Source: an uncultured Haloferula sp. (GTDB taxonomy: Bacteria > Verrucomicrobiota > Verrucomicrobiia > Verrucomicrobiales > Akkermansiaceae). From it: 64,000 nucleotides of DNA. The stretch covers positions 512,001-576,000 of the forward strand of contig CBFGTS010000001.1 in assembly GCA_965652295.1 (NCBI GenBank), written 5' to 3'. The notes under the pieces are model-generated. The model ran no database searches, was not told the DNA's origin, and saw nothing but the letters and a program-made list of their open reading frames with translations. This document shows, one piece after another, positions 1 to 64,000 of this stretch (the first letter of the stretch is position 1; the number at the start of each line of letters is the position of its first letter). Made by a program: the position numbers and the translations under genes.

Positions 1-74
1 GGCGCCCACTCGCGGAGAAAGGCGAGCAGGACGAGGGCAACGACACCGAGAGTGAGTGTGATTTCCAGGCTCAT
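1..74 (-). CDS. 5' end of a membrane protein, possibly an SLC13/TrkA-C permease (runs off the window)
   Basis: ATG at 74 reads MSLEITLTLGVVALVLLAFLREWA, a hydrophobic N-terminus, open to the window edge. Confidence 0.5.
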   Translation of the reverse strand, partial: MSLEITLTLGVVALVLLAFLREWA

Positions 75-256
75 GGAGCCTCCGCCCCGGCCCGTATCTC
101 TTTTCCAGCGACCGGCAAGTCCAAATCCGGGAGAGAGAGCGAGGGGACGATCACGCGAGGGAAAGGAACCGTCGATGGACGCCGATGTTTTGGGGCAGAT
201 CATTCACCGGCCCTTCACGCCTTGGCGTTGAAAAGACGCTGTGACCCGAAGCCGGA

Positions 257-290
257 CCGCCGCAGTGGAACCCTATAACCACTGCGGCGG
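257..290. terminator. Stem-loop downstream of the passenger-repeat gene
   Basis: Perfect 12-bp inverted repeat CCGCCGCAGTGG / CCACTGCGGCGG with a 10-nt loop; no clear U-tract. Confidence 0.5.
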
Positions 291-325
291 CTTGAACCCC
301 ATGCGGCGGTGCCGCCTATCGGGAA

Positions 326-3300
326 TCATTCAGGTGTGACGAGGAGGCGGACGAAGAGCCGCTCCTGGCCGAGAGGGATGGTGTATTCGACGGTGTCGCC
401 GACCACTTCAGATGATGCAGGCGACCACGTGACGAGGTCGGGAGACGTTTGGACGGTGTAGGAGCCGACGAACGAAACTGATTTCGGCCAAACGATCCGG
501 CCATCGACGATCCCGGGAGTCGGGGTGAACGACGAGCCGGTCTCGCCCATGAAGTATTCGATGCCGTTCTGGACGCCGTCCTGGTCGAAATCCAGCTCCG
601 GACCCTGACCTCCGGCGTTCGCTGCGGCCCAGGTGGCGTAGCCCGGGGCTGGGGCGCCGACCTGGAGGACGCCGGTTCCACTGAAGTGGACATCGTCGAT
701 GTTTGCGGCTCCCGAGCCCGATGCACCCCAGGTTCCTTCGCCAACTGTCGAACCGTCGATGGTCAGGCTGGCGACGGTGTCGGAGCCCGTGAAGTTCAGG
801 TCGAGCCTCGCATCCGCGGCGAGGATGACGCCGGCTCCATCGGCAAGGTAGGGCATGTCGATGCTCAGAGTGCCGGCGTTGACGGTGGTGGTCCCGGAGT
901 AGGTGTTCAGGGCGCTCAGTTTCACGGTGCCGATGTTTCCGGCGGTGACGACGACCTGGCCGCTGCCGCTGATGACGGGCGCGAGGGTCTGGGCGTTGTC
1001 GGCGAGGGTGTTTTCAAGGGCCAGCGTGGCGCTCGGGTCGGTGATGGTGATGTCGCTGGCGAGACTTCCGATGACCTTCGTATTTCCGCTGTCGCTCAAG
1101 AGAAGGGTGCCGCCGTTGATGGTGGTGCCGCCCGTGTAGTCATTGAAGGTTCCGGGGCCGGTGAGGCCGATCGTGCTTTTCAAGGTCTGGGTGCCGGCGC
1201 CGTTCTTCACCAGCGCCAGACTGCCGGTGCTGGCGAAGCTGTCGCGGATGATGCCGGTGAAGGTGAAGTCGGCACCCGCGGTGTCGATGATGAGGGTCGC
1301 GGTGCCGGCGCCGTCGACTTCCTGGTTCTGGACGACGTTGGCGTTGCCGGCGGTGCTGGACAGGCCGCCGATGGTTTCGGTGAAGCCGAGCAGGTTGAGC
1401 TTGGCGCCGTTGTTGATCTCCACCACTGATCCGTCGGGCAGGACTTCGTTGGTCCCGATGGCCAGCCCGCCGCCGTTGAGGATGGTGTCGCCGGTATACT
1501 GGTTGGCTCCGGAGAGGGTGAGGGTTCCGTTGCCGATCTTGGTCAGAGACAGCGTGCCGGTGCCGGAGAGGTGGTCGGCGAGGACGCCTTCAAAGATCCC
1601 GCCGCCGTTTCCGCTGCCGACCGTCAGGGTGGAGTGGGTGCCGGTGGCGTTGTTGACGATGGTGCCGCCGAAACCCTCCAGGGCGCCGACGGCTTGGGAC
1701 GTGCCGTTCAGGTCGAGAACGCCGGCGTCGATCGTCAGCGGGCCGGCGGCGTCGCCCAGGGTGCCGGAGCCGGTCAGCTGGAGATGGCCGCCATCCAGCA
1801 GGGTTCCTCCCAGATAGGTGTTGGCTGCGGAAAACACGGTCGGTCCGGATCCGGTTCCATCGATCTCCACGCCGCCCGAACCGACAATCGTCGCATCGAT
1901 GGCCAGGGGCTGTTCGCTGTGATTGCTCATCGACTGGTCGAGACTCAGCTCCAGCTCGCTCATGGTCAGGGTGGCGCCGTTGTTTCCTGCCTCCATGGCG
2001 ATGCCCCCTCCTTGAAGGGTGAGCCGGCTGTCACCGGAAATGGTCACAGCCGGGGTGCCATCGGCAAAGGTAAGGCTGTAGATGTTGAAGTCTTTGCCCA
2101 GCGTGTTGGAAAGGTTGGCGGGAGCGCCGTTGCCGTTGGCGGCGAAGATGACGTCGGTGGTGGACGACGGGTAGGTGCCGAGAAAGCTGGTTCCGTTGCT
2201 GTTTTCGGTGAAGTTGCCTTCCGGACCGTCGATGCTGGTCCACGACGAGCCGTGGATGCCCGACCAGTAGGCGGTGAAGGGAACGGACGCTCCACTGGTG
2301 ACGAGCTCGATCGCGGTGTCGGTCACGTTGAGTTCGCCGGTGATCCCGAAAACCAGCGTGGGGTTGCCGAGAGTGAGGCTGCCGACGGTGACGCCGGTTC
2401 CGGTCGTGAAGCCGCTGCCGGTGCCACTGCCGAAGGTAACGAGCGTGTAGGTTTCGCCTGCCTCCAGGCCCCGGTCGGTGATGGTGATGATCGCGCCGCC
2501 GTCGTTCACCGTCAGCGGATTGCTTTCGAGGGAAAGGCCATCCCACTCGGTCGATCCCACTTCAAAGTCGAGCTTCGCGGCGTTGCCGGCAGTGCCACCC
2601 AACGTAAGACCGGCGCTGTGGGTCAGGGTCAGGTCTCCGAAGCCGTTGTCGACGAGATCGATGGCGCCCTGTTGCGCGGCGTCGCTTCCGGTCGCGAGGC
2701 TGACGGGGCCGTTGATCGAGCCGCTTCCCCCCAAGCCCGCACCATCGGCGACGCTCACCGTGCTATCGGCGGCCAGGCTGCCGTGGATGCGGAGGGTGCC
2801 CCCGAGGACATCGGTCGCGCCGGTGTAGGTGTTGATGCCCGACAACGTCAGCGTGCCGCTTCCGGATTTGGTAAGGGAGCCGGTCGCGCCGGTGTCGTCG
2901 GCGAAAGCCGCGCCGGTGGCGATGGCGAAGCCGTTGGTGTCGAACAACGCACCGTCGTTTCCGACATAGGCGGTGCTGCCTCCGGCGAAGTACTGGCTCT
3001 TGGTGATGGTCAGGAAGTTGGGGTTGCTCTGCGAGGCGATGACCTGCGTGCCGTTGAATACGTTGTGCACGGGAAAGGTGGCGTCTGTGGAATCCCGGGC
3101 GGAGATCGATCCGACGGTGAGCGTGCCGCCGTGAAGCTGGAACTGCCCGGTGGCGACGGATCCCGCGAGGTTCAAGCTGGCGGCGGTGATGTTCGATGAG
3201 TCCCGCAGAACCACGCTCGCCCAATCGTTGCTGGCGGCGCCGACGTTGGTGATGGAGCCGGTGACGTTTGCCTCCGTCGTTCCGTCGAAGATCAGGTTGG

Positions 3301-3979
3301 ACCGACCGACGATGACGTTGCCGGAGACGTTGAGCGTGGCATCGGTGACGGTGGTGCTTTGCTCCGCCGTATAGATCCCGTCGGTCTGGGGCGCCGAGGT
3401 GGGGTTGTTCCCTGCGGTGCCTTGCGAGATCAGGGAGGCGAGCGTCACCTCGCCGGTGAAGAGGGTCTGCGCTGCGACTCCGGCGGCGGCTCCGGCGCTG
3501 GTCGTCAGGCTGCGGTCGGCACCGGTGACGGCGCCGTTGAGAGTCAAAGATCCCGAGGCGGACGCATTGCCGAAGGTTTGGTCGGCGGTGAGAGTGATAT
3601 CGCTGTTGAGGATCTGTGCCGCTCCGTCGGAGGTGATGCCACCGGAGAGGGCGAAGGAACTTCCGCCGATCGTGAAGGCGTTCGCTCCCGTCGCGAAGCG
3701 GAGGCCGGCGAATGGCCCCGCCAGGTCGCTGGTGAGGGAGGTGACGGATGAGGTGCCGAAATAAAGGACATCTCCGGCCTGGGGCGCGCCGTTGGCGGCG
3801 CCGGGAACCGCGACTCCGAGCGTCCAGTTCATACCGCTCCAGGTTCCATCGGTGGGGGTCAACGACCACGCCGCATCAGCCGCCGCGAGTGGATCGGATA
3901 GCAGGATGAGGAGGGGAAGCATCGATGCTCCTGGAATGGCGAGACGGAGATTCGGCAGGATGGAATGCGAAGTGTCCAT
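326..3979 (-). CDS. Large secreted beta-helical protein with autotransporter-associated beta-strand (PATR) repeats; no C-terminal barrel
   Basis: About five repeats such as LTKSGSGTLTLSGINTYTGATDVLGGTL and LTKIGNGTLTLSGANQYTGDTILNGG; signal-like N-terminus; C-terminal YATWAAAN...DFDQDGVQNGIEY...YTVQTSPDLVTW...FVRL. Confidence 0.85.
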   Translation of the reverse strand: MDTSHSILPNLRLAIPGASMLPLLILLSDPLAAADAAWSLTPTDGTWSGMNWTLGVAVPGAANGAPQAGDVLYFGTSSVTSLTSDLAGPFAGLRFATGANAFTIGGSSFALSGGITSDGAAQILNSDITLTADQTFGNASASGSLTLNGAVTGADRSLTTSAGAAAGVAAQTLFTGEVTLASLISQGTAGNNPTSAPQTDGIYTAEQSTTVTDATLNVSGNVIVGRSNLIFDGTTEANVTGSITNVGAASNDWASVVLRDSSNITAASLNLAGSVATGQFQLHGGTLTVGSISARDSTDATFPVHNVFNGTQVIASQSNPNFLTITKSQYFAGGSTAYVGNDGALFDTNGFAIATGAAFADDTGATGSLTKSGSGTLTLSGINTYTGATDVLGGTLRIHGSLAADSTVSVADGAGLGGSGSINGPVSLATGSDAAQQGAIDLVDNGFGDLTLTHSAGLTLGGTAGNAAKLDFEVGSTEWDGLSLESNPLTVNDGGAIITITDRGLEAGETYTLVTFGSGTGSGFTTGTGVTVGSLTLGNPTLVFGITGELNVTDTAIELVTSGASVPFTAYWSGIHGSSWTSIDGPEGNFTENSNGTSFLGTYPSSTTDVIFAANGNGAPANLSNTLGKDFNIYSLTFADGTPAVTISGDSRLTLQGGGIAMEAGNNGATLTMSELELSLDQSMSNHSEQPLAIDATIVGSGGVEIDGTGSGPTVFSAANTYLGGTLLDGGHLQLTGSGTLGDAAGPLTIDAGVLDLNGTSQAVGALEGFGGTIVNNATGTHSTLTVGSGNGGGIFEGVLADHLSGTGTLSLTKIGNGTLTLSGANQYTGDTILNGGGLAIGTNEVLPDGSVVEINNGAKLNLLGFTETIGGLSSTAGNANVVQNQEVDGAGTATLIIDTAGADFTFTGIIRDSFASTGSLALVKNGAGTQTLKSTIGLTGPGTFNDYTGGTTINGGTLLLSDSGNTKVIGSLASDITITDPSATLALENTLADNAQTLAPVISGSGQVVVTAGNIGTVKLSALNTYSGTTTVNAGTLSIDMPYLADGAGVILAADARLDLNFTGSDTVASLTIDGSTVGEGTWGASGSGAANIDDVHFSGTGVLQVGAPAPGYATWAAANAGGQGPELDFDQDGVQNGIEYFMGETGSSFTPTPGIVDGRIVWPKSVSFVGSYTVQTSPDLVTWSPASSEVVGDTVEYTIPLGQERLFVRLLVTPE

Positions 3980-4100
3980 GAAGATGGTGATGGGTTTTTG
4001 ATGGGGAGTGATTGCGAACTACGGGAGGTATAGGAGCCAGCATGGAGGAGCTTCCGATCCCATTCCGCAGTATGCGAGGGAATCACCGCTGGATCGCCAA

Positions 4101-4125
4101 GGTCAATGGACCCGATCGGGCTCAT
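4101..4125 (-). promoter_or_regulatory. Imperfect palindrome abutting a TTGACC -35-like hexamer (copy 1)
   Basis: Minus strand ATGAGCCCGATCGGGTCCA-TTGACC; 17 bp identical to the copy at 5174-5190. Confidence 0.65.
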
Positions 4126-4296
4126 CGGGGCTCCGGGCCGGGTCGCGAAAGAAAAAGGGTTCCATCAATTCTCCAGTGGTTCAGGTCGGAAGCGCGGTCC
4201 GAAAGTTTCAAGGTCGAAGGTCGAAAGTCCCTTGGTTCCTGCCGGGACGGTATTTCGGTGTCTTGGCGGCATGAAACCGATCTGGCAGAGAAGCAT

Positions 4297-4333
4297 AAAA
4301 AAGCCGCAGACCCCTGGAAGGAGTGCTGCGGCT
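4297..4333 (-). terminator. Rho-independent terminator of the PEP-CTERM gene
   Basis: AGCCGCAG / CTGCGGCT stem followed by a T-tract on the minus strand, about 25 bp after the stop. Confidence 0.7.
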
Positions 4334-4358
4334 GAAATCGAAAGGTTCCGCGGTTCGT

Positions 4359-5081
4359 TCAGTAGCGGCGCCGGCGGACGAGCAGCAGGCCACCGATGCT
4401 GGCAAGCGATATGACGACGGCACCCGGTTCGGGCACGACGGTCGCGTCGAGCCTGAAGTTGTCCAAGCTGGCCTGGATCGTGCCGTCACCGGTATAGCTG
4501 GCTCCGACGAACAGATTGTCGCTGACGCTGGAGCCGGTCGTGAAGGTGACGACGAAGTCCTGGAAGGAGCCCGCCACGGCCGAGACGCCGGTTGTCGAGT
4601 CGAGGGTGGCGAGGAGCGTCGGGTCGGTCGTTCCCGAGGTGCCGTTGTAGAGCGAAATCGCGGTCGAGCCGTTCGTCCGGTCGAGCCTTTGCCCCAGCGC
4701 GACAGTGAGGGTGTAGGTGGTGTTCGCTTGGAGGCTTCCGACATCCTGGAAGATGTGGACGGTGCCTCCGTTGATGGATTGGTTCAGCCAGGCAATGTTC
4801 GTGCCATCGGCTCCGAGCGGGGTGCTTGATCCGGCAGCGTTGGTGTATTGGCCGCTTCCGGGGTTCTCGATTCCGAAGTCCTGGAAGCCGCCTCCTGTCT
4901 GGATGACATAGGACCAGCCGTTGAAGGTCCCGCTCGGTTTGGTGGCGGCGAGGCTGAACGTGTTGTCGCTTCCGATCGCGGGGGTTTCGAAACTGTGGTT
5001 GGTGATCGCCACGCTGGCGGCTTGAGCGGAGGACGCCAAGGCGAGCGCCAGGCTGATGACGGTGGGGAAGGATGGTTTCAT
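4359..5081 (-). CDS. PEP-CTERM sorting domain protein with a possible carbohydrate-binding-like domain
   Basis: Signal peptide MKPSFPTVISLALALASSAQA; ITNHSFETP; C-terminal VPEP, hydrophobic segment, RRRRY. Confidence 0.9.
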   Translation of the reverse strand: MKPSFPTVISLALALASSAQAASVAITNHSFETPAIGSDNTFSLAATKPSGTFNGWSYVIQTGGGFQDFGIENPGSGQYTNAAGSSTPLGADGTNIAWLNQSINGGTVHIFQDVGSLQANTTYTLTVALGQRLDRTNGSTAISLYNGTSGTTDPTLLATLDSTTGVSAVAGSFQDFVVTFTTGSSVSDNLFVGASYTGDGTIQASLDNFRLDATVVPEPGAVVISLASIGGLLLVRRRRY

Positions 5082-5173
5082 GGGGATGATATGGGTTGCG
5101 GTAGGATGATGACGACCCATTCTGGAGGGACGGCATCATCAGCACCGTAACTGCATCACCGACCATGCGGCGC

Positions 5174-5198
5174 GGTCAATGGACCCGATCAGGCCTAT
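5174..5198 (-). promoter_or_regulatory. Imperfect palindrome abutting a TTGACC -35-like hexamer (copy 2)
   Basis: Minus strand ATAGGCCTGATCGGGTCCA-TTGACC, then N12-CGGTGAT exactly as in copy 1. Confidence 0.65.
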
Positions 5199-5207
5199 CT
5201 CCTGTCC

Positions 5208-5900
5208 TCAGTTCCCGAAGAACTTCGCCACCGCCTCGGTGCCGGACCTGACCTGGAGCTTCCGGTAAATCCCGCGGAGCCGATTGTGCACGGTATGCGG
5301 ACTGAGGTTCAATCGGTCCGCGATCTCCTTGTAAACGAGGCCTTTGGCGAGCAGGCCGAGGATTTCTTCTTCCCTGTGGGTGAGCGAGGCATGAGTGGGG
5401 ACCCGGGTCCGGTGGAAGTGCGAAACCACACGGCGGGCGATCTCCATGGACATGGGAGATCCGCCGCGGACCGTGTCGTGGATGGCACGGATCAGTTCCT
5501 CGGGAGCGGATCGTTTCAGGAGGTAGCCGCAGGCCCCGGAACGCAGCGCGTCGAAGATCAGTTCGGTGTCGTCATAGGTCGTGAGCATGACGAACTCGGT
5601 GTCGGGCATCGATGGCTTGAGCTGCGCGACGCATTCGATCCCGCTCTTCTCCGGCAGGTTGATGTCCATCAGGACGATGTCCGGCCGGAGTTCGGGAATC
5701 CGTTCCAGTGCCTCCGCACCATCGGTGCAGACGCCGGCGCACTCGATGCCGGAAGCGAGGTCGAGCAGCTTGGCGAACGTTTCCCTCGTCGCACGATGAT
5801 CCTCGACCAGACAGACGCGGATCACATCGGGGCTCGGACGTTGGAGTTCCTTCTCTTCCATGTCTCCGGTCATTGTCGCTGTGGTTTTTGCCGTTTTCAA
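5208..5900 (-). CDS. NarL/LuxR-family DNA-binding response regulator (start may be ATG 5873)
   Basis: Receiver motifs VEDH and DIVLMDINLP; LuxR HTH LTHREEEILGLLAKGLVYKEIADRLNLSPHTV. Confidence 0.95.
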   Translation of the reverse strand: MKTAKTTATMTGDMEEKELQRPSPDVIRVCLVEDHRATRETFAKLLDLASGIECAGVCTDGAEALERIPELRPDIVLMDINLPEKSGIECVAQLKPSMPDTEFVMLTTYDDTELIFDALRSGACGYLLKRSAPEELIRAIHDTVRGGSPMSMEIARRVVSHFHRTRVPTHASLTHREEEILGLLAKGLVYKEIADRLNLSPHTVHNRLRGIYRKLQVRSGTEAVAKFFGN

Positions 5901-5903
5901 TGT

Positions 5904-8900
5904 TCATCCCTGCCGGTTCCGGGACGGTCGGGCGAGCGGCAGTTTGAGCGCCACTCGCCCTCCCGGAGGGCCGGGTTGATGGAAGTCCACGCTGCCGCCG
6001 ATTGCGGCCACGCGCTCGCGTATGTTTCGCAATCCGTCCGATCCGGGCCCGGCGGAATCTTCTGAAAAACCCGTGCCGTTGTCCTCGATGACGACTTCCA
6101 GCGCGCCACCGACGATTGCGACGTGGAGGGCGATCCGATGGCCGCGCGAATGTTTCACCGCATTGTTGAGCGCTTCCTTTACGACCAGCAGGAGGTGGTG
6201 GCGGACATCGGCGGCGAGCGGAAGGTCCGGGATGTCCTGCGGCAGATCGAGTTCGCACTCGCATTCCGTGGAGGAAATGAAGCGCAGCGCGTATTTCCCG
6301 AGATATTCGACCGTCCCCGCAAGGCTGTCGTAGCGCGGGTTCACCGCCCACACGATCTCATCGAGTGTGTCCACGGTCCGCCGCGCGATGTTCGCGATGT
6401 CGTGGAAGTGCGCCGGCGCGGCCGCGGGCTCATCGAGTTGTCCGACACGACTGGTGGCGGCGATGTGGGTGAGCTGGGCTCCAAGTTCATCGTGCATGTC
6501 GCGGGCAATGCGCGTTCGCTCGCGCTCGACCGCGCGCTCTTGCCGCAGCCGGCGGATCTTCGCCCGTGCCTTCAGCATGACGATCCTCCAAACCGCAGCG
6601 GCCAGGGCGAGCAACAGCGCGATTTTGAAATAGAGCGTCTGCCACCACATCGGCCTCACCGTGAAATCCAACGTTGCGGTTTCCGGCTGCCACGGATCGC
6701 TGCCCCGCGCGGCCGCCACTTCGAACCGGTAGTGGCCTGGTCCCAGTTCGGTGAAGGTCGCTTCGCGGTCCGCGCCCACCATGTTCCAATCGCCGGAGTT
6801 CCCATTGCCCAGCCTGTAGCGGAAACGTACCTTCTCGGGCGCGGCGAGATCCGGCAGAGTGTACCGAATCCGAAGCAAGCCGGGATCTGGCGGCAGCTCC
6901 AGTGCGTCCGTTCGGTTCCGGTTCCCGATGGACTTGTCCAGGCGGACGTCTTCGATGAGGACCTTGCGGGGTCCGCCGCTTGGCTCACGTGCTGCCGGTC
7001 GGGCTTCGAGGAGGCCTCCATTGGTCGCGAACCACAAATGGCCGTCGGCCGTTTTCACGACTCCGCCCTGTCCTGCCAGAGCGAACTCAAGATTCGGCAC
7101 GCCTTCGTTGGACCCATGGTGTTCCGCGGCGATCTCCGGTTCCTCTCCCGCCAAGCGTCGCTCGATTTCGCGCCTGGTGGTGCTGAAGAGCCCCTGCGCG
7201 GTGCCGATCCAGAACTCGTCATCCGCGGGCGCACCCTCTTCAACCGGCTGGATGAAAAGTGAACGGATCTCGGCGAGCGGCAGACCCGGATCGGTCGGAA
7301 GCCGGACCGCTTCACCGTCACGCCAGCGGTAGAGTCCGCCTAACAACGTGCCGATCCAGACGTCGTCTCCGTCAGGAACGATGAACCTGACGATCCAATC
7401 CAGCTCGGAATCCGGCAGTGCCACCGGTGTTTGTCGGCCGTCCTTGGAAAAGAAAACCCGGCCGTCCCGCGTGCCGAACCAGATGCGTCCGGAGGCGTCC
7501 TTGGCGAGCGCTCTCACATCCATCTCGCCGCTGTTTTCCGAAAACCGCTCGTAGCCGTCCGGCCCGCGGCGCAAGACACCATCGCGAGCCGTCGCGACCC
7601 ATAGCCCGCCCTGGGGATCCGCCAGCAGCGCCCGCACTTCGGCATGCGCGGGCTCCGCGGAAAGGACGCCGTCCTTCCAGCGCAGCAGCCCCGTGGAGGT
7701 TCCGATCCATACGCCTCCGGTCGGATCCGCGATTACCACCCGCGCCGGATCCCGTGACTGCCAACCGGGGGGAACCTCGAATCGGTCTCCGCGCGTGTTT
7801 TCCTGCACTGCGGGCACGCCGTATTTGTTCACCCACCAAAGTTTCCCGTCGCCATCAGCGGCGAGCGAAACCAAGCCGGGATCGTCCATTCCGGCCAACT
7901 CGGGCCCGTGCAGGAAAAACCGGCGTGGTGTCAGGCGGTTCAGCCCGCCGCCCCATGTGCCGACCCAGAGCATGCCCTGATCGTCTTCGGCCAAGGCCGA
8001 AATGGCGCCCATGAACGTGGGCACCCTTTGCAAGGTCCCATTTCGAAAGTGAAACAAGCCGGCCGAACGCGTGCCCATCCATAGACCGCCGTCACGATCT
8101 TCGAGCAGGCAGTTGGTGGCATTCGGCACCTCGACGTGGAGAGCCGCCGAAACGGCGCCATCGTCGGCATACGCGAGGACTCTCGTTCCGCTGATCGCCC
8201 AGACGCCTCCGGCCGCCCGTGTGGCGATCTGTTTTTCTCCCGGGCCGGTGTCTTCCACGGCGACGAACGCTTTGCCATCGAACCTGGCGATCCCCGCGCT
8301 CGTGCAGCACCAGATCGTGCCCTCGCCGGACGAGCAAACGAGCACCCGCCCGCCGGGCGGAACTCCTTCCGCTTCCGCGTAGCTGGTGACGACTCCCTCA
8401 TTGACCCGGAAAACCCGTGCTTCCGTTCCCGATCCAAACCAGACGTCGCCCGCGCCGTCCTCGGCGAAGGAGGAGGACCACGACGCGCTCGTCGGGCGCG
8501 GCTGCACCGGAAGGATCGGGCGCACCGCTCCCTGATGATCCCGGCGGGCCATTCCGCCCTGGTCCAGTCCCAGCCAGAGCGAGCCGTCGCTCGCGGCAAA
8601 CACCGGAGAAACCCACGGCGACGGCAGCCCGGGCACCTCCCTTTTACCCATCAACTGGAATCGCACGCCATCGAAGCGCAGCAAGCCGCTGAAGGTGGTG
8701 AGCCAGAGGTAACCGTCGTCGGTTCTCGTGATACTGCTTACATGGTGATCCGGCATCCCATCCTCCAGCTCCCACGCCCGCAGGACGTAGTCGTTCGAAA
8801 CCGTCGGACCTTCCTGCGCCCGGGCGATGCCGAAAGCGCCGGCGCCGACCAGGACACCCGCAAGCACGACGGCGGCAGCCCGCAGGCTCTGAGCAGGAAG

Positions 8901-8978
8901 CCGTTGGAGATTCCTCAAGATGTTGGAATCCTCGCCCGGAACCCACCACCGGAGCAAGCGCTCCCTCCGCCGCGGCAT
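5904..8978 (-). CDS. Sensor histidine kinase with periplasmic beta-propeller repeats, Y_Y_Y domain and HisKA_3/HATPase (start uncertain)
   Basis: Repeated D-x-x-G-x-(L/I)W motifs; FRYRL...FTELGPGHYRFEV; TM segment; ERERTRIARDMHDELG, EALNNAVKH, DNGTGF, GLRNIRER. Confidence 0.92.
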   Translation of the reverse strand: MPRRRERLLRWWVPGEDSNILRNLQRLPAQSLRAAAVVLAGVLVGAGAFGIARAQEGPTVSNDYVLRAWELEDGMPDHHVSSITRTDDGYLWLTTFSGLLRFDGVRFQLMGKREVPGLPSPWVSPVFAASDGSLWLGLDQGGMARRDHQGAVRPILPVQPRPTSASWSSSFAEDGAGDVWFGSGTEARVFRVNEGVVTSYAEAEGVPPGGRVLVCSSGEGTIWCCTSAGIARFDGKAFVAVEDTGPGEKQIATRAAGGVWAISGTRVLAYADDGAVSAALHVEVPNATNCLLEDRDGGLWMGTRSAGLFHFRNGTLQRVPTFMGAISALAEDDQGMLWVGTWGGGLNRLTPRRFFLHGPELAGMDDPGLVSLAADGDGKLWWVNKYGVPAVQENTRGDRFEVPPGWQSRDPARVVIADPTGGVWIGTSTGLLRWKDGVLSAEPAHAEVRALLADPQGGLWVATARDGVLRRGPDGYERFSENSGEMDVRALAKDASGRIWFGTRDGRVFFSKDGRQTPVALPDSELDWIVRFIVPDGDDVWIGTLLGGLYRWRDGEAVRLPTDPGLPLAEIRSLFIQPVEEGAPADDEFWIGTAQGLFSTTRREIERRLAGEEPEIAAEHHGSNEGVPNLEFALAGQGGVVKTADGHLWFATNGGLLEARPAAREPSGGPRKVLIEDVRLDKSIGNRNRTDALELPPDPGLLRIRYTLPDLAAPEKVRFRYRLGNGNSGDWNMVGADREATFTELGPGHYRFEVAAARGSDPWQPETATLDFTVRPMWWQTLYFKIALLLALAAAVWRIVMLKARAKIRRLRQERAVERERTRIARDMHDELGAQLTHIAATSRVGQLDEPAAAPAHFHDIANIARRTVDTLDEIVWAVNPRYDSLAGTVEYLGKYALRFISSTECECELDLPQDIPDLPLAADVRHHLLLVVKEALNNAVKHSRGHRIALHVAIVGGALEVVIEDNGTGFSEDSAGPGSDGLRNIRERVAAIGGSVDFHQPGPPGGRVALKLPLARPSRNRQG

Positions 8979-9024
8979 GGACCCGTACGGGTCCCTTGCG
9001 GCCGTTTTTTCATCCGTCTACGTT
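8977..9024 (+). promoter_or_regulatory. Perfect palindrome plus sigma70-type promoter for the GH78 gene (copy 3)
   Basis: GGACCCGTACGGGTCC (8979-8994), then TTGCGG (8996-9001)-N17-TACGTT (9019-9024). Confidence 0.7.
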
Positions 9025-9079
9025 GGGAACTGTCTCCGGCTCGATTTCCGCGCCGTTTCCTGCTTTTTTCGATCAACCC

Positions 9080-12000
9080 ATGTACCTCCCTTTCGTCCTG
9101 TCCCGCGCGACGTGGAAAAAACCTCCCGCCCGATGGGGGGCGGCTTGTGGCTTTGCTGTCATCCTCGCCAGCCAGCCGGCCGCAGCCGAACTCGCGGTGG
9201 AACACCTGACCACCAACGGCCGCGAGAACCCGCTCGGGATCGCTGCCGACGATCTGTCCTTCTCCTGGGCTTCGGTTTCCCAAGAGCGCGGGGTGGTCCA
9301 GCAGGCGTACCAGATCCGGGTCGGAACCTCGGCCGGTGCCGCGAATGTCTGGGACTCCGGCCAGATGACGTCCTCACGGCAGGTGGATGTCGTGCTCCCG
9401 CCGGACATCGAGCTGTCGCCCGCGACCCGCTATTACTGGCAGGTGCGGGTATGGGATGGCGATGCGCAGGCGAGCGAGTGGAGTGAACCCGCGTGGTTCG
9501 AAACCGGCATGCTCGCGGAGGGCGATTGGAGCGGAGCCGAATGGATCGCCCGGCAGGTGGGAAGTCCGGACATCGACGAGTGGGACGACTACACCGCGAC
9601 GGTCCGTTTTACCCTAACGAACGAAGCATTCGGGGTCTTCCTCCGCTGTTCGGCGGACGGACGCGATGCCTATATGATGCAGGTCAACGTCACCGGCGGT
9701 GCTCCGGTGTTCAAACCCCACAAGCGGGTCAACGGTGCCTACACCCTGCTGGACACCATCAACCTCTCCGGCTTCGGGCACACGAATGCCTCGCTGACGG
9801 GATCGACCCACATCCTTCAGTTCCACGTTTCGGGCGGCAGCATCGTCACGAAGCTGGACGGCGACACGATCGACACCCGCTCCGGCGTCTCGTTTCCGAA
9901 AGGATTCGTCGGGTTCCGGACCTTCGGCTCGGAGGCGGGCGCGGTGGAACGGGTGCAAGTGGTGGACGAGGCGAGCGGCGAAATCATGATCGACCGCGAT
10001 TTCTCAGCCGGCGTCGAGAATGGATTCAGCGCCGGCGTGGTGCGCGACGGAGCCCTTCAGATCTCCGGGGACACGGATTCGATTTTCGCCAACGTCCCGC
10101 CGTCGCTTCCCCTGCTGCGGGGGAAATTCACGGCCCGCGACGATATCGCGTCGGTGCGGCTCTACGCATCGGCGCTCGGTCTTTACGAGATCTCGGTCAA
10201 TGGAGCGAAAGCTGGCGACCAGTTTCTGGCTCCCGGCTGGACCGACTACGAGCGAAGGATCCAGGCGCAGACCTACGACATCACGAATCTGGTCCAGCCG
10301 GGAGAGAACGTGATCGGGGTCGCTCTGGCGGACGGATGGTATCGCGGTGCCGTCGGGCTCGGATGGACGCGGGTCTACGGCGACCAGCTCGCCTTCGTCG
10401 CCAAGGTCAAGGTCACCTATGACGACGGTTCCTCCGAGTGGTTCGCGACCGGCCCATCGTGGAAAGCAAGTTATGGTCCCTACGTTCAAGGCGACCTTCA
10501 GGACGGAGAGGTTTACCACGCCGGCCTCAAGCGTTCCGGATGGGACACGACGGCTTTCGACGACACGGATTGGTCGTCTGTCGTGGTGGTAGCGAATGCT
10601 TCCGCCAGGCTCGTACCGCAGCCGGATGAACCGGTCCGGGAAGTGGCGTTGTTGACGGCGGTGTCGCGCGTCGAGATCCAGCCGGGGACGTGGATCTACG
10701 ATCTCGGACAGAACATGGTCGGCGTTCCGCGCATGGTCCTCAGTGGCGAGGATGGGGAAACGGCGACGATCCGCCATGCGGAGGAACTCTACCGGACCGG
10801 CTCCCGAGCGGGGCAGATCTACACCGCGAATCTTCGCTCGGCCGACGCCACCGACATCTACACCTTCGCGACGACCGGGACGGTGACGTATCAGCCGAAG
10901 TTCACCCAGCACGGGTTCCGCTACATCGAGATCAGCGGCTTGGCCTCGCCTCCGGCCGCGAGCGACGTACACGGCGTCGTTCTTTCCTCCGACCTGCCAT
11001 CTACCGGAGATTTGGAAACCTCCCATGAAATGCTCAACCAGCTGGTGAGCAACATCCGCTGGGGGCAGCGTGGCAACTTTCTCTCCATCCCGACCGACAC
11101 CCCGGCCCGCGACGAGCGCCTGGGGTGGACGGGCGACATCAACGTCTTTTCGCCGACGGCCGCCCGCCTTGGCGACACGCGGGCGTTCCTTTCCAAATGG
11201 ATGAATGACGTGCGCGACGTCCAGCGGGCCGATGGGAACCTGCCCGCCGTGGTGCCGCAGCCGGACGGTCAGTTCAACGACACGGGCGTTGGCTGGTCCG
11301 ATGCCGTCATCACGATCCCCTACTCCGTCTGGAAGGCCACCGGTGACGAGCGGATCGTCCGCGGGAACTGGGATGTCATGAAACGGTTCTACGCGTTCGT
11401 CCACCACAGCGCGACGGGTGACGGCGATCTGCTGGAACAGGGTCGGAGCACCTGGTTTTCGGGCGATTGGTTGTCTCTTGAATCGGGCTGGAACCGGCTG
11501 GAAGAGCACAAGGTGATTGCGACCGCCTACTTTGCCGAAAACACGCGCATGATGTCCGAAATGGCGGAGGTCATGGGGGAAGCCGATCTTGCGCAGGAGT
11601 GGGCGGCATTGGTGCCTCAGATCCGGGAGGCCTTTGTGGCGGCTTACCGCAGCGGAGATGGTTCGATCTATCAGGGAACCCAAACCGCCTACGCCCTGGC
11701 CCTCGGCTGGGACATGATCGCCGATCCCGAACAACGCCGGCAGACGGGTCGGAAATTTGTCGAGAAGCTGGCGTCGGATGGCGATCACCTGCGGACCGGC
11801 TTTCTCGGCACCCCGTGGCTGTTGCCGGCCCTGTCCAAGATCGGTCGCGATGATCTCGCGATGACGCTGTTGCTCAACGAGGACTATCCGTCGTGGGGAT
11901 TTCCCATCTCGATGGGAGCGACCACGATGTGGGAAAGGTGGAACTCGATCCAGCCGGATGGCTCGTTCGGTCCGGTGGACATGAACTCGTTCAATCACTA

Positions 12001-13372
12001 CGCCTACGGGGCGGTGGGGGATTGGATGTTCGGGCACATCGCCGGCATCCGGAAGATGGAGGTGGGATACAAGACGATGCGGATCGATCCCCTGATCGGC
12101 GCCGGCGGTTTGACCAACGCGCGGTGCAGCCAGCGGACGCCGTTCGGCAGGATTTCGGTCGAGTGGAACGTGGCGGAATCAGGCAACCGGCTCCAGCTGG
12201 AGATCCCGGCCAACACGACGGCGGAGGTCCACCTCCCCCGAAGCGCGGGTGCCGGAGTGTCCGAGGGAACGGGTCCGGCGGAGTCAGCTGCGGGCGTCCA
12301 ACTCCTCCGCACGCAAGGCGACACCGCGGTGTATGCGGTGGATTCCGGCACTTACGACTTCACCTGGATCCCGGTTCTGGCGGCTCCGGCATCTCTGGAC
12401 GCGGTGGCGGAAACGGACCGGGTGAATCTGACGTGGGCGGCGGTGGACGGCGCGACGGGTTACCGGCTTCTTCGATCGACCGTGAGCGGCGGGCCCTATA
12501 CTCCGATCGGCGGCGACCTGACCTCGCCGGGGTTCTCCGACAGCAACGTGGTCAAAGGAAGATCCTACTTTTATGTGGTTCGCGCGTTCAACGCCGCGAC
12601 GGAAGGCGCCAACAGCGACGAAGTTTCGGTGCAGGTGGCGCTCGCCCTCAACGGAGGCTTCGAGGATCCGCCGACGGGAGGCTACGTCTATCAGCCTGTC
12701 AGCGGAGACTGGCAGTTCGATTCACAGTCGGGAGTCGCCGCCGACGGGAGTCTTTTCACGGACGCCAATCCGGACGCTCCGGAAGGCATGCAGGTGACCT
12801 TTCTTCAAAGAACCGGCACGGTCCGCCAAACTCTCATCGGGCTCATCCCGGAGATGGCCTATGAAGTCGTTTTCCAAGCCGCGCAGCGTGCGGAGGGCTC
12901 GGCCTGGAATGCGGTGGGGCAGACGTGGGAGGTCCGGCTCGACGAGAGCGTGCTCGGCGCCTTCGGTCCCGACGAAAGTGGAACCGCCTACGCCGAATAC
13001 CGGCTGCCCTTCACGGCGACGGCCGGCCAGCACGAGTTGGTTTTTGCCGGGACCAATCTTCTTGGAGGAGACAATACGGTCTTTCTCGATGGCGTGGAAG
13101 TCGTTCCGGTGGTCGTTCCGGTGGGTGACAAGGAGCGGCGTGCGCCATTCGCCGAATGGATGCCGGATGGCGAGGCCGGGCCCGGGCTCCGTCTCACTGT
13201 TCGCGACACGGTGCCGGGCTACGAGTATGTCTTGCAGGCGAATGCGGATCTTCAACCGGAGGGCTGGTGGTCCGTTTCCCAGCCGAGGATCGGCGATGGG
13301 GGAGATATGATCTTCTCGGCCCCGTCCGTGGCGGCGCTCCGGCAGTTCTTCCGGATCATGATCTGGAACTGA
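9080..13372 (+). CDS. Secreted GH78 alpha-L-rhamnosidase-family protein with an inserted lectin-like domain, FN3 and a C-terminal CBM-like domain
   Basis: YDLGQNMVG, FTQHGFRY, PTDTPARDERLGWTGD, GATTMWERWN, MNSFNHYAYG motifs; FN3 LTWAAVDGATGY...YFYVVRA. Confidence 0.92.
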   Translation: MYLPFVLSRATWKKPPARWGAACGFAVILASQPAAAELAVEHLTTNGRENPLGIAADDLSFSWASVSQERGVVQQAYQIRVGTSAGAANVWDSGQMTSSRQVDVVLPPDIELSPATRYYWQVRVWDGDAQASEWSEPAWFETGMLAEGDWSGAEWIARQVGSPDIDEWDDYTATVRFTLTNEAFGVFLRCSADGRDAYMMQVNVTGGAPVFKPHKRVNGAYTLLDTINLSGFGHTNASLTGSTHILQFHVSGGSIVTKLDGDTIDTRSGVSFPKGFVGFRTFGSEAGAVERVQVVDEASGEIMIDRDFSAGVENGFSAGVVRDGALQISGDTDSIFANVPPSLPLLRGKFTARDDIASVRLYASALGLYEISVNGAKAGDQFLAPGWTDYERRIQAQTYDITNLVQPGENVIGVALADGWYRGAVGLGWTRVYGDQLAFVAKVKVTYDDGSSEWFATGPSWKASYGPYVQGDLQDGEVYHAGLKRSGWDTTAFDDTDWSSVVVVANASARLVPQPDEPVREVALLTAVSRVEIQPGTWIYDLGQNMVGVPRMVLSGEDGETATIRHAEELYRTGSRAGQIYTANLRSADATDIYTFATTGTVTYQPKFTQHGFRYIEISGLASPPAASDVHGVVLSSDLPSTGDLETSHEMLNQLVSNIRWGQRGNFLSIPTDTPARDERLGWTGDINVFSPTAARLGDTRAFLSKWMNDVRDVQRADGNLPAVVPQPDGQFNDTGVGWSDAVITIPYSVWKATGDERIVRGNWDVMKRFYAFVHHSATGDGDLLEQGRSTWFSGDWLSLESGWNRLEEHKVIATAYFAENTRMMSEMAEVMGEADLAQEWAALVPQIREAFVAAYRSGDGSIYQGTQTAYALALGWDMIADPEQRRQTGRKFVEKLASDGDHLRTGFLGTPWLLPALSKIGRDDLAMTLLLNEDYPSWGFPISMGATTMWERWNSIQPDGSFGPVDMNSFNHYAYGAVGDWMFGHIAGIRKMEVGYKTMRIDPLIGAGGLTNARCSQRTPFGRISVEWNVAESGNRLQLEIPANTTAEVHLPRSAGAGVSEGTGPAESAAGVQLLRTQGDTAVYAVDSGTYDFTWIPVLAAPASLDAVAETDRVNLTWAAVDGATGYRLLRSTVSGGPYTPIGGDLTSPGFSDSNVVKGRSYFYVVRAFNAATEGANSDEVSVQVALALNGGFEDPPTGGYVYQPVSGDWQFDSQSGVAADGSLFTDANPDAPEGMQVTFLQRTGTVRQTLIGLIPEMAYEVVFQAAQRAEGSAWNAVGQTWEVRLDESVLGAFGPDESGTAYAEYRLPFTATAGQHELVFAGTNLLGGDNTVFLDGVEVVPVVVPVGDKERRAPFAEWMPDGEAGPGLRLTVRDTVPGYEYVLQANADLQPEGWWSVSQPRIGDGGDMIFSAPSVAALRQFFRIMIWN

Positions 13373-13384
13373 GGCTTTGGTAGC

Positions 13385-15841
13385 TCAGCGCTGCACGACC
13401 GGGATCGTCAGAGTGGCGGGCTCAAGGCCTTCGGCTTCGGCGCGCAGTTCGAGGGTGCCTTCTTCGCCGGACGGACGCAGGATCGCGAGGCAGCGACCTT
13501 CATAAGTCTCGCGTTGTGGCTGCTGGAAGCTTGCCGGTTCATTCGGCACCGCGCTGGCCTGACCGGCGAGGTCGCCAACACCGGTGACGGAGAAGCGGAC
13601 CCTGGCCCGGGCGTCGGGCACGCGGCGGCCTTCGGCGTCGACGACTTCGACCGTGACGTAGGCGAGATCGTCGCGGTCGGCTCGGATCGAGGTACGGTCG
13701 GCGGTGAGCCGGATCGCGGCGGCCGGGCCGGTGGTGGTGAGGACGGTTTCTGCGACGGGCTGGCCATCCTTCAAGCCGACGGCTTTCAGTTCGCCCGCCT
13801 CGTAGGGGACGTTGAACTTCGCGGTGAGCTTCGTTTCCTCCGAGACTTCCTTTTCCCCGACAACCTTGCCGTTGAGCTCGAGGCGGACCTGTTCGCAGCG
13901 GGAGTAAACGGAAACCTGAAGCGGCTTCCCTTGGTGGCCGGCCCAGTTCCAGCTGTCGGATTCCTTGGGCCAAGCCCACCAGCTCAGGACTTCGTGGAGC
14001 CCGTCGGGGATGGGTTCGTGAACGAACATCGCGATCTCGCGCTCGCGCCAGAGGACGTCGCGGTAGTAGGATTGCGGTTTCTTGAAGCCGCACAGGTCGA
14101 GGTCGCCACACCAGGCGTTGAACCACGGCCAGCCCATGAAGAAGGGATTTTCCTCATTGCTCAGCACGCTGTGGGCGAGGCCGGCTTCGCCGAGGTAATC
14201 CATGGCGGTCCAGACGAAGTCGCCGATGACGTAGGGCTTTTCTTCGACGTGCTTCCAGTAGTCGAAGGCGTCCTTCGGAAACGACTCGGAGCCGTACATG
14301 ATCCGATCGGGATGGCGCCGGTGGTCTCCTTCGTAAAACTGAGGGAGGTAGTTGTAGCCGGCGATGTCGAGGTGGGTGAAAGCGGGATCGGAGCGCTGGT
14401 CCCAGTTCTTGAAGACATCGCCCCAGTCGGTGCAGATCCCTTGGGTGACGAAGCGGGTGGTATCGTGCTTGAGGACCTCCTCGCGGATCTGCATGCCGAG
14501 GTCGCCGGCGCGGAACTGCTCGGGGATCTCGTTGCCGACCGACCACATGATGACGGACGGATGGTTGCGGTCGCGGCGGACCATCGAGGCGATGTCCCGC
14601 GCGAACCAATCCTTGAAGTCTCGTTGATAGCCGTGGTCGTTCTTTTCCTTCGGCTCGTTCCATTGGTCGAAGGCCTCGTTGATGACGAGCATGCCGAGCC
14701 GGTCGCAGGCGTCGAGCAATGCGGGCGAGGGCGGATTGTGGCTGGTGCGGATCGCGTTGTAGCCGTTTGCCTTGAGAAGCTCGATTTTGCGCTCCTCCGC
14801 GCGGTCGATGGCTGCCGCGCCCAGCGGTCCGTTGTCGTGATGGATGCAGCCGCCTTTGAGGAAAAGAGGTTTGCCGTTGAGAAGAAAGCCGCGCTTGGCA
14901 TCGGCCTCGATCCGGCGAATGCCGAAGGGGGTGGAGACGGTATCGATGACCTCTCCTTCCACGATCACTTCGACCTCCGCGCGATGGAGATTCGGCGCGT
15001 CGAGAGACCACAGCTTTGGCGACATCACCGCGAACCCGAGTCGCTGGGAACGCGTTTTGCCGGCGGGGATCCGCAAGGTGCTCCGGGTGGTGCCGACTTC
15101 CTTGCCGTCGGGGTCCAGCGCGCGAACCCGGATGCCGGCAGAGACCTCATTGGCCGAGCCGTTCGCCACCTCGGCATCGATGGCGACCAAGGCCTTCCGA
15201 GACGAGACTTCCGTACTCGTGACGAACACACCCCAAGTGGGAATGTGGACCGGATCGGTCACGGTCAGCCACACGTGCCGGTAGATGCCTGAGCCGGAAT
15301 ACCAACGGCTGTTCCAGCCTTCATTCCGCACTTTCACTGCCAGCACGTTCTCCTGTCCGGCGGGTTTGAGATGGGGAGTGAGGTCGAACTCGAAGCTGGT
15401 GTAGCCGTGGGGGTGCTCGCCGAGCCGGTGACCGTTGATCCACACCTCCGGGTTCATGTAAACGCCATCGAACCGCACCGAAACCCGCTTGTCCGTTTCG
15501 CCGAAGGTGAAGGATTTGCGGTACCATCCGATGCCACCTACGGTGAATCCCGTGAAATGACGGTTGCTCGCCTCGGCAGGATCGAACGGCCCGAAACGGC
15601 GTGGCGTATCGCCGGTTTTCCCGGGGAGATCCTCGATGCTCCAGTCGTGCGGCAGGTGGAGCGTGCGCCAGCCGGAGTCATCGAAACCGGCCATCTCCGC
15701 GCCGGGGACATCGCCGCGATGGAAGCGCCAGTCCTCGTCGAAGCCAACGGTCCGGGAGTCCGGCACGGCGGAGAGCCATGTCAAGGACGCCAGCCAGAGA
15801 GAAAGAGCGATGACGGAGAGAGAGAGCGATCGGTATTTCAT
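13385..15841 (-). CDS. GH2 glycoside hydrolase (beta-galactosidase family), secreted
   Basis: LPHDWSI, RWYSGSGIYRHV, NAIRTSHNPP, RDRNHPSVIMWSVGNE (acid/base Glu), GSESF; signal peptide. Confidence 0.93.
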   Translation of the reverse strand: MKYRSLSLSVIALSLWLASLTWLSAVPDSRTVGFDEDWRFHRGDVPGAEMAGFDDSGWRTLHLPHDWSIEDLPGKTGDTPRRFGPFDPAEASNRHFTGFTVGGIGWYRKSFTFGETDKRVSVRFDGVYMNPEVWINGHRLGEHPHGYTSFEFDLTPHLKPAGQENVLAVKVRNEGWNSRWYSGSGIYRHVWLTVTDPVHIPTWGVFVTSTEVSSRKALVAIDAEVANGSANEVSAGIRVRALDPDGKEVGTTRSTLRIPAGKTRSQRLGFAVMSPKLWSLDAPNLHRAEVEVIVEGEVIDTVSTPFGIRRIEADAKRGFLLNGKPLFLKGGCIHHDNGPLGAAAIDRAEERKIELLKANGYNAIRTSHNPPSPALLDACDRLGMLVINEAFDQWNEPKEKNDHGYQRDFKDWFARDIASMVRRDRNHPSVIMWSVGNEIPEQFRAGDLGMQIREEVLKHDTTRFVTQGICTDWGDVFKNWDQRSDPAFTHLDIAGYNYLPQFYEGDHRRHPDRIMYGSESFPKDAFDYWKHVEEKPYVIGDFVWTAMDYLGEAGLAHSVLSNEENPFFMGWPWFNAWCGDLDLCGFKKPQSYYRDVLWREREIAMFVHEPIPDGLHEVLSWWAWPKESDSWNWAGHQGKPLQVSVYSRCEQVRLELNGKVVGEKEVSEETKLTAKFNVPYEAGELKAVGLKDGQPVAETVLTTTGPAAAIRLTADRTSIRADRDDLAYVTVEVVDAEGRRVPDARARVRFSVTGVGDLAGQASAVPNEPASFQQPQRETYEGRCLAILRPSGEEGTLELRAEAEGLEPATLTIPVVQR

Positions 15842-16071
15842 GCGTGACGAAGAATCCAGAGCGTGCGTGCGGGCTACGTGAAGACGACGGGTTTCGTTTC
15901 AGGAAGCATTTCCGTCCTTGATGACGGGCTTATCTTGATCGCTGGAGGTTTCCAGTGCCTCCTCTTCCAGGCCCCCAAGGCAGGATGGTAGCCGACAAGG
16001 TTTTCGGTCGGGCAGCATGCTCGTCATTTGCTTGCTTGTTGCCGGAATCTCCTCAATCCACCCTGTCACCG

Positions 16072-16431
16072 ATGAGCGATACCACCCGAGACCGCGGCCC
16101 GCAGCCCGTTGACACCCTCATGGAAGCCTGGGGCCTGGGCAACCACGACATGGTGGACGCCTCACCCGAGCAACTGACCCACAAACAGGTCCAGCGCGCC
16201 CGCAAGGGCCGCGTGCTCACGCTCGCGATGATGCAGAAGGTCACCCGCACCTTGAACATCGCCGTCTGGTACCGCCTCAAGAAAGAAGAGCGCGAACTCT
16301 ATTACGAATACCTCCACCGCGATCTCTTCAACTACGCCAAGGGCCACGACCCGGAGTTCCAGGATCCCAACCTCCCGTTGATGGAGGCCGTGAAATCGCG
16401 GGGTTCCAGGATCATCAACCGCGAGGAATAG
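16072..16431 (+). CDS. Hypothetical protein, possibly HTH-like
   Basis: Coding-like 119-aa ORF filling the gap; LTHKQVQRARKGRVLT segment. Confidence 0.7.
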   Translation: MSDTTRDRGPQPVDTLMEAWGLGNHDMVDASPEQLTHKQVQRARKGRVLTLAMMQKVTRTLNIAVWYRLKKEERELYYEYLHRDLFNYAKGHDPEFQDPNLPLMEAVKSRGSRIINREE

Positions 16432-16462
16432 CGGTTCATGGAATGCTGCCGGCGAAGATGGA

Positions 16463-17404
16463 TCAGCCTCCCTTCTTCTGCGCGAACAGCCAGGCCTGGA
16501 CCTTTTCGTCCTGCAGGACGCGATCGGCGATGCCGTGGCCAGCGCCTTCGAACTCAGTGTAAGTGATGTTGGCCCGGCTCTTCTCAAGCGCCTCCACCAT
16601 TTTCCGGGACTCCTCGACGGAGACCTTGTCGTCCTTGTCGCCGTGGAAATTCCAGATCGGCAGCTTCCGCAGATCCCGCGCAAGGTCGGGGTTTCCTCCG
16701 CCAGCAATCGGGATGGCGGCGGCGAACAGCTTGGGTTCGGCACCAATGGCCGACCAGGTGCCGTAGCCGCCCATGGAAAATCCGCTGATGTAGATCCGGT
16801 CTTCATCCACCGGTAGGTTTTCGGCGAGGTCCTCGGTCAAAGCGATGACCCGCTCGGTGATCTCGGAACTGCTCCAGAAAACCTCGGACGGGCACTGGGG
16901 AGCGACCACGATACAGGGTCGCTTGGCCTGGTTGTCAGGCGAGGCGAAGGTGCGTGGCAGCCCGTTGACCTGCCGTTCATTGTCCTCGCCGCGCTCGCCG
17001 ACGCCGTGGAGAAAGACGACGAGGGGAAGCTTCTGGTCCTTCTTGAACTTGGCCGGAGCCCAGATCTGGAACTTGAGGTCCTCAATCTCCCCCTTGACCC
17101 AATCGCCTTTCGCGAATTCGGCGTACTCGCCGAGATCGGCAAGCTCCGCCTCACCGCCTTTGGCGATCATTTCCTTCGCGAAAGCGATGTCGGCTTCCGC
17201 AAGCTTCTCGAAGGGAATCCGGACTTCCCTGGAGCCCGTGCGGACCGTGACGGAGGAGTCGTCGCCCTCGACGAACTCCGCTTCGATCGTGCGGCCATCG
17301 CTCGATGTCCAGACCCGGGCTTCGAGCGCAGGCAGCGCCATGAGCAGGGCCAAGCCCCAGACGGCGAAGGGCGGCCGGGGTGATGTCTTGAATGAGAGTT
17401 TCAT
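16463..17404 (-). CDS. Secreted alpha/beta-hydrolase (esterase/peptidase) with an N-terminal SHD1-like domain
   Basis: RVWTSSDGRTIEAEF (SHD1-like); FLHGVGERG, nucleophile GFSMG, FHGDKD, GAGH. Confidence 0.85.
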   Translation of the reverse strand: MKLSFKTSPRPPFAVWGLALLMALPALEARVWTSSDGRTIEAEFVEGDDSSVTVRTGSREVRIPFEKLAEADIAFAKEMIAKGGEAELADLGEYAEFAKGDWVKGEIEDLKFQIWAPAKFKKDQKLPLVVFLHGVGERGEDNERQVNGLPRTFASPDNQAKRPCIVVAPQCPSEVFWSSSEITERVIALTEDLAENLPVDEDRIYISGFSMGGYGTWSAIGAEPKLFAAAIPIAGGGNPDLARDLRKLPIWNFHGDKDDKVSVEESRKMVEALEKSRANITYTEFEGAGHGIADRVLQDEKVQAWLFAQKKGG

Positions 17405-17459
17405 GAGCGTTCCGGAACCTTACGGGTTTCGGAGCGCGAATCTGGCGAATCTTTTTCCC

Positions 17460-19016
17460 TCAGGCTTCGAGCCGGTGGATCTTCAAAGGATTCGCTTCCC
17501 GGAGTTCGGCAGGCAGGGCGGAGTCTGGGAAGTTCTGCCAGCAGGCGGGACGGCAGAAACGGTGGATCGCCAAGGTGCCGACGGAAGTACTGCGTCCATC
17601 CGAGGTGGAGGGATACGGCCCGCCGTGCACCATGCTGGCGCAGACTTCGACGCCGGTCGGGAAGCCGCCGAAGAGCAGCCGGCCGCAGCGGTCGCGCAGG
17701 GTGGTGACGAGCTGCGGATGGGCGGCGAGTTCCTCCTCGCTGGCATGCAACGTGGCGGTGAGCTGTCCTTCGAGGGCCGTCACGGCCTCGGTGATTTCCT
17801 CAAGGCTGCCACGGACGATGAGTGCGCCGGGGCCGAACAGCTCGGCCTGGAGCGCGGGATTACCGAGGAAGTCGGCGGCGGAAACCTGGAGCAGGACGGG
17901 CGTGCCACCGCAGGCGGAGGCCTCGGCGCCTTGGGCGAGCGTTTCGACGCAGGACTCGGCGGCGAGGGCTTCGCAACCCTTCCGATAGGCTTCGGAAATG
18001 CCGGCATTGAGCATGGTGGCGGGAGAGCCGGCGGCGACGAGTTCGGAAAGCTTTGCGACAAAAGCGTCGCCGGCATCGTCCGGCAGGAAGACGAGCCCGG
18101 GGTTGGTGCAGAACTGTCCGGCACCCAGGGTGAGGGAGCCGTAATAGGCTTCGGCCAGGGCTTTCTCGCCGCGGTCGAGCGCGCCGGGAAGGATGACGAC
18201 CGGATTGATCGAACTCATTTCCGCGTAGACAGGGATCGGCTCCGGTCGGGAGGCGGCGAGCTGCATCAGCGAGGTGCCGGCGGCACGCGAGCCGGTGAAA
18301 CCGACGGCCTTGATGGTGGGATGGGAAACGACGGCGCGGCCGACGGTACGACCTCCACCGTAGAGGAGCGAGAACACGCCCTCCGGCATGCCGGTTTCCC
18401 GCGCGGCCTCGATCACCGCACCGGCGACGATTTCGGCAAGGCCGGGGTGGGAGGCGTGACCGATGACAACCACGGGGCAGCCGGCGGCGAGGGCGGAGGC
18501 GGTGTCGCCACCCGCCACGGAGAAGGCGAGGGGGAAATTGCTGGCGCAGAAAACCGCGACCGGGCCGAGCGGCACGAGCATCGCACGCAGGTCCGGCTTC
18601 GGCAGCGGTTGGCGGTCGGGCTGCGCGCGATCGATCCGTGCATCGACCCACGAGCCTTCCTCGATGAGCGCGGCGAACATCCGGAGTTGGCCGCAGGTGC
18701 GGCCGGTTTCGCCGCGCATGCGGGCCTCGGGCAGGCCGGTTTCCAGCGGCCCGCGGGCGGCGATGTCCTCGGTGCGTGCCTCGATGTTCGCGGCGATGGA
18801 GCGCAGGAAGACGGCTCGATCTTTTCCGCTGAGGGCGGAGTAGACGGGAAAGGCGCTTTCGGCGAGGCGGAGCGCGGTTTCCACCTCGTCGTCGGTGGCG
18901 GCGAGGTAGCCGGGCTCAAGCGAGTCGCCCGTGGCGGGGTTGATGCCGCCGCCGCAGGGCTGGGTGCCGGCGGAGCGGGCGTAGCCGATGAAGGAGGTGC
19001 CTTGGAGATCGATCAT
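17460..19016 (-). CDS. Alpha-ketoglutaric semialdehyde dehydrogenase (NADP+ aldehyde dehydrogenase)
   Basis: ASNFPLAFSVAGGDTASALAAGCPV, GFTGS, EMSSINP, GQFCTNPG; hydroxyproline pathway context. Confidence 0.9.
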   Translation of the reverse strand: MIDLQGTSFIGYARSAGTQPCGGGINPATGDSLEPGYLAATDDEVETALRLAESAFPVYSALSGKDRAVFLRSIAANIEARTEDIAARGPLETGLPEARMRGETGRTCGQLRMFAALIEEGSWVDARIDRAQPDRQPLPKPDLRAMLVPLGPVAVFCASNFPLAFSVAGGDTASALAAGCPVVVIGHASHPGLAEIVAGAVIEAARETGMPEGVFSLLYGGGRTVGRAVVSHPTIKAVGFTGSRAAGTSLMQLAASRPEPIPVYAEMSSINPVVILPGALDRGEKALAEAYYGSLTLGAGQFCTNPGLVFLPDDAGDAFVAKLSELVAAGSPATMLNAGISEAYRKGCEALAAESCVETLAQGAEASACGGTPVLLQVSAADFLGNPALQAELFGPGALIVRGSLEEITEAVTALEGQLTATLHASEEELAAHPQLVTTLRDRCGRLLFGGFPTGVEVCASMVHGGPYPSTSDGRSTSVGTLAIHRFCRPACWQNFPDSALPAELREANPLKIHRLEA

Positions 19017-19044
19017 GGAAACGATGGGAAAACGGGATAGGGTT

Positions 19045-19950
19045 TCAGACTTCGGGAGCGGTGGCGAGGGCCTGCTCGATGATGGCGGTGGCCTCGGCGA
19101 GTTCCGCACCGGCGAGTTCGAGGCGGGGGGCGCGGACACGGTTGTTACCGAGCTTCCCGCCGGTGGCGAGGTTCTGCTGGAGCTTGATGAGCTGGACGAA
19201 CTTCACGACGGTATCCATGCGCAGCATCGGCAGCATCCAGGTGTAGATCGGCATTGCTTCCTCAATGCGGCCGCTGGTGCCGAGTTCAAGGAGTTTCACG
19301 TTGTGGCGGGGAAATGCGCCGCCGACACCGGTGATCCAGAATTTCGCACCCATGGCGAAGCCTTCGAGCGCGCAGTCATCGACGCCGACGCCGAGCGCGA
19401 GACGATCCCCGATGAGTTCGCGGATGCCGGCGATGCGGCGGGCATCGGTGGAGGATTCCTTCACCGCCGCCGCGTTGGGCAGCTCGTCGGCCAGCTCTTT
19501 GATGTGGGCCGGGGTGAAGTCGGTTTTGTAGGCGACCGGGTTGTTGTAGATGATGCAGGGCAGGTCGGTGGCGGAGATGACGGCGGTCATGTGGGCCTTC
19601 ATTTCCCGCCAGTCGGAGGCGTAGAGGTAGGGCGGCAGGACCATCAGGCCGCGGCAGCCGTTGTCCTTGGCGGCTTTGGCGAGATCGATGGCTTCCTGTG
19701 TGGAAAGCGACGCGATGCCCGGAATGATGGGCGTGTCCGGCAGGGCCTCGACGTAGGTTTTCTGCAGGGCGACCTTTTCCTCGAAGGAAAGCGTCGCTCC
19801 CTCGCCGAGCGAACCGTGGGCGACGATGGCGGTGCAGCCGTTCTCGACGAGCCACTTGCCATGCTCGGCCATCAGGCCGTGGTCGATGGTGAGGTCTTCG
19901 TTGAACTGGGTGAGGGTGGCGGGCATGACGCCCTTCCATTCGATGCTCAT
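19045..19950 (-). CDS. DapA-family enzyme, probable 1-pyrroline-4-hydroxy-2-carboxylate deaminase
   Basis: WKGVMPA, GSLGEG, YNNPVAY, Schiff-base KESS; lies between the epimerase and the semialdehyde dehydrogenase. Confidence 0.85.
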   Translation of the reverse strand: MSIEWKGVMPATLTQFNEDLTIDHGLMAEHGKWLVENGCTAIVAHGSLGEGATLSFEEKVALQKTYVEALPDTPIIPGIASLSTQEAIDLAKAAKDNGCRGLMVLPPYLYASDWREMKAHMTAVISATDLPCIIYNNPVAYKTDFTPAHIKELADELPNAAAVKESSTDARRIAGIRELIGDRLALGVGVDDCALEGFAMGAKFWITGVGGAFPRHNVKLLELGTSGRIEEAMPIYTWMLPMLRMDTVVKFVQLIKLQQNLATGGKLGNNRVRAPRLELAGAELAEATAIIEQALATAPEV

Positions 19951-19985
19951 GTCGGTGGTCGGTTGGGGATGTGGTGTTGGATCAA

Positions 19986-20942
19986 TCAAAGCACGGCGGG
20001 GATGCCGCAGGCGAAAGGGTCGTCGTCGTGGAGAAAATAGGTGGCCTCTCCGTTAACCCAGGCGCGACCGCGGATGCGGGGCAGGATCTTCCCACCCTCC
20101 AGCAGGTCGAAGCGGCCGAGGAAAACGGTGTCGAGGATCGAGGCCTGCCGCCAGAGCTGGCCGGGCTGGAGTTTCCCGGCGGCATGGAGGCAGGCGAGCT
20201 TGGCGCTGGTGCCGGTGCCGCAGGGCGAGCGGTCGTAGGCTTTGCCCGGGCACATCACGAAGTTCCGTCCATCGGCCACCGCGGGATCGGCGGGCGGGCC
20301 GAAGCTTTCGATGTGGTCGATCTCCATCCCGCCCTCGCCGGTGATGCCGGCCTGACGAAGTGCCTGGCGCACGGCCCAGGTGAAATCGGTGAGTGCGTCG
20401 AGGTTCGCCAGCTCCACCGGCGGACCTTGGTTTTCGATCAGGAAAAACCAGTTTCCGCCCCAGGCGATGTCGCCGGTGATGGTGCCCCAGCCGGGGACTT
20501 CGACGGCCATGTCGGCCGCCATGCGCCAGCTCGGGACGTTGGCGACCTCGATCGAGCCGTCATTTGCCACCGTGGCGACGACCACGCCCACCGGAGTATC
20601 GATGCGATGCGTGCCGGTGCCGATGCGGCCGATGTGAACCAGTGTGGCCACCAGCCCGATGGTCCCGTGGATGCACATGTTCAGGTTCGAGACGTTGTTG
20701 AAAAAGATGACGCCGGTGACGCAGTCCGGCTCGTGCGGCGGGCAGAGCAGCGCACCGACCATCGCCTCATGTCCGCGGGGCTCGTTGCAGACGGCCTGGC
20801 GCAGCCAGTCATGCTCCTCACGCAGCCGCTGGGAACGTCCGGCAAGCGGTCCCGTACCGAGATCCGGCCCGCCGGCGATGACGACGCGGGTGGGCTCTCC
20901 CTCGGTGTGGGAGTCGATGACGCGGATGACGGGGCGGGACAT
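19986..20942 (-). CDS. Proline racemase family, probable 4-hydroxyproline 2-epimerase
   Basis: IDSHTEGEPTRV; two catalytic Cys motifs NMCIHGT and DRSPCGTGTSA. Confidence 0.92.
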   Translation of the reverse strand: MSRPVIRVIDSHTEGEPTRVVIAGGPDLGTGPLAGRSQRLREEHDWLRQAVCNEPRGHEAMVGALLCPPHEPDCVTGVIFFNNVSNLNMCIHGTIGLVATLVHIGRIGTGTHRIDTPVGVVVATVANDGSIEVANVPSWRMAADMAVEVPGWGTITGDIAWGGNWFFLIENQGPPVELANLDALTDFTWAVRQALRQAGITGEGGMEIDHIESFGPPADPAVADGRNFVMCPGKAYDRSPCGTGTSAKLACLHAAGKLQPGQLWRQASILDTVFLGRFDLLEGGKILPRIRGRAWVNGEATYFLHDDDPFACGIPAVL

Positions 20943-21028
20943 TCGAGGACGTTTTTATCACATCGATCTTGTCGAAAGGGCCAGCGGGGACTTTCGATCG
21001 GGCATAAGTCGCGAGCAAAACGCCGGCC

Positions 21029-21778
21029 ATGAAAGACGCTTCCTTTCTCCAGCAGTTCTTCGAATCCGTCGGCGGCGTCGTGCCGGTCGACCGGCTGTTC
21101 GATGGCGTCGCGGACATCGTGTTCTTCATCAAGGACGCGGATGGCCGCTACGTGGCGGTGAACGACACGCTGGTCGAGCGTTGCGGACTGGACTCGCGCG
21201 ATCAACTCATCGGCCGCTCGGTCGCCGAGGTTTTCCCCGCGCCGCTGGCCGGGGAATTCGCCAGCCAGGATACGGAGGTGCTGCGGTCCGGGGCCTCGAT
21301 CCGTGACCGTCTGGAGCTGCACCTTTATCCCGGTGGAGCATCGGGCTGGTGCCTCACCTACAAGGAGCCGATCCGCGCGAAGGACGGCCGTATCGCCGGG
21401 CTGTGCGGGATTTCCCGCGACCTCCACGCGCTGGCAGGCCCGGACGATGAGTTCGGTGCTCTGTCGACGGCGCTCGATCACATCCACCGGCACTTCGATG
21501 AGCCGCTGCGGTTGCCGCGTCTCGCGGAAATGGCGGGTTTGTCGGTGTATCAGTTCGATCAACGGATTCGTACCCTGTTTCAAGTCACGGCCGGGCAGTA
21601 CATTCTGAAAGTCCGGCTGGACTCCGCGCGCGAGCGGTTGGCGACGACCGCCGAGCCGATCGTGCAGGTGGCGCTGGCCTGCGGCTACTCCGACCAGTCG
21701 GCCTTCTCGCGGCAGTTCAAGCAGGCGGTGGGCATCAGCCCGCACGAATACCGCAAGCGGTTTTCGACGAGCGCTTAG
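21029..21778 (+). CDS. AraC-family regulator with an N-terminal PAS domain
   Basis: FFIKDADGRYVAVN (PAS); VALACGYSDQSAFSRQFKQAVGISP (AraC HTH); divergent from the epimerase. Confidence 0.92.
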   Translation: MKDASFLQQFFESVGGVVPVDRLFDGVADIVFFIKDADGRYVAVNDTLVERCGLDSRDQLIGRSVAEVFPAPLAGEFASQDTEVLRSGASIRDRLELHLYPGGASGWCLTYKEPIRAKDGRIAGLCGISRDLHALAGPDDEFGALSTALDHIHRHFDEPLRLPRLAEMAGLSVYQFDQRIRTLFQVTAGQYILKVRLDSARERLATTAEPIVQVALACGYSDQSAFSRQFKQAVGISPHEYRKRFSTSA

Positions 21779-21936
21779 GCCCCTCAGGGCGGTTCAGCCG
21801 GGAAAGGAGTGGGCGAGCGTCCGCAGGAGTGGCGAGTGATAAGGAAAAGGGAAAAAGTGGTGGGGGAACGCGCTGCTTGACCCCATGAAAGATCGATCTT
21901 GAAGAAGGCATTCCCTTCTGACACATTCCACGGGTT

Positions 21937-22719
21937 ATGTCCCCCATTTCCTCCTACCTCATCGCCCTATCCCCCTCGCTCGTCCTCGTCTGCCCGGCCG
22001 CCAGCGTGACCTATCAACTGGCGACCGACTCCAGCATGGTCAACCACTGGCCCGGACCCGACGGACTCATCGGAACCGCCGACGACATTGTCGATGGCGG
22101 TGCCACCACCATCGGCGGCTCGGGTCCCAACGTCCCGGGCGGTCTCTCGCAGGTGTCGTTCGACTTCGGCAATCCCAGCGCGGAACCCAAACTCGCTTCG
22201 CCGTTCGACGCCATCTCTTTCATCAGCACCGGCAGCTTCACTTTCGATGCCACCGCCGGCGCGGGCAGCCCCCTCGTCCTCTCCTTCACGATCGACGTGG
22301 GAACGGAGCCGTTCTTCGGTCACGGTCCATATGAGGCCATCTCCACGGGCCTTTTGCTGGGCTCGTCCGGGGCCGGCACTTTCGATGTCACCGCGGCTCC
22401 CTACGACACGGTGATCAACGGTTCACCGGACTCAGCCGTGATGTCTTTCAGCGGCACGTTCAGCCTGATCGATCCGGACGGTCCCGCCACCGGCAACACC
22501 TACTTCGACACCGTCCTCACTCCGATGGCCCAGACCGCAGGAGCGAACTCCTACGTCGTCCTCACCGGCACCGGCATGTCCGGTGCGGCGACGAACTTCA
22601 ACTTTCCCAACATGCCGATCCAGGTGACGCTAGTCGGCTTCGAGGGCGTTCCCGAGCCGTCCGTCACGGCGCTTGCCGCCGCCGGGCTGATGGCGTTCAC
22701 CCTCCGCCGTCGCCGCTGA
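21937..22719 (+). CDS. PEP-CTERM sorting domain protein
   Basis: Signal-like N-terminus; C-terminal VPEPS, hydrophobic segment, RRRR. Confidence 0.88.
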   Translation: MSPISSYLIALSPSLVLVCPAASVTYQLATDSSMVNHWPGPDGLIGTADDIVDGGATTIGGSGPNVPGGLSQVSFDFGNPSAEPKLASPFDAISFISTGSFTFDATAGAGSPLVLSFTIDVGTEPFFGHGPYEAISTGLLLGSSGAGTFDVTAAPYDTVINGSPDSAVMSFSGTFSLIDPDGPATGNTYFDTVLTPMAQTAGANSYVVLTGTGMSGAATNFNFPNMPIQVTLVGFEGVPEPSVTALAAAGLMAFTLRRRR

Positions 22720-22737
22720 GCCCCGGATTCCACCGCT

Positions 22738-22912
22738 CCGCAAGTCCTGATTGTCGGTGCCGGCCCGACCGGTCTCATCATGGCCCTGTGGCTCGCCCGC
22801 CGCTGGATGGTGCTGATAACTTCGCGCCGCAGTGTCGCTCGACTGGCAGGCGCATCTGTTCGGCCAAGCCGGCGACGAGCTCCGGACGGTTCTTGAAGAA
22901 CACGGGGTAAGG
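22738..22912 (+). pseudogene. Collapsed remnant of an FAD-dependent monooxygenase
   Basis: PQVLIVGAGPTGLIMALWLARR (Rossmann GxGxxG) with no start codon, joined across frameshifts to LDGADNFAP / SLDWQAHLFG. Confidence 0.6.
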
Positions 22913-22921
22913 GAATCCGAG

Positions 22922-24175
22922 TCAAAACCGCCCGGGTGCCATTGCGTCGATCGGGCGGAAGGGGGTGTCGCCTGCGAGGAGGTCGCCGACCAAGCGGCCG
23001 GTGATCGGCCCGAGGCTGAGGCCCATCATGGCGTGGCCGGTGGCGACGACGACGTTGGGCACGGCTTTCAACCGACCGAGGTAGGGCACGCCGTCCGGCG
23101 AAACGGGGCGCAGCCCGACCCAAGGTTCGATGTTCGCGAAATCGCCGACGCTGAATTTCGGAAAGTAGCCGGAGACGGATTTCACGATGCCCATGACGCG
23201 TTTGCGGTCGATCGAGTGATCGAGGCTTCCGACTTCCATCGTGCCGCCGAATCGCAGTTTGGTCCCCATCGGCGTGATCGCCACCTTCGCTTCGGCGAAA
23301 ATCGAGCACAGCTCGGGGAGTTCAGGCGGTGTGGGCAGGGTCAGCGAGTAGCCCTTGCCCGGCTGCAGCGGAAGTTTCGCACCGAGTTTCGCGAGCATCT
23401 TCGCGCTCCACGAGCCGCAGGCGATGACGAACTCGTCCGCTTCGAAGGTCCGGCTGTTCCCACGGGCGGACACGACCCTGCCGCCACGGAGATCCAACCC
23501 ATCGATCTCGACACCGCTCACGATCTCCGCGCCGAGGGCGAGCACGCGTTTCCTCATCGAGACCATGAAGCGCTCTGGCGGAAGGTGGCAGTCCTTCGGG
23601 AAATGCACGGCGCCGGCGATGTCCATGGTCACCCCCGGGTCGAGCTTGGCGACCGACGAGGGATCTAGTACTTCGGCACCGACGCCGATCTCATTCGCGA
23701 CCTCCGCCATTTCCGCCTCTTCATCAAGGCCCCTGGCGGTTTTGCAAAGCATCAGCAGTCCGCGTCGGACGAGGCCGAAGGATTCCTCCTCCTCAAGCTC
23801 GGTGAACAGGCGGCGGCTCTCCAGATTGAGGTCGCGCAGCAGCTCGCGGGTGGCGGCCACGTGGCGCTCGTTCGCATGGCGGTAGAACAGCCATCCCCAG
23901 CGGGCCAGTCGCGGGTCCAGCCGGGGCCGGACGAAAAACGGGCTCTCCGGGTTCAGCATCCAGCGCAGGCCCTTGGAAATCATCCCGGGCGCGGCCAGCG
24001 GGACGAAATGGCTGGGGACGATCATGCCCGCGTTGCCCATCGAGCAGTTGTCGCCGCCCTCCGGCTCGCGTTGGACGATCGTCACCGCGTAGCCGCGTTT
24101 GAGCGCGTAGTAGGCGGAGCAGAGGCCGATGACGCCGCCGCCGATGATGCACACCTTCCGGGTTTCCATGATCAC
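22922..24175 (-). CDS. DadA-like FAD-dependent D-amino acid dehydrogenase, probable D-hydroxyproline dehydrogenase
   Basis: IIGGGVIG, SMGNAG, WVGLRPVSPDG, ATGHAMMGLSLGP; pathway context. Confidence 0.88.
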   Translation of the reverse strand: MIMETRKVCIIGGGVIGLCSAYYALKRGYAVTIVQREPEGGDNCSMGNAGMIVPSHFVPLAAPGMISKGLRWMLNPESPFFVRPRLDPRLARWGWLFYRHANERHVAATRELLRDLNLESRRLFTELEEEESFGLVRRGLLMLCKTARGLDEEAEMAEVANEIGVGAEVLDPSSVAKLDPGVTMDIAGAVHFPKDCHLPPERFMVSMRKRVLALGAEIVSGVEIDGLDLRGGRVVSARGNSRTFEADEFVIACGSWSAKMLAKLGAKLPLQPGKGYSLTLPTPPELPELCSIFAEAKVAITPMGTKLRFGGTMEVGSLDHSIDRKRVMGIVKSVSGYFPKFSVGDFANIEPWVGLRPVSPDGVPYLGRLKAVPNVVVATGHAMMGLSLGPITGRLVGDLLAGDTPFRPIDAMAPGRF

Positions 24176-24338
24176 GAAAGCCTAGCTCGCGCCGTCTTGG
24201 CGGCTTGTCGAGCGTTCGCCCGCGTTTCGGTCGATTCGTGTCCTCCGGGCACCAAGGACACCGTGATCGAGTGAGGGGAATTCAACCGCAAGAGGAAGGC
24301 CGATGCAGGCACCCAGATCCCGAACTGATTTTTCCATC

Positions 24339-24372
24339 ACCGAGCAGCGGAGGTTTACGGAGATCACGGAGA
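24339..24372 (+). repeat. Short degenerate ACGGAG tandem repeat with ~9-bp period
   Basis: accgagca gcggaggttt acggagatc acggaga. Confidence 0.5.
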
Positions 24373-24624
24373 AAGGCAGGATGGGAGGTTTACCGGTTCG
24401 GTGGCCTGCGTCTTCAGTTTTTCCGTGCCTGGGAGAATGCCTGCCCAACCGGGAACCACCTCGAAGCCTTCTGATGACGATGGGTGAATGAAACCCAATC
24501 GGCGTGCACCCCCTGCATCTGCGGTTCTTACCTCGCTGGCTTGGTCGCCTTGGGCCGGAGCGTTCCGCAGCCCTTGTTTTGAAGATCCGGAGCTGGTAGG
24601 AGCCCCGCCGTGGGGGAGGACGAT

Positions 24625-25161
24625 ATGATGAAGATCCGGGCATTGACCATTTGCGGAAGTCTGCGGGCGCGATCGTCGAACGGGGCTTTGCTCGACGCGT
24701 TCGAGGTTTTGGCCTCGGAGCGGATCTTGTCGCGGCGGCTGGAAGGAGTGGGGGAACTGCCGCTTTTCAATCCGGACTGCGAGCCCGAGGTGCCCGATCT
24801 GGTGCGGGAAATCCGGGCGGAGGCGGTCGAGGCGGACGTCTTGGTTTTTTCCACCCCGGAATACATCCATGCGCTGCCCGCGGCGCTGAAGAACCTGCTG
24901 GAGTGGTTGGTAGGCGATCCGGGTATCTATCAGAAGCCTGTGGTCATTCTCCACGCCAGTCCGGTCGCGAGGCTGGCGCTTGAATCGCTGCATGAGGTGC
25001 TTTCCACGATGTCCGCGCGGATCCTCGAATCCGCGAGCGCGGTGGTGCCCCTCGATGGCAACCGCGTGACAAAGGAGGGCATCCTCCGGAATCCGGAGTG
25101 GACCCGGGCGCTGAAGGCGAGCGCTTCGGAGATCGTCCGGCACTTGGAGGCCGAGCGATAA
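24625..25161 (+). CDS. NADPH-dependent FMN reductase
   Basis: ICGSLRARSSN, LPLFNPD, STPEYIHALPAALKNLLEW; GGAGGA RBS upstream. Confidence 0.9.
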   Translation: MMKIRALTICGSLRARSSNGALLDAFEVLASERILSRRLEGVGELPLFNPDCEPEVPDLVREIRAEAVEADVLVFSTPEYIHALPAALKNLLEWLVGDPGIYQKPVVILHASPVARLALESLHEVLSTMSARILESASAVVPLDGNRVTKEGILRNPEWTRALKASASEIVRHLEAER

Positions 25162-25227
25162 GGGGGTGGGCGTTGGCGCCCTCACTTGGCGCTTTGCCAT
25201 CCACCGGGGGAAGTTAGCATCGGTGCC

Positions 25228-26307
25228 ATGCGCGAGAAGGCCGTGGAGCTGTTGAAGGAACTCACCGAGGCGCACTCGGTGCCGGGACATGAGGACGAGG
25301 TGCGGGAAATCTTCGCCCGCGAGTTGGGCGGAGTGGGGGAGCTTTCCACGGACGGCAACGGCTCGGTCATTTGCGATGCCGGCGGCGAGGGTCCGCGGGT
25401 GATGGTGGCAGGGCACATGGACGAGGTCGGCTTCATGGTGCAGAGCATCACGCCCAGCGGTTTTCTCCAGTTTGTGACGCTCGGCGGGTGGTGGTCGCAC
25501 AGCCTGCTGTCGCAGCGGATCGAGGTGAAAACCCGGCGCGGCACCAAGATTCCGGGCGTGATCAGTTCGGTGCCGCCGCACTTTCTCAGCGATTCGCAGC
25601 GCAACCAGGTGCTGGGGGTCGAGCAGATGTTCATCGATGTCGGGGCGGAATCGCGCGACCAGGCGGTGCGCGAATTCGGCATTTCCCTCGGCGATCCGGT
25701 GGCTCCTGTCAGCGCGTTCAGCCGGATGGCGCGGGAGGATTGGTTCATGGCGAAGGCGTTCGACAACCGGGTGGGCATGGCCGGGGCGATCCAGTGTGGC
25801 CAGGTCACGGCCAAGGGCGTGCGGGAGAACCGGCTGCTGCTGGCTGGGACGGTGCAGGAGGAAATGGGTCTGCGTGGGGCGAAATCCGTAGCGGTGAAGG
25901 CGAAGCCGGACGTGGTGATCGTCCTCGAAGGTCCGCCTGCCGACGACACCCCGGGGTTTCCGCCGGCGGATTGCCAGGGGCGGCTCGGCGGTGGTGTGCA
26001 GATCCGGTTTTTCGACTCCAGCGCGATCGGAAATCCGCGCTTCGCCCGCTTCGCCGAGCAGGTGGCGCGGGACGAGGGCATTCCCTACCAGGTGACGGTG
26101 CGGCGGAAAGGAGGCACCGATGCCGGTTCCTTCCACCTCGCCAATGAAGGCATCCCCTGCGTGGTGCTCGGAGTGCCGGCGCGCTACATCCATTCGCACA
26201 ATTCGATCATCGATGTGAACGACCACCTGCACATGGTCGCCTTGGCGGCGGCTCTGGTCCGGCGGCTCGATGGCGGCGTGGTGGAATCCCTGACGAGCTA
26301 TTTGTGA
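25228..26307 (+). CDS. M42-family metallo-aminopeptidase
   Basis: GHMDEVG, KAFDNRVG, QEEMG, GGTDAG, RYIHS. Confidence 0.92.
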   Translation: MREKAVELLKELTEAHSVPGHEDEVREIFARELGGVGELSTDGNGSVICDAGGEGPRVMVAGHMDEVGFMVQSITPSGFLQFVTLGGWWSHSLLSQRIEVKTRRGTKIPGVISSVPPHFLSDSQRNQVLGVEQMFIDVGAESRDQAVREFGISLGDPVAPVSAFSRMAREDWFMAKAFDNRVGMAGAIQCGQVTAKGVRENRLLLAGTVQEEMGLRGAKSVAVKAKPDVVIVLEGPPADDTPGFPPADCQGRLGGGVQIRFFDSSAIGNPRFARFAEQVARDEGIPYQVTVRRKGGTDAGSFHLANEGIPCVVLGVPARYIHSHNSIIDVNDHLHMVALAAALVRRLDGGVVESLTSYL

Positions 26308-27329
26308 GCTTGGACGGGATGGGGGTTTCGGTGTCAGCTCCGCTCGTGCCCCTCGCGACCTACGTCCACCATCTCGATCCGGTCATTTTCCGCATCAACG
26401 ACGCGATCGCGTTGCGTTGGTACGGGCTCTCTTACCTGGCTGCGTTCCTTGTCGGGATCTGGCTGCTGAATTTCCTCGCCAAGCGGAAGCTCTGGGTGCT
26501 GCCACCGGGGGCGGCGGGCGATTTCATCGCGGCGGCGGCGATCTTCGGCGTCTTCATCGGCGGGCGGCTGGGTTACATGCTCTGGTATGAGCCGCGGGAG
26601 CACGGGTGGGGATGGCTGACCGAGGACCCGCTGCGGGTTTTCCGCGTGTGGGAAGGCGGGATGGCCAGCCACGGCGCGATTCTCGGGTTGGTGGTTTTCA
26701 CCTGGTTTTATTCGCAGAAAAAGAAGGTCTCGTGGACCGGACTCGGCGACGGTCTCTGCGTCGTGGCTCCGCTGGGCATCATGTTCGGGCGCCTGGCGAA
26801 TTTCATCAACGGCGAGCTCTACGGCCGCGTGGCGCAGGGGGTGCCGTGGGCGGTGAAATTCCCGACGGCCCTGGCTGAGCCCGACCGGGTCGAGTCAGCC
26901 CGTTTCGACCAGGCGATGGCGGCGGCGGTTGACGCCGACCCGCGTTTGGCGGAGGTGCCCGGCCCGCAGCTTTTCAACACCGTGCTCGAGTGGCAGCGGG
27001 ATTCTCCGGAAATCCGGCACGCCTTGGAGCCTTTTCTCGAACCCCGGCATCCCTCCCAGCTCTACCAGGCGGCGATGGAGGGGTTGCTGCTGTTTCTCAT
27101 CCTGTGGACCGTGCGTCTGCGCTTTCCGAAGCTCCCGCATGGCGTGCTGACGGGGCTGTTTTTCATCCTCTACGCGGTGTTCCGGATCATCGGCGAGCAG
27201 TTCCGCGAGCCGGATTCGAGCAACAGCTTCGTCGGGGTCTTCACCAGCGGCCAGTTCCTGTCGCTGTTCATGATCGCGATCGGAGCTGCCTTCGTGCTCG
27301 TCGCGGTGAAAGGGAAACGGACGGCCTGA
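26304..27329 (+). CDS. lgt: Prolipoprotein diacylglyceryl transferase
   Basis: RWYGLSY, GGRLGY, GGMASHG, GRLANFINGELYGR, HPSQLY. Confidence 0.96.
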   Translation: MSLDGMGVSVSAPLVPLATYVHHLDPVIFRINDAIALRWYGLSYLAAFLVGIWLLNFLAKRKLWVLPPGAAGDFIAAAAIFGVFIGGRLGYMLWYEPREHGWGWLTEDPLRVFRVWEGGMASHGAILGLVVFTWFYSQKKKVSWTGLGDGLCVVAPLGIMFGRLANFINGELYGRVAQGVPWAVKFPTALAEPDRVESARFDQAMAAAVDADPRLAEVPGPQLFNTVLEWQRDSPEIRHALEPFLEPRHPSQLYQAAMEGLLLFLILWTVRLRFPKLPHGVLTGLFFILYAVFRIIGEQFREPDSSNSFVGVFTSGQFLSLFMIAIGAAFVLVAVKGKRTA

Positions 27330-27366
27330 GGTCGGCCGTCGATGGCGGCGCGGGTTTCTTTCCGGT

Positions 27367-27401
27367 GCGGAGAGACGGAGATGACGGAGGCCACGGAGGT
27401 G
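27367..27401 (+). repeat. Short ACGGAG tandem repeat with 9-bp period
   Basis: gcggagag acggagatg acggaggcc acggaggtg. Confidence 0.55.
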
Positions 27402-27503
27402 GAAAATCCCTCATGGTTGGCTCCGGATCACCCGTAACCCCGCTTTTCCTGCGACCTCTGCAAGCCTTTTAGGCTCAGGGAAATCAGCTCCCGCTGGCTT
27501 CGT

Positions 27504-28004
27504 TCAGCGCGCGATTTTGAGGCGCTGCCCGATGCGGATCGTGCTGCCCGAGATGCCGTTCGCCCGTTGGATCTTGGAGACCGTGGTGCCGTAGCGCTTG
27601 GCCAGACCGTAGAGCGTGTCGCCCTTGCGGACCGAGTGGTAGACCGTGGCGGGAGGTTTCGGCTTGGGCTTCGGTTTGGCGACTGGCTTGGGCTTCGGAG
27701 TCTGCTGGGTGACCACGCGGGTGGTGGTCGTCGGCGAGGATGCCGGAGCGGTGCGCTGGACGACTTGCGTCGAGGTGTTCGAGGCGAGCGCCGGGGTCGT
27801 GGTGGTCGGAGTCGCCGTCGGCTTCGGTTGCACCGAGCGGCCGTTCCATTTCGAGGGGGTGTCCGCCCAGGCTTCGACGTAGTTGCCGTTGCTGTCGAAG
27901 GGGCCGGTGCCGGTGGGATTCTCACCTGAGAAGCTTCCGTTTCCGCAGCTCGAGAGAGCCAGAGGAAGGAGACTGGAGAACAGCAATGCCCGCGAAATCC
28001 GCAT
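27504..28004 (-). CDS. LysM-domain lipoprotein
   Basis: Lipobox LSSC; Pro/Thr/Lys linker; LysM HSVRKGDTLYGLAKRYGTTVSKIQRANG. Confidence 0.9.
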   Translation of the reverse strand: MRISRALLFSSLLPLALSSCGNGSFSGENPTGTGPFDSNGNYVEAWADTPSKWNGRSVQPKPTATPTTTTPALASNTSTQVVQRTAPASSPTTTTRVVTQQTPKPKPVAKPKPKPKPPATVYHSVRKGDTLYGLAKRYGTTVSKIQRANGISGSTIRIGQRLKIAR

Positions 28005-28294
28005 GGGCGGGAGTATTGAAGCAAACCGGAATCTTGGCAACGCATGTTTGGCCGCGAAACGACCGGACGGGTTCCTGTCTCAGGGCGGGCTGCCGGCGAA
28101 CCGGGGCCGGGATGGATGGGACGGGTAGGATGAATGGGAGGCACTGCCGTTCTTCCCGGTCCGCTGGAACGGTGAGAGAGATTCTTTCCGGCACTTTTTC
28201 GCGAGCCGGGAAACGGCGATCGCCGTGAACCTGCTTTGCCCTTGCCATGGCGAGGGGCGAATGGCATTTCCTCGCCCGTCCGCAAGGAAACGAA

Positions 28295-28367
28295 GGGGCA
28301 TTAGCTCAGTTGGTAGAGCGTCTCGTTCGCAATGAGAAGGTCAGCGGTTCGACTCCGCTATGCTCCA
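28295..28367 (+). tRNA. tRNA-Ala(CGC)
   Basis: GGGGCAT...ATGCTCCA acceptor stem with G3:U70; anticodon arm TCTCG-TTCGCAA-TGAGA; GTTCGA T-loop; CCA not encoded. Confidence 0.96.
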
Positions 28368-28397
28368 CGTCTTCCGGTCGGCTCGTTTGCCTGAGCT

Positions 28398-28604
28398 TCA
28401 CTTGAAGAAGCCGCCCATTTTTCCCATCAGCCCGCCGGCGATCCGGCCGAGGTCGGGGGTGCGGCCTTCGAGGAGGTCGTCGATGACGCCGACGCAATCC
28501 TGAGGCACGCGCTCCTTCACGAAGCCCGCCACGGTGTCGAGGATCTGGTCCACCTGTTCGTCGCTAAGTCCGAGAGCGGAGAGGCGGGCTTTGAGTTCGT
28601 TCAC
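28398..28604 (-). CDS. Small hypothetical protein, possibly DUF2267-like (68 aa, GTG start)
   Basis: NELKARLSALGLSDEQVDQILDTVAGFVKERVP...GGLMGKMGGFFK; lies between two tRNAs. Confidence 0.7.
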   Translation of the reverse strand: MNELKARLSALGLSDEQVDQILDTVAGFVKERVPQDCVGVIDDLLEGRTPDLGRIAGGLMGKMGGFFK

Positions 28605-28639
28605 GGCAGGCGGCGGGTCGGATTGCGAGGAGTGAAAAG

Positions 28640-28721
28640 TACCGGGGACAGGACTCGAACCTGCACGCCTTGCGGCGCCAGAACCTAAATCTGGTGCGTC
28701 TACCAATTTCGCCACCCCGGC
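28640..28721 (-). tRNA. tRNA-Leu(TAG)
   Basis: GCCGGGGTGGCGAAATTGGTAGACGC; anticodon arm CCAGA-TTTAGGT-TCTGG; long variable arm; GGTTCGAGTCC. Confidence 0.96.
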
Positions 28722-29054
28722 AGGTGCGGCGGAGCATGAGCCGCAAACCGGCGCGCTGGCGAGCGGAAGTTGTGGGGTCGGTTGGAATCGTCGAGAAGCT
28801 GCGGAGCAGGGAATTCGGGCTGCCCAGAAATCCAAATCTCCAACGGCCGAAGCTCAACGAAAGCTCTTTCAATCCTCAGAGCCCGCCTAATCAACCCATC
28901 CTCTTGCCATAGTGAGGTGCCGCGACCGACTCACCGCGACCCTCTGCCGGCTAACGTATTTCAACATTGAGCCCGCCTGCCGCTCATGGAATCGGGATTT
29001 GCCATCACTGATTTTTGCTTCAGCGGCCGTAACGTCGTGGGAACTGGATGAATT

Positions 29055-29084
29055 AAGCCCCCGTCCGTTGCCGGACGGGGGCTT
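29055..29084 (-). terminator. Terminator hairpin right after the 53-aa ORF
   Basis: 13-bp perfect stem AAGCCCCCGTCCG / CGGACGGGGGCTT with a GCAA loop (minus strand) and an AT-rich tail. Confidence 0.8.
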
Positions 29085-29088
29085 TGGA

Positions 29089-29250
29089 TCAGGCGGCCTT
29101 GTCGTCGTGATCCACCGGAACCCACATCACGAAGACTTTGCCTCGCTTCGGATATTCGATCCTTCCGGTCGTCGGATTCCGCCGCGAACGGCGGAAGATT
29201 TTCCGATAGCCGGGACGATCGTCCGGGAACAGTTTGAGCTGATCGCTCAT
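29089..29250 (-). CDS. Unannotated 53-aa Arg/Lys-rich small protein
   Basis: AGAAAGGA RBS before the ATG; MSDQLKLFPDDRPGYRKIFRRSRRNPTTGRIEYPKRGKVFVMWVPVDHDDKAA; terminator 4 bp after the stop; absent from the supplied ORF track. Confidence 0.75.
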   Translation of the reverse strand: MSDQLKLFPDDRPGYRKIFRRSRRNPTTGRIEYPKRGKVFVMWVPVDHDDKAA

Positions 29251-29296
29251 AGTCTGTCCTTTCTATCCCCTGAACAGGTTCTTGACCCCGGGCGAA

Positions 29297-29334
29297 ACCG
29301 TGGTAAACGGCCTTTGCGGAAGCGTGTTTACCAC
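29297..29334. promoter_or_regulatory. Inverted operator-like half-sites upstream of the 53-aa ORF
   Basis: ACCGTGGTAAAC-N17-GTTTACCAC; same core as 30598-30643. Confidence 0.55.
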
Positions 29335-29473
29335 CACGATTCACCCTCTGAAGGGCTTCAGTCAGTCAGAGGTCTGCTGAAAAGCGTCTAAGGAGCCCGC
29401 CTTGTGTCTCACCACTGGCGGGCTCCATTGCGATTGCGAACTTAGAATTTCATTTGGCGTTACTTGGGGTGGG

Positions 29474-30085
29474 TTACTCAGGTTCATACCAAAGCCCCTC
29501 TCGGGTAAATCTCGTGAGTATTGCTTTCTGATTAACGCCGAATTTCTGTGCTAGTAGCTCAGCGGCTCTCCGGCGGAGATCCGGTAGTTGGCGCCAACCA
29601 GGAACTTCTTTGAAGGTGGAGGAAAGCCGCTCGAACTCAGATTCGAGTTTCTCAATGGGTACTAGCAAGCGGCCGGCAAACTCGTTCGCTTCCTTCTCAA
29701 TGTCGTATTTCCTCCCTCCCAATGAGGCCGTCCACTCCAAAAATGTTTCGAGGGTGCGAAAACCCGAAGTTTCAAATTCCTCTCGATGCATGATGTAGTG
29801 CCCAATCTCGTGCGCGATTGAGAACCTCAGTCGATTCTGCTTCCAAGGTGGGGCTCGATCCTCCAAATCGAAAATTTCCTCGTCCACGTAGATCCCGGTG
29901 AAGTCGGCAGCGAGGGCGGCTTCGACACGATATTTGGACGAGAGCCCCGCGAGAGGGATCAAATCCAAACCCAGCTCGACGTCCGCGAGAAAAACGGTGT
30001 CGATCGGTAGGTTGTTGAGCTCGAAGCAATTGTGTTGCTCCCGGAACTCACGGACATGCTCCCAAACGCGGGTCTCCCAACTCAT
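29474..30085 (-). CDS. ImmA/IrrE-family zinc metallopeptidase
   Basis: RLRFSIAHEIGHYIMH (HExxH) and EKEANEFAGRLL. Confidence 0.92.
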   Translation of the reverse strand: MSWETRVWEHVREFREQHNCFELNNLPIDTVFLADVELGLDLIPLAGLSSKYRVEAALAADFTGIYVDEEIFDLEDRAPPWKQNRLRFSIAHEIGHYIMHREEFETSGFRTLETFLEWTASLGGRKYDIEKEANEFAGRLLVPIEKLESEFERLSSTFKEVPGWRQLPDLRRRAAELLAQKFGVNQKAILTRFTREGLWYEPE

Positions 30086-30098
30086 TGTTATCTTTTCG

Positions 30099-30473
30099 TT
30101 ATTCTGGATCGGCCCGGTAAAGGGCGCGAATGTCATCGATCATGGATGCCAGCTCCGTTTCGTCCGGCTCCTCTCCTCGCATCGCGCGAAAGAAGGCCGG
30201 TAGCTTTGAGACCACGCCCTCACGTTCGAGGATGTCGGATGGCAGTTCATTACGGGCGAGAGATGCCGCATCGAAAAGCTCTTGCCGCTGTGCGCCGGAG
30301 ATTTCCAAGAGATCGGCGACTTGAGACAGAATGGCGACATCGCGCGGTGGTGGATTCACCCCCCGTTCCACCTTGCTCCAATTGCTCGGATCAAGTCCGA
30401 GTTGCGAACAGAATTCGCGGAGGCCAAGGCGGCGGGAGATGCGAGCAGTCTTGATGGTTTCATTGAACTTCAT
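30099..30473 (-). CDS. XRE-family HTH transcriptional regulator
   Basis: FNETIKTARISRRLGLREFCSQLGLDPSNWSKVERGVNPPP; ends 13 bp before the peptidase start. Confidence 0.9.
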   Translation of the reverse strand: MKFNETIKTARISRRLGLREFCSQLGLDPSNWSKVERGVNPPPRDVAILSQVADLLEISGAQRQELFDAASLARNELPSDILEREGVVSKLPAFFRAMRGEEPDETELASMIDDIRALYRADPE

Positions 30474-30586
30474 GTGTAGTGCCCAAAATTGGCCGATTCG
30501 GGCGGTTCGGTTGGCGGTTTTCGTACATGGCTGGATTTTGTCACTATAGAGGAGCAGCATCGGGCTGCGGCACCAGCGACATGAGC

Positions 30587-30643
30587 TTGATATATCAACC
30601 GTGGTAGAAATCAACCACAAATGTGGTTGGATTTTACCACGGT
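30587..30643. promoter_or_regulatory. Long inverted repeat (operator) overlapping an extended -10 for the XRE gene
   Basis: 22-bp arms 30598-30619 and 30622-30643 (19/22 complementary); TGGTAAAAT on the minus strand; adjacent palindrome TTGATATATCAA (30587-30598). Confidence 0.65.
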
Positions 30644-30785
30644 GCTCGTGAGCCTTGTTCGCTTGGACTCCAGCACGGCCCCTCCGCAGCGGGAAGCGAA
30701 AGAATGGCCCGGAAATGGCCCGCTAGCGAAATCGCCAGAATCAGCGGTGAACCACGGGAGCGTCACAACCCTCTGAAAAAGAGGA

Positions 30786-30871
30786 TGGTGGGCAGAGAAG
30801 GATTCGAACCTTCGTAGGCTTGCGCCAGCAGATTTACAGTCTGCCCCATTTGACCGCTCTGGTATCTGCCC
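30786..30871 (-). tRNA. tRNA-Tyr(GTA)
   Basis: GGGCAGATACCAGAGCGGTCAAATGG; anticodon arm GCAGA-CTGTAAA-TCTGC; variable arm; encoded CCA. Confidence 0.96.
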
Positions 30872-30976
30872 TTTGTCCCGGTCGGGGCCGGAGGTCTAGG
30901 GGTCGGCCCGGGCATTTGCAAGGGGAAAAATGTTCGCTCCGGAGGTCCCGGTGGAAGGGGAATTTCTCCCTCCGTT

Positions 30977-32485
30977 TCAGCTCTCGGGGCCCCAGTAGCG
31001 GGCGAGTAGATCCTCGATGAGTAGAAAGCGCTGGCCCTCGCCGTTGCGGCGGGTGGTGAGCTGGAGAACCACCGGGATGCCGACGCCGCGCAGCATCTGC
31101 TGGAAGACGGGGCTCTCCTGGTCGGCCTCGTTGGAAAACACGGCGTCGAGCTTGGCCGCGGCGAGGGAGCCCCGTTTGGCGAACGCCACGTAGCTGCGGC
31201 CTTCGATGGGCGCGGTGAGCTGGTAGGCTCGGTAGTTTTCGTTGCCGGCATCATCGGGTTTCACGAAGAGGTGGAAGCTTCCTTCATCGCCTCCGGTGCC
31301 GGCGGCGAAGTGGCGGAAGGCGTCGTCGTGGAACTCGCGGAACATGTCCCAATCGATCTTCCAGTCCTCGCCCTGCTGGAAGAGGGTGACGGGGAAGCCT
31401 TGGGGGAGCGCGGGGGTGGTGACGTCGAATCGGTGCAAACCGGGCGCCACGACAGGGCCTTCGATACCGGTGTAGGCGATGGGACCGTCGCCGGTCTCGG
31501 CGGCGTGCTGTTGCATGCGCTCGCGCAGTGGGTCGGGGTCGAGGACGTGGGGGAGTCGCTTTTCCCAAGTGGGAGCGTCGAGGAAGGCCTCAAGGATTTC
31601 GCGTGAGCGCGGGATCGGGTCGTCGGGCCGTGCGATCTCGGCCGGGTCGGGCGTGGAGGGAGGTTCTGAAGGAGGAGGTGGAGAAATGAGAGGAGGCAAG
31701 GTCGGTGCCGCGTCGGGGGCGGGGAGATCGGTCGCTTCGCTCGCTGGCGCCGGCGTGGTGCGGAAGATCGGGGCGGCGAGGCAGTTTCCCCTGAGGGCGA
31801 GAAGCTGACCGGTGACCAGACCGATGAGAAAGAACAGGAGGCTGGCGAGGATGAGGACGGCCCAGCGAAGCCGCCCGAGTGCGGGGAGTTCGATGCGCGG
31901 GTGATCCGGCGAGGACTCGGAAGCGGTCGAAGGACCCGGTGTCTCCGGCTTGAAGGGGGAGGAGGGTGAAGCCGGAGTCGGGTGGGCGGAAGTGAACATC
32001 CCCTGTTCCTCCGTTTCGGCGAACCGCGGAACCGGCACTGCGGTGGGAGGGGATTCCCAGACGTCCTCCGGCGGGAGTGGGGTGGCTTCGGGCAGGGGTT
32101 CCGGAGCGGCGGGGATCGGCTCGGGCTCGGAAGGCGGAGCGGGTGATGGAGCAGGCTCCGGCTCGGAGAACGGCGCGGGCGGCGGCACCGGCTCCGGAGG
32201 TCGGCGGAAATACGGGCGGGGGTCGCCTTCGGGTGTTGGGGCTTGCGGGGCGGCGGGGCCGGGTGGGCCGGGGGTCGGCACGAGTTCGGGGAGAGGTGCG
32301 ACGGAGACCGGCGGCGCGGGTTCATGCGCGGCGGTGGCGGGAAAGGGCTGGAACGGATCGCTCGTCCGCGGGGGGGCGGAGATCCGTTTGCCGCAGGCCG
32401 GACAAGGGCCGGGCACGTCCGCGGAGGACGCCGGGACCCGCAGGAGGATCCGGCAGATGGGACAGTGAAACTGAATGACCTCCAT
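30977..32485 (-). CDS. Membrane protein with an N-terminal zinc ribbon, Pro-rich linker, TM helix and C-terminal domain
   Basis: CPICR...CPACG; long Pro-rich tract; WAVLILASLLFFLIGLVTG. Confidence 0.8.
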   Translation of the reverse strand: MEVIQFHCPICRILLRVPASSADVPGPCPACGKRISAPPRTSDPFQPFPATAAHEPAPPVSVAPLPELVPTPGPPGPAAPQAPTPEGDPRPYFRRPPEPVPPPAPFSEPEPAPSPAPPSEPEPIPAAPEPLPEATPLPPEDVWESPPTAVPVPRFAETEEQGMFTSAHPTPASPSSPFKPETPGPSTASESSPDHPRIELPALGRLRWAVLILASLLFFLIGLVTGQLLALRGNCLAAPIFRTTPAPASEATDLPAPDAAPTLPPLISPPPPSEPPSTPDPAEIARPDDPIPRSREILEAFLDAPTWEKRLPHVLDPDPLRERMQQHAAETGDGPIAYTGIEGPVVAPGLHRFDVTTPALPQGFPVTLFQQGEDWKIDWDMFREFHDDAFRHFAAGTGGDEGSFHLFVKPDDAGNENYRAYQLTAPIEGRSYVAFAKRGSLAAAKLDAVFSNEADQESPVFQQMLRGVGIPVVLQLTTRRNGEGQRFLLIEDLLARYWGPES

Positions 32486-32535
32486 GAAACGGTGTGTGTC
32501 GGAAAGGTGACAGAGACTCTTCAGGCTGTCGACCT

Positions 32536-33180
32536 TCACGCCCAGCTCCACGAACCCTGCCCCTCACCTGTGGCCAGAGCGAAACTGTAGGCCGCAAGGT
32601 GCTGGATTTCAGGGCGATGAATGCGGAGCCCGGCGAACTCATCGAGCGTGCCCCGTGCCCGGTCGGCGAAGATGCGCACCGCGGTGGGTGGGTGAGTGAA
32701 GCCGGTGCCGAGGCATTTGAGAACCGCCTCCTTCGCCGTCCAGATATCGATCAACCGCCGTCCCTTCTCGGAGTCCGGCTGTTCCTCCACCTCCGCGATT
32801 TCCTCCGGATGGCAGAAGGCCTGCTCGCATCCGATGAGTTCGTCGCCCCGCCTCAGAGCCTCGAGGTCGACCCCTACGGGGCCGTCCCGGGAAACGGCCA
32901 GCACGCCGTATCGGTCGGTGTGGGTCAGATTGAAGTGCAGCCGGGTTCCGTCGAGAAACGGCTTTCCTTCGGGAGTCGCGCGCCAGACCAGCTCGCGGGC
33001 GGGCAGTCCGGTGTGGGCTCCGAGGCATTGGCGGACCTGGGCCCGGAATGAGGACCATCGATTCCGATCCGCCTCGAAGACGAAACGGGCCGCTTGATTT
33101 CGTTCGGCGGGAGACAGCGCCTCCGACGCTTCCGCAGCAGTGAGGAGTCCGGGGTCGAGGAGGTGGAGCAGAACGGGCAC
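32536..33180 (-). CDS. Sfp-type 4'-phosphopantetheinyl transferase
   Basis: GKP, FNLTHT, VGVDLE, WTAKEAVLKCLGTG; divergent from the PKS-NRPS. Confidence 0.93.
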   Translation of the reverse strand: MPVLLHLLDPGLLTAAEASEALSPAERNQAARFVFEADRNRWSSFRAQVRQCLGAHTGLPARELVWRATPEGKPFLDGTRLHFNLTHTDRYGVLAVSRDGPVGVDLEALRRGDELIGCEQAFCHPEEIAEVEEQPDSEKGRRLIDIWTAKEAVLKCLGTGFTHPPTAVRIFADRARGTLDEFAGLRIHRPEIQHLAAYSFALATGEGQGSWSWA

Positions 33181-33432
33181 GGCGGTGGCGGGGTGGGCGA
33201 ATTTGACAAAATTCCAGCGAGGGATGTCAAAAATACTTAAAATCGCTTCCTACGGAATCGCGTGGGTTCGGGGCGAAATCATCACAACCCTTTTTGGTTA
33301 AGGGTGTTGTGGGTGAAGTTGTTCTTCCGGAGTTCGGTCTGAAAATCTTGTAAAACCAAACTATCTTGTTAGTCTGCGCCTGCGATTCCCCCCATTGAAT
33401 CGCCTTTCACCCTACCCCATACCTCGCCAAGC

Positions 33433-36400
33433 ATGTCCCACGCCCCCTTGGTTGCGGTGCGCCTTAGTGCCACCTTTACGGCCGATCCCATCGTCCCCGT
33501 CCTTTGCCGCTGGTTCGACTCATTCGGCCTCGGTATTCCGGTGGAGGTCACCCCGATGCAGCAGGTTTTGCAGCAGTTGCTCGATCCGGGCAGCGCGCTT
33601 TCCGGAAATCGCGGAGGCGTGAACATCCTGCTCATCCGGGGAAGTGATCTCGCCGTGGACCATGCGGCCCGCGCCCGCTCCGCCGCCCGTGAAGTCGGTG
33701 CCGCGCTGGCGGAGTCGGTTTCCCGCGATGGTATCCGCACGCTGGTCGTGCTGTGTCCCGTCCGGGATGGCGGCGAGGCGGAGGAGATCTTCCGCGACGA
33801 GCTGCGCGATCAGGTCGCCGAAGTCGCGGGGGCGGAGTTCTTCGACGGCGGCGAGGCTGCCGGCCTGTATGACGTCGGGGAAATCTTCGACTCCGAGGCC
33901 GAAGCCGCGGCGTCGCTGCCGTTCACCGAGCCGATGTTCACCGCCCTCGGGACCACCCTCGCCCGGAAGGTGATGGCCGGACTGCGGAAACCGATCAAGG
34001 TCATCGCCGTCGATGCCGATCACACGCTGTGGAACGGCGTGGTCGGGGAGGTTGGATCGCGCGGCGTGGAAATCAGTTCCGCTCGCCAAGCCTTCCAGCG
34101 CGGGTTGATCGATCTCGGCCGCCAAGGCTACCTGCTGTGCCTGGTTTCCAAAAACCATCCGGATGATGTCGAGGCGGTCTTCCGCGAGAATCCGGACATG
34201 GTCATTCCGCGTGATGCCTTCGTGGATGCCGTGGTGAACTGGGAACCGAAATCCGCCAATCTCCAGCGCCTCTCCACCGATCTGAACCTCGGCCTCGACG
34301 CGTTCCTTTTCCTCGACGACAGCCCGGCGGAGATCGCCGAAGTCGCGGCCAACGCACCCGCCGTGTTGGGAGTGCGCGTCCCGGAAAACGAGGATGAGCT
34401 GGCGGGTTTCCTCCGGCATCTGTGGGTGCTCGATGCCCACTCGGTCAGTGCCGAGGACGCCCAACGGACCGATTTTTATCACGACGAAGCGCGCCGTCGC
34501 GAGCTGCGCCAGCGCACGTCCAGCTACGAGGAATTCATCGCCGGGCTCGAACTGCGGATGGACATCGCGGCGCTCGATGATTCCAACCTTGCCCGTGCCA
34601 GCCAGCTGACGCGGCGCACGAACCAGTTCAACTCCTGCCCCCGCCCGCGCGACGAGGCCGAGCTGCGGGAAGGTTCCCGCGGGATGGTCGCGAGGCTCGT
34701 CGAGGTCAGCGACCGCTTCGGTGACTACGGTGCGGTGGGCCTGATGATTTTCCGCGAGGACGGCGGCCGCCTGTGGGCGGAAACCTTTCTCCTGAGCTGC
34801 CGCGCGCTGGGTAAGGGCGTCGAACAACGCATGCTTCGCTATCTCGGCGAGGTGGCTGGAGAGCTGCACCTCGATGAAATCGCGATCTGGTTCAGCGACA
34901 GCGGTCGCAACCAACCCGTCCGCGATTTCCTCGAAAGCCAGCCCGGCCGCTGGGAAGACGAGCTGCGGATCATCCCCGCCGCCGCGGCGCGCGAGTGCTC
35001 GCTGGTGCCTTCGGCCGTCTCCGCCCGGTCGCAGGCGGTCGTCGCCGGAGAGCCGGTCACCGACGCCGAACACATGGCCACCATCGCCCGCGAACTGCGC
35101 ACCGCCGCAGCCATCGCCGCCTGGATGGCCGAGCCGGTGAAATCCCGCCCTGAGATCTCCGAGCGCTTCGTTTCTCCGGAAGGCCCGGTGGAGGAAAAGA
35201 TCGCCGCCATCTGGGCCGGCGTGCTGAACCTCGACAAGGTCGGCCGCAAGGACCGGTTCGTCGATCTCGGTGGCAACTCGCTTCAGCTCGTCCGCGTGCA
35301 CGCGCAGGTCCAGCGGGAGTTCGGCAAACATTTCGAGCTCGTCCGCATGTTCGAGCACCCGACCGTTGAGGAGCAGTCGGAACTCGTCGCCGGTGCGAAA
35401 GCGACTACGGCAGATGTCGTAGAAACCGTTTCCGAAAGCTCGGAGAGCGACGCCCTGGCGATCATCGGCATGGCCGTCCGCCTGCCCGGCGCGAACACAC
35501 CCGAGGAGCTGTGGGAAAACCTACGCAACGGCGTGGAGTCGATCGAACGCTTCACCGCCGGCGACGAGGATGTGCCCGGCCCCGCCGACGACCCGGCCTT
35601 CGTCCGCGCCCGCGGGCTGCTCGCGCCCGAGTTGTACGAGGGCGTCGATGGCGGACTGTTCAGCATCCTGCCACGCGAGGCGGAGATCATCGACCCGCAG
35701 CAACGCGTCTTCCTCGAACTCTGCTGGGAAGCGCTCGAGCGCGGAGGCTACACGCCCGACGCCGCCGAGGCCCAGGGCGGTCGCACCGGCATCTACGCCG
35801 GCTGTTATTACGATACCTACCTGCCGCACCACATCCTGTCCGATCCCGAGTTGCACCGCCGCCATCTTTCCGAAGCGCAGGTCGGCGCGCTGCAGGTGGA
35901 GTTCGGAAATGACAAGGACCACCTCGCGACCCGCGTCGCCTTCAAGCTGAATCTCAAGGGCCCCAGCCTCACCGTCCAGACCGCCTGCTCCAGCTCGCTG
36001 GTCGCCGTTGGCCATGCGGCGATGTCGCTGCGCGCCGGCCATTGTGACATGGCGCTCGCCGGTGGCATCACCATCACCGTTCCGCAAAAGCGCGGCTACC
36101 ACCACGAGGAAGGCGGCATGCTTTCCCGCGACGGCCATTGCCGGCCCTTCGATGCCGACAGCTCCGGCACGGTGTTTTCCAACGGCGGTGGCGTGGTCCT
36201 GCTCAAGCGGCTCAAGGACGCCATCCGCGATGGCGACCACATCCATGCCGTGATCCGCGGCTACGGCCTCAATAATGACGGCGGCACCAAACACAGCTAC
36301 GCCGCGCCGAGCGTCGATGGCCAGGCGGACGCGATCCGCCGCGCCCATCTCGATGCCGGTGTCGACCCCCGCACCATCACCTACATCGAGGCTCACGGCA

Positions 36401-39400
36401 CCGCCACGCCGCTCGGGGACCCGATCGAAATCGCCGGCCTCACCGCCGCGTTCCGTCAAAGTACGGCGGACACCGGGTTTTGCGCCGTCGGTTCGCTCAA
36501 ATCGAACCTCGGTCACCTCGACACCGCCGCCGGTGTCTGCGGACTCATCAAGACCGCGCTTTCCCTCGAGCATGGCGAACTCCCTCCCGTGCTTCATTTC
36601 CAGACGCCGAACCCGCGCATCGACTGGGCCGGCTCGCCGTTCTTCGTCAACGACACGCTCCGGCCATGGCAACCCGCCGGGGGCGCACCGCGCCGCGCCG
36701 GTGTCAGCTCCTTCGGCGTCGGCGGCACCAATGCCCACGTGGTGCTCGAAGAAGCGCCGCGCGACGTCACGCCGCGCGAGGAACCGCAGGGTCCGCGCCT
36801 GTGGGTCCTCTCCGGACGTACGACTTCCGCCGTAGATGAACTCGCCGGGAGGCTCGCCGCCTTCGCAGAAGGTGGCCGCCGCGATTCCTTCGCCGCCGCC
36901 GCCCGCACCATGTCGCTCGGCCGCAAGGCCATGACCCAGCGCGCCGTCGTCGTCGCCCGCGATTGGGATTCGCTCGCCAGCACGCTGCGGGATGCCCGCC
37001 CCGCCGCGATCGAATCCGCCGCCAGCGCTCCCGGACTTGTCTGGATGTTCCCCGGTCAGGGGGCGCAGCACCCGGGCATGACAGCCGACCTTTATGCGGC
37101 CGAGGCGGACTACCGTGCCGACATCGATTTCTGTGCCGACAACCTCAAGCCGCTGCTCGGCGAAGACCTGCGCGACACGCTTTTCGCCGAGGACGGCGAC
37201 GCCGCCGAGCGACTCAAGCACACCGTGCTCGCGCAGCCCGCGATCTTCGTCGTCGAATGGGCGCTGGCCCGCCAGTGGGCGCGTTGGGGCGTGCTGCCGG
37301 AACTCATGATCGGCCACAGCGTCGGCGAGTTCACCGCCGCTTGCCTGGCCGGTGTGTTCTCGATCGAAGACGGCCTGAGGATCCTCGCCGCCCGCGGAAA
37401 GCTGATGGGCGGCATGCCCGGCGGCTCGATGCTCTCGGTCCGTCTTTCCGCCGAAAAGCTCCGTCCGCGTTTGCCGCAGGGCGTCGACCTTGCCGCCAGC
37501 AATGGACCCGACCTCTGCGTCGTCGCCGGTGAGCGCGATGCGGTCGCCGCCTTTGCCGCGCAGCTTGAGACGGGGGGCGTCAACGTCCGTGAACTCCATA
37601 CCTCGCATGCTTTCCACAGCTGGATGATGGATCCCGTCGTCGAGCGCTTCCGCAAGGTCATCGAGGGGGTGAAACTCCACACGCCGAAGATGGCGATTCT
37701 TTCCACGGTGACCGCCTCGCGCCTTACCGACGAGCAGGCGACTGATCCCGGATACTGGGCCTCGCACCTGCGCCACACCGTTGATTTCCACGGAGCCATC
37801 GCTGCCGCGGCCGGGGAAAAGGAAGGTCGCCTCTATCTGGAAGTGGGTCCCGGTCAAACGCTCACCACGCTTTCCCGCCAGACCGCCGGCCGCCTCGGAA
37901 AAGGCTACGTCGCCAGCTGCAATCACCCTGCCTCCGACGCGCCCGACCACGATCGGCTGCTGCTCGCCGCCGGCGAGCTCTGGGCCCATGGCGCGAAGAT
38001 CGATCTCGCCCGTTTCCACGCCGATGCACCGGCGCAACGCGTGCCACTGCCGACTTATCCCTTCCAACGCCGGCGCGCGTGGCTTGAGTGCCGCCTGCTC
38101 GATCGGCCGGTCGAGCGCCTCGCACCGCTGCCGCAATCCGGAACCGTGGCCGACATCGCGGAGGTCCCGGTCATCGCCGCCGCGAGCATGCTCGATCAGG
38201 TCAGGGAAGTGCTCGAAGGCCTTTCCGGCATCCCTGCGGAGGAAATGGAGCCGCGTTTCAGTTTCCTGGAGCTCGGATTCGATTCGCTGCTGCTCACCCA
38301 GGCCGCGCGGGAGCTCGGCAAGACCTTCGGCGTGCCGATCGCGTTCCGAGATCTGATGCAGAATTTCCCGACGCTCGCACAGCTCACCGCCCATCTGGAA
38401 AAGCACGCCGCGCCGGTTGCCCGGGCCGCCGCGCCGGCTCCGGCTACGGCATCTGTCGTAGTGACGCCACCGCAGGATGCCGCCGCTCCCGCCGACATGC
38501 TCGGCCGTGTGCGCGAGGTGCTGGAGGCGCTCTCCGGGATCCCGGCCGCAGAGATGGAGCCACGCTCCGGTTTCCTCGAACTCGGCTTCGACTCGCTGCT
38601 GCTCACCCAGGCCGCGCGAGAGCTCGGCAAGGCTTTCGGCGTGCCGATCGCCTTCCGCGACCTGATGCAGAGCTATCCGACGCTCGCCCAGTTGGTCGCT
38701 CACCTTGAAGCCAATGCGACTGCCGCGCCGTCCGCTCCGGTCGCCAAAGCGGCACCGGTTGCCGTTCCGGCCACCCCGGATCAGCCCGAGGAAGAGTCCG
38801 GAGTTTCCGGCCCGCGCACCCGCATCGACCGCACCCGCAGCGGAGACGAACTCACGCCGCCACAGCGCGCCCACCTCGAGCAACTCATCGCCGAATACTG
38901 CGAGAAGACCCGGACCTCGAAAGCCAAGACCCAGCAGTTCCGCAAGTGGCATGCCGACCCGCGCACGGTCAATGGCTTCAACCGGCTCTACAAGGAGATG
39001 GTCTATCAGATCGTCGCCACCCGCATGAAGGGCAGCCGGATGTGGGACGTGGATGGCAATGAATACATCGACATGGTCAACGGCTTCGGCCCGAACTTTC
39101 TCGGCCACGCGCCCGACTACGTCACCGAAGCCATCCAGGAAGCCCTGGCCACCGGTCTTGAGATCGGCCCGCAGTGCGAGACCGCCATGGAGTGCGCCAA
39201 GCTGTTCTGCGAGGTCACCGGGAACGATCGCGTCTGTTTCCTCAACACCGGCTCGGAAGCGGTGCAGGCGGCGATGCGGATCGCGCGGACGGTCACCGGC
39301 CGCGACAAGATCCTGGTCTTCGACAAGGACTACCACGGCAACTTCGACCCGGTCCTCGTCCGCTCCGTCGGCAAGGGCGCGCGCCGCCGCACGCTGCCGC

Positions 39401-42400
39401 TCGCGCCCGGAATTCCGGACAGCGCGGTGGGTGATGTGATCGTGGTGCCGTGGGGCAAACCCGAGGCGCTCGACATGATCCGCGAGATCGCCCACGAGCT
39501 GGCCGCCGTGCTCGTCGAACCGGTGCAGAGCCGCCAGCCGGAGCTGATTCCGATCGAGTTCGTCCACGAGGTGAAGAAGATCTCCGAGGAGAGCGGCTTC
39601 CTGCTGGTCTTCGACGAGGTCATCACCGGCATCCGCCAGGGACCGGGCGGTTCGCAGGACCTCTACGGCATCCGCGCCGACCTCGCGACCTACGGCAAGG
39701 TCTTCGGCGGCGGTGCCCTGCCGATCGGCATCATTGGTGGCAAGGCGAAGTACATGGACACCTTCGACGGCGGCCAGTGGCAGTATGGCGACGATTCCTT
39801 CCCGGAAAAGGAAGTCACTTTCTTCGCCGGCACCTTCGTCCGTCTGCCTCTCGCCATGGCCGCCTGCCGTGCGGTGCTGAAGCACGTCCAGGCCCAGCCG
39901 AAATCCTACTGGCAGGACATCGGTGCGCGCGCCGATCGCCTCGCCCGCACGGTGGACCGTATGTTCCGCGACCACGGGATCGACGTTCGCATGGTGAACT
40001 TCAACTCGCAGATGTATCTCCGCGTCGGCGAGAGCGAGAAGCACGGCAACCTGATCTACTATCATCTCCGTAAACGCGGGGTGTTCGCGATGGAGGGGCT
40101 GCCCTTCTACCTGACCGCGGCGCATACGGACGCCGATGTTGATTTCGTGATCAATGCCTTCCGCGAAACGATCGCCGCACTCCAGGACGGCGGCTTCTTC
40201 CCGCGGCTCTCCATTTCCACGGAAACCGAAGCGGCTCCCGGAGTGCGAGGGCCGTTCCCGATGACCGAGCCGATGTCCGAGCTCTGGCTCGCCTCACTGC
40301 TCGGTGAGGAGGCGAACCTTGCTTTCAACGAAATGCTCCAGCTCCGGCTGGAAGGAAGCATCGATCTCGCCGCCGTCCGGCGCGCCTTGCAGGACCTCGT
40401 GGATCGTCACGACGCACTCCGTCTCCGCGTGCCTTCGCAGGAGAGCCCGCAGTTCGTGGTCGATTCGCGGCAGGAGATTTGTCTGATTGAAAAGGACTTC
40501 CGCGGGCTGGCCGATGCCGAGCAGAGCCTCGTCGAGGCCGGCCTCGAACAACGTGAGACGCCCTTCGATCTTGCCCGTGGTCCACTCTTCCGGGTGGTGG
40601 TCGCCCGCCTGCGCGACGACCTCACGGTGCTTCAATTCGTCGCCCACCATCTTGCGGCCGATGGCTGGTCATTCGAGGTCCTGATGAAGGACTTCAAGGT
40701 CTGCTACGAAGCCCGCAAGGTCGGCATGAAGCCGATCCTCAAGGGAGCGCCGTCGATCGTCGACCGCGCGCTGCGCGAACACCAGCAGGGCGGGGGAGAC
40801 GAAGCCGCGCTGGACTGGTGGCGCGAACGCTTCGCCAGCGGCGTGATCGAGGCCGATCTGCCCCTCAATAAGCCCTATGGCGCGGAGCCGGTTTACCGTT
40901 CCGCGACCTGCGAACTGATGCTCGACCGCACCATCGCCGAGCGCATGAAGGAGCTCGCCCGCAAGTGCGGCGCGACGCTCAACAGCACGCTCCTGGGTGG
41001 CTTCGAGGCGCTCGTCCACAGGCTCACGGGACAGTCCGAGTTCGTCCTGACTTTCCCCTCCGCCGGGCAGATGAGCTCGAACGAGGAGGCCCTCGTCGGT
41101 CATTGCGTGAATTTCCTGCCGCTGCCCGCCGAGGTCGACCCCGAGGCCTCGTTCAAGCAAGTCGTCGCCAAGGCGTCGTCGAACCAGCTCGACGTCCTCG
41201 AGCACGGCGAGATCACCTACGGGCAGCTCCTGCGCGCGCTGAAGCTCGGTCGCGATGGCGGTCGCCGGCCGATGATGGAGATCATCTTCAACCTCGAGCC
41301 TTCCGGCGATCCCGGCTACATCGGCAACCTCCGCGCCAAGGTGGAAACCGTTCCGGCCCGCTACAGCAATTCCACGATCTTCCTCAATCTCATGATCATG
41401 CCGGACGGCCTGCTGCTGTCGTCCACCTACAACCGTGAGTTGATCGACGAGGGCACGATGATGGCCTGGCTCGAGTCCTTCCGGGAGCTGCTGCTTGATG
41501 CCGCCCAGGATCCGACCAAGCCGGTCGGTCTGCTCAACCTTCTCGGCTCCGAAGCCCGTGCCCGGATCGAATCGTGGAGCCAGGGAGGAAGTACGGTGCT
41601 TCCCGTAAGCGTGTCCGACCGCTTCCGGGAAACCGCCGAGACCCACGCCACGCGCACCGCCCTGGATTGGGACGGCGGCAGCATGAACTACCATGATCTT
41701 GCCGCCCGCGTGTCCGGTCTCGCCAACGAACTCATCGCCCGCGGCGTGCAGCCCGGCGACCGCGTGGGCATCCACCTCGAGCGGGGCCCGGAGTTGATCA
41801 TTTCCATCCTCGCCGTGCTTGAGGCTGGCGGCTGCTACGTGCCGGTGGATTCCGGCTTTCCCGCCGACCGCCGTCGCCAGGTCTTCAACCAATGCGATGT
41901 GCGCCTCGTGCTCACCTGCGGCGATGGCGATGGCTGCGCGACGCTCGATCCGTCGACGGTCGGTACCGGTCCGGCCGGGCCGGTCCGCCGCCGGCCGCAC
42001 GATCCGGCCTACGTCATGTTCACCTCCGGCACCACCGGGGTGCCAAAGGGTGTGGTGGTCCCGCATTCCGGCATCATTCGGCTGGTGACGAACACGAAAT
42101 ACTGCCAGTTCTCACCGGAGGAAACCTTCCTCCAGGCGGCGACTCCGGCCTTCGATGCCGCCACGTTCGAGATCTTCGGCCCGCTGCTCAATGGCGGCCG
42201 GCTCGTTCTCCTCAACCCCGGCGAAACCTCGCTGGCGGACATCGCCACCGCGATCCGCGACAAGGGGGTGAGCACCGTGTGGCTCACCGCGGGATTGTTC
42301 GAGCTGATGGTCGATGAGCACCTCGACGACCTCAAGGGTTTGCGCCAGCTCCTCGCCGGTGGCGACGTGCTTTCCGTGCTCCACGTGCAACGCGCCTATC

Positions 42401-44160
42401 GCGCGCTCAGCGGCACCCGGATCATCAACGGCTACGGGCCCACGGAGAACACCACCTTCACCACCACCCGCACGATTCAGGAAAGCGACCTCGGCGGGCG
42501 GGCTCTCCCGATCGGCTCACCGATTGCCGGCACCTTCGTCGAGATCGTCGATGGAAACGGCCGCCTGGTTCCCGTCGGCATGCCGGGCGAACTTCGGACA
42601 GGCGGCGCAGGTCTCGCACACGGCTACATCGGCCGCGACGACCTCACCAGCGAGCGCTTCGTCGAGACCCGCCGCGGCCCCGTCTATCGCACCGGCGACC
42701 TCTGCCGCTGGCGGCCCGATGGCAGCATCGCGTTTCTCGGCCGCAAGGACCATCAGGTGAAAGTGCGCGGATTCCGCATCGAGCTCGCCGAGATCGAGGC
42801 CTGCCTCCAGGCCTGCGAAGGCGTGCGTCAGTGCAAGGTGGCCGTCCGCGGTCAGGGTGCCGCCGGCAAACGCCTGCTCGCCTGGTATTCCGCGACGGAA
42901 GCGGTCTCCGAGGATCTCGTCTCCGCCTGGCTGGAGAAACGCCTGCCCACCTTCATGGTGCCGGACCGCGTGATGCGCCTCGATCTGCTGCCGGTGAACG
43001 CCAACGGCAAGATCGACCTCGCCGCGCTGCCGGAGCCCGGATCCGTGAGTGTGGCCACCGGCATGGTCGAGTTGCCCGAGGGCGAAACCGAAATCCGCCT
43101 CGCCGCGATCTGGCGGGACGTGCTCGGCATTCCTTCCGTCCACCGTCACGACGACTTCTTCGAACTCGGTGGAAACTCGCTCGGCGGGCTGCGCATGTTC
43201 GCCCGAATTCACCGTGAGTTCGGCGTAATGCTCCCGCTCGCCACCCTGCTCCGCGCCCGCTCAATCGCCGCGTTGGCCGTGGCCATCGAGGAGGCGCCTT
43301 CCGTTTCGGGAGCGACGGTCTCCACGGTGCCCGGCGATCATCTGGCGGTGATCCAGCCGGAAGGCTCGGCCGCGCCCTTGTGCGCGATCCATGGGGGCGA
43401 TGGAGGCATCCTGTTCTACCGCGAACTCGCCGAGCGCCTGCCGAAGGACCGGCCGTTCATCGCCATCGAATCGCCCGACCTCGGTCGCGACGAGGAGATC
43501 AAGATCGCCAGCATCGAGGAAACCGCCGCCCGCTACGTCGAGATGCTGCGCGCCGACCGTCCGGAAGGCCCCTATCTGCTGGCGGGCTACTCGTATGGCG
43601 GCGTGGTCGCCTACGAAATGGCGCGGCAGCTTGCCGATGCCGGCGAGGAGGTGCCGTTCCTGGGCGTCTTCGATACGATCAACCCCGCCGCGGCCGTGCG
43701 GCCGTATGCTCTGACGGAGCGCGTCTCCGTCTACTGGAACGCACGCCAGGATCTCTCCCTGGGTGAGAGGATCCTGAAGCTGGCCAACCGTTTCGCCGAA
43801 GGCGTGAACACGCATCTCCGGGTGAAATCCGAGTCCGCCGCGGCACATCGGAGCGCCCGGGCCGCCGCGCACTCCGAGCAGCGGGCGATTCTGCTGCGCG
43901 AGGCGCATGAAGCGGCGATGGATGCCTATCGCCCGGGCCATTTCCACGGCCGGATGCACGTCTTCCGCGCGACCGAGGTGAACGACAAGTTCGAGGTCCC
44001 GAGCGACTACGGCTGGGGCGAACTCGTCGATGATCTCCAGATCGTCGAGGTTCCCGGGGAACACCTGACCCTTTTCGACGATGGCAACGTTTCACCGCTG
44101 GCCGACCAGTTCAGCCGCTGTCTCAGCACGGCCCTCGGCCGTCGCCTCAACCGCCGATGA
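33433..44160 (+). CDS. Hybrid PKS-NRPS: FkbH-ACP-KS-AT-ACP-ACP-class III aminotransferase-C-A-PCP-TE
   Basis: DADHTLW (HAD/FkbH); LGGNSL; KS TACSSS, EAHGT, GHLD; AT GHSVG and HAFH; two LGFDSL; FDEVITG and TYGK; C HHLAADG; A YVMFTSGTTGVPKG, YGPTE, YRTGD; LGGNSL; TE GYSYG. Confidence 0.96.
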   Translation: MSHAPLVAVRLSATFTADPIVPVLCRWFDSFGLGIPVEVTPMQQVLQQLLDPGSALSGNRGGVNILLIRGSDLAVDHAARARSAAREVGAALAESVSRDGIRTLVVLCPVRDGGEAEEIFRDELRDQVAEVAGAEFFDGGEAAGLYDVGEIFDSEAEAAASLPFTEPMFTALGTTLARKVMAGLRKPIKVIAVDADHTLWNGVVGEVGSRGVEISSARQAFQRGLIDLGRQGYLLCLVSKNHPDDVEAVFRENPDMVIPRDAFVDAVVNWEPKSANLQRLSTDLNLGLDAFLFLDDSPAEIAEVAANAPAVLGVRVPENEDELAGFLRHLWVLDAHSVSAEDAQRTDFYHDEARRRELRQRTSSYEEFIAGLELRMDIAALDDSNLARASQLTRRTNQFNSCPRPRDEAELREGSRGMVARLVEVSDRFGDYGAVGLMIFREDGGRLWAETFLLSCRALGKGVEQRMLRYLGEVAGELHLDEIAIWFSDSGRNQPVRDFLESQPGRWEDELRIIPAAAARECSLVPSAVSARSQAVVAGEPVTDAEHMATIARELRTAAAIAAWMAEPVKSRPEISERFVSPEGPVEEKIAAIWAGVLNLDKVGRKDRFVDLGGNSLQLVRVHAQVQREFGKHFELVRMFEHPTVEEQSELVAGAKATTADVVETVSESSESDALAIIGMAVRLPGANTPEELWENLRNGVESIERFTAGDEDVPGPADDPAFVRARGLLAPELYEGVDGGLFSILPREAEIIDPQQRVFLELCWEALERGGYTPDAAEAQGGRTGIYAGCYYDTYLPHHILSDPELHRRHLSEAQVGALQVEFGNDKDHLATRVAFKLNLKGPSLTVQTACSSSLVAVGHAAMSLRAGHCDMALAGGITITVPQKRGYHHEEGGMLSRDGHCRPFDADSSGTVFSNGGGVVLLKRLKDAIRDGDHIHAVIRGYGLNNDGGTKHSYAAPSVDGQADAIRRAHLDAGVDPRTITYIEAHGTATPLGDPIEIAGLTAAFRQSTADTGFCAVGSLKSNLGHLDTAAGVCGLIKTALSLEHGELPPVLHFQTPNPRIDWAGSPFFVNDTLRPWQPAGGAPRRAGVSSFGVGGTNAHVVLEEAPRDVTPREEPQGPRLWVLSGRTTSAVDELAGRLAAFAEGGRRDSFAAAARTMSLGRKAMTQRAVVVARDWDSLASTLRDARPAAIESAASAPGLVWMFPGQGAQHPGMTADLYAAEADYRADIDFCADNLKPLLGEDLRDTLFAEDGDAAERLKHTVLAQPAIFVVEWALARQWARWGVLPELMIGHSVGEFTAACLAGVFSIEDGLRILAARGKLMGGMPGGSMLSVRLSAEKLRPRLPQGVDLAASNGPDLCVVAGERDAVAAFAAQLETGGVNVRELHTSHAFHSWMMDPVVERFRKVIEGVKLHTPKMAILSTVTASRLTDEQATDPGYWASHLRHTVDFHGAIAAAAGEKEGRLYLEVGPGQTLTTLSRQTAGRLGKGYVASCNHPASDAPDHDRLLLAAGELWAHGAKIDLARFHADAPAQRVPLPTYPFQRRRAWLECRLLDRPVERLAPLPQSGTVADIAEVPVIAAASMLDQVREVLEGLSGIPAEEMEPRFSFLELGFDSLLLTQAARELGKTFGVPIAFRDLMQNFPTLAQLTAHLEKHAAPVARAAAPAPATASVVVTPPQDAAAPADMLGRVREVLEALSGIPAAEMEPRSGFLELGFDSLLLTQAARELGKAFGVPIAFRDLMQSYPTLAQLVAHLEANATAAPSAPVAKAAPVAVPATPDQPEEESGVSGPRTRIDRTRSGDELTPPQRAHLEQLIAEYCEKTRTSKAKTQQFRKWHADPRTVNGFNRLYKEMVYQIVATRMKGSRMWDVDGNEYIDMVNGFGPNFLGHAPDYVTEAIQEALATGLEIGPQCETAMECAKLFCEVTGNDRVCFLNTGSEAVQAAMRIARTVTGRDKILVFDKDYHGNFDPVLVRSVGKGARRRTLPLAPGIPDSAVGDVIVVPWGKPEALDMIREIAHELAAVLVEPVQSRQPELIPIEFVHEVKKISEESGFLLVFDEVITGIRQGPGGSQDLYGIRADLATYGKVFGGGALPIGIIGGKAKYMDTFDGGQWQYGDDSFPEKEVTFFAGTFVRLPLAMAACRAVLKHVQAQPKSYWQDIGARADRLARTVDRMFRDHGIDVRMVNFNSQMYLRVGESEKHGNLIYYHLRKRGVFAMEGLPFYLTAAHTDADVDFVINAFRETIAALQDGGFFPRLSISTETEAAPGVRGPFPMTEPMSELWLASLLGEEANLAFNEMLQLRLEGSIDLAAVRRALQDLVDRHDALRLRVPSQESPQFVVDSRQEICLIEKDFRGLADAEQSLVEAGLEQRETPFDLARGPLFRVVVARLRDDLTVLQFVAHHLAADGWSFEVLMKDFKVCYEARKVGMKPILKGAPSIVDRALREHQQGGGDEAALDWWRERFASGVIEADLPLNKPYGAEPVYRSATCELMLDRTIAERMKELARKCGATLNSTLLGGFEALVHRLTGQSEFVLTFPSAGQMSSNEEALVGHCVNFLPLPAEVDPEASFKQVVAKASSNQLDVLEHGEITYGQLLRALKLGRDGGRRPMMEIIFNLEPSGDPGYIGNLRAKVETVPARYSNSTIFLNLMIMPDGLLLSSTYNRELIDEGTMMAWLESFRELLLDAAQDPTKPVGLLNLLGSEARARIESWSQGGSTVLPVSVSDRFRETAETHATRTALDWDGGSMNYHDLAARVSGLANELIARGVQPGDRVGIHLERGPELIISILAVLEAGGCYVPVDSGFPADRRRQVFNQCDVRLVLTCGDGDGCATLDPSTVGTGPAGPVRRRPHDPAYVMFTSGTTGVPKGVVVPHSGIIRLVTNTKYCQFSPEETFLQAATPAFDAATFEIFGPLLNGGRLVLLNPGETSLADIATAIRDKGVSTVWLTAGLFELMVDEHLDDLKGLRQLLAGGDVLSVLHVQRAYRALSGTRIINGYGPTENTTFTTTRTIQESDLGGRALPIGSPIAGTFVEIVDGNGRLVPVGMPGELRTGGAGLAHGYIGRDDLTSERFVETRRGPVYRTGDLCRWRPDGSIAFLGRKDHQVKVRGFRIELAEIEACLQACEGVRQCKVAVRGQGAAGKRLLAWYSATEAVSEDLVSAWLEKRLPTFMVPDRVMRLDLLPVNANGKIDLAALPEPGSVSVATGMVELPEGETEIRLAAIWRDVLGIPSVHRHDDFFELGGNSLGGLRMFARIHREFGVMLPLATLLRARSIAALAVAIEEAPSVSGATVSTVPGDHLAVIQPEGSAAPLCAIHGGDGGILFYRELAERLPKDRPFIAIESPDLGRDEEIKIASIEETAARYVEMLRADRPEGPYLLAGYSYGGVVAYEMARQLADAGEEVPFLGVFDTINPAAAVRPYALTERVSVYWNARQDLSLGERILKLANRFAEGVNTHLRVKSESAAAHRSARAAAHSEQRAILLREAHEAAMDAYRPGHFHGRMHVFRATEVNDKFEVPSDYGWGELVDDLQIVEVPGEHLTLFDDGNVSPLADQFSRCLSTALGRRLNRR
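38188..38709 (+). repeat. Internal tandem duplication encoding two ACP domains
   Basis: 38188-38400 and 38497-38709 are closely similar in DNA and protein (VREVLE.LSGIPA.EMEPR..FLELGFDSLLLTQAARELGK.FGVPIAFRDLMQ). Confidence 0.9.
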
Positions 44161-44245
44161 TGGTTTGAAAACCCCGATCTTTAGCATGAGTGATATTGAC
44201 TGAAATTGAATCCATTCCGCCCTTTGTTTATTTCCTGACCCCCCG

Positions 44246-45520
44246 GTGAAATATCTTCTTCCAACCCGATCCTCGCGGATTCCGGCGATGGTCGCCTGTC
44301 TGATGCTGACGGGCCTGACCGCGATGAGCCGTGCCCAGCAGGGGCTCGACGAACTGGTGGAATATCACCCCGTCCAGCGCGTCGAGGACTCACGCGTCGA
44401 CGCCGCCATGGGTGAAGCGATCTGGCTCCCGCCGCGGGAAATGGAGCTCGAACCCGAGCCGGTTGAGCAGGGTTGGAACATCGGCGTGCAGCTGGACGCT
44501 GCCTACAACGACAATATTTTTCTCAGCCGCTCGAACCCCGAGGCCGACGTGGTGATCCGCCTCACGCCGAAGGTGGAGTGGGTCCACGGCGTGGAGGGCG
44601 ACGAAGGCGCACATCTGGCGGTTGTTTACCGTCCGTCCGGCGTGGTCTATCTCGATCACGGTGGCGACAACCGGATCGATCACGAACTGACGGTCGCGGC
44701 GGGGTATGAGGGACCCCGGACCGGCGTCGTTTACCAAGGAGGCTTCCGCCGCCTCGGCGAACCGACGTCCGAGCTGGGCGGCATCCGGTCCGATCGCACC
44801 GAGTCCGCGAACGAGCTGCGACTGATCTGGAAGCCGAAGGAAAAGATCGGCGTGCAGGTGGCCGTCGGCCAAACGACGCGGGACTACGACGAACCGATCC
44901 TGGCGGGGTCCGAATCACTTTATCTTGAGGCGGCGCTGGAATATGCCTACTCGCCGAAGACTCGCTTCATCGCCGCCTATCGCAGCGGCAGGTTCGAGGT
45001 GGATCGCTCGCCGGAGCAAACCTTCGATCAGGCCACGTTGCAGATGGTATGGCAGCCGCGCGAGAAATGGACCGTGAGCCTGAAAGGTGGCGTGGAATGG
45101 CGCGACTACGCGCAGGGTGGGGATGCCTACGGGGTGTTCGACGCCCGTGTGGAATGGGCTGCACGCGCCGGCACCTCGCTGTTCGTTGCGGGCTACCGTC
45201 GTGAGGACGTTTCAGCGGTGTTCGCCGGGCAGAACATCGAAGTCACGGGTGTCAGCGCCGGTGTGCGGCAAAAGCTCGGCGAGCGCTGGACCGCCACGGT
45301 CGAGGCAGGCCTGGAGCAATCCGACTACAAGGTCGTCGCCGGGGCGGGTACGGCGGGCCGCAGTGACGAGGTGATCTTCGTCCGGCCGGCATTGCAGTAT
45401 TCGATCAGCGAGGATTTCCGGCTCGGCACGTATTATCGGTATGAAAGGAACGCGTCCACGGCCGCCGCGTTCGGTTACGACAATCACCAGATGGGAGTGG
45501 AACTTGAATATGAATTTTAA
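44246..45520 (+). CDS. Outer-membrane beta-barrel protein of EPS export loci (start may be ATG 44288)
   Basis: Signal peptide; YNDNIF near the N-terminus; amphipathic strands; C-terminal ELEYEF. Confidence 0.85.
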   Translation: MKYLLPTRSSRIPAMVACLMLTGLTAMSRAQQGLDELVEYHPVQRVEDSRVDAAMGEAIWLPPREMELEPEPVEQGWNIGVQLDAAYNDNIFLSRSNPEADVVIRLTPKVEWVHGVEGDEGAHLAVVYRPSGVVYLDHGGDNRIDHELTVAAGYEGPRTGVVYQGGFRRLGEPTSELGGIRSDRTESANELRLIWKPKEKIGVQVAVGQTTRDYDEPILAGSESLYLEAALEYAYSPKTRFIAAYRSGRFEVDRSPEQTFDQATLQMVWQPREKWTVSLKGGVEWRDYAQGGDAYGVFDARVEWAARAGTSLFVAGYRREDVSAVFAGQNIEVTGVSAGVRQKLGERWTATVEAGLEQSDYKVVAGAGTAGRSDEVIFVRPALQYSISEDFRLGTYYRYERNASTAAAFGYDNHQMGVELEYEF

Positions 45521-46085
45521 TCTGAAGCATCTCTGGCTGGGCTGCCTGCTGGCTCTCGGGGTCGGCCTGGTTCCGGCATCGGCCCAGGAAGCCTCGTCCG
45601 GCATCATCGGCAGCCGCGACAGCGTCGAAATCCGGGTTTTCCGCGAAGATGACCTGACCACCCGCGCCCAGCTCTCCGCCACCGGGGAGGTCGAAATGCC
45701 GCTGATCGGCGCGGTGAAAATCGCCGGTCTCACCACCAGCGAAGCCGGCCGCGTGATCGAGCGGAAGCTGCGCGATGGCTACCTCGTGAAGCCCGAGGTG
45801 AGCGTGGCGATCACCGGACGCGTCCGGAAAACCGTGACGGTGCTCGGTCAGGCGCAGAGACCGGGCGTGTTCCAGCTCGATCCGAACCGCGAGCTGACCA
45901 TCGTCGAGGCCATCGGTTTGGCGGGCGGCATGACGCGCATCGCCAACGCGAAGAAGATCACTCTCAAGCGCAAGGGCTCGGCGAAACCCTACCGGGTGGA
46001 CCTCCGCGCCATCACCTCGGGCGAGGCGAAGGACATCCCGCTGCGGGATGGCGACGTGATCACGATCCCTGAAAGCATGTTTTGA
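45510..46085 (+). CDS. Short Wza/OPX-type polysaccharide export protein (Poly_export plus SLBB)
   Basis: D.VEIRVFREDDL, MPLIG.V..AGLT, VTVLGQ..RPG, AIGLAGG, LRDGDVITIPE. Confidence 0.88.
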   Translation: MNFNLKHLWLGCLLALGVGLVPASAQEASSGIIGSRDSVEIRVFREDDLTTRAQLSATGEVEMPLIGAVKIAGLTTSEAGRVIERKLRDGYLVKPEVSVAITGRVRKTVTVLGQAQRPGVFQLDPNRELTIVEAIGLAGGMTRIANAKKITLKRKGSAKPYRVDLRAITSGEAKDIPLRDGDVITIPESMF

Positions 46086-46095
46086 TCCGACCTCG

Positions 46096-48276
46096 ATGAA
46101 TCATCACCTATCACGAACGGAACCCCAGGTTTCCCCCGCCGCGCCCGGTCCGGCGGGTGGCGCGGATCCGACGTTTTTCCTGCCGAAAGTCGAGGTTTCC
46201 CGCGTCGCCGGGTTCCTGCGCCGCTGGGCATGGCTGCCGCTGGCGCTGGCCGTCCTCGGAGGGCTGGTCGGCTGGTTCATCGCCCAGCGGGCGACGAAGT
46301 ACTACGTCTCCCATGGATCGGTCTACGTCAGCACGGAGGCGCCCAGGATTTCCGAAATCCAGGCATCGACCACCGAGGAATCGCGCGATCTGGAGCAAAT
46401 GCAGTCGGTCGAGCAGGGCATGCTTTCCAACATGCTGCTGATGCAGGTGGCGGACCGGCTGGGTCTGGCCAAGGATCCGGGCTTCGCCCCGGAGGCGACC
46501 ACGGATCAGCAGAGGCTGGAGGTGCTCGCGGACCGCGTGGACGTGGCCCTGCGCCGCGGGACGCGACTGATCGATATCACCGTGGAAGACACCGACCCTG
46601 AGCGCGCCCGCCGGATCGCCGAGGCGGTGAAGCAGGAATACGAGTCGCTCAGCGCCGACCGTCAGGAGGTCATCCTGCAGGAGATGATTGCCGGCCTCGA
46701 CGTGGAGGAACGCCGGTTGCGGGCCAAGATGGAGGCATCGCAGCAGGCGGTGCGGGATTTCCGCGAGCAGCATCCGGAGCCGGGCCTCGATGGTCAGCCG
46801 GGCACGGGGAGCGCCCGCGATGAACTCTCGGTTCTGGGAGCGCAGCTCACCGAAGCGAAGACGGGGCGGATGAAGCTGGAGTCCGAGCGCGAGGCGTTCG
46901 CGCGCTTCGATCCCGAGGATCCGGATGCCCTTGCCGGCCTGCCGCAAAGCGAGACGGCGACCGAGGTGGCGGGGCTTCTGAGAGAGGTGCGCGCCAAGCA
47001 ACTCGACTTCGCCCGCGTCAAGGAACGCTATCTTTTCAAGCACCCCGAATACCAGCGCGCCGAGGCGGAGCTGACTGAAACCATGAGGAGCCTGAAGGCC
47101 GCGATGGTGACCGCCGGTGAAGCGATCGAAAAACGTTACCGGATCGCGCTGGAGAACGAGCAGAAGCTCGAGCGCGAGGTGGCCGCCGCCAAGACCCAGG
47201 CGGTGGATGTCGAGGGGATGCGGAGCGAGTTCGTCCGGCTCATGCGCCTGGCGGAGAACAATGTGGAACTCCACCAACAGGTTTCGCGGCAGTTGCGCGA
47301 GGCGAACCTCGCCGGCTCGGTGCCGGCCTCGGTGCTGAGTTGGCGCGATCAACCGACGGTGCCGGAGAAGCCGTCCCGTCCCCGCAAGGTCCTGATGGTC
47401 GGGCTGGGCTCGGTGCTGGCCTTCTTCTTCGGACTCGTCGCTGCGGTGGGCCTGGAGATGTCGGATCGGAAAGTCCGTGGTGCGGCCAGCGCGATGCGGG
47501 CGACCGGGGTTCCGATGTTGGGCCAGCTTCCGGCGGGCGATGGGCGCTCCGGGGCTGTGGTGCTTTCCGATCCCCGTTCGGCGTTGGCCGATGCTTTCCG
47601 CCGCCTCCGCGTGGTGCTTTCCCCGAGCCCGCAGAGCGGCCGGGTGCCATCGATTCTCTTCACCTCCGCCACCGCGGGGGAGGGAGCCTCCTTCTGTGCG
47701 GTGAACCATGCGGTCTCGCTCGCGTTGGAGGGCCATCGCACCTTGCTGATCGATGCCGATCTGCGGACTCCGGGCATCAGCCGCGAGCACCTGCGCGAGC
47801 GGGCCGGCCACCTCGGACTCGGCGGCTACCTCGAAGGACGGGCCACCGCTGCCGACGCCTGCGTCCGCACACCGGTCCCGGCGCTCTACCTCATTTCCTC
47901 CGGTGAAATGCGCGGGGATGCCTCCGAATTGCTGTCCCGCACCCGGCTTCCGGCCTTGCTGGAAGAGGCGGGCAGTTGGTTCGACCGCGTCGTCATCGAC
48001 GCTCCGGCCGTGCTCGGATCCAGCGACGCCCAGGTCGTCGCACGCAGCGCCGACCGGACCTGCCTGGTCGTCGGCGAGGCAGGCGCGAACCGCCGCGAGC
48101 TGCGCGAGGCGGCCAAACACCTTCGCGATGCCGGCGGCAATCTCGTCGGCTTCATCTGGAACGAGCATCCGGTTGGGCCCGGCGAGGCCCCTTCGCTGGC
48201 CGTCGCGCGGGAGGGAATCGCAGGTAATTCCCACGACGACTTGATTGTTTCTCCCCCTAACCGCACTTCATCTTGA
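46096..48276 (+). CDS. Wzc/GumC polysaccharide co-polymerase with a degenerate BY-kinase domain
   Basis: Two TMs flanking a coiled coil, PEKPSRP motif; DAFRRLR, TSATAGEGAS (Walker A lacking Lys), IDADLR, VIDAP. Confidence 0.9.
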   Translation: MNHHLSRTEPQVSPAAPGPAGGADPTFFLPKVEVSRVAGFLRRWAWLPLALAVLGGLVGWFIAQRATKYYVSHGSVYVSTEAPRISEIQASTTEESRDLEQMQSVEQGMLSNMLLMQVADRLGLAKDPGFAPEATTDQQRLEVLADRVDVALRRGTRLIDITVEDTDPERARRIAEAVKQEYESLSADRQEVILQEMIAGLDVEERRLRAKMEASQQAVRDFREQHPEPGLDGQPGTGSARDELSVLGAQLTEAKTGRMKLESEREAFARFDPEDPDALAGLPQSETATEVAGLLREVRAKQLDFARVKERYLFKHPEYQRAEAELTETMRSLKAAMVTAGEAIEKRYRIALENEQKLEREVAAAKTQAVDVEGMRSEFVRLMRLAENNVELHQQVSRQLREANLAGSVPASVLSWRDQPTVPEKPSRPRKVLMVGLGSVLAFFFGLVAAVGLEMSDRKVRGAASAMRATGVPMLGQLPAGDGRSGAVVLSDPRSALADAFRRLRVVLSPSPQSGRVPSILFTSATAGEGASFCAVNHAVSLALEGHRTLLIDADLRTPGISREHLRERAGHLGLGGYLEGRATAADACVRTPVPALYLISSGEMRGDASELLSRTRLPALLEEAGSWFDRVVIDAPAVLGSSDAQVVARSADRTCLVVGEAGANRRELREAAKHLRDAGGNLVGFIWNEHPVGPGEAPSLAVAREGIAGNSHDDLIVSPPNRTSS

Positions 48277-48366
48277 CATTTAAGACCTCTGCGCAATGAT
48301 GCGGGTCCCTCACCGCGTTTAGCGGCGCGTAGACCGCTCCCCAAGCTGTCCCCCCCACCCCCCAAA

Positions 48367-49866
48367 ATGAACCTCACGACACCCCCCCGGTCGTGCGAAT
48401 CTCCCGTTTCTACGGGAACCGCGCCTGAACGAAGGCAGCGTTTGTTTACGCTGCGTCACCGCCATCGTACTTGGATGGCGCACCAGAAACTGGTCGCCCT
48501 GAGTTTCCTCGGCGATTCCGCGATCGTTCTCTTCAGCCTGCTCTCGGCGTATTTGCTGCGATTCGAGACCAGCTTCCGCGAAGTGGGCGTGCTCGATCAT
48601 GCGATCGACATGCGCGACTACGCCGGCCACGTCATCCTGGGCGGCGTGCTGATGATCTTCCTGCTGGCGAATTTCCGCGCCCACGATCCCCGCAATTTCC
48701 TGGCGATCCGGCGTACGCTTTGCCTGGTTTTCAAGTCGGTCGCGATCTGGCTGGTGCTGTTCCTCGGCTTGGCGCTGCTTTTGAAAATCGAGCCGCCGAT
48801 CAGCCGGATGTATTGCATCATCGGCGCGTCGCTCGCGGTCGTTTCCCTGAGCCTCTGGCGTTGGGTGCTCTATTGCCTGCTGCGCCGTGAACCGATCGCC
48901 TCCGCGTTGCGGCAGAAGGTGGTGTTCGTGGGTTGGAATGAGGACTGTGAACGCGGTGCCGCCCGTTTCTCGGAAGGTCGGGCCCATGCGTTCCAGGTCC
49001 TCGGCCGGATCGCCACGGATCGCGATGAAGCGACCGTCGGTGACGTGCCGGTCCTCGGGGATTTCTCCGACGCCCGCCATCTGCTTCGCGAAACCGGAGC
49101 CGATGTGGTGATGGCCGTGGATGGTGCCCTCGATCGCGTCCAGATGATCGAACTGGCGGAGACCTGCGGCAAGGAGTTCATCGACTTCAAGCTGATGCCC
49201 AGTTGCTTTCAGGTGCTCGTCTCCGGTCTCCAGCTGGAAACCGTCCACGGGGTGCCGGTTCTCGGTGTCGGCCACCTGCCGCTGCACCACGCGATGAACA
49301 ACGCCGCGAAGCGCGTCACGGATGTGCTGGGTGCGCTCTTCGGGCTTCTTTTCTTCGCCCCGATCATGGCGATCTTCGCGGGCCTCGTTTATCTCGAAAG
49401 CCGCGGTCCGGTGATCTACCGTCAGCGCCGCATTGGCCTCAACGGCAAGCCTTTCGAAATCCTGAAAATCCGCAGCATGAAGCTCGATGCCGAGTCCGGC
49501 GGTGCTCCGGGTTGGACGGTTTCCGACGACCCGCGCCGTCTCAAGGTCGGAGCCATCATGCGCGCCTGGAACATCGATGAGCTGCCGCAGTTCTGGAACG
49601 TGCTGCGCGGCGAGATGAGTCTCGTCGGTCCGCGTCCGGAACGCCCGGAGCTGATCGAGGATTTCAAGGAGGACATCCGCTACTACAACGTCCGTCACAA
49701 CGTGAAGCCCGGCGTGACCGGCTGGGCCCAGGTCAACGGTCTGCGCGGGGACACCTGCCTGCGCGAGCGCGTGAAGTTCGACCTCGACTACATCGAGAAC
49801 TGGAACTTCTGGCTCGATGTCCAGATCATGTTCCTGACTTTCTTCAAGCGTAAGGGTGCCTGCTGA
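48367..49866 (+). CDS. Priming polyprenyl glycosylphosphotransferase (WcaJ/GumD-like)
   Basis: KRVTD, FEILKIRSM, DDPR, IDELPQFWNVLRGEMSLVGPRPERP, KPGVTGWAQVNG, DLDYIENW. Confidence 0.95.
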   Translation: MNLTTPPRSCESPVSTGTAPERRQRLFTLRHRHRTWMAHQKLVALSFLGDSAIVLFSLLSAYLLRFETSFREVGVLDHAIDMRDYAGHVILGGVLMIFLLANFRAHDPRNFLAIRRTLCLVFKSVAIWLVLFLGLALLLKIEPPISRMYCIIGASLAVVSLSLWRWVLYCLLRREPIASALRQKVVFVGWNEDCERGAARFSEGRAHAFQVLGRIATDRDEATVGDVPVLGDFSDARHLLRETGADVVMAVDGALDRVQMIELAETCGKEFIDFKLMPSCFQVLVSGLQLETVHGVPVLGVGHLPLHHAMNNAAKRVTDVLGALFGLLFFAPIMAIFAGLVYLESRGPVIYRQRRIGLNGKPFEILKIRSMKLDAESGGAPGWTVSDDPRRLKVGAIMRAWNIDELPQFWNVLRGEMSLVGPRPERPELIEDFKEDIRYYNVRHNVKPGVTGWAQVNGLRGDTCLRERVKFDLDYIENWNFWLDVQIMFLTFFKRKGAC

Positions 49867-49890
49867 TCGCGGCTTCCCAGCCCGCGCCGG

Positions 49891-51237
49891 ATGTTTATGA
49901 TCGACCCCGTGGAAACAACGGAGGCTGTCGATCACGGCGCGCGGCGGGATTTGTCGATCCGGCTCGCCGTGCTGACCTCCTTCCTTTCGAAGGGCGGCAC
50001 GGTGCTTCTGCAACTCATCGCCTTGCCCGCAGCCCTGCGGGTGATGGGCCGCGCGGAGTTCGGGATTTTCGGCACCGTGAGCACCGCGCTCGCCACCGTC
50101 CATCTGTTGGAGATCGGTATCGGCCCGGCCCTGGCCCACGGCATTTCCAAGGCAGGGGCCACGGATGACCACGATCTCCGCCGCCGTCTTGCCTCGACCG
50201 CATTCTTCTTGGTCGCGGCCATCGGAGTGCTGGCGGGGCTGTTGCTCAGCGGGGTTCTGCTGACCGTTCCGATCACCTCGCTCTTCGGCGAAAAGTACGC
50301 AGGCACGGAGGCGGCGATGCGGCCGGCCTTGTGGCTGGGCCTCGGTCTTTTCCTCGGGCTCTATCTGCTCAACCTCACCGACCGGCTCCGTGAGGGGCTT
50401 CTGGAGGTCGCCTCCACCAATACCTGGGGCGCGGCGGGCAATGTGCTGGCGGCGATCGCCGTCGGCATCGGCGTATTATGGATTCCCGAGGTGTGGTACC
50501 TGGTCCTCGCCGTCCATGGCTCGGTGGTCCTGGCGAAACTGGGGAACACCGTCTCGCTGTGGCGACGGCACGTCGATCTGCGACCGCGGCTGAAATCCCT
50601 CGATCGTTCTTTGGCGCGTCTGCTGGTGAGCGATGGAGCGGCGTTCGCCACCTGCGCCCTGCTCGTGGGTTTCGTCGAATACAACGTCTGCACTTGGCTG
50701 GTCGGGCACCGCAGCGGACCCGACGTCGTCGCGCTCTACATGATCTTCGTGCAGGTCAGCGTCATGCAGCTCGGCTTTGTCATGATGCTCAGCACGCCCA
50801 CCTGGCCGGCCGTGGCCGAGGCGCTGGCCCGCGAGGATGTCGCGTGGGCCCGCCACGCGTCGAAGCGGCTTTACCTGCTCGGGATGGGTTTCGCGGCGTG
50901 CGCGGCGGTGGGGTGGGTCACGCTCGGTCCGTGGGTGTTGCACCTGTGGCTGGGCGATGAGTTCACCGGCCTGCCACGGACGCTCATGGCCGCCTTCGCC
51001 TTCTACTTCGCCGCCCACGCGTGGCGGCACCTCAATCACGTCCTGATGATCGGCACCGGCCAGGTCAGAACGCTCGCCCGTATTCAGCTGGTTGAAACCG
51101 CCCTCGTGGCGGTGGCCGCGTGGTGGGCGCTCCACCGCGGTGGTGTCGATGCCATGCTGGTCGCCATGGGCGTCACGATTCTCGCCGTGACGGGCTGGCT
51201 TCTTCCGATCCGCGTGAAGCGGGGGCTCAATGGTTGA
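49891..51237 (+). CDS. Wzx-like oligosaccharide flippase (MOP superfamily)
   Basis: About 12 hydrophobic segments; MGRAEFGIF and EIGIGPAL near the N-terminus; last gene of the EPS run. Confidence 0.8.
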   Translation: MFMIDPVETTEAVDHGARRDLSIRLAVLTSFLSKGGTVLLQLIALPAALRVMGRAEFGIFGTVSTALATVHLLEIGIGPALAHGISKAGATDDHDLRRRLASTAFFLVAAIGVLAGLLLSGVLLTVPITSLFGEKYAGTEAAMRPALWLGLGLFLGLYLLNLTDRLREGLLEVASTNTWGAAGNVLAAIAVGIGVLWIPEVWYLVLAVHGSVVLAKLGNTVSLWRRHVDLRPRLKSLDRSLARLLVSDGAAFATCALLVGFVEYNVCTWLVGHRSGPDVVALYMIFVQVSVMQLGFVMMLSTPTWPAVAEALAREDVAWARHASKRLYLLGMGFAACAAVGWVTLGPWVLHLWLGDEFTGLPRTLMAAFAFYFAAHAWRHLNHVLMIGTGQVRTLARIQLVETALVAVAAWWALHRGGVDAMLVAMGVTILAVTGWLLPIRVKRGLNG

Positions 51238-54019
51238 AGAGGAACTCCTTCGAATTGAGCAGCGCCCAGAAGATGTCGTTGAGGATTTCGTGGGTTTCCT
51301 TGCGGTTTCCGGCAGCGGCCAGTTCCTTGCCGAGGGCGTTGGCTTCGGCGGTGGTGGGCTCGCGGCCGAGGGTGCGGAGGTAGAGCGCGTTGACGATCTC
51401 TCGGGGCTCCGTTTTCTGATCGAGCAGACGTTTGATCACCGGGCTGCGCTGGATGCGCTGATGGGTGGCGTCGCCATTGAGAAGGTGGAGCGCCTGGGAG
51501 AGGTTCGGCTCCATTTTCACCTCGCAGGAGCAAACGGTGGCGCGGGAGGCGCGACCGAAGGTGGTGAGGAAGTAGTTCGAAGTGTTGCCGTCGGCGATCT
51601 GCACGGCGCGCGCGCCCAGCGGCAGGCCCTTGAATTTGTTCGGTGTCCCGGTGACCTGCGAGATGGCGTCGAGCAGCACTTCGGCACGTTGGCGGCGGAT
51701 CAGGGCGTGGGAAAAGTTCCGCTCGTCGGTGGCGTTGGTTTCGTTCGTCCGGGTGGAGAGCTGGTAGGTCCGGGAGGTGCAGATCCCGCGCACGATACGG
51801 CGGATGTCGTAGTTGGATTCCACGAACTGCCCGGCCAGCGCGTCGAGGAGTTCCGGATTCGAGGGCGGGTTGGAGACGCGGACGTCATCGACCGGATCAG
51901 TGATGCCGACGCCGAAGAAGTGCGCCCAGGTGACGTTGACGACGTTGCGTGCGAACCACGGGTTCTCGGGAGAGGCGAGCCAGTGGGCGAGGGCTTCGCG
52001 GCGTGAGTGCCCTCCGAAGTCATCCGGCGTCGGTGTGCCGAGGAAACGGGGCCTGGCGTTCTGCTTGGTGACCGGGTGCTGCACCTCGCCGCCGCCATCG
52101 AAGATGATCCTCTCGCGCGGGTCCTCGGCGGGCTTGCGTTTCACCTGGGCGAAGAACGAGGCGAAGCCGTAGTAGTCGTCCATCGTCCAGCGGTCGAAGG
52201 GGTGGTTGTGGCATTGCGCGCACTGGATGCGGGTGCCCATGAAAACCTGCGCGACGTTCTCGGTGAGCTTGAGGGTGTCCTGTTCGACCTGGAAAAAATT
52301 CGTCGCCGGGTTGTCGAAGGTGCCGCCCTCCGATGAGAGGAGTTCGCGGACGATCTGGTTGAAGGGGACGTTCGCCGCGATGCGTTCGCGCAGCCAGCCG
52401 TAGTAGCCGAGCGCGGCCTTGTAGGAGACTTGGTTGGGGCCGTTGTTGAAGGTCCGGATCTGGAGCAACTCGGCCCATTTCATCACCCACATCTCGGTGA
52501 ATTCCTTGCGGGCGATCAGTTCATCCACCAGCGCGACGCGTTTGTCCGAGTCTTCGCTGGCGAGGAACCGGGAGCGGTCCTCGGGCGTGGGCAGACGGCC
52601 GATGACATCGAGGTAGACGCGGCGGAGGAAGACCTCGTCCGAGCAGACCTCGGACGGGACGATGCGGAGCTTGTGGAGCTTTTGGTGGACGTGGTGGTCG
52701 ATCTCGTTGAACTCCGGCATCTCGGGGCGGGTGTAGGGCAGGTCTTTCGGAACGACGATGGCCTGGACGCCCTCGGTGAAGGTGTGGAAGCGGGCGAGCA
52801 GGAAGGCCTCGCCGCGTTTCGCGGAGGTGGCGAGGCCTTTGAGGTGGTCGATTTCGACCGAGTTGTCGTTGGAGGTGGAAAAGGACGAGAGCGGGGAGAC
52901 GTCGCGGTCGGTGCCATCGGAATAGGTGGCGCGGACGGTGAGCGGTACCTTCAGGTCGGGGCCCTTCATCACCAGCTGCGGTGGTTCTACGGTGATCGAC
53001 GTAGGTTGCGGAATGTCATCGGCATCGTAGGCAGCTCCGTTACGGATCCACTCGACGAGGGTGCGGTAGTTCGGACTGTCCTTTTCGAACAGTTTTCCTC
53101 CGGTGTGGGGAACCTCGCCGGTGGCTTTGGTGAGGAGCAGGGAGGACTCGGGCAGAGCGAGGTTGAGGCGGCGGCCGGGCATCTCGCGGGTGAGGCGGAA
53201 GTGGTCGCCCTTGGGATCGAACCCGTAAAGGGTGAGGTGGAAACCGTCCTGCCCGCGGGCCGAACCGTGGCACGAGCCGGTGTTGCAGCCGGCGGATGTG
53301 AGCACGGGCATCACGTCGAGCTGGAAGGAGACCGGCCGCGGTTCGGCGGCGTCCTTCACGACTACGGGAATCGTGGTAGCAAGGCCGCGGTAATCGATGC
53401 GCAGGTTGGTCTTTCCGTCCTTGAGCGGACGCAGGGTGGTGTCGGTGAGTGAGGCGAGCGCAGGGTCTTCCAGCGTCAGCTTCACCTGGCGGGTGACGTC
53501 GTGCGTGGCGGCGTCGTTGAAGTGAGCGAGCACGATCACGCGGTGGAAATCCCGTGACGTTTCGAGGGTGATTTTTTTCGGAAAGGCCTCGATGGAGGTG
53601 ATGGCGGGATCGGGGTCGGCGTTCCATTCGGGCAGCGCGGTCTTGGGCCGCGGGGCCATGGTGACGCCCTCCGGCCAGGGCGCGTCGGAGGCGATCCAGG
53701 CCTTCAGCGTTTCGATCTCGACAGCCGTGAGGGGATCGCCTTTGGGCGGCATGATGTCGGGATCGTCCTCGCCGAGGCAGACGCGCTCGATCAGGAGGGA
53801 CTCACCGGATTTTCCGGGAACGATGGCAGCTCCGGTATCGCCGCCGGTGAGCATGGACTCGCGGGTGCTGAGAATCAGATCGCCCTTGTTCTTGTCCGGG
53901 TGGTGACAGGAAAGACAGCGGGTTTCGAGGAGGGCCCGGGCGGCGGTGAAATCGTCGGCGGCGATCGGCGGTGGAAAAAGAAGGGTGGCCGAAGCCATTG
54001 GTCCGAGGAGGAACTTCAT
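51227..54019 (-). CDS. Planctomycete-type cytochrome c plus DUF1549/DUF1553 protein
   Basis: CLSCH...MPP (cyt c); GCNTGSCHG; FLRRVYLDVIGRLP; CAQCHNHPFD; WALLNSKEF. Confidence 0.92.
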   Translation of the reverse strand: MKFLLGPMASATLLFPPPIAADDFTAARALLETRCLSCHHPDKNKGDLILSTRESMLTGGDTGAAIVPGKSGESLLIERVCLGEDDPDIMPPKGDPLTAVEIETLKAWIASDAPWPEGVTMAPRPKTALPEWNADPDPAITSIEAFPKKITLETSRDFHRVIVLAHFNDAATHDVTRQVKLTLEDPALASLTDTTLRPLKDGKTNLRIDYRGLATTIPVVVKDAAEPRPVSFQLDVMPVLTSAGCNTGSCHGSARGQDGFHLTLYGFDPKGDHFRLTREMPGRRLNLALPESSLLLTKATGEVPHTGGKLFEKDSPNYRTLVEWIRNGAAYDADDIPQPTSITVEPPQLVMKGPDLKVPLTVRATYSDGTDRDVSPLSSFSTSNDNSVEIDHLKGLATSAKRGEAFLLARFHTFTEGVQAIVVPKDLPYTRPEMPEFNEIDHHVHQKLHKLRIVPSEVCSDEVFLRRVYLDVIGRLPTPEDRSRFLASEDSDKRVALVDELIARKEFTEMWVMKWAELLQIRTFNNGPNQVSYKAALGYYGWLRERIAANVPFNQIVRELLSSEGGTFDNPATNFFQVEQDTLKLTENVAQVFMGTRIQCAQCHNHPFDRWTMDDYYGFASFFAQVKRKPAEDPRERIIFDGGGEVQHPVTKQNARPRFLGTPTPDDFGGHSRREALAHWLASPENPWFARNVVNVTWAHFFGVGITDPVDDVRVSNPPSNPELLDALAGQFVESNYDIRRIVRGICTSRTYQLSTRTNETNATDERNFSHALIRRQRAEVLLDAISQVTGTPNKFKGLPLGARAVQIADGNTSNYFLTTFGRASRATVCSCEVKMEPNLSQALHLLNGDATHQRIQRSPVIKRLLDQKTEPREIVNALYLRTLGREPTTAEANALGKELAAAGNRKETHEILNDIFWALLNSKEFLFNH

Positions 54020-54021
54020 GG

Positions 54022-56391
54022 CTACTTGGCTTGGGCTCGGAGTTGTTCGAGGCGGGAGAGCGGCTTCTCTCCGGGCGGAGCGGCGGGCGTTTCGGCCGGC
54101 TTGTTTCCGGCGACTTCGGGAGTGGGTTTGTCGATCCGCAGCGTGCCGCCATGGCCGGTCTGGTGGAGCACGCGGTGGCCGTTTTCCGGGACCTCGATGC
54201 GGAGGAAAAGCCCGCCATGCTTTCCCACGGCGGCATCGGCCGCGACCTCGATGGGAAAGGTCAATTGGGTGGTGTCGTTATCGAACTCGACGGACTGGGT
54301 TTTCGTTCCATGCGGTAAACCGAGTAGTTCGGCGCGGGCCATGCCGGCGAACTCGCGGAGATGATCGAGCTTGCAGAGGACGGAGACGTGACGGCCTTGC
54401 TCGGTGGCGGCGAGATCGATGGAGGCGGTGAGCCATGGCTCGCTGACCCGCAGCGGGACGAGCGAGGAGGAAACGATGACCGGACCTTGAGGCGTGTCGG
54501 CCTCGGCGAGGACGGCGACCTGCCAATCGGCGGCCGGGGCATCGGCATTGGCGTTGATTTCGTAGTCGGCTTCCGTTTTCCCCTCCTCGATCCGGATGGT
54601 GGCGGGCGAGCCGATGCCGGGCGGATTCCAGAGCATGCGCAGCGTGACGGGCGCGTTGAAGCTCTCGCGTCGATCAAGCCGCGCGTGAAGTTTCAACACG
54701 CCGCGCTGGACCACGGGCACGGGTGGCGTGTCGAGGTGCAGGGTAAGGGGGGCTTCGTTCGTCACGGCCACGGCGATCTTGTCGGACTCGGTCGAGTGAT
54801 ACGGCCCCTGGTTGTTGATCTCGATGTGGTGGATGGTTTCGCGCAGCGGCCCGGAGACGGCGGGGACATTCTCGCCGATGGCACGGACGGTAAAGGGGTG
54901 CCAGCCGCCGGCGACGGGAGCCTCGGGCGCGGCTTCGAAGACGACCGGGAAGCTGTTGGTCGAGCGCGGGACGGGGGGGACGTGCATGACGACGCCTTGC
55001 GGAAGCGAGCCGGCTTCGAAGGAAACGTCGCAGCCGAGATTCGTGCGGGTGAGGTTGACGGTGGTGGCGTAGCGGTTGCCCCGCGGGATCGGGATCACCT
55101 TGCGGGCTTGTGAGTTGTCGCGCTCGAAGACCGGCAGGGCCGCGGAAATGGAGGGGCTGCGGCGGTCGATTTCGAGGCGGTAGGTGAAGTCCGGACCGCC
55201 GCGGTTGAGTTTGTCGTGGACGAAGAGGAAGTAGTCGCCGTCGGCGGGGCAGGTCCACTGGATGACCGGATCGGGCGAGCCTTGGTCGTCGTTGGCGGCG
55301 AGCCGTTTGTTCCTGGACCCGCGCAGAGAAAGTACGGCATCCACCGGAGACCGGAGTTCCCGGCCGCGGACGCGGATCTCGAGGTTGTCGTCCTTCTTCG
55401 CGGCGAAACGGAACACGTCGCGATCGCCGGTTTCGCCGAGGCGGCCGTGGGCGGCGCAGGGCAGGATAGGAAGGTGCGTGGCTTCCTTCGGGCGAGGGTT
55501 GGGTTCGGCTTCGACGGCGGTGGTGAGTGGGGAAACGAAGATCCAGTTGGGTGAAGGGGCGATGAGACCGTCGCGTTCGGCGAAAAGGGGGTGGAGACCG
55601 GAGGCGGTTTCGGGCACCAGGATCTGGCTCTGGATGCCATCTCCGAAGTCGAACGTGAGGGTTTCGCCGGGGCGCGCTCCGGGAGGGAAAACGGCGGAGG
55701 GGCGGGGGAAGGTGCCGAGGTGGAGGCGGTATTGGCAGGCGTCGTTGCCTTCGTACGCCGCTTCTCGTACGACGATGCGGTAGTCGCCATCCTCGGGCGC
55801 GACGGTGGAGACGAAGGCGTCGGTCCGCAGCAGCGTGGCGTCATCGCAGGCGGCGAGTTCAAAGCCCTTGGGATCGAGGATGGCGAGGTGGGCGTCGAAA
55901 AATGTGCGTCCGAGCCGCATCGCTTCGACCTCGGCGGAGAAGGCCTGGCCTTTCTTCAGGCTGACGACGAACCAGTCCTCGTCCTCGCTTTTGACAGTGC
56001 CATGGACGGTGGTGTTGAGCTCGATTTTCTGCGCTTGGTCGAAGGAGTTGTTCGGCCCGGCTTCCTCCGCGGAAGGTAGCGCGCCGATCCAGAGCGTGCG
56101 CAGGTAGGAGACGCCGCCGGTGGTGCGGAGGCGCAGCGGGTGTTCGCCCAGCGGGGCGTCGGGGGCCACCCGGATTTTCGCGATGGCCTGCTTGCCGTCG
56201 TCCTCCCCATGGAGTTCGAGGACCTCGATGCCGGGATGGTGAAAGAGGATCTGCTGCGGTTCGTGCAGCCGCCCGCCATGAAAGCGGATCTCCATCTCCG
56301 TGCCGCGCTGGCCGCCGCGGGGCTGGACGTGCTGGACATCCGGCGTGAAGGCGAGGGCGGGTGCGGCGAGGAAGAGAAGGAGGGCTTTCAT
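54022..56391 (-). CDS. Secreted PPC-domain (pre-peptidase C-terminal repeat) protein of DUF1501 clusters
   Basis: PRGGQRGT start; E..PNN and EAEPN repeats; D.F.F and DGDY motifs. Confidence 0.85.
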   Translation of the reverse strand: MKALLLFLAAPALAFTPDVQHVQPRGGQRGTEMEIRFHGGRLHEPQQILFHHPGIEVLELHGEDDGKQAIAKIRVAPDAPLGEHPLRLRTTGGVSYLRTLWIGALPSAEEAGPNNSFDQAQKIELNTTVHGTVKSEDEDWFVVSLKKGQAFSAEVEAMRLGRTFFDAHLAILDPKGFELAACDDATLLRTDAFVSTVAPEDGDYRIVVREAAYEGNDACQYRLHLGTFPRPSAVFPPGARPGETLTFDFGDGIQSQILVPETASGLHPLFAERDGLIAPSPNWIFVSPLTTAVEAEPNPRPKEATHLPILPCAAHGRLGETGDRDVFRFAAKKDDNLEIRVRGRELRSPVDAVLSLRGSRNKRLAANDDQGSPDPVIQWTCPADGDYFLFVHDKLNRGGPDFTYRLEIDRRSPSISAALPVFERDNSQARKVIPIPRGNRYATTVNLTRTNLGCDVSFEAGSLPQGVVMHVPPVPRSTNSFPVVFEAAPEAPVAGGWHPFTVRAIGENVPAVSGPLRETIHHIEINNQGPYHSTESDKIAVAVTNEAPLTLHLDTPPVPVVQRGVLKLHARLDRRESFNAPVTLRMLWNPPGIGSPATIRIEEGKTEADYEINANADAPAADWQVAVLAEADTPQGPVIVSSSLVPLRVSEPWLTASIDLAATEQGRHVSVLCKLDHLREFAGMARAELLGLPHGTKTQSVEFDNDTTQLTFPIEVAADAAVGKHGGLFLRIEVPENGHRVLHQTGHGGTLRIDKPTPEVAGNKPAETPAAPPGEKPLSRLEQLRAQAK

Positions 56392-56434
56392 GGCGAGGTG
56401 GAAGAAAAGCGAGTTTCAAACTCGCTCCCCATAC

Positions 56435-57754
56435 TCATGCGAGGATGCTTTCGAGGACGCTGCCGCCATCGACGATCTCGATCGGGCGGTTGCCGGGTGC
56501 CATGAGCTCCTTGTCGGCGGTGATGCCGATCTGGTGGTAAACGGTCGTGGCCAGGTCGGCGACGCTGACCGCATCGGTATCGACCTCGCCGCCGAGGGCG
56601 TCCGACGAGCCGTGGACGTGGCCTCGTTTCACGCCACCGCCGGCGAGCATCACGGAAAAAACGCGCGGCCAGTGGTCGCGACCGCCGGTGGGGTTGATCT
56701 TCGGCGTGCGGCCGAATTCGGAGGTCACCATGACCAGCGTGCTGTCGAGCATGCCGCGCTCTTCGAGATCGGTGATGAGGGCGGCGATGGCTTGATCGAC
56801 CGGTGGCAGCTCGCGTTCGACGCCGCCCTTGATGTTGTCGTGGTGATCCCAGCCACCGGCGGTCAGGGAAACGAAGCGCACGCCGCCCTCGATCAAACGC
56901 CGGGCGAGCAGCATCCGCTGGCCGGGGGCGTGGCGACCGTAGCGGTCCTTCATCGCGTCCGGCTCGGCTTTCAGGTTGAAGGCCTCGCGTGCGGCCTGCG
57001 AGGAGATGAGCTTGTAGGCGTGCTGGTAGAAGGCATCCATGGAGTCGAGCGCGTCGGACGACTCGAGGTGGCGGAAATGGTGGTCGACGGTTTCCAGCAG
57101 GGACCGGCGGCGGGCGAAGCGGTGGTCATCGACGCCCTTCGGCAGGTTCAGGTCCCGCACCTGGAAATCGCCGCGCGCGGGATCGGAGCCGAGTGCGAAC
57201 GGACCGAAGGCGGAGGAAAGGTAGCCGGAATTGGCGAATTCGTTCGGAACCGAGGGCACGCAGACGTACGGCGGGAGGTTGTTGCGCGGGCCGAGTTCAT
57301 GAGAAATGACCGAGCCGATCGAAGGATACTCGACGGCGGGCGAGGGGCGGTAGCCGGTGAACATGTTGTGCGTGCCGCGTTCGTGGGCGGCTTCGCCGTG
57401 GGACATCGAGCGGATGATCGTGGTCTTGTCCGCGATCTTGGCGAGGTGCTGGAGTTTTTCGCCGAACTGGACGCCGGAGAGGGAGGTGTCGATCGCGCCG
57501 AACGGTCCGCGATATTCGGCCGGGGCGTAGGGTTTCGGATCGAAGGACTCCTGGTGGGACATTCCGCCGGGGAGGAAGATGTGGATGATCCCCTTCGCGA
57601 CGCCCTCCTTGGTTTCGTAGAACTTCTGGGCGGCGCTGGCTTTTCCGAGAAAGCCCGGGAGGGTGAGACCGAGGCCGCCGAGCAGACCAACGTAGAAGAA
57701 CTCGCGACGGGTCGAGTAGCGTTCGAGCGGATTGCCGGGGCAGTGCGGTTTCAT
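56435..57754 (-). CDS. DUF1501 family protein with Tat signal
   Basis: TRREFF; GGMSHQESFDPKP; LLARRLIEGGVRFV; WDHH; EFGRTP; GRDHWP. Confidence 0.95.
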   Translation of the reverse strand: MKPHCPGNPLERYSTRREFFYVGLLGGLGLTLPGFLGKASAAQKFYETKEGVAKGIIHIFLPGGMSHQESFDPKPYAPAEYRGPFGAIDTSLSGVQFGEKLQHLAKIADKTTIIRSMSHGEAAHERGTHNMFTGYRPSPAVEYPSIGSVISHELGPRNNLPPYVCVPSVPNEFANSGYLSSAFGPFALGSDPARGDFQVRDLNLPKGVDDHRFARRRSLLETVDHHFRHLESSDALDSMDAFYQHAYKLISSQAAREAFNLKAEPDAMKDRYGRHAPGQRMLLARRLIEGGVRFVSLTAGGWDHHDNIKGGVERELPPVDQAIAALITDLEERGMLDSTLVMVTSEFGRTPKINPTGGRDHWPRVFSVMLAGGGVKRGHVHGSSDALGGEVDTDAVSVADLATTVYHQIGITADKELMAPGNRPIEIVDGGSVLESILA

Positions 57755-57900
57755 GGCATGAGACGGGTAGGAACCGTACCGCTACGGGGCGGGTGGGGTC
57801 GGCATTTCAACCGGCTTTGACGGGATTTTTCCGAACGTTTCGGGATCCGGCGCAATCCTCTTCTGCAATGCCGGCCTCCGGCTCCCGTATTCGTCCGTCC

Positions 57901-59322
57901 ATGAACGTTCCCGCAACCCATCGTCTCGCGCCCTTCCTTGCCGCGTGTTTCCTCTCCATCGTCGGGGCCCGCGCCGCGGAAAAGCCGAACATCCTGGTGA
58001 TCATCGCCGACGATTGCACCTTCAGCGATCTTCCGATCCACGGCGGGGAGAACGCGAAGACGCCGAACATCGACGCCCTTGCCAAGCAATCGCTGGTCTT
58101 CGACCGCGCGTACGTCGGCATGGCGATGTGCTCGCCCTCGCGGTCCGAGCTCTACACCGGGCGGCTGCCGCTGCGGAACGGCTGCGCATGGAATCACGGC
58201 ATCTCGCGACCCGGCACGCGCAGCATGCCGCATCACCTCCGCGGGCTCGGTTATCGAGTGGGCCTTGCGGGGAAGACCCACATCGGCCCGCGGAAAGTCT
58301 ACCCTTTCGAGAAGGTCCCGGGCTTTGATGACAACTGTGTGCGCAATCCCACAGATCCGCACGACCTTGCCGGGGTCCGCGACTTCATCACGCGGGAGGG
58401 CGATCAGCCATTCTGCCTCGTCGTCGCCCTCGTGGAGCCTCATGCCCCGTGGGTCATGGGCGACCGCTCCGCCTACCCGCCGCGTCGGCTGAAGTTGCCG
58501 CCCTATCTCGCCGACACCCCGCGTACCCGGCAGGATTTCGCCGCCTATCTCGCGGAGATCACCTTCATGGATTTGCAGGTGGGAGAGCTGCTCGCGCTGC
58601 TGGATGAAACCGGAGCCGCGGACGAGACCCTGGTGCTTTTCACCAGTGAACAAGGCGCCCAGTTTCCCGGCAACAAATGGACCAACTGGGACAGCGGCCT
58701 GCACACATCGATGGTCGTTCGCTGGCCCGGCGTGACCCGTGCCGGAACCCGCACCGCCGCGCTCGTCCAGTATGCCGATGTGCTACCGACCTTCATCGAG
58801 GTCGGCGGTGGCGTGCCCGATCCGGACCAGTTCGATGGCTCCAGCTTTGCCGACGTCTTGTGGGAGAAATCCGATCGCCACCGCGATTTCGCCTACGGCA
58901 TGCATAATAACTACCCGGAAGGCCCGCCGTATCCGATCCGCTCGGTCACCGACGGCGAGTGGCGCTACATCCGCAACCTCACGCCGGAGCGGATCTACAT
59001 CGAGAAGCACCTCCTCGGCCGCACCGAGCACAATGGCTACTGGCCGACCTGGCTATTCCACGCTGCCGAAAACCCGCGGACGCTTCGTCTCGTCGAACGC
59101 TTTCTCCGCCGCCCCGCCGAGCATTTGTATCATACGGGCGAGGACCGCTTTGAAATGAACAACCTGGCCGGAGATCCCGATCATGCTGAAATGAAGGCGC
59201 GTTTGGCCGAAGCACTCGACCGCCACCTCGCCGATCAGCTTGATCCCGGCCCGCCGCTGGACACACCGGAAGCCCACCGCGCCGCCGCCGATCTCAAGCC
59301 CGCCTTTCCGGGGAAACGCTGA
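57901..59322 (+). CDS. Sulfatase (formylglycine-dependent, sulfamidase-like), secreted
   Basis: PNILVIIADD, TPNID, CSPSRSELYTG (CxPxR), GKTH. Confidence 0.93.
   Translation: MNVPATHRLAPFLAACFLSIVGARAAEKPNILVIIADDCTFSDLPIHGGENAKTPNIDALAKQSLVFDRAYVGMAMCSPSRSELYTGRLPLRNGCAWNHGISRPGTRSMPHHLRGLGYRVGLAGKTHIGPRKVYPFEKVPGFDDNCVRNPTDPHDLAGVRDFITREGDQPFCLVVALVEPHAPWVMGDRSAYPPRRLKLPPYLADTPRTRQDFAAYLAEITFMDLQVGELLALLDETGAADETLVLFTSEQGAQFPGNKWTNWDSGLHTSMVVRWPGVTRAGTRTAALVQYADVLPTFIEVGGGVPDPDQFDGSSFADVLWEKSDRHRDFAYGMHNNYPEGPPYPIRSVTDGEWRYIRNLTPERIYIEKHLLGRTEHNGYWPTWLFHAAENPRTLRLVERFLRRPAEHLYHTGEDRFEMNNLAGDPDHAEMKARLAEALDRHLADQLDPGPPLDTPEAHRAAADLKPAFPGKR
59246..59322 (+). repeat. Direct repeat copy 1 (3' end of the sulfatase including the stop codon)
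   Basis: 77 bp, 75/77 identical to 62754-62830. Confidence 0.95.
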
Positions 59323-59393
59323 AGACCGCGATTTGGACGGTGCGAGGGGGGCGCGCTTGCGTCCGATGGACGGGATTCTTCAGATCCTGCGCA

Positions 59394-61031
59394 TCAGCGG
59401 TGATCGAGTTGGCTTTTGGTGACCAACTGCCTTCTGAGCGAGGCGGCGGCGGCGATGTCGCCGGTCTCTTCGAGGATATTTGCGAGGATGCGGATCGTGT
59501 CGGGATCGGCTGGCATGAGGCGGAGCGCGTTCCAGAGAGACGCCGTGGCTTCGTCGAGGTGCCCGAGCTTGGCGAGACCGGATCCGAGCACGGTGTGCGC
59601 AAAAGGAATGTCGGGGCGAAGATCGATGGCTTGCCGGGCCTCCGCCACCGAAGTTTCCAAGTCGCCTTGAGCCGCTGAAGAAATCGAAAGCCCGAGCCGG
59701 ACCAAGGGATCGTCGGGGAGCTCGGTCGCCATCCGGCTGGAGAGTCGCGACAGCCGTTGCCAGTCCCGGATCCGGTAGAGAAGCAGGGCGAGATCGAGAG
59801 CGGTGGACGGATTGATTTCATCCAATCGGAGCACTTCGTCCAATAGAGGGATTCCCCTCCGGGAATCCTTTTCCAGAAAGCACGTCCACGCATCGAGCAC
59901 GCCGAGAGCCCCGGGTGGGTGGGAATAATGTTTCAGGATTTCCAGCACCTCGCGGGCGCGAGCAGGCCTTTTCAGTTCGAGTAAACAACGGGCGTGAGTG
60001 CGACCGTAGTCCGGGTGCTCCGGATAGCATTGGAATACGTGATCAAGATGCTTGGACGCTTCCTCAAGCAGGTTGGCATCCATCAGGCTGCAAGCGAGGT
60101 TCCAGTGTTCCTCAAGATGGTCGGGCCCTGGTCCGGGAGACGGGAGAAGGCGTGTCTGGCGGCGACGCCGGGACGTCTCGCGGCGAGTTGGCATTGCCAA
60201 CCAAGCATCGAGAAGCTTGCCCTCCATTTTCGGCGGCACTGCGACCCCGCGGCTGGCGAGAAGAGTGGGGGCGATATCGAGGATCGAGGCACCTCCCGGG
60301 CCGGCGGAAGGCAGGAGGCCGCAACCGGCGAGAATGGCTTCGGCCCGCGCGGCCCCGGGCTCCGGCCGCGAGAATGACTCGCTGCGCAGGGAAACCAACA
60401 GCATCCGATGAAGAGGACCTGCCAACTGGGTTAATCTTGCGACCATCATCGTGAGCAAGCCCGCACCACTCGACTCCGGAAGGTCGAAGCGTTCGCAGAG
60501 ATGGGCGGGAAATACGAATCTCACCGATGCGACGGTCCACTCGCCCCGCTCCATGGCTTCGGTGATATGGAGATGCGTGGTGAACGCTTCCGCCAGGATC
60601 GACCGGGCCCACTCCAGCAGCTCTTCGCCGGCGTGCTTTAACTGCGGGGGCGAGAGGATTTCGCGTAGGATCGAAGCATCGATGTCATCCGGCATGACCG
60701 CGACGTCTGGTGGATCGTAAGCGATTGGGAAAGGAGGAAGCAGCGTCGCCCAACCCGCGCTCGCCACGCTTTCCCCGGGTGACGATGCCAGCAGCTCAAG
60801 GCAGGATCCCTGAATGGCCCGAGACGAGTCTGGGACCAGCCGGCCGTGGTGGTGGGCGCGCAGGCTGGTCAGCAGGGAGTCTTCCAGTGCTTCCCCGAAG
60901 CGGGGGGGTGGCAGGCTCAGCGACAGAACGGTGGTTTGACCATAGCTTGCATTCATGGCGCTCACGAGCCGGGTGAAGCCGGCCGGATCCAGTCCTTCGA
61001 TCACTACCAGAATCACCGGGAAAGGCTTCAT
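59394..61031 (-). CDS. Degenerate alkaline phosphatase/phosphodiesterase-fold protein with C-terminal TPRs
   Basis: VILVVIEGLD start; SILDIAPTLL..RGVAVP..MEGKLL; TPR-like helices such as ARQAIDLRPDIPFAHTVLGSGLAKLGHLDEA. Confidence 0.7.
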   Translation of the reverse strand: MKPFPVILVVIEGLDPAGFTRLVSAMNASYGQTTVLSLSLPPPRFGEALEDSLLTSLRAHHHGRLVPDSSRAIQGSCLELLASSPGESVASAGWATLLPPFPIAYDPPDVAVMPDDIDASILREILSPPQLKHAGEELLEWARSILAEAFTTHLHITEAMERGEWTVASVRFVFPAHLCERFDLPESSGAGLLTMMVARLTQLAGPLHRMLLVSLRSESFSRPEPGAARAEAILAGCGLLPSAGPGGASILDIAPTLLASRGVAVPPKMEGKLLDAWLAMPTRRETSRRRRQTRLLPSPGPGPDHLEEHWNLACSLMDANLLEEASKHLDHVFQCYPEHPDYGRTHARCLLELKRPARAREVLEILKHYSHPPGALGVLDAWTCFLEKDSRRGIPLLDEVLRLDEINPSTALDLALLLYRIRDWQRLSRLSSRMATELPDDPLVRLGLSISSAAQGDLETSVAEARQAIDLRPDIPFAHTVLGSGLAKLGHLDEATASLWNALRLMPADPDTIRILANILEETGDIAAAASLRRQLVTKSQLDHR

Positions 61032-61888
61032 GCGGGAATGGGGCGGGGGGTTAACGAAAGACTCCAGACCCACGCGGCAGGCAACTCCTCGGCGTCGAGC
61101 CGGCGGGCGAGGCTAAGAGTCTCGCGGTGTTCGTCGGGACGGGCTTCGAACTCGCAGAACGCAACGCTCGGAGGCAACCGTCTCTCCAGTTCGTGAAGCA
61201 ACAACAGATTTCCCAGTCCTCTTCCCCCGGGAAAGTCTCTTGCCACCGCGCGTACATGAAAGCTGACGACGTCCCGCGAGGTCCGATGAAGGATCGCCAC
61301 GGCACCAACCGTGTCTCCATGAAGGATGACCAGAGACAAGTCCTCCTGGCAGCCACTGCGAAGCAGGCCGTCCTCAAGGGAGAACGAAGCCAGTAACGGG
61401 GCCACCAAGGCGGGATGAACTTCGCGGAGGGTTTTGAAATGAATCGGGAGGGAGGTTTTTCTCGATCCGATGAGACGGGATCGCCCGAGTCGTTGACGGA
61501 TGCTGCTGATCCGGATGCGGAAACGATGCTGGGCAGGTGAGGGGGAAAAACCGGCGGATCGCAATGCCCTCGCCGAAGGATGCTCGAAGGGAAAGGCTCG
61601 TTCCGTTCGAAGCCCCGTTTCTCCTTCCTGCCGGACCTGGGAGACGAAGGATAAGATCAATGAACGGGCGGAGTCCTCATCCAGGACCGGACTTAGGAAA
61701 ATGAGGAATCGAGCGGGCCCCATGCCCGGAGTCGGCCGCCAGGTTGCGGAGGCAACGCAGTGATCCACCGCGTGAGTCCGTGCGAAAGCTGCCCAGCAGT
61801 GGGACCCGCTGTCAGCGTCCCCCGTCAAGCTGCGACAGCGGAGCCGTTCCCAATCGGTGCTTGGGACTCCACAGCGCAGCGTTTCCAT
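61028..61888 (-). CDS. Hypothetical protein, possibly a tandem GNAT-like fold
   Basis: ALRSAGF; VGAVAIL...VRAVARDFPGGRGLGNLLL; stop overlaps the next ATG (ATGA). Confidence 0.6.
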   Translation of the reverse strand: METLRCGVPSTDWERLRCRSLTGDADSGSHCWAAFARTHAVDHCVASATWRPTPGMGPARFLIFLSPVLDEDSARSLILSFVSQVRQEGETGLRTERAFPFEHPSARALRSAGFSPSPAQHRFRIRISSIRQRLGRSRLIGSRKTSLPIHFKTLREVHPALVAPLLASFSLEDGLLRSGCQEDLSLVILHGDTVGAVAILHRTSRDVVSFHVRAVARDFPGGRGLGNLLLLHELERRLPPSVAFCEFEARPDEHRETLSLARRLDAEELPAAWVWSLSLTPRPIPA

Positions 61889-61895
61889 GACGGTG

Positions 61896-62669
61896 TCAGT
61901 GCCCGGCGTGGCGGCGTCGGCGCAGTGTGGCCAGCCCCCCGGCCCCGAGCGCGAGAAGCGCGGCGGAGGAAGGCTCGGGGACAAGCTCGGCCGGGGTGGT
62001 GATGGCGACCCCAGGAGTGGTCTCGTAGCCCCAACGGTGCACGGTCATGGAAGAGTTGTTGGCGTCGAAGGTGAGTTCGATCCAGCCGAAGTGGAAATTA
62101 CCATTGCCGGTATTGTTTCCGGCAACCCCGTCATCTTCTTCAAGACGGAAGCCATAGAAACCTTGAATCGTTCCGCCATTGTCCGCGGCGTCAACCTCCC
62201 AGTCCGTGTTCACCGTTGAATCGCCGGTATGAATGCCTCCAGAGGTGCCAAGATATGAGCTTCCGGACCCAATGGCATGGTTCACTCCGAGCCGATCCGG
62301 GGTCAGATTGTGAGAGGTGCCTTTGACTCCAAAGCCGAGCCGATCCCCCAGATCGATGGGCGTGTCAGGGTCAACGTGCGGGCCGCTCTCAATCGCAAGG
62401 GTGGTTCCCGATGCTCCTCCGTCGTAAGCATAGAGGACGAAATCATAGGGACCCAGAGCGTAAGAGTTGTCGCCTGGGTTGGTGTGGCTTACCAAGCCAT
62501 TATCGACATCGATGAAGTAGAACTGTTCTCCGGCGGTGAAATCAATGGTGACGTCCACGGGATCATGAATGATCACGGCTCCCGAGACAGGAGCAATGAC
62601 TGCTGCAGCGGCCAAACCGCCTGTTCTGATAGAATTCGTGGAACGATGGGTGGGTGCCGTGGATTTCAT
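61896..62669 (-). CDS. PEP-CTERM sorting domain protein
   Basis: FGWIELTFD...WGYETTPGVAI...VPEPSSAALLALGAGGLATLRRRR. Confidence 0.9.
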   Translation of the reverse strand: MKSTAPTHRSTNSIRTGGLAAAAVIAPVSGAVIIHDPVDVTIDFTAGEQFYFIDVDNGLVSHTNPGDNSYALGPYDFVLYAYDGGASGTTLAIESGPHVDPDTPIDLGDRLGFGVKGTSHNLTPDRLGVNHAIGSGSSYLGTSGGIHTGDSTVNTDWEVDAADNGGTIQGFYGFRLEEDDGVAGNNTGNGNFHFGWIELTFDANNSSMTVHRWGYETTPGVAITTPAELVPEPSSAALLALGAGGLATLRRRRHAGH

Positions 62670-62753
62670 CGGCGTTTTTCATAAATGTGCATAAGCTGTC
62701 TTATCCAGTGAAAACTACACTGAGAGAGTTTTTGGGGGCTGAAAGACTTGTCT

Positions 62754-62830
62754 CCGGCCCGCCGCTGGACACACCGGAAGCCCACCGCGCCGCCGCCGAT
62801 CTCAAGCCCGCCTTCCCCGGGAAACGCTGA
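62754..62830 (+). repeat. Direct repeat copy 2 (detached sulfatase 3' end)
   Basis: Differs from copy 1 only by TTT>TTC (Phe) and CCG>CCC (Pro). Confidence 0.95.
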
Positions 62831-62891
62831 GAGCCGCGGGTGGCGAAAACCTTCGCAAGCGGTTGACGGCGGCGCTAGCCTGCGGGCGGCT

Positions 62892-63458
62892 TTGGACGAA
62901 GAAGGCGATTTCACCAGGATTCTCAAAACGGCGGGTGCCAGGGGCGACCTTCCGTCGGAGGATCTGTTGCCACTGGTCTACGATGAGCTGCGCAGCGTGG
63001 CGGCGGCGAGGCTTCGGGGTGAGGCCGGCGGGCAGACGCTGCAGGCCACGGCGCTGGTGCACGAAGCCTGGCTGCGGGTGGCGGCAAAGGGCGGCCGGAG
63101 GTGGAACGACCGCGCCCACTTTTTCCGCGTCGCGGCGCTGGAGATGCGCCGCATTCTCGTCCAGAACGCCCGGCGGAAGGCATCGCTGAAACGTGGGTCC
63201 GAGTTCAAGCGGGTCGATTTCGAGGGCCTGGAACTCGCTGAAGCCGAGCCGGACGAGCGAATCCTGCTGATCGATGAGGCGCTGAAGCGGCTGGAAACGG
63301 AAGATCCCGACAGCGCGCGGATTGTGACATTGAAGTTTTTCGGAGGCCTGACGAATCAGGAGATCGCCGGTATGGACGGAGTCACGGAACGGACGATCGA
63401 ACGCAAGTGGGCCTTCGCCCGCACGCTGCTGTTCGAGGTGATCCGGGATGAAATCTGA
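62892..63458 (+). CDS. ECF sigma factor, TIGR02999-like (TTG start inferred)
   Basis: LLPLVYDELR, TLQATALVHEAWLR, RAHFF...MRRILV, LKFFGGL, ERTIERKW. Confidence 0.92.
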   Translation: MDEEGDFTRILKTAGARGDLPSEDLLPLVYDELRSVAAARLRGEAGGQTLQATALVHEAWLRVAAKGGRRWNDRAHFFRVAALEMRRILVQNARRKASLKRGSEFKRVDFEGLELAEAEPDERILLIDEALKRLETEDPDSARIVTLKFFGGLTNQEIAGMDGVTERTIERKWAFARTLLFEVIRDEI

Positions 63459-63464
63459 GACGTC

Positions 63465-64000
63465 ATGGATAGCCGGAAGTCCACCCCGCCGCTGCGAGTC
63501 CTCTTTGACTCGCTGAGCCAGTTGGAGAGCCGCGAGGAACGCGAGGCGTTCCTGGATTTCACGTGCCGCGATGACCCCGGCCTCCGAGACCGGCTGGAGC
63601 GCCTGCTCGCGCTGCGCCACGATGCGCGGGAGTTCTTCGAAATGCAACCGGCCCCGATGGCCAGCAGCGACGAGGCGGATGATCAGGACGGCGACACCCG
63701 CATCGGACGCTACCGGCTGCTGGGCCGGCTCGGCGAGGGCGGCTGCGGCGTGGTGTATCTGGCGGAACAGCAGGAGCCGGTGAAACGGCGCGTGGCGCTG
63801 AAGATCATCCGGCTCGGGATGGACACGGAGAACGTCATTGCCCGCTTCGAAATGGAGCGGCAGGCGCTGGCGATGATGGACCATCCGAATATCGCCAGGG
63901 TGCTCGATGTGGGGGCGACGACGAGCGGCCGGCCGTATTTCGTGATGCAGCTCGTGGACGGTGAGAAAATCACCGATTACTGCGATGCGAAGCGGCTCGG
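63465..64000 (+). CDS. Ser/Thr protein kinase (partial, runs off the window)
   Basis: RYRLLGRLGEGGCGVVY, VALKII, RFEMERQALAMMDHPNIARVLD, PYFVM; not in the ORF track because no stop lies in the window. Confidence 0.93.
   Translation, partial: MDSRKSTPPLRVLFDSLSQLESREEREAFLDFTCRDDPGLRDRLERLLALRHDAREFFEMQPAPMASSDEADDQDGDTRIGRYRLLGRLGEGGCGVVYLAEQQEPVKRRVALKIIRLGMDTENVIARFEMERQALAMMDHPNIARVLDVGATTSGRPYFVMQLVDGEKITDYCDAKRL

Follow-up and report, generated by a model that had tools for sequence, protein, structure and literature searches.

Organization of the locus

The window, that is, the whole 64,000-nucleotide stretch of DNA from an uncultured Haloferula sp. analysed here, carries one very large assembly-line gene between a divergent phosphopantetheinyl transferase (PPTase) gene and a polysaccharide export cassette. 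Its features are as follows.

30977-32551, minus strand: conserved membrane protein, overlapping the PPTase stop by 16 nt
32536-33180, minus strand: Sfp-type PPTase (PF01648 and PF22624)
33251-33264, no strand: palindrome TACGGAATCGCGTG, consensus TACG-N2-AT-N2-CGTA, the only exact match to this pattern in the window
33348-33375, plus strand: possible megasynthase promoter TTGTAA-16-TAGTCT, read by eye
33433-44160, plus strand: megasynthase, comprising the next ten entries
start of the megasynthase, before FkbH, plus strand: N-terminal extension (domain reading)
about 33994-34956, plus strand: FkbH (DADHT, SCR) with adjacent ACP
35455-36600, plus strand: KS (TACSSS/HGTAT/KSNLGH)
37039-37887, plus strand: AT, malonyl-type (GHSVG/HAFH)
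between AT and aminotransferase, plus strand: ACP-ACP tandem (GFDS twice)
from about 39004, plus strand: aminotransferase (TYGK, PLP lysine kept)
40285-41565, plus strand: C domain (HHLAADG)
41623-43011, plus strand: A domain, valine code DAFWLGGTF(K)
between A and TE, plus strand: PCP (GGNS)
from 43375, plus strand: TE (GYSYG/D/GEH)
44161-44245, no strand: gap lacking palindrome (best motif score -1.2), consensus promoter and terminator
44246-45520, plus strand: BBP2/EpsL-like outer-membrane beta-barrel (PF10082 over cut-off, TIGR03014 below it)
45441-46085, plus strand: short Wza/OPX export protein (PF02563, SLBB)
46096-48276, plus strand: Wzc-like co-polymerase (TIGR01007, 107.8 bits, cut-off 108.05)
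48273-48300, plus strand: internal promoter candidate TTGACA-16-AATGAT, from a consensus scan, preceding the wcaJ-type gene
48367-49866, plus strand: WcaJ-like polyprenyl-phosphate sugar-1-phosphate transferase (TIGR03025, 400 bits, cut-off 295.55)
49891-51237, plus strand: Wzx-like flippase (PF01943, 40 bits, cut-off 28.2)

A single-chain assembly line with a predicted amino-diol product

The megasynthase ORF encodes 3575 aa with no internal stop. Profile search (Pfam/NCBIfam) and motif reading gave the order FkbH-ACP-KS-AT-ACP-ACP-aminotransferase-C-A-PCP-TE, with four carrier domains, a class-III aminotransferase and intact motifs; GGNS was also read at the first ACP, after FkbH. No KR, DH, ER or terminal reductase was present among the 13 Pfam families returned for the region. 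The original prediction, of an FkbH-primed PKS-aminotransferase-NRPS line of this length without reductive domains and with an NRPS module at its end, was thus borne out. FkbH was recognized by TIGR01686 at aa 188-508 (282.6 bits, cut-off 146.65) and resembles the Bacteroides fragilis protein BF1531 (PDB 3SLR, E 4e-21); the HAD DxD and SCR cysteine were kept in all 79 FkbH-bearing homologues among the 120 matches listed.

Members of the FkbH family load a glyceryl unit from 1,3-bisphosphoglycerate onto an ACP. Judging from this and the motifs present, FkbH would charge the first ACP with a glyceryl unit, which KS and AT would extend by one malonyl unit. Since the line contains no reductase, the beta-ketone would be left for the PLP aminotransferase to convert to an amine. 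The C domain would join the amino-diol acyl chain to valine on the PCP, valine being predicted from a code assigned to Val in PMC9113097. The predicted product is 3-amino-4,5-dihydroxypentanoyl-valine, whose free acid (C10H20N2O5) has a computed mass of 248.137 Da and whose acyl residue would add 230.127 Da. In the TE the Ser-Asp-His triad is an ordinary one, and the best matches among solved structures are the TEs of NocB and Pks13; either hydrolysis or transfer would fit.

Flanking genes and the export cassette

Upstream, the PPTase does adjoin the line, as had been noted, but its description as dedicated was unsupported: the assembly holds two PF01648 matches, of which this gene is one, and another NRPS is encoded some 41 kb upstream, so the enzyme is not demonstrably dedicated and is probably shared. 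The palindrome between the two divergent genes is likely an operator. At the position of the possible promoter a CTTGT box recurs in the alignment of upstream regions; the consensus promoter scan did not report this element.

The gene at 30977-32551, overlooked in the first reading, encodes a protein with an N-terminal CPxC..CPxC, Pro-rich linkers, one hydrophobic helix and, in a predicted structure (pLDDT 92), C-terminal NTF2-like and OB-like domains. The best VIA match of the model was an NTF2-like chain (Z 9.0, rmsd 2.8, 90 aligned), followed by an OB fold (Z 7.9), both common folds. The protein had no Pfam or NCBIfam match, the domain no Foldseek match under E 0.001, and Protein Atlas returned only nameless Verrucomicrobiota clusters. 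Neither the tRNA-flanked HTH/IrrE pair upstream nor the PSCyt/DUF1501 genes downstream are conserved beside the locus, and both were set aside.

The megasynthase stop codon is separated by 85 nt from the earliest start that the barrel gene could have (GTG 44246); ATG 44288 may be the start instead, and that of wza is probably near 45504. The gap contains TTGACT, which had been raised as a possible separate promoter, but no promoter or terminator was called there by the consensus scan. The pieces recovered from one RNA run were all short and for the most part foreign, none spanning 44161-44245. The element at 48273-48300 may act as an internal promoter. In the Wzc-like protein the Walker A motif is degenerate (GEGAS) and tyrosine is absent from the last 45 residues, which makes loss of kinase activity likely.

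All five co-oriented export genes (barrel, wza, wzc, wcaJ-type and wzx) were found where expected, and with an initiating transferase, a Wzx flippase and a Wza and Wzc export pair the cassette has Wzx/Wzy-pathway features. It is not the whole pathway, however, as none of the five genes encodes a glycosyltransferase (GT) or Wzy. Three GT4-like genes lie outside the window (G000:C1:38726-42371); GT4 genes adjoin wzx in three relatives (G019, G077 and G012). A Wzy-like gene (G000:C17:61855-63216), within the GT operon in relatives, encodes a 453-aa membrane protein with no Pfam or NCBIfam match; by structure it resembles, at a significant level, only the WaaL ligase (E 7e-8, TM 0.55/0.61). WaaL and Wzy have a common fold, and this match fits a polymerase as well as a ligase. 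Additional NRPS modules occur in such operons: C-A(Val)-PCP-TE lies inside the GT-wzy operon of G003, and a module precedes that of G009.

Line and polysaccharide genes occur together and are exchanged

We surveyed 151 genomes of the family, which are related by kinship. A Wzx-type gene was present in 27, the Wzy-like gene, though mostly unlinked, in the same 27, and WcaJ in 26 of these. An intact aminotransferase line was found in 25/27 pathway genomes versus 1/124 others, the one exception (G052) being a larger reducing NRPS/PKS of different architecture. The KS/aminotransferase matches of two further genomes were likewise rejected on architecture: G098 (90% complete) has the pathway genes, yet its only PKS is an unrelated reducing one, and G399 has a Wzy-like gene and an aminotransferase-less line with its own ABC transporter. 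The gene at 30977-32551 has homologues in 31 genomes, namely all 27 with the pathway and four without; they adjoin the PPTase in FkbH-type loci and wzx in genus g25. One genome, G001 (98% complete), retains this flanking gene and gave no match to line, wzx, wzy-like gene, wcaJ or first GT, and in G012 the system is decaying. As the genomes are kin and the 27 positives represent three genera, 18 of them (plus the window's own) in one genus, independent events are few.

Line and cassette lie within about 12 kb of each other in 20 of the 25 genomes having both, confirming that linkage with wza/wzc/wcaJ-type genes is conserved; wza, wzc and barrel are kept at all linked loci examined. The two are on different contigs in four genomes of genus g25, in G026 and in G182. 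Joining of the megasynthase and the export genes in a single operon is not the ancestral state, since the cassette is divergent in 10/20 linked genomes and 9/16 co-oriented loci keep a palindrome copy of their own in the gap (score at least 12). Apart from the Wzx-type flippase, no small-molecule exporter family recurs in at least four genomes at the compared loci.

All 16 FkbH-type loci for which upstream DNA is available have the palindrome ahead of the line (16/16). It also stands ahead of the first GT gene in 8/13 loci (score at least 13) and in 5/5 divergent gaps, and is common to line, GT operon and, in many relatives, cassette. The flanks of 16 sites are unrelated, which excludes a dispersed repeat. 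The palindrome is found, too, in front of some ten unrelated genes (ECF sigma factor, thyA, hisG, trmB, a sensor kinase), and the 12 top sites are at varied genes, so co-regulation might reflect no more than a broad programme.

Three line architectures occupy the same cassette slot: FkbH-type, A-primed (G017, G006, G085, G059 and G005) and a further type (G033). They are about 50% identical in KS and aminotransferase, and occur at the slot in either orientation. On the line tree the FkbH-type lines make up a single clade, whereas the Wzc+WcaJ+Wzx tree rejects the corresponding genomes as a clade (11 versus 6 rows, p-AU 1e-142). Lines have been exchanged against the cassette tree. Peptide structure varies between sister genomes whose GT and Wzy-like genes are the same. 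Each type ends in a valine-type A domain and a Ser- or Cys-TE, which makes the carboxyl end the constant part; in the last ORF of G037 the best A-domain match reads a different code. In G006 the cassette is kept beside a line with no detectable AT and a diverged aminotransferase.

Related lines lie within polysaccharide loci in 6/6 annotated alphaproteobacterial plasmid regions examined, in Paraburkholderia and Acidobacteriaceae records, and in 4/4 genomes of genus g96. The plasmid loci of Jannaschia, Loktanella, Aliiroseovarius and Rhodobacter gave 36-43% matches within polysaccharide clusters. The aminotransferase region was matched at E 1e-100 or better by 7536 of 7994 scored proteins, not all of the same kind.

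Possible role of the product

Functional coupling of the line to the polysaccharide pathway is well supported. Because gain, loss and exchange affect both sets of genes jointly and they have a likely regulator site in common, we regard attachment of the product to the polysaccharide as likely. Our main reading, to which we give a probability of roughly 0.55, is that the line makes 3-amino-4,5-dihydroxypentanoyl-valine and that the TE releases the acyl-valine by passing it to the repeat unit of the adjacent Wzx/Wzy-type surface polysaccharide. WcaJ would prime the lipid carrier and the three GT4 enzymes finish the unit; Wzx would flip it, the WaaL/Wzy-fold protein polymerize it, and Wzc, Wza and the barrel export the polymer. 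We infer the substrates, the product, its transfer to sugar and the polymer itself. An amino-polyol acyl-amino acid on a glycan, as originally proposed, agrees with the predicted chemistry and with the pathway tie (co-occurrence, slot exchange, common palindrome), but attachment, and whether it would serve to decorate, prime or anchor, we infer only. Anchoring would be the least likely role, as the line has no lipid-forming part, and an RkpA-type lipid anchor is ruled out by the missing reductive domains. No acceptor sugar or transfer enzyme was recognized, which counts against attachment. We also counted on that side the unlinked g25, G026 and G182 loci, G098, G399, G006, G037 and the breadth of the palindrome set.

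Alternatively, hydrolysis or ring closure might set the product free as a small molecule (a signal, chelator or inhibitor), the line having only regulon and neighbourhood in common with the polysaccharide genes. We consider this possible but unlikely. The ordinary TE triad, the breadth of the regulon and the unlinked lines are compatible with it, and a peptide varying among sisters with constant GT and Wzy-like genes is what strain-specific signals would produce. Co-regulation alone, however, needs no repeated replacement at the same slot and leaves unexplained the presence of NRPS modules within GT-wzy operons, the recurrence of the pairing in several phyla, and joint loss (G001) and decay (G012); nor does an exporter recur at the compared loci. 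That the two systems are independent and were merely inherited as neighbours in one lineage would suit the kinship of the genomes and the predominance of one genus, but distant line types filling one slot in both orientations, and a pairing that recurs outside the phylum, have largely refuted it; we regard it as very improbable.

Assembly on a lipid-linked oligosaccharide, exported by Wzx and ending as a small glycoconjugate or chain-end cap, with the WaaL-fold protein as possible ligase, seems to us rather improbable. The structural match of the C17 protein speaks for such a ligase, but the fold is that of Wzy as well, and retention of Wza, Wzc and barrel at linked loci points to a polymer. 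A comparable route has been proposed in PMC8313283 for carenaemin, which is diffusible and needs a Wzy-type locus.

We put at about even odds a broader form of transfer to the repeat unit, in which several phyla would use PKS-aminotransferase-NRPS lines as exchangeable cassettes adding a peptide-polyketide to a Wzy repeat unit. Haloferula and its kin would combine a fixed valine-TE linker with a swapped head (glyceryl-derived amino-diol or amino-acid-derived diamine), giving the slime a serotype-like, positively charged variation, with line, cassette and GTs forming one regulon under an undescribed palindromic operator.

Comparison with known systems

RkpA and WcbR are reducing type I PKSs in capsule loci that make a lipid chain. 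They resemble the present line as type I PKSs beside polysaccharide export genes, but the latter has no KR, DH or ER, makes no lipid chain and ends in an NRPS module. With FkbH/OzmB glyceryl-ACP loaders it has TIGR01686, DxD, the cysteine and an adjacent ACP in common, FkbH being fused here as starter of an unreduced, aminating PKS-NRPS. MycA/ItuA/BamA and McyE modules likewise have an in-line class-III aminotransferase, PLP lysine kept, between KS and NRPS modules; BamA was among the homologue matches (35% identity), and the KS-(AT)-ACP-aminotransferase-C-A order of MycA/McyE is matched. Those lines reportedly use a fatty-acyl or aryl starter, whereas the Haloferula line has a glyceryl loader, one amino acid, no further modules and a polysaccharide context; compared with iturin-family subunit A, FkbH replaces the fatty-acyl ligase, and instead of continuing into further peptide subunits the line has one A domain and a terminal TE.

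The nearest published cases found, as far as the available texts go, are an orphan Roseobacter cluster and carenaemin. The former, an NRPS/PKS/glycosyltransferase/PPTase cluster in 28/57 genomes, is described there as having an uncharacterized product (PMC4337385). Both it and our locus combine NRPS, PKS and PPTase in a small hybrid line with sugar-gene context, but its adjacent glycosyltransferase is absent here, where only the WcaJ-type transferase is near and the GT4 genes are elsewhere. Lines on Roseobacter-group plasmids are amino-acid-primed and mostly end in glycine and an A-less C-TE protein, unlike the FkbH-primed single chain with its Val-TE end; the likeness is by description, matches being to plasmid loci only. 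Carenaemin of Collimonas arenae is made by a PKS/NRPS with aminotransferase and depends on a Wzy-type locus, the authors proposing attachment to a sugar repeat before flipping (PMC8313283); that system is larger and reducing, its product is a diffusible antifungal, its loci are unlinked, and structure and mechanism are unsolved in the text available. A Flavobacterium NRPS-PKS cluster was considered as a family member, and the literature search found no tie.

If our main reading is true, an antibiotic-type assembly line supplies a side chain to a surface polysaccharide, and a large set of orphan clusters gains a purpose. A literature search, with most subscription journals and supplements outside its reach, found no paper on the cluster and no demonstrated PKS/NRPS product on a Wzy polysaccharide. 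The Haloferula member is unusually testable, being one gene with a short predicted product of defined mass and cultured close relatives; natural variants in which another line adjoins the cassette, and a pathway-free relative, also aid testing. Among named records, the aminotransferase region is 81-96% identical in those cultured relatives.

Megasynthase anatomy and predicted product

The locus is built around a single assembly line:

33433-44160, + strand: megasynthase ORF, 3575 aa, domain order FkbH-ACP-KS-AT-ACP-ACP-aminotransferase-C-A-PCP-TE

Every catalytic motif sought was present, with Ser, Asp and His of the TE all in position, and a domain search found no reductive domain. The HAD and SCR motifs were retained in 79/79 FkbH-bearing proteins among the 120 homologues listed. 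Motif positions give the A-domain code as DAFWLGGTF(K), which is assigned to valine in PMC9113097. By the logic of the family, a glyceryl starter would undergo one malonyl extension, the unreduced ketone would be transaminated, and the aminated acyl unit would be coupled to valine. The predicted product is 3-amino-4,5-dihydroxypentanoyl-valine, with a computed mass of 248.137 Da for the free acid; as an acyl residue it would add 230.127 Da.

In its predicted chemistry the megasynthase is like a MycA/McyE module; identity with iturin synthetase or with the RkpA/WcbR enzymes was rejected. The named records nearest to it, at 81-96% in the aminotransferase region, come from Haloferula, Luteolibacter and other Verrucomicrobiota. 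Of the published cases found, the nearest were an uncharacterised Roseobacter cluster (PMC4337385) and carenaemin (PMC8313283).

Genes for an outer-membrane barrel, wza, wzc, wcaJ and wzx (the cassette) follow the megasynthase after 85 nt. The PPTase, one of two PF01648 matches in the assembly, is divergent from it. An inverted repeat, TTTGACA-N16-TGTCAAA (33203-33232), lies just upstream of the PPTase start and is also present in one relative (G021). Further out, the region 28295-30871 has tRNA-Ala, tRNA-Leu and tRNA-Tyr flanking a stretch of lower GC (54-57%), which encodes an HTH protein and an IrrE/Peptidase_M78 protein and resembles a small integrated element. Convergent on wzx (51227-57754, - strand) are planctomycete-type cytochrome c (PSCyt1/PSCyt2/PSD1), PPC-domain and DUF1501 genes, ordinary for the group.

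The line is co-inherited with a dispersed polysaccharide pathway

The cassette contains no glycosyltransferase (GT) or polymerase. Four sugar genes recur as a group in relatives, at times adjoining wzx (G019, G077, G012); in the window's own genome (G000) they lie elsewhere:

C1:38726-42371: three GT4-like genes
C17:61855-63216: fourth sugar gene, Wzy-like

The C17 protein had no family match, and the sole match of its predicted model (pLDDT 86.5) was WaaL ligase (E 7e-8). We read it as a putative Wzy; it may instead be a ligase.

Co-occurrence was scored in two draws, 151 genomes from the family (completeness at least 90%) and 301 from the phylum, the genomes of both draws being kin rather than independent trials. 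A Wzx-type gene was found in 27/151 family genomes, and a Wzy-like gene in the same 27. WcaJ accompanied Wzx in 26 of these, being absent from the 530-contig G178. At E 1e-90 the aminotransferase region matched 26/151 genomes, namely 25 of the 27 Wzx-positive genomes and G052, whose match was rejected as a different reducing NRPS/PKS. As for the two other Wzx-positive genomes, G006 carries a linked but degenerate line (L042-L043) whose aminotransferase has diverged and in which no AT was detected, the cassette being kept, and no aminotransferase line was found in G098. By coordinates, line and wzx lay within about 12 kb in 20/25 genomes (10 co-oriented, 10 divergent) and on separate contigs in four, all of genus g25; one was undecidable from coordinates.

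In G001 (98% complete), the conserved gene flanking the PPTase (30977-32551, - strand, in the window) was retained and none of the other genes searched was found. In G012, from outside the 151-genome draw, the sugar genes were broken and KS gave no match, possibly through assembly error; all its sugar genes form one cluster (L172:1238-12821) in which the wzy-like, GT and wzx frames are split or short, and neither barrel nor wza is in view there. The G036 line (L027:5588-15012) is degenerate, its AT and PLP lysine both lost, and no Wzx orthologue was found in that genome.

The phylum draw gave six aminotransferase and three Wzy-like matches. In the four genomes of genus g96 the line closed other runs of GT genes, and a Wzy_C gene was present in 3/3 checked; G399 had a Wzy-like gene without an aminotransferase line of the g96 kind. 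Beyond the phylum, all six annotated alphaproteobacterial plasmid regions examined placed the line among genes for flippases, Wza, Wzc, sugar transferases and GTs; they were taken from 30 plasmid matches listed (139 records), which also included Bacillus, cyanobacterial, Burkholderia and Ralstonia matches. Two Paraburkholderia records and one Acidobacteriaceae record also showed polysaccharide context.

Different lines occupy the same slot

Three line architectures adjoin the same cassette:

Type 1: FkbH type
Type 2, A-primed: A-PCP, then KS-AT-ACP-AMT-C-A(-MT)-PCP, then C-A-PCP-TE (AMT, aminotransferase; G017, G085, G059, G005, G006)
Type 3: nitrilase-family gene, NRPS and KS-AT-ACP-AMT-C-A-PCP-TE (G033, G037)

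FkbH-type lines formed one clade on the KS+aminotransferase tree (31 rows, short matches being left out). In cassette trees, G015 and G019 nested among A-type genomes and G077 paired with G085. A cassette clade of the 11 FkbH-type genomes versus six others was rejected (p-AU 1e-142), the group being defined by line type and the test run after earlier trees. The final module was valine-type and followed by TE in FkbH, A-primed and G033 lines; in G037 the best A-domain match within the last ORF had another code. In G003 an extra C-A(Val)-PCP-TE gene immediately follows the GT-wzy operon.

G000 encodes a second NRPS:

C1:497478-503537 (= L053:5478-11537), - strand: acyl-ligase-like, ACP, C, A, PCP and Cys-TE (GFCFG) domains, 41 kb upstream of the PPTase

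We take its A-domain code to be glycine-type. Homologues lie within the G059 cluster and immediately 5′ of the G009 GT operon. A carbon-nitrogen hydrolase gene stands directly 5′ of the line in eight genomes outside genus g1, of FkbH and non-FkbH types (for example L034:3698-4534, L025:15034-15807, L051:12709-13494 and L056:10673-11446); none lies beside the line in the window. In g25 FkbH-type lines the TE serine is replaced by cysteine (GYCFG; L033:12788-19999, L036:13036-19998, L039:8963-19957).

A palindrome is common to line and pathway genes

A TACG-N2-AT-N2-CGTA palindrome, a putative operator, was found 147-193 nt before the line in 16/16 FkbH-type loci with upstream DNA. When G000 was scored with a matrix derived from the sites of 15 relatives, the 12 best sites all fell outside called genes, although the genome is 91% coding. 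One of them was 33251-33264, between PPTase and line, and another lay before the GT operon. A site scoring at least 13 preceded the first GT gene in 8/13 loci, and the palindrome occurred in 5/5 A-type divergent gaps and 0/2 G033-type gaps.

The line-barrel gap had a site scoring at least 12 in 9/16 co-oriented loci versus 17/1500 random windows, and none at that score in G000. The cassette thus often appears to have its own control region, and in G000 it may have been brought under the line's promoter. The remaining top G000 sites precede unrelated genes, so the regulon would be broad. This putative, previously undescribed regulon of 12 intergenic sites (for example C2:13068, C12:43987, C1:172614 and C1:191696) has behind its sites an ECF sigma factor, thyA, hisG, trmB, a sensor kinase (weaker site) and secreted proteins.

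Role of the product

There is good support for a functional link between the line and the polysaccharide pathway, and that the two sets of genes are merely neighbours is very unlikely. This locus adds four features: a glyceryl-primed, TE-ended form of line, a pathway dispersed yet co-inherited, slot exchange, and a palindrome common to line and pathway genes.

We favour, at a probability of about 55%, covalent attachment of the product to the polysaccharide via the valine carboxyl. Such attachment would explain why the Val-TE end is constant, why varied heads are tolerated and why no exporter recurs. A free metabolite, co-regulated with the pathway, is a possible but clearly weaker candidate, and a small or end-capping glycoconjugate seems improbable.

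Export proteins

The cassette Wzc (46096-48276, + strand) has a Walker A of GEGAS, without its lysine, and no C-terminal tyrosine cluster. In every Akkermansiaceae orthologue checked, the final 45 residues held at most one tyrosine, and the Walker A lysine position varied (A, T, R, K). Elsewhere in G000 (C22:49353-52114 and C15:32093-36740), another Wza/Wzc pair, which has GEGKS and a tyrosine cluster, and another WcaJ-like gene mark a further polysaccharide system.
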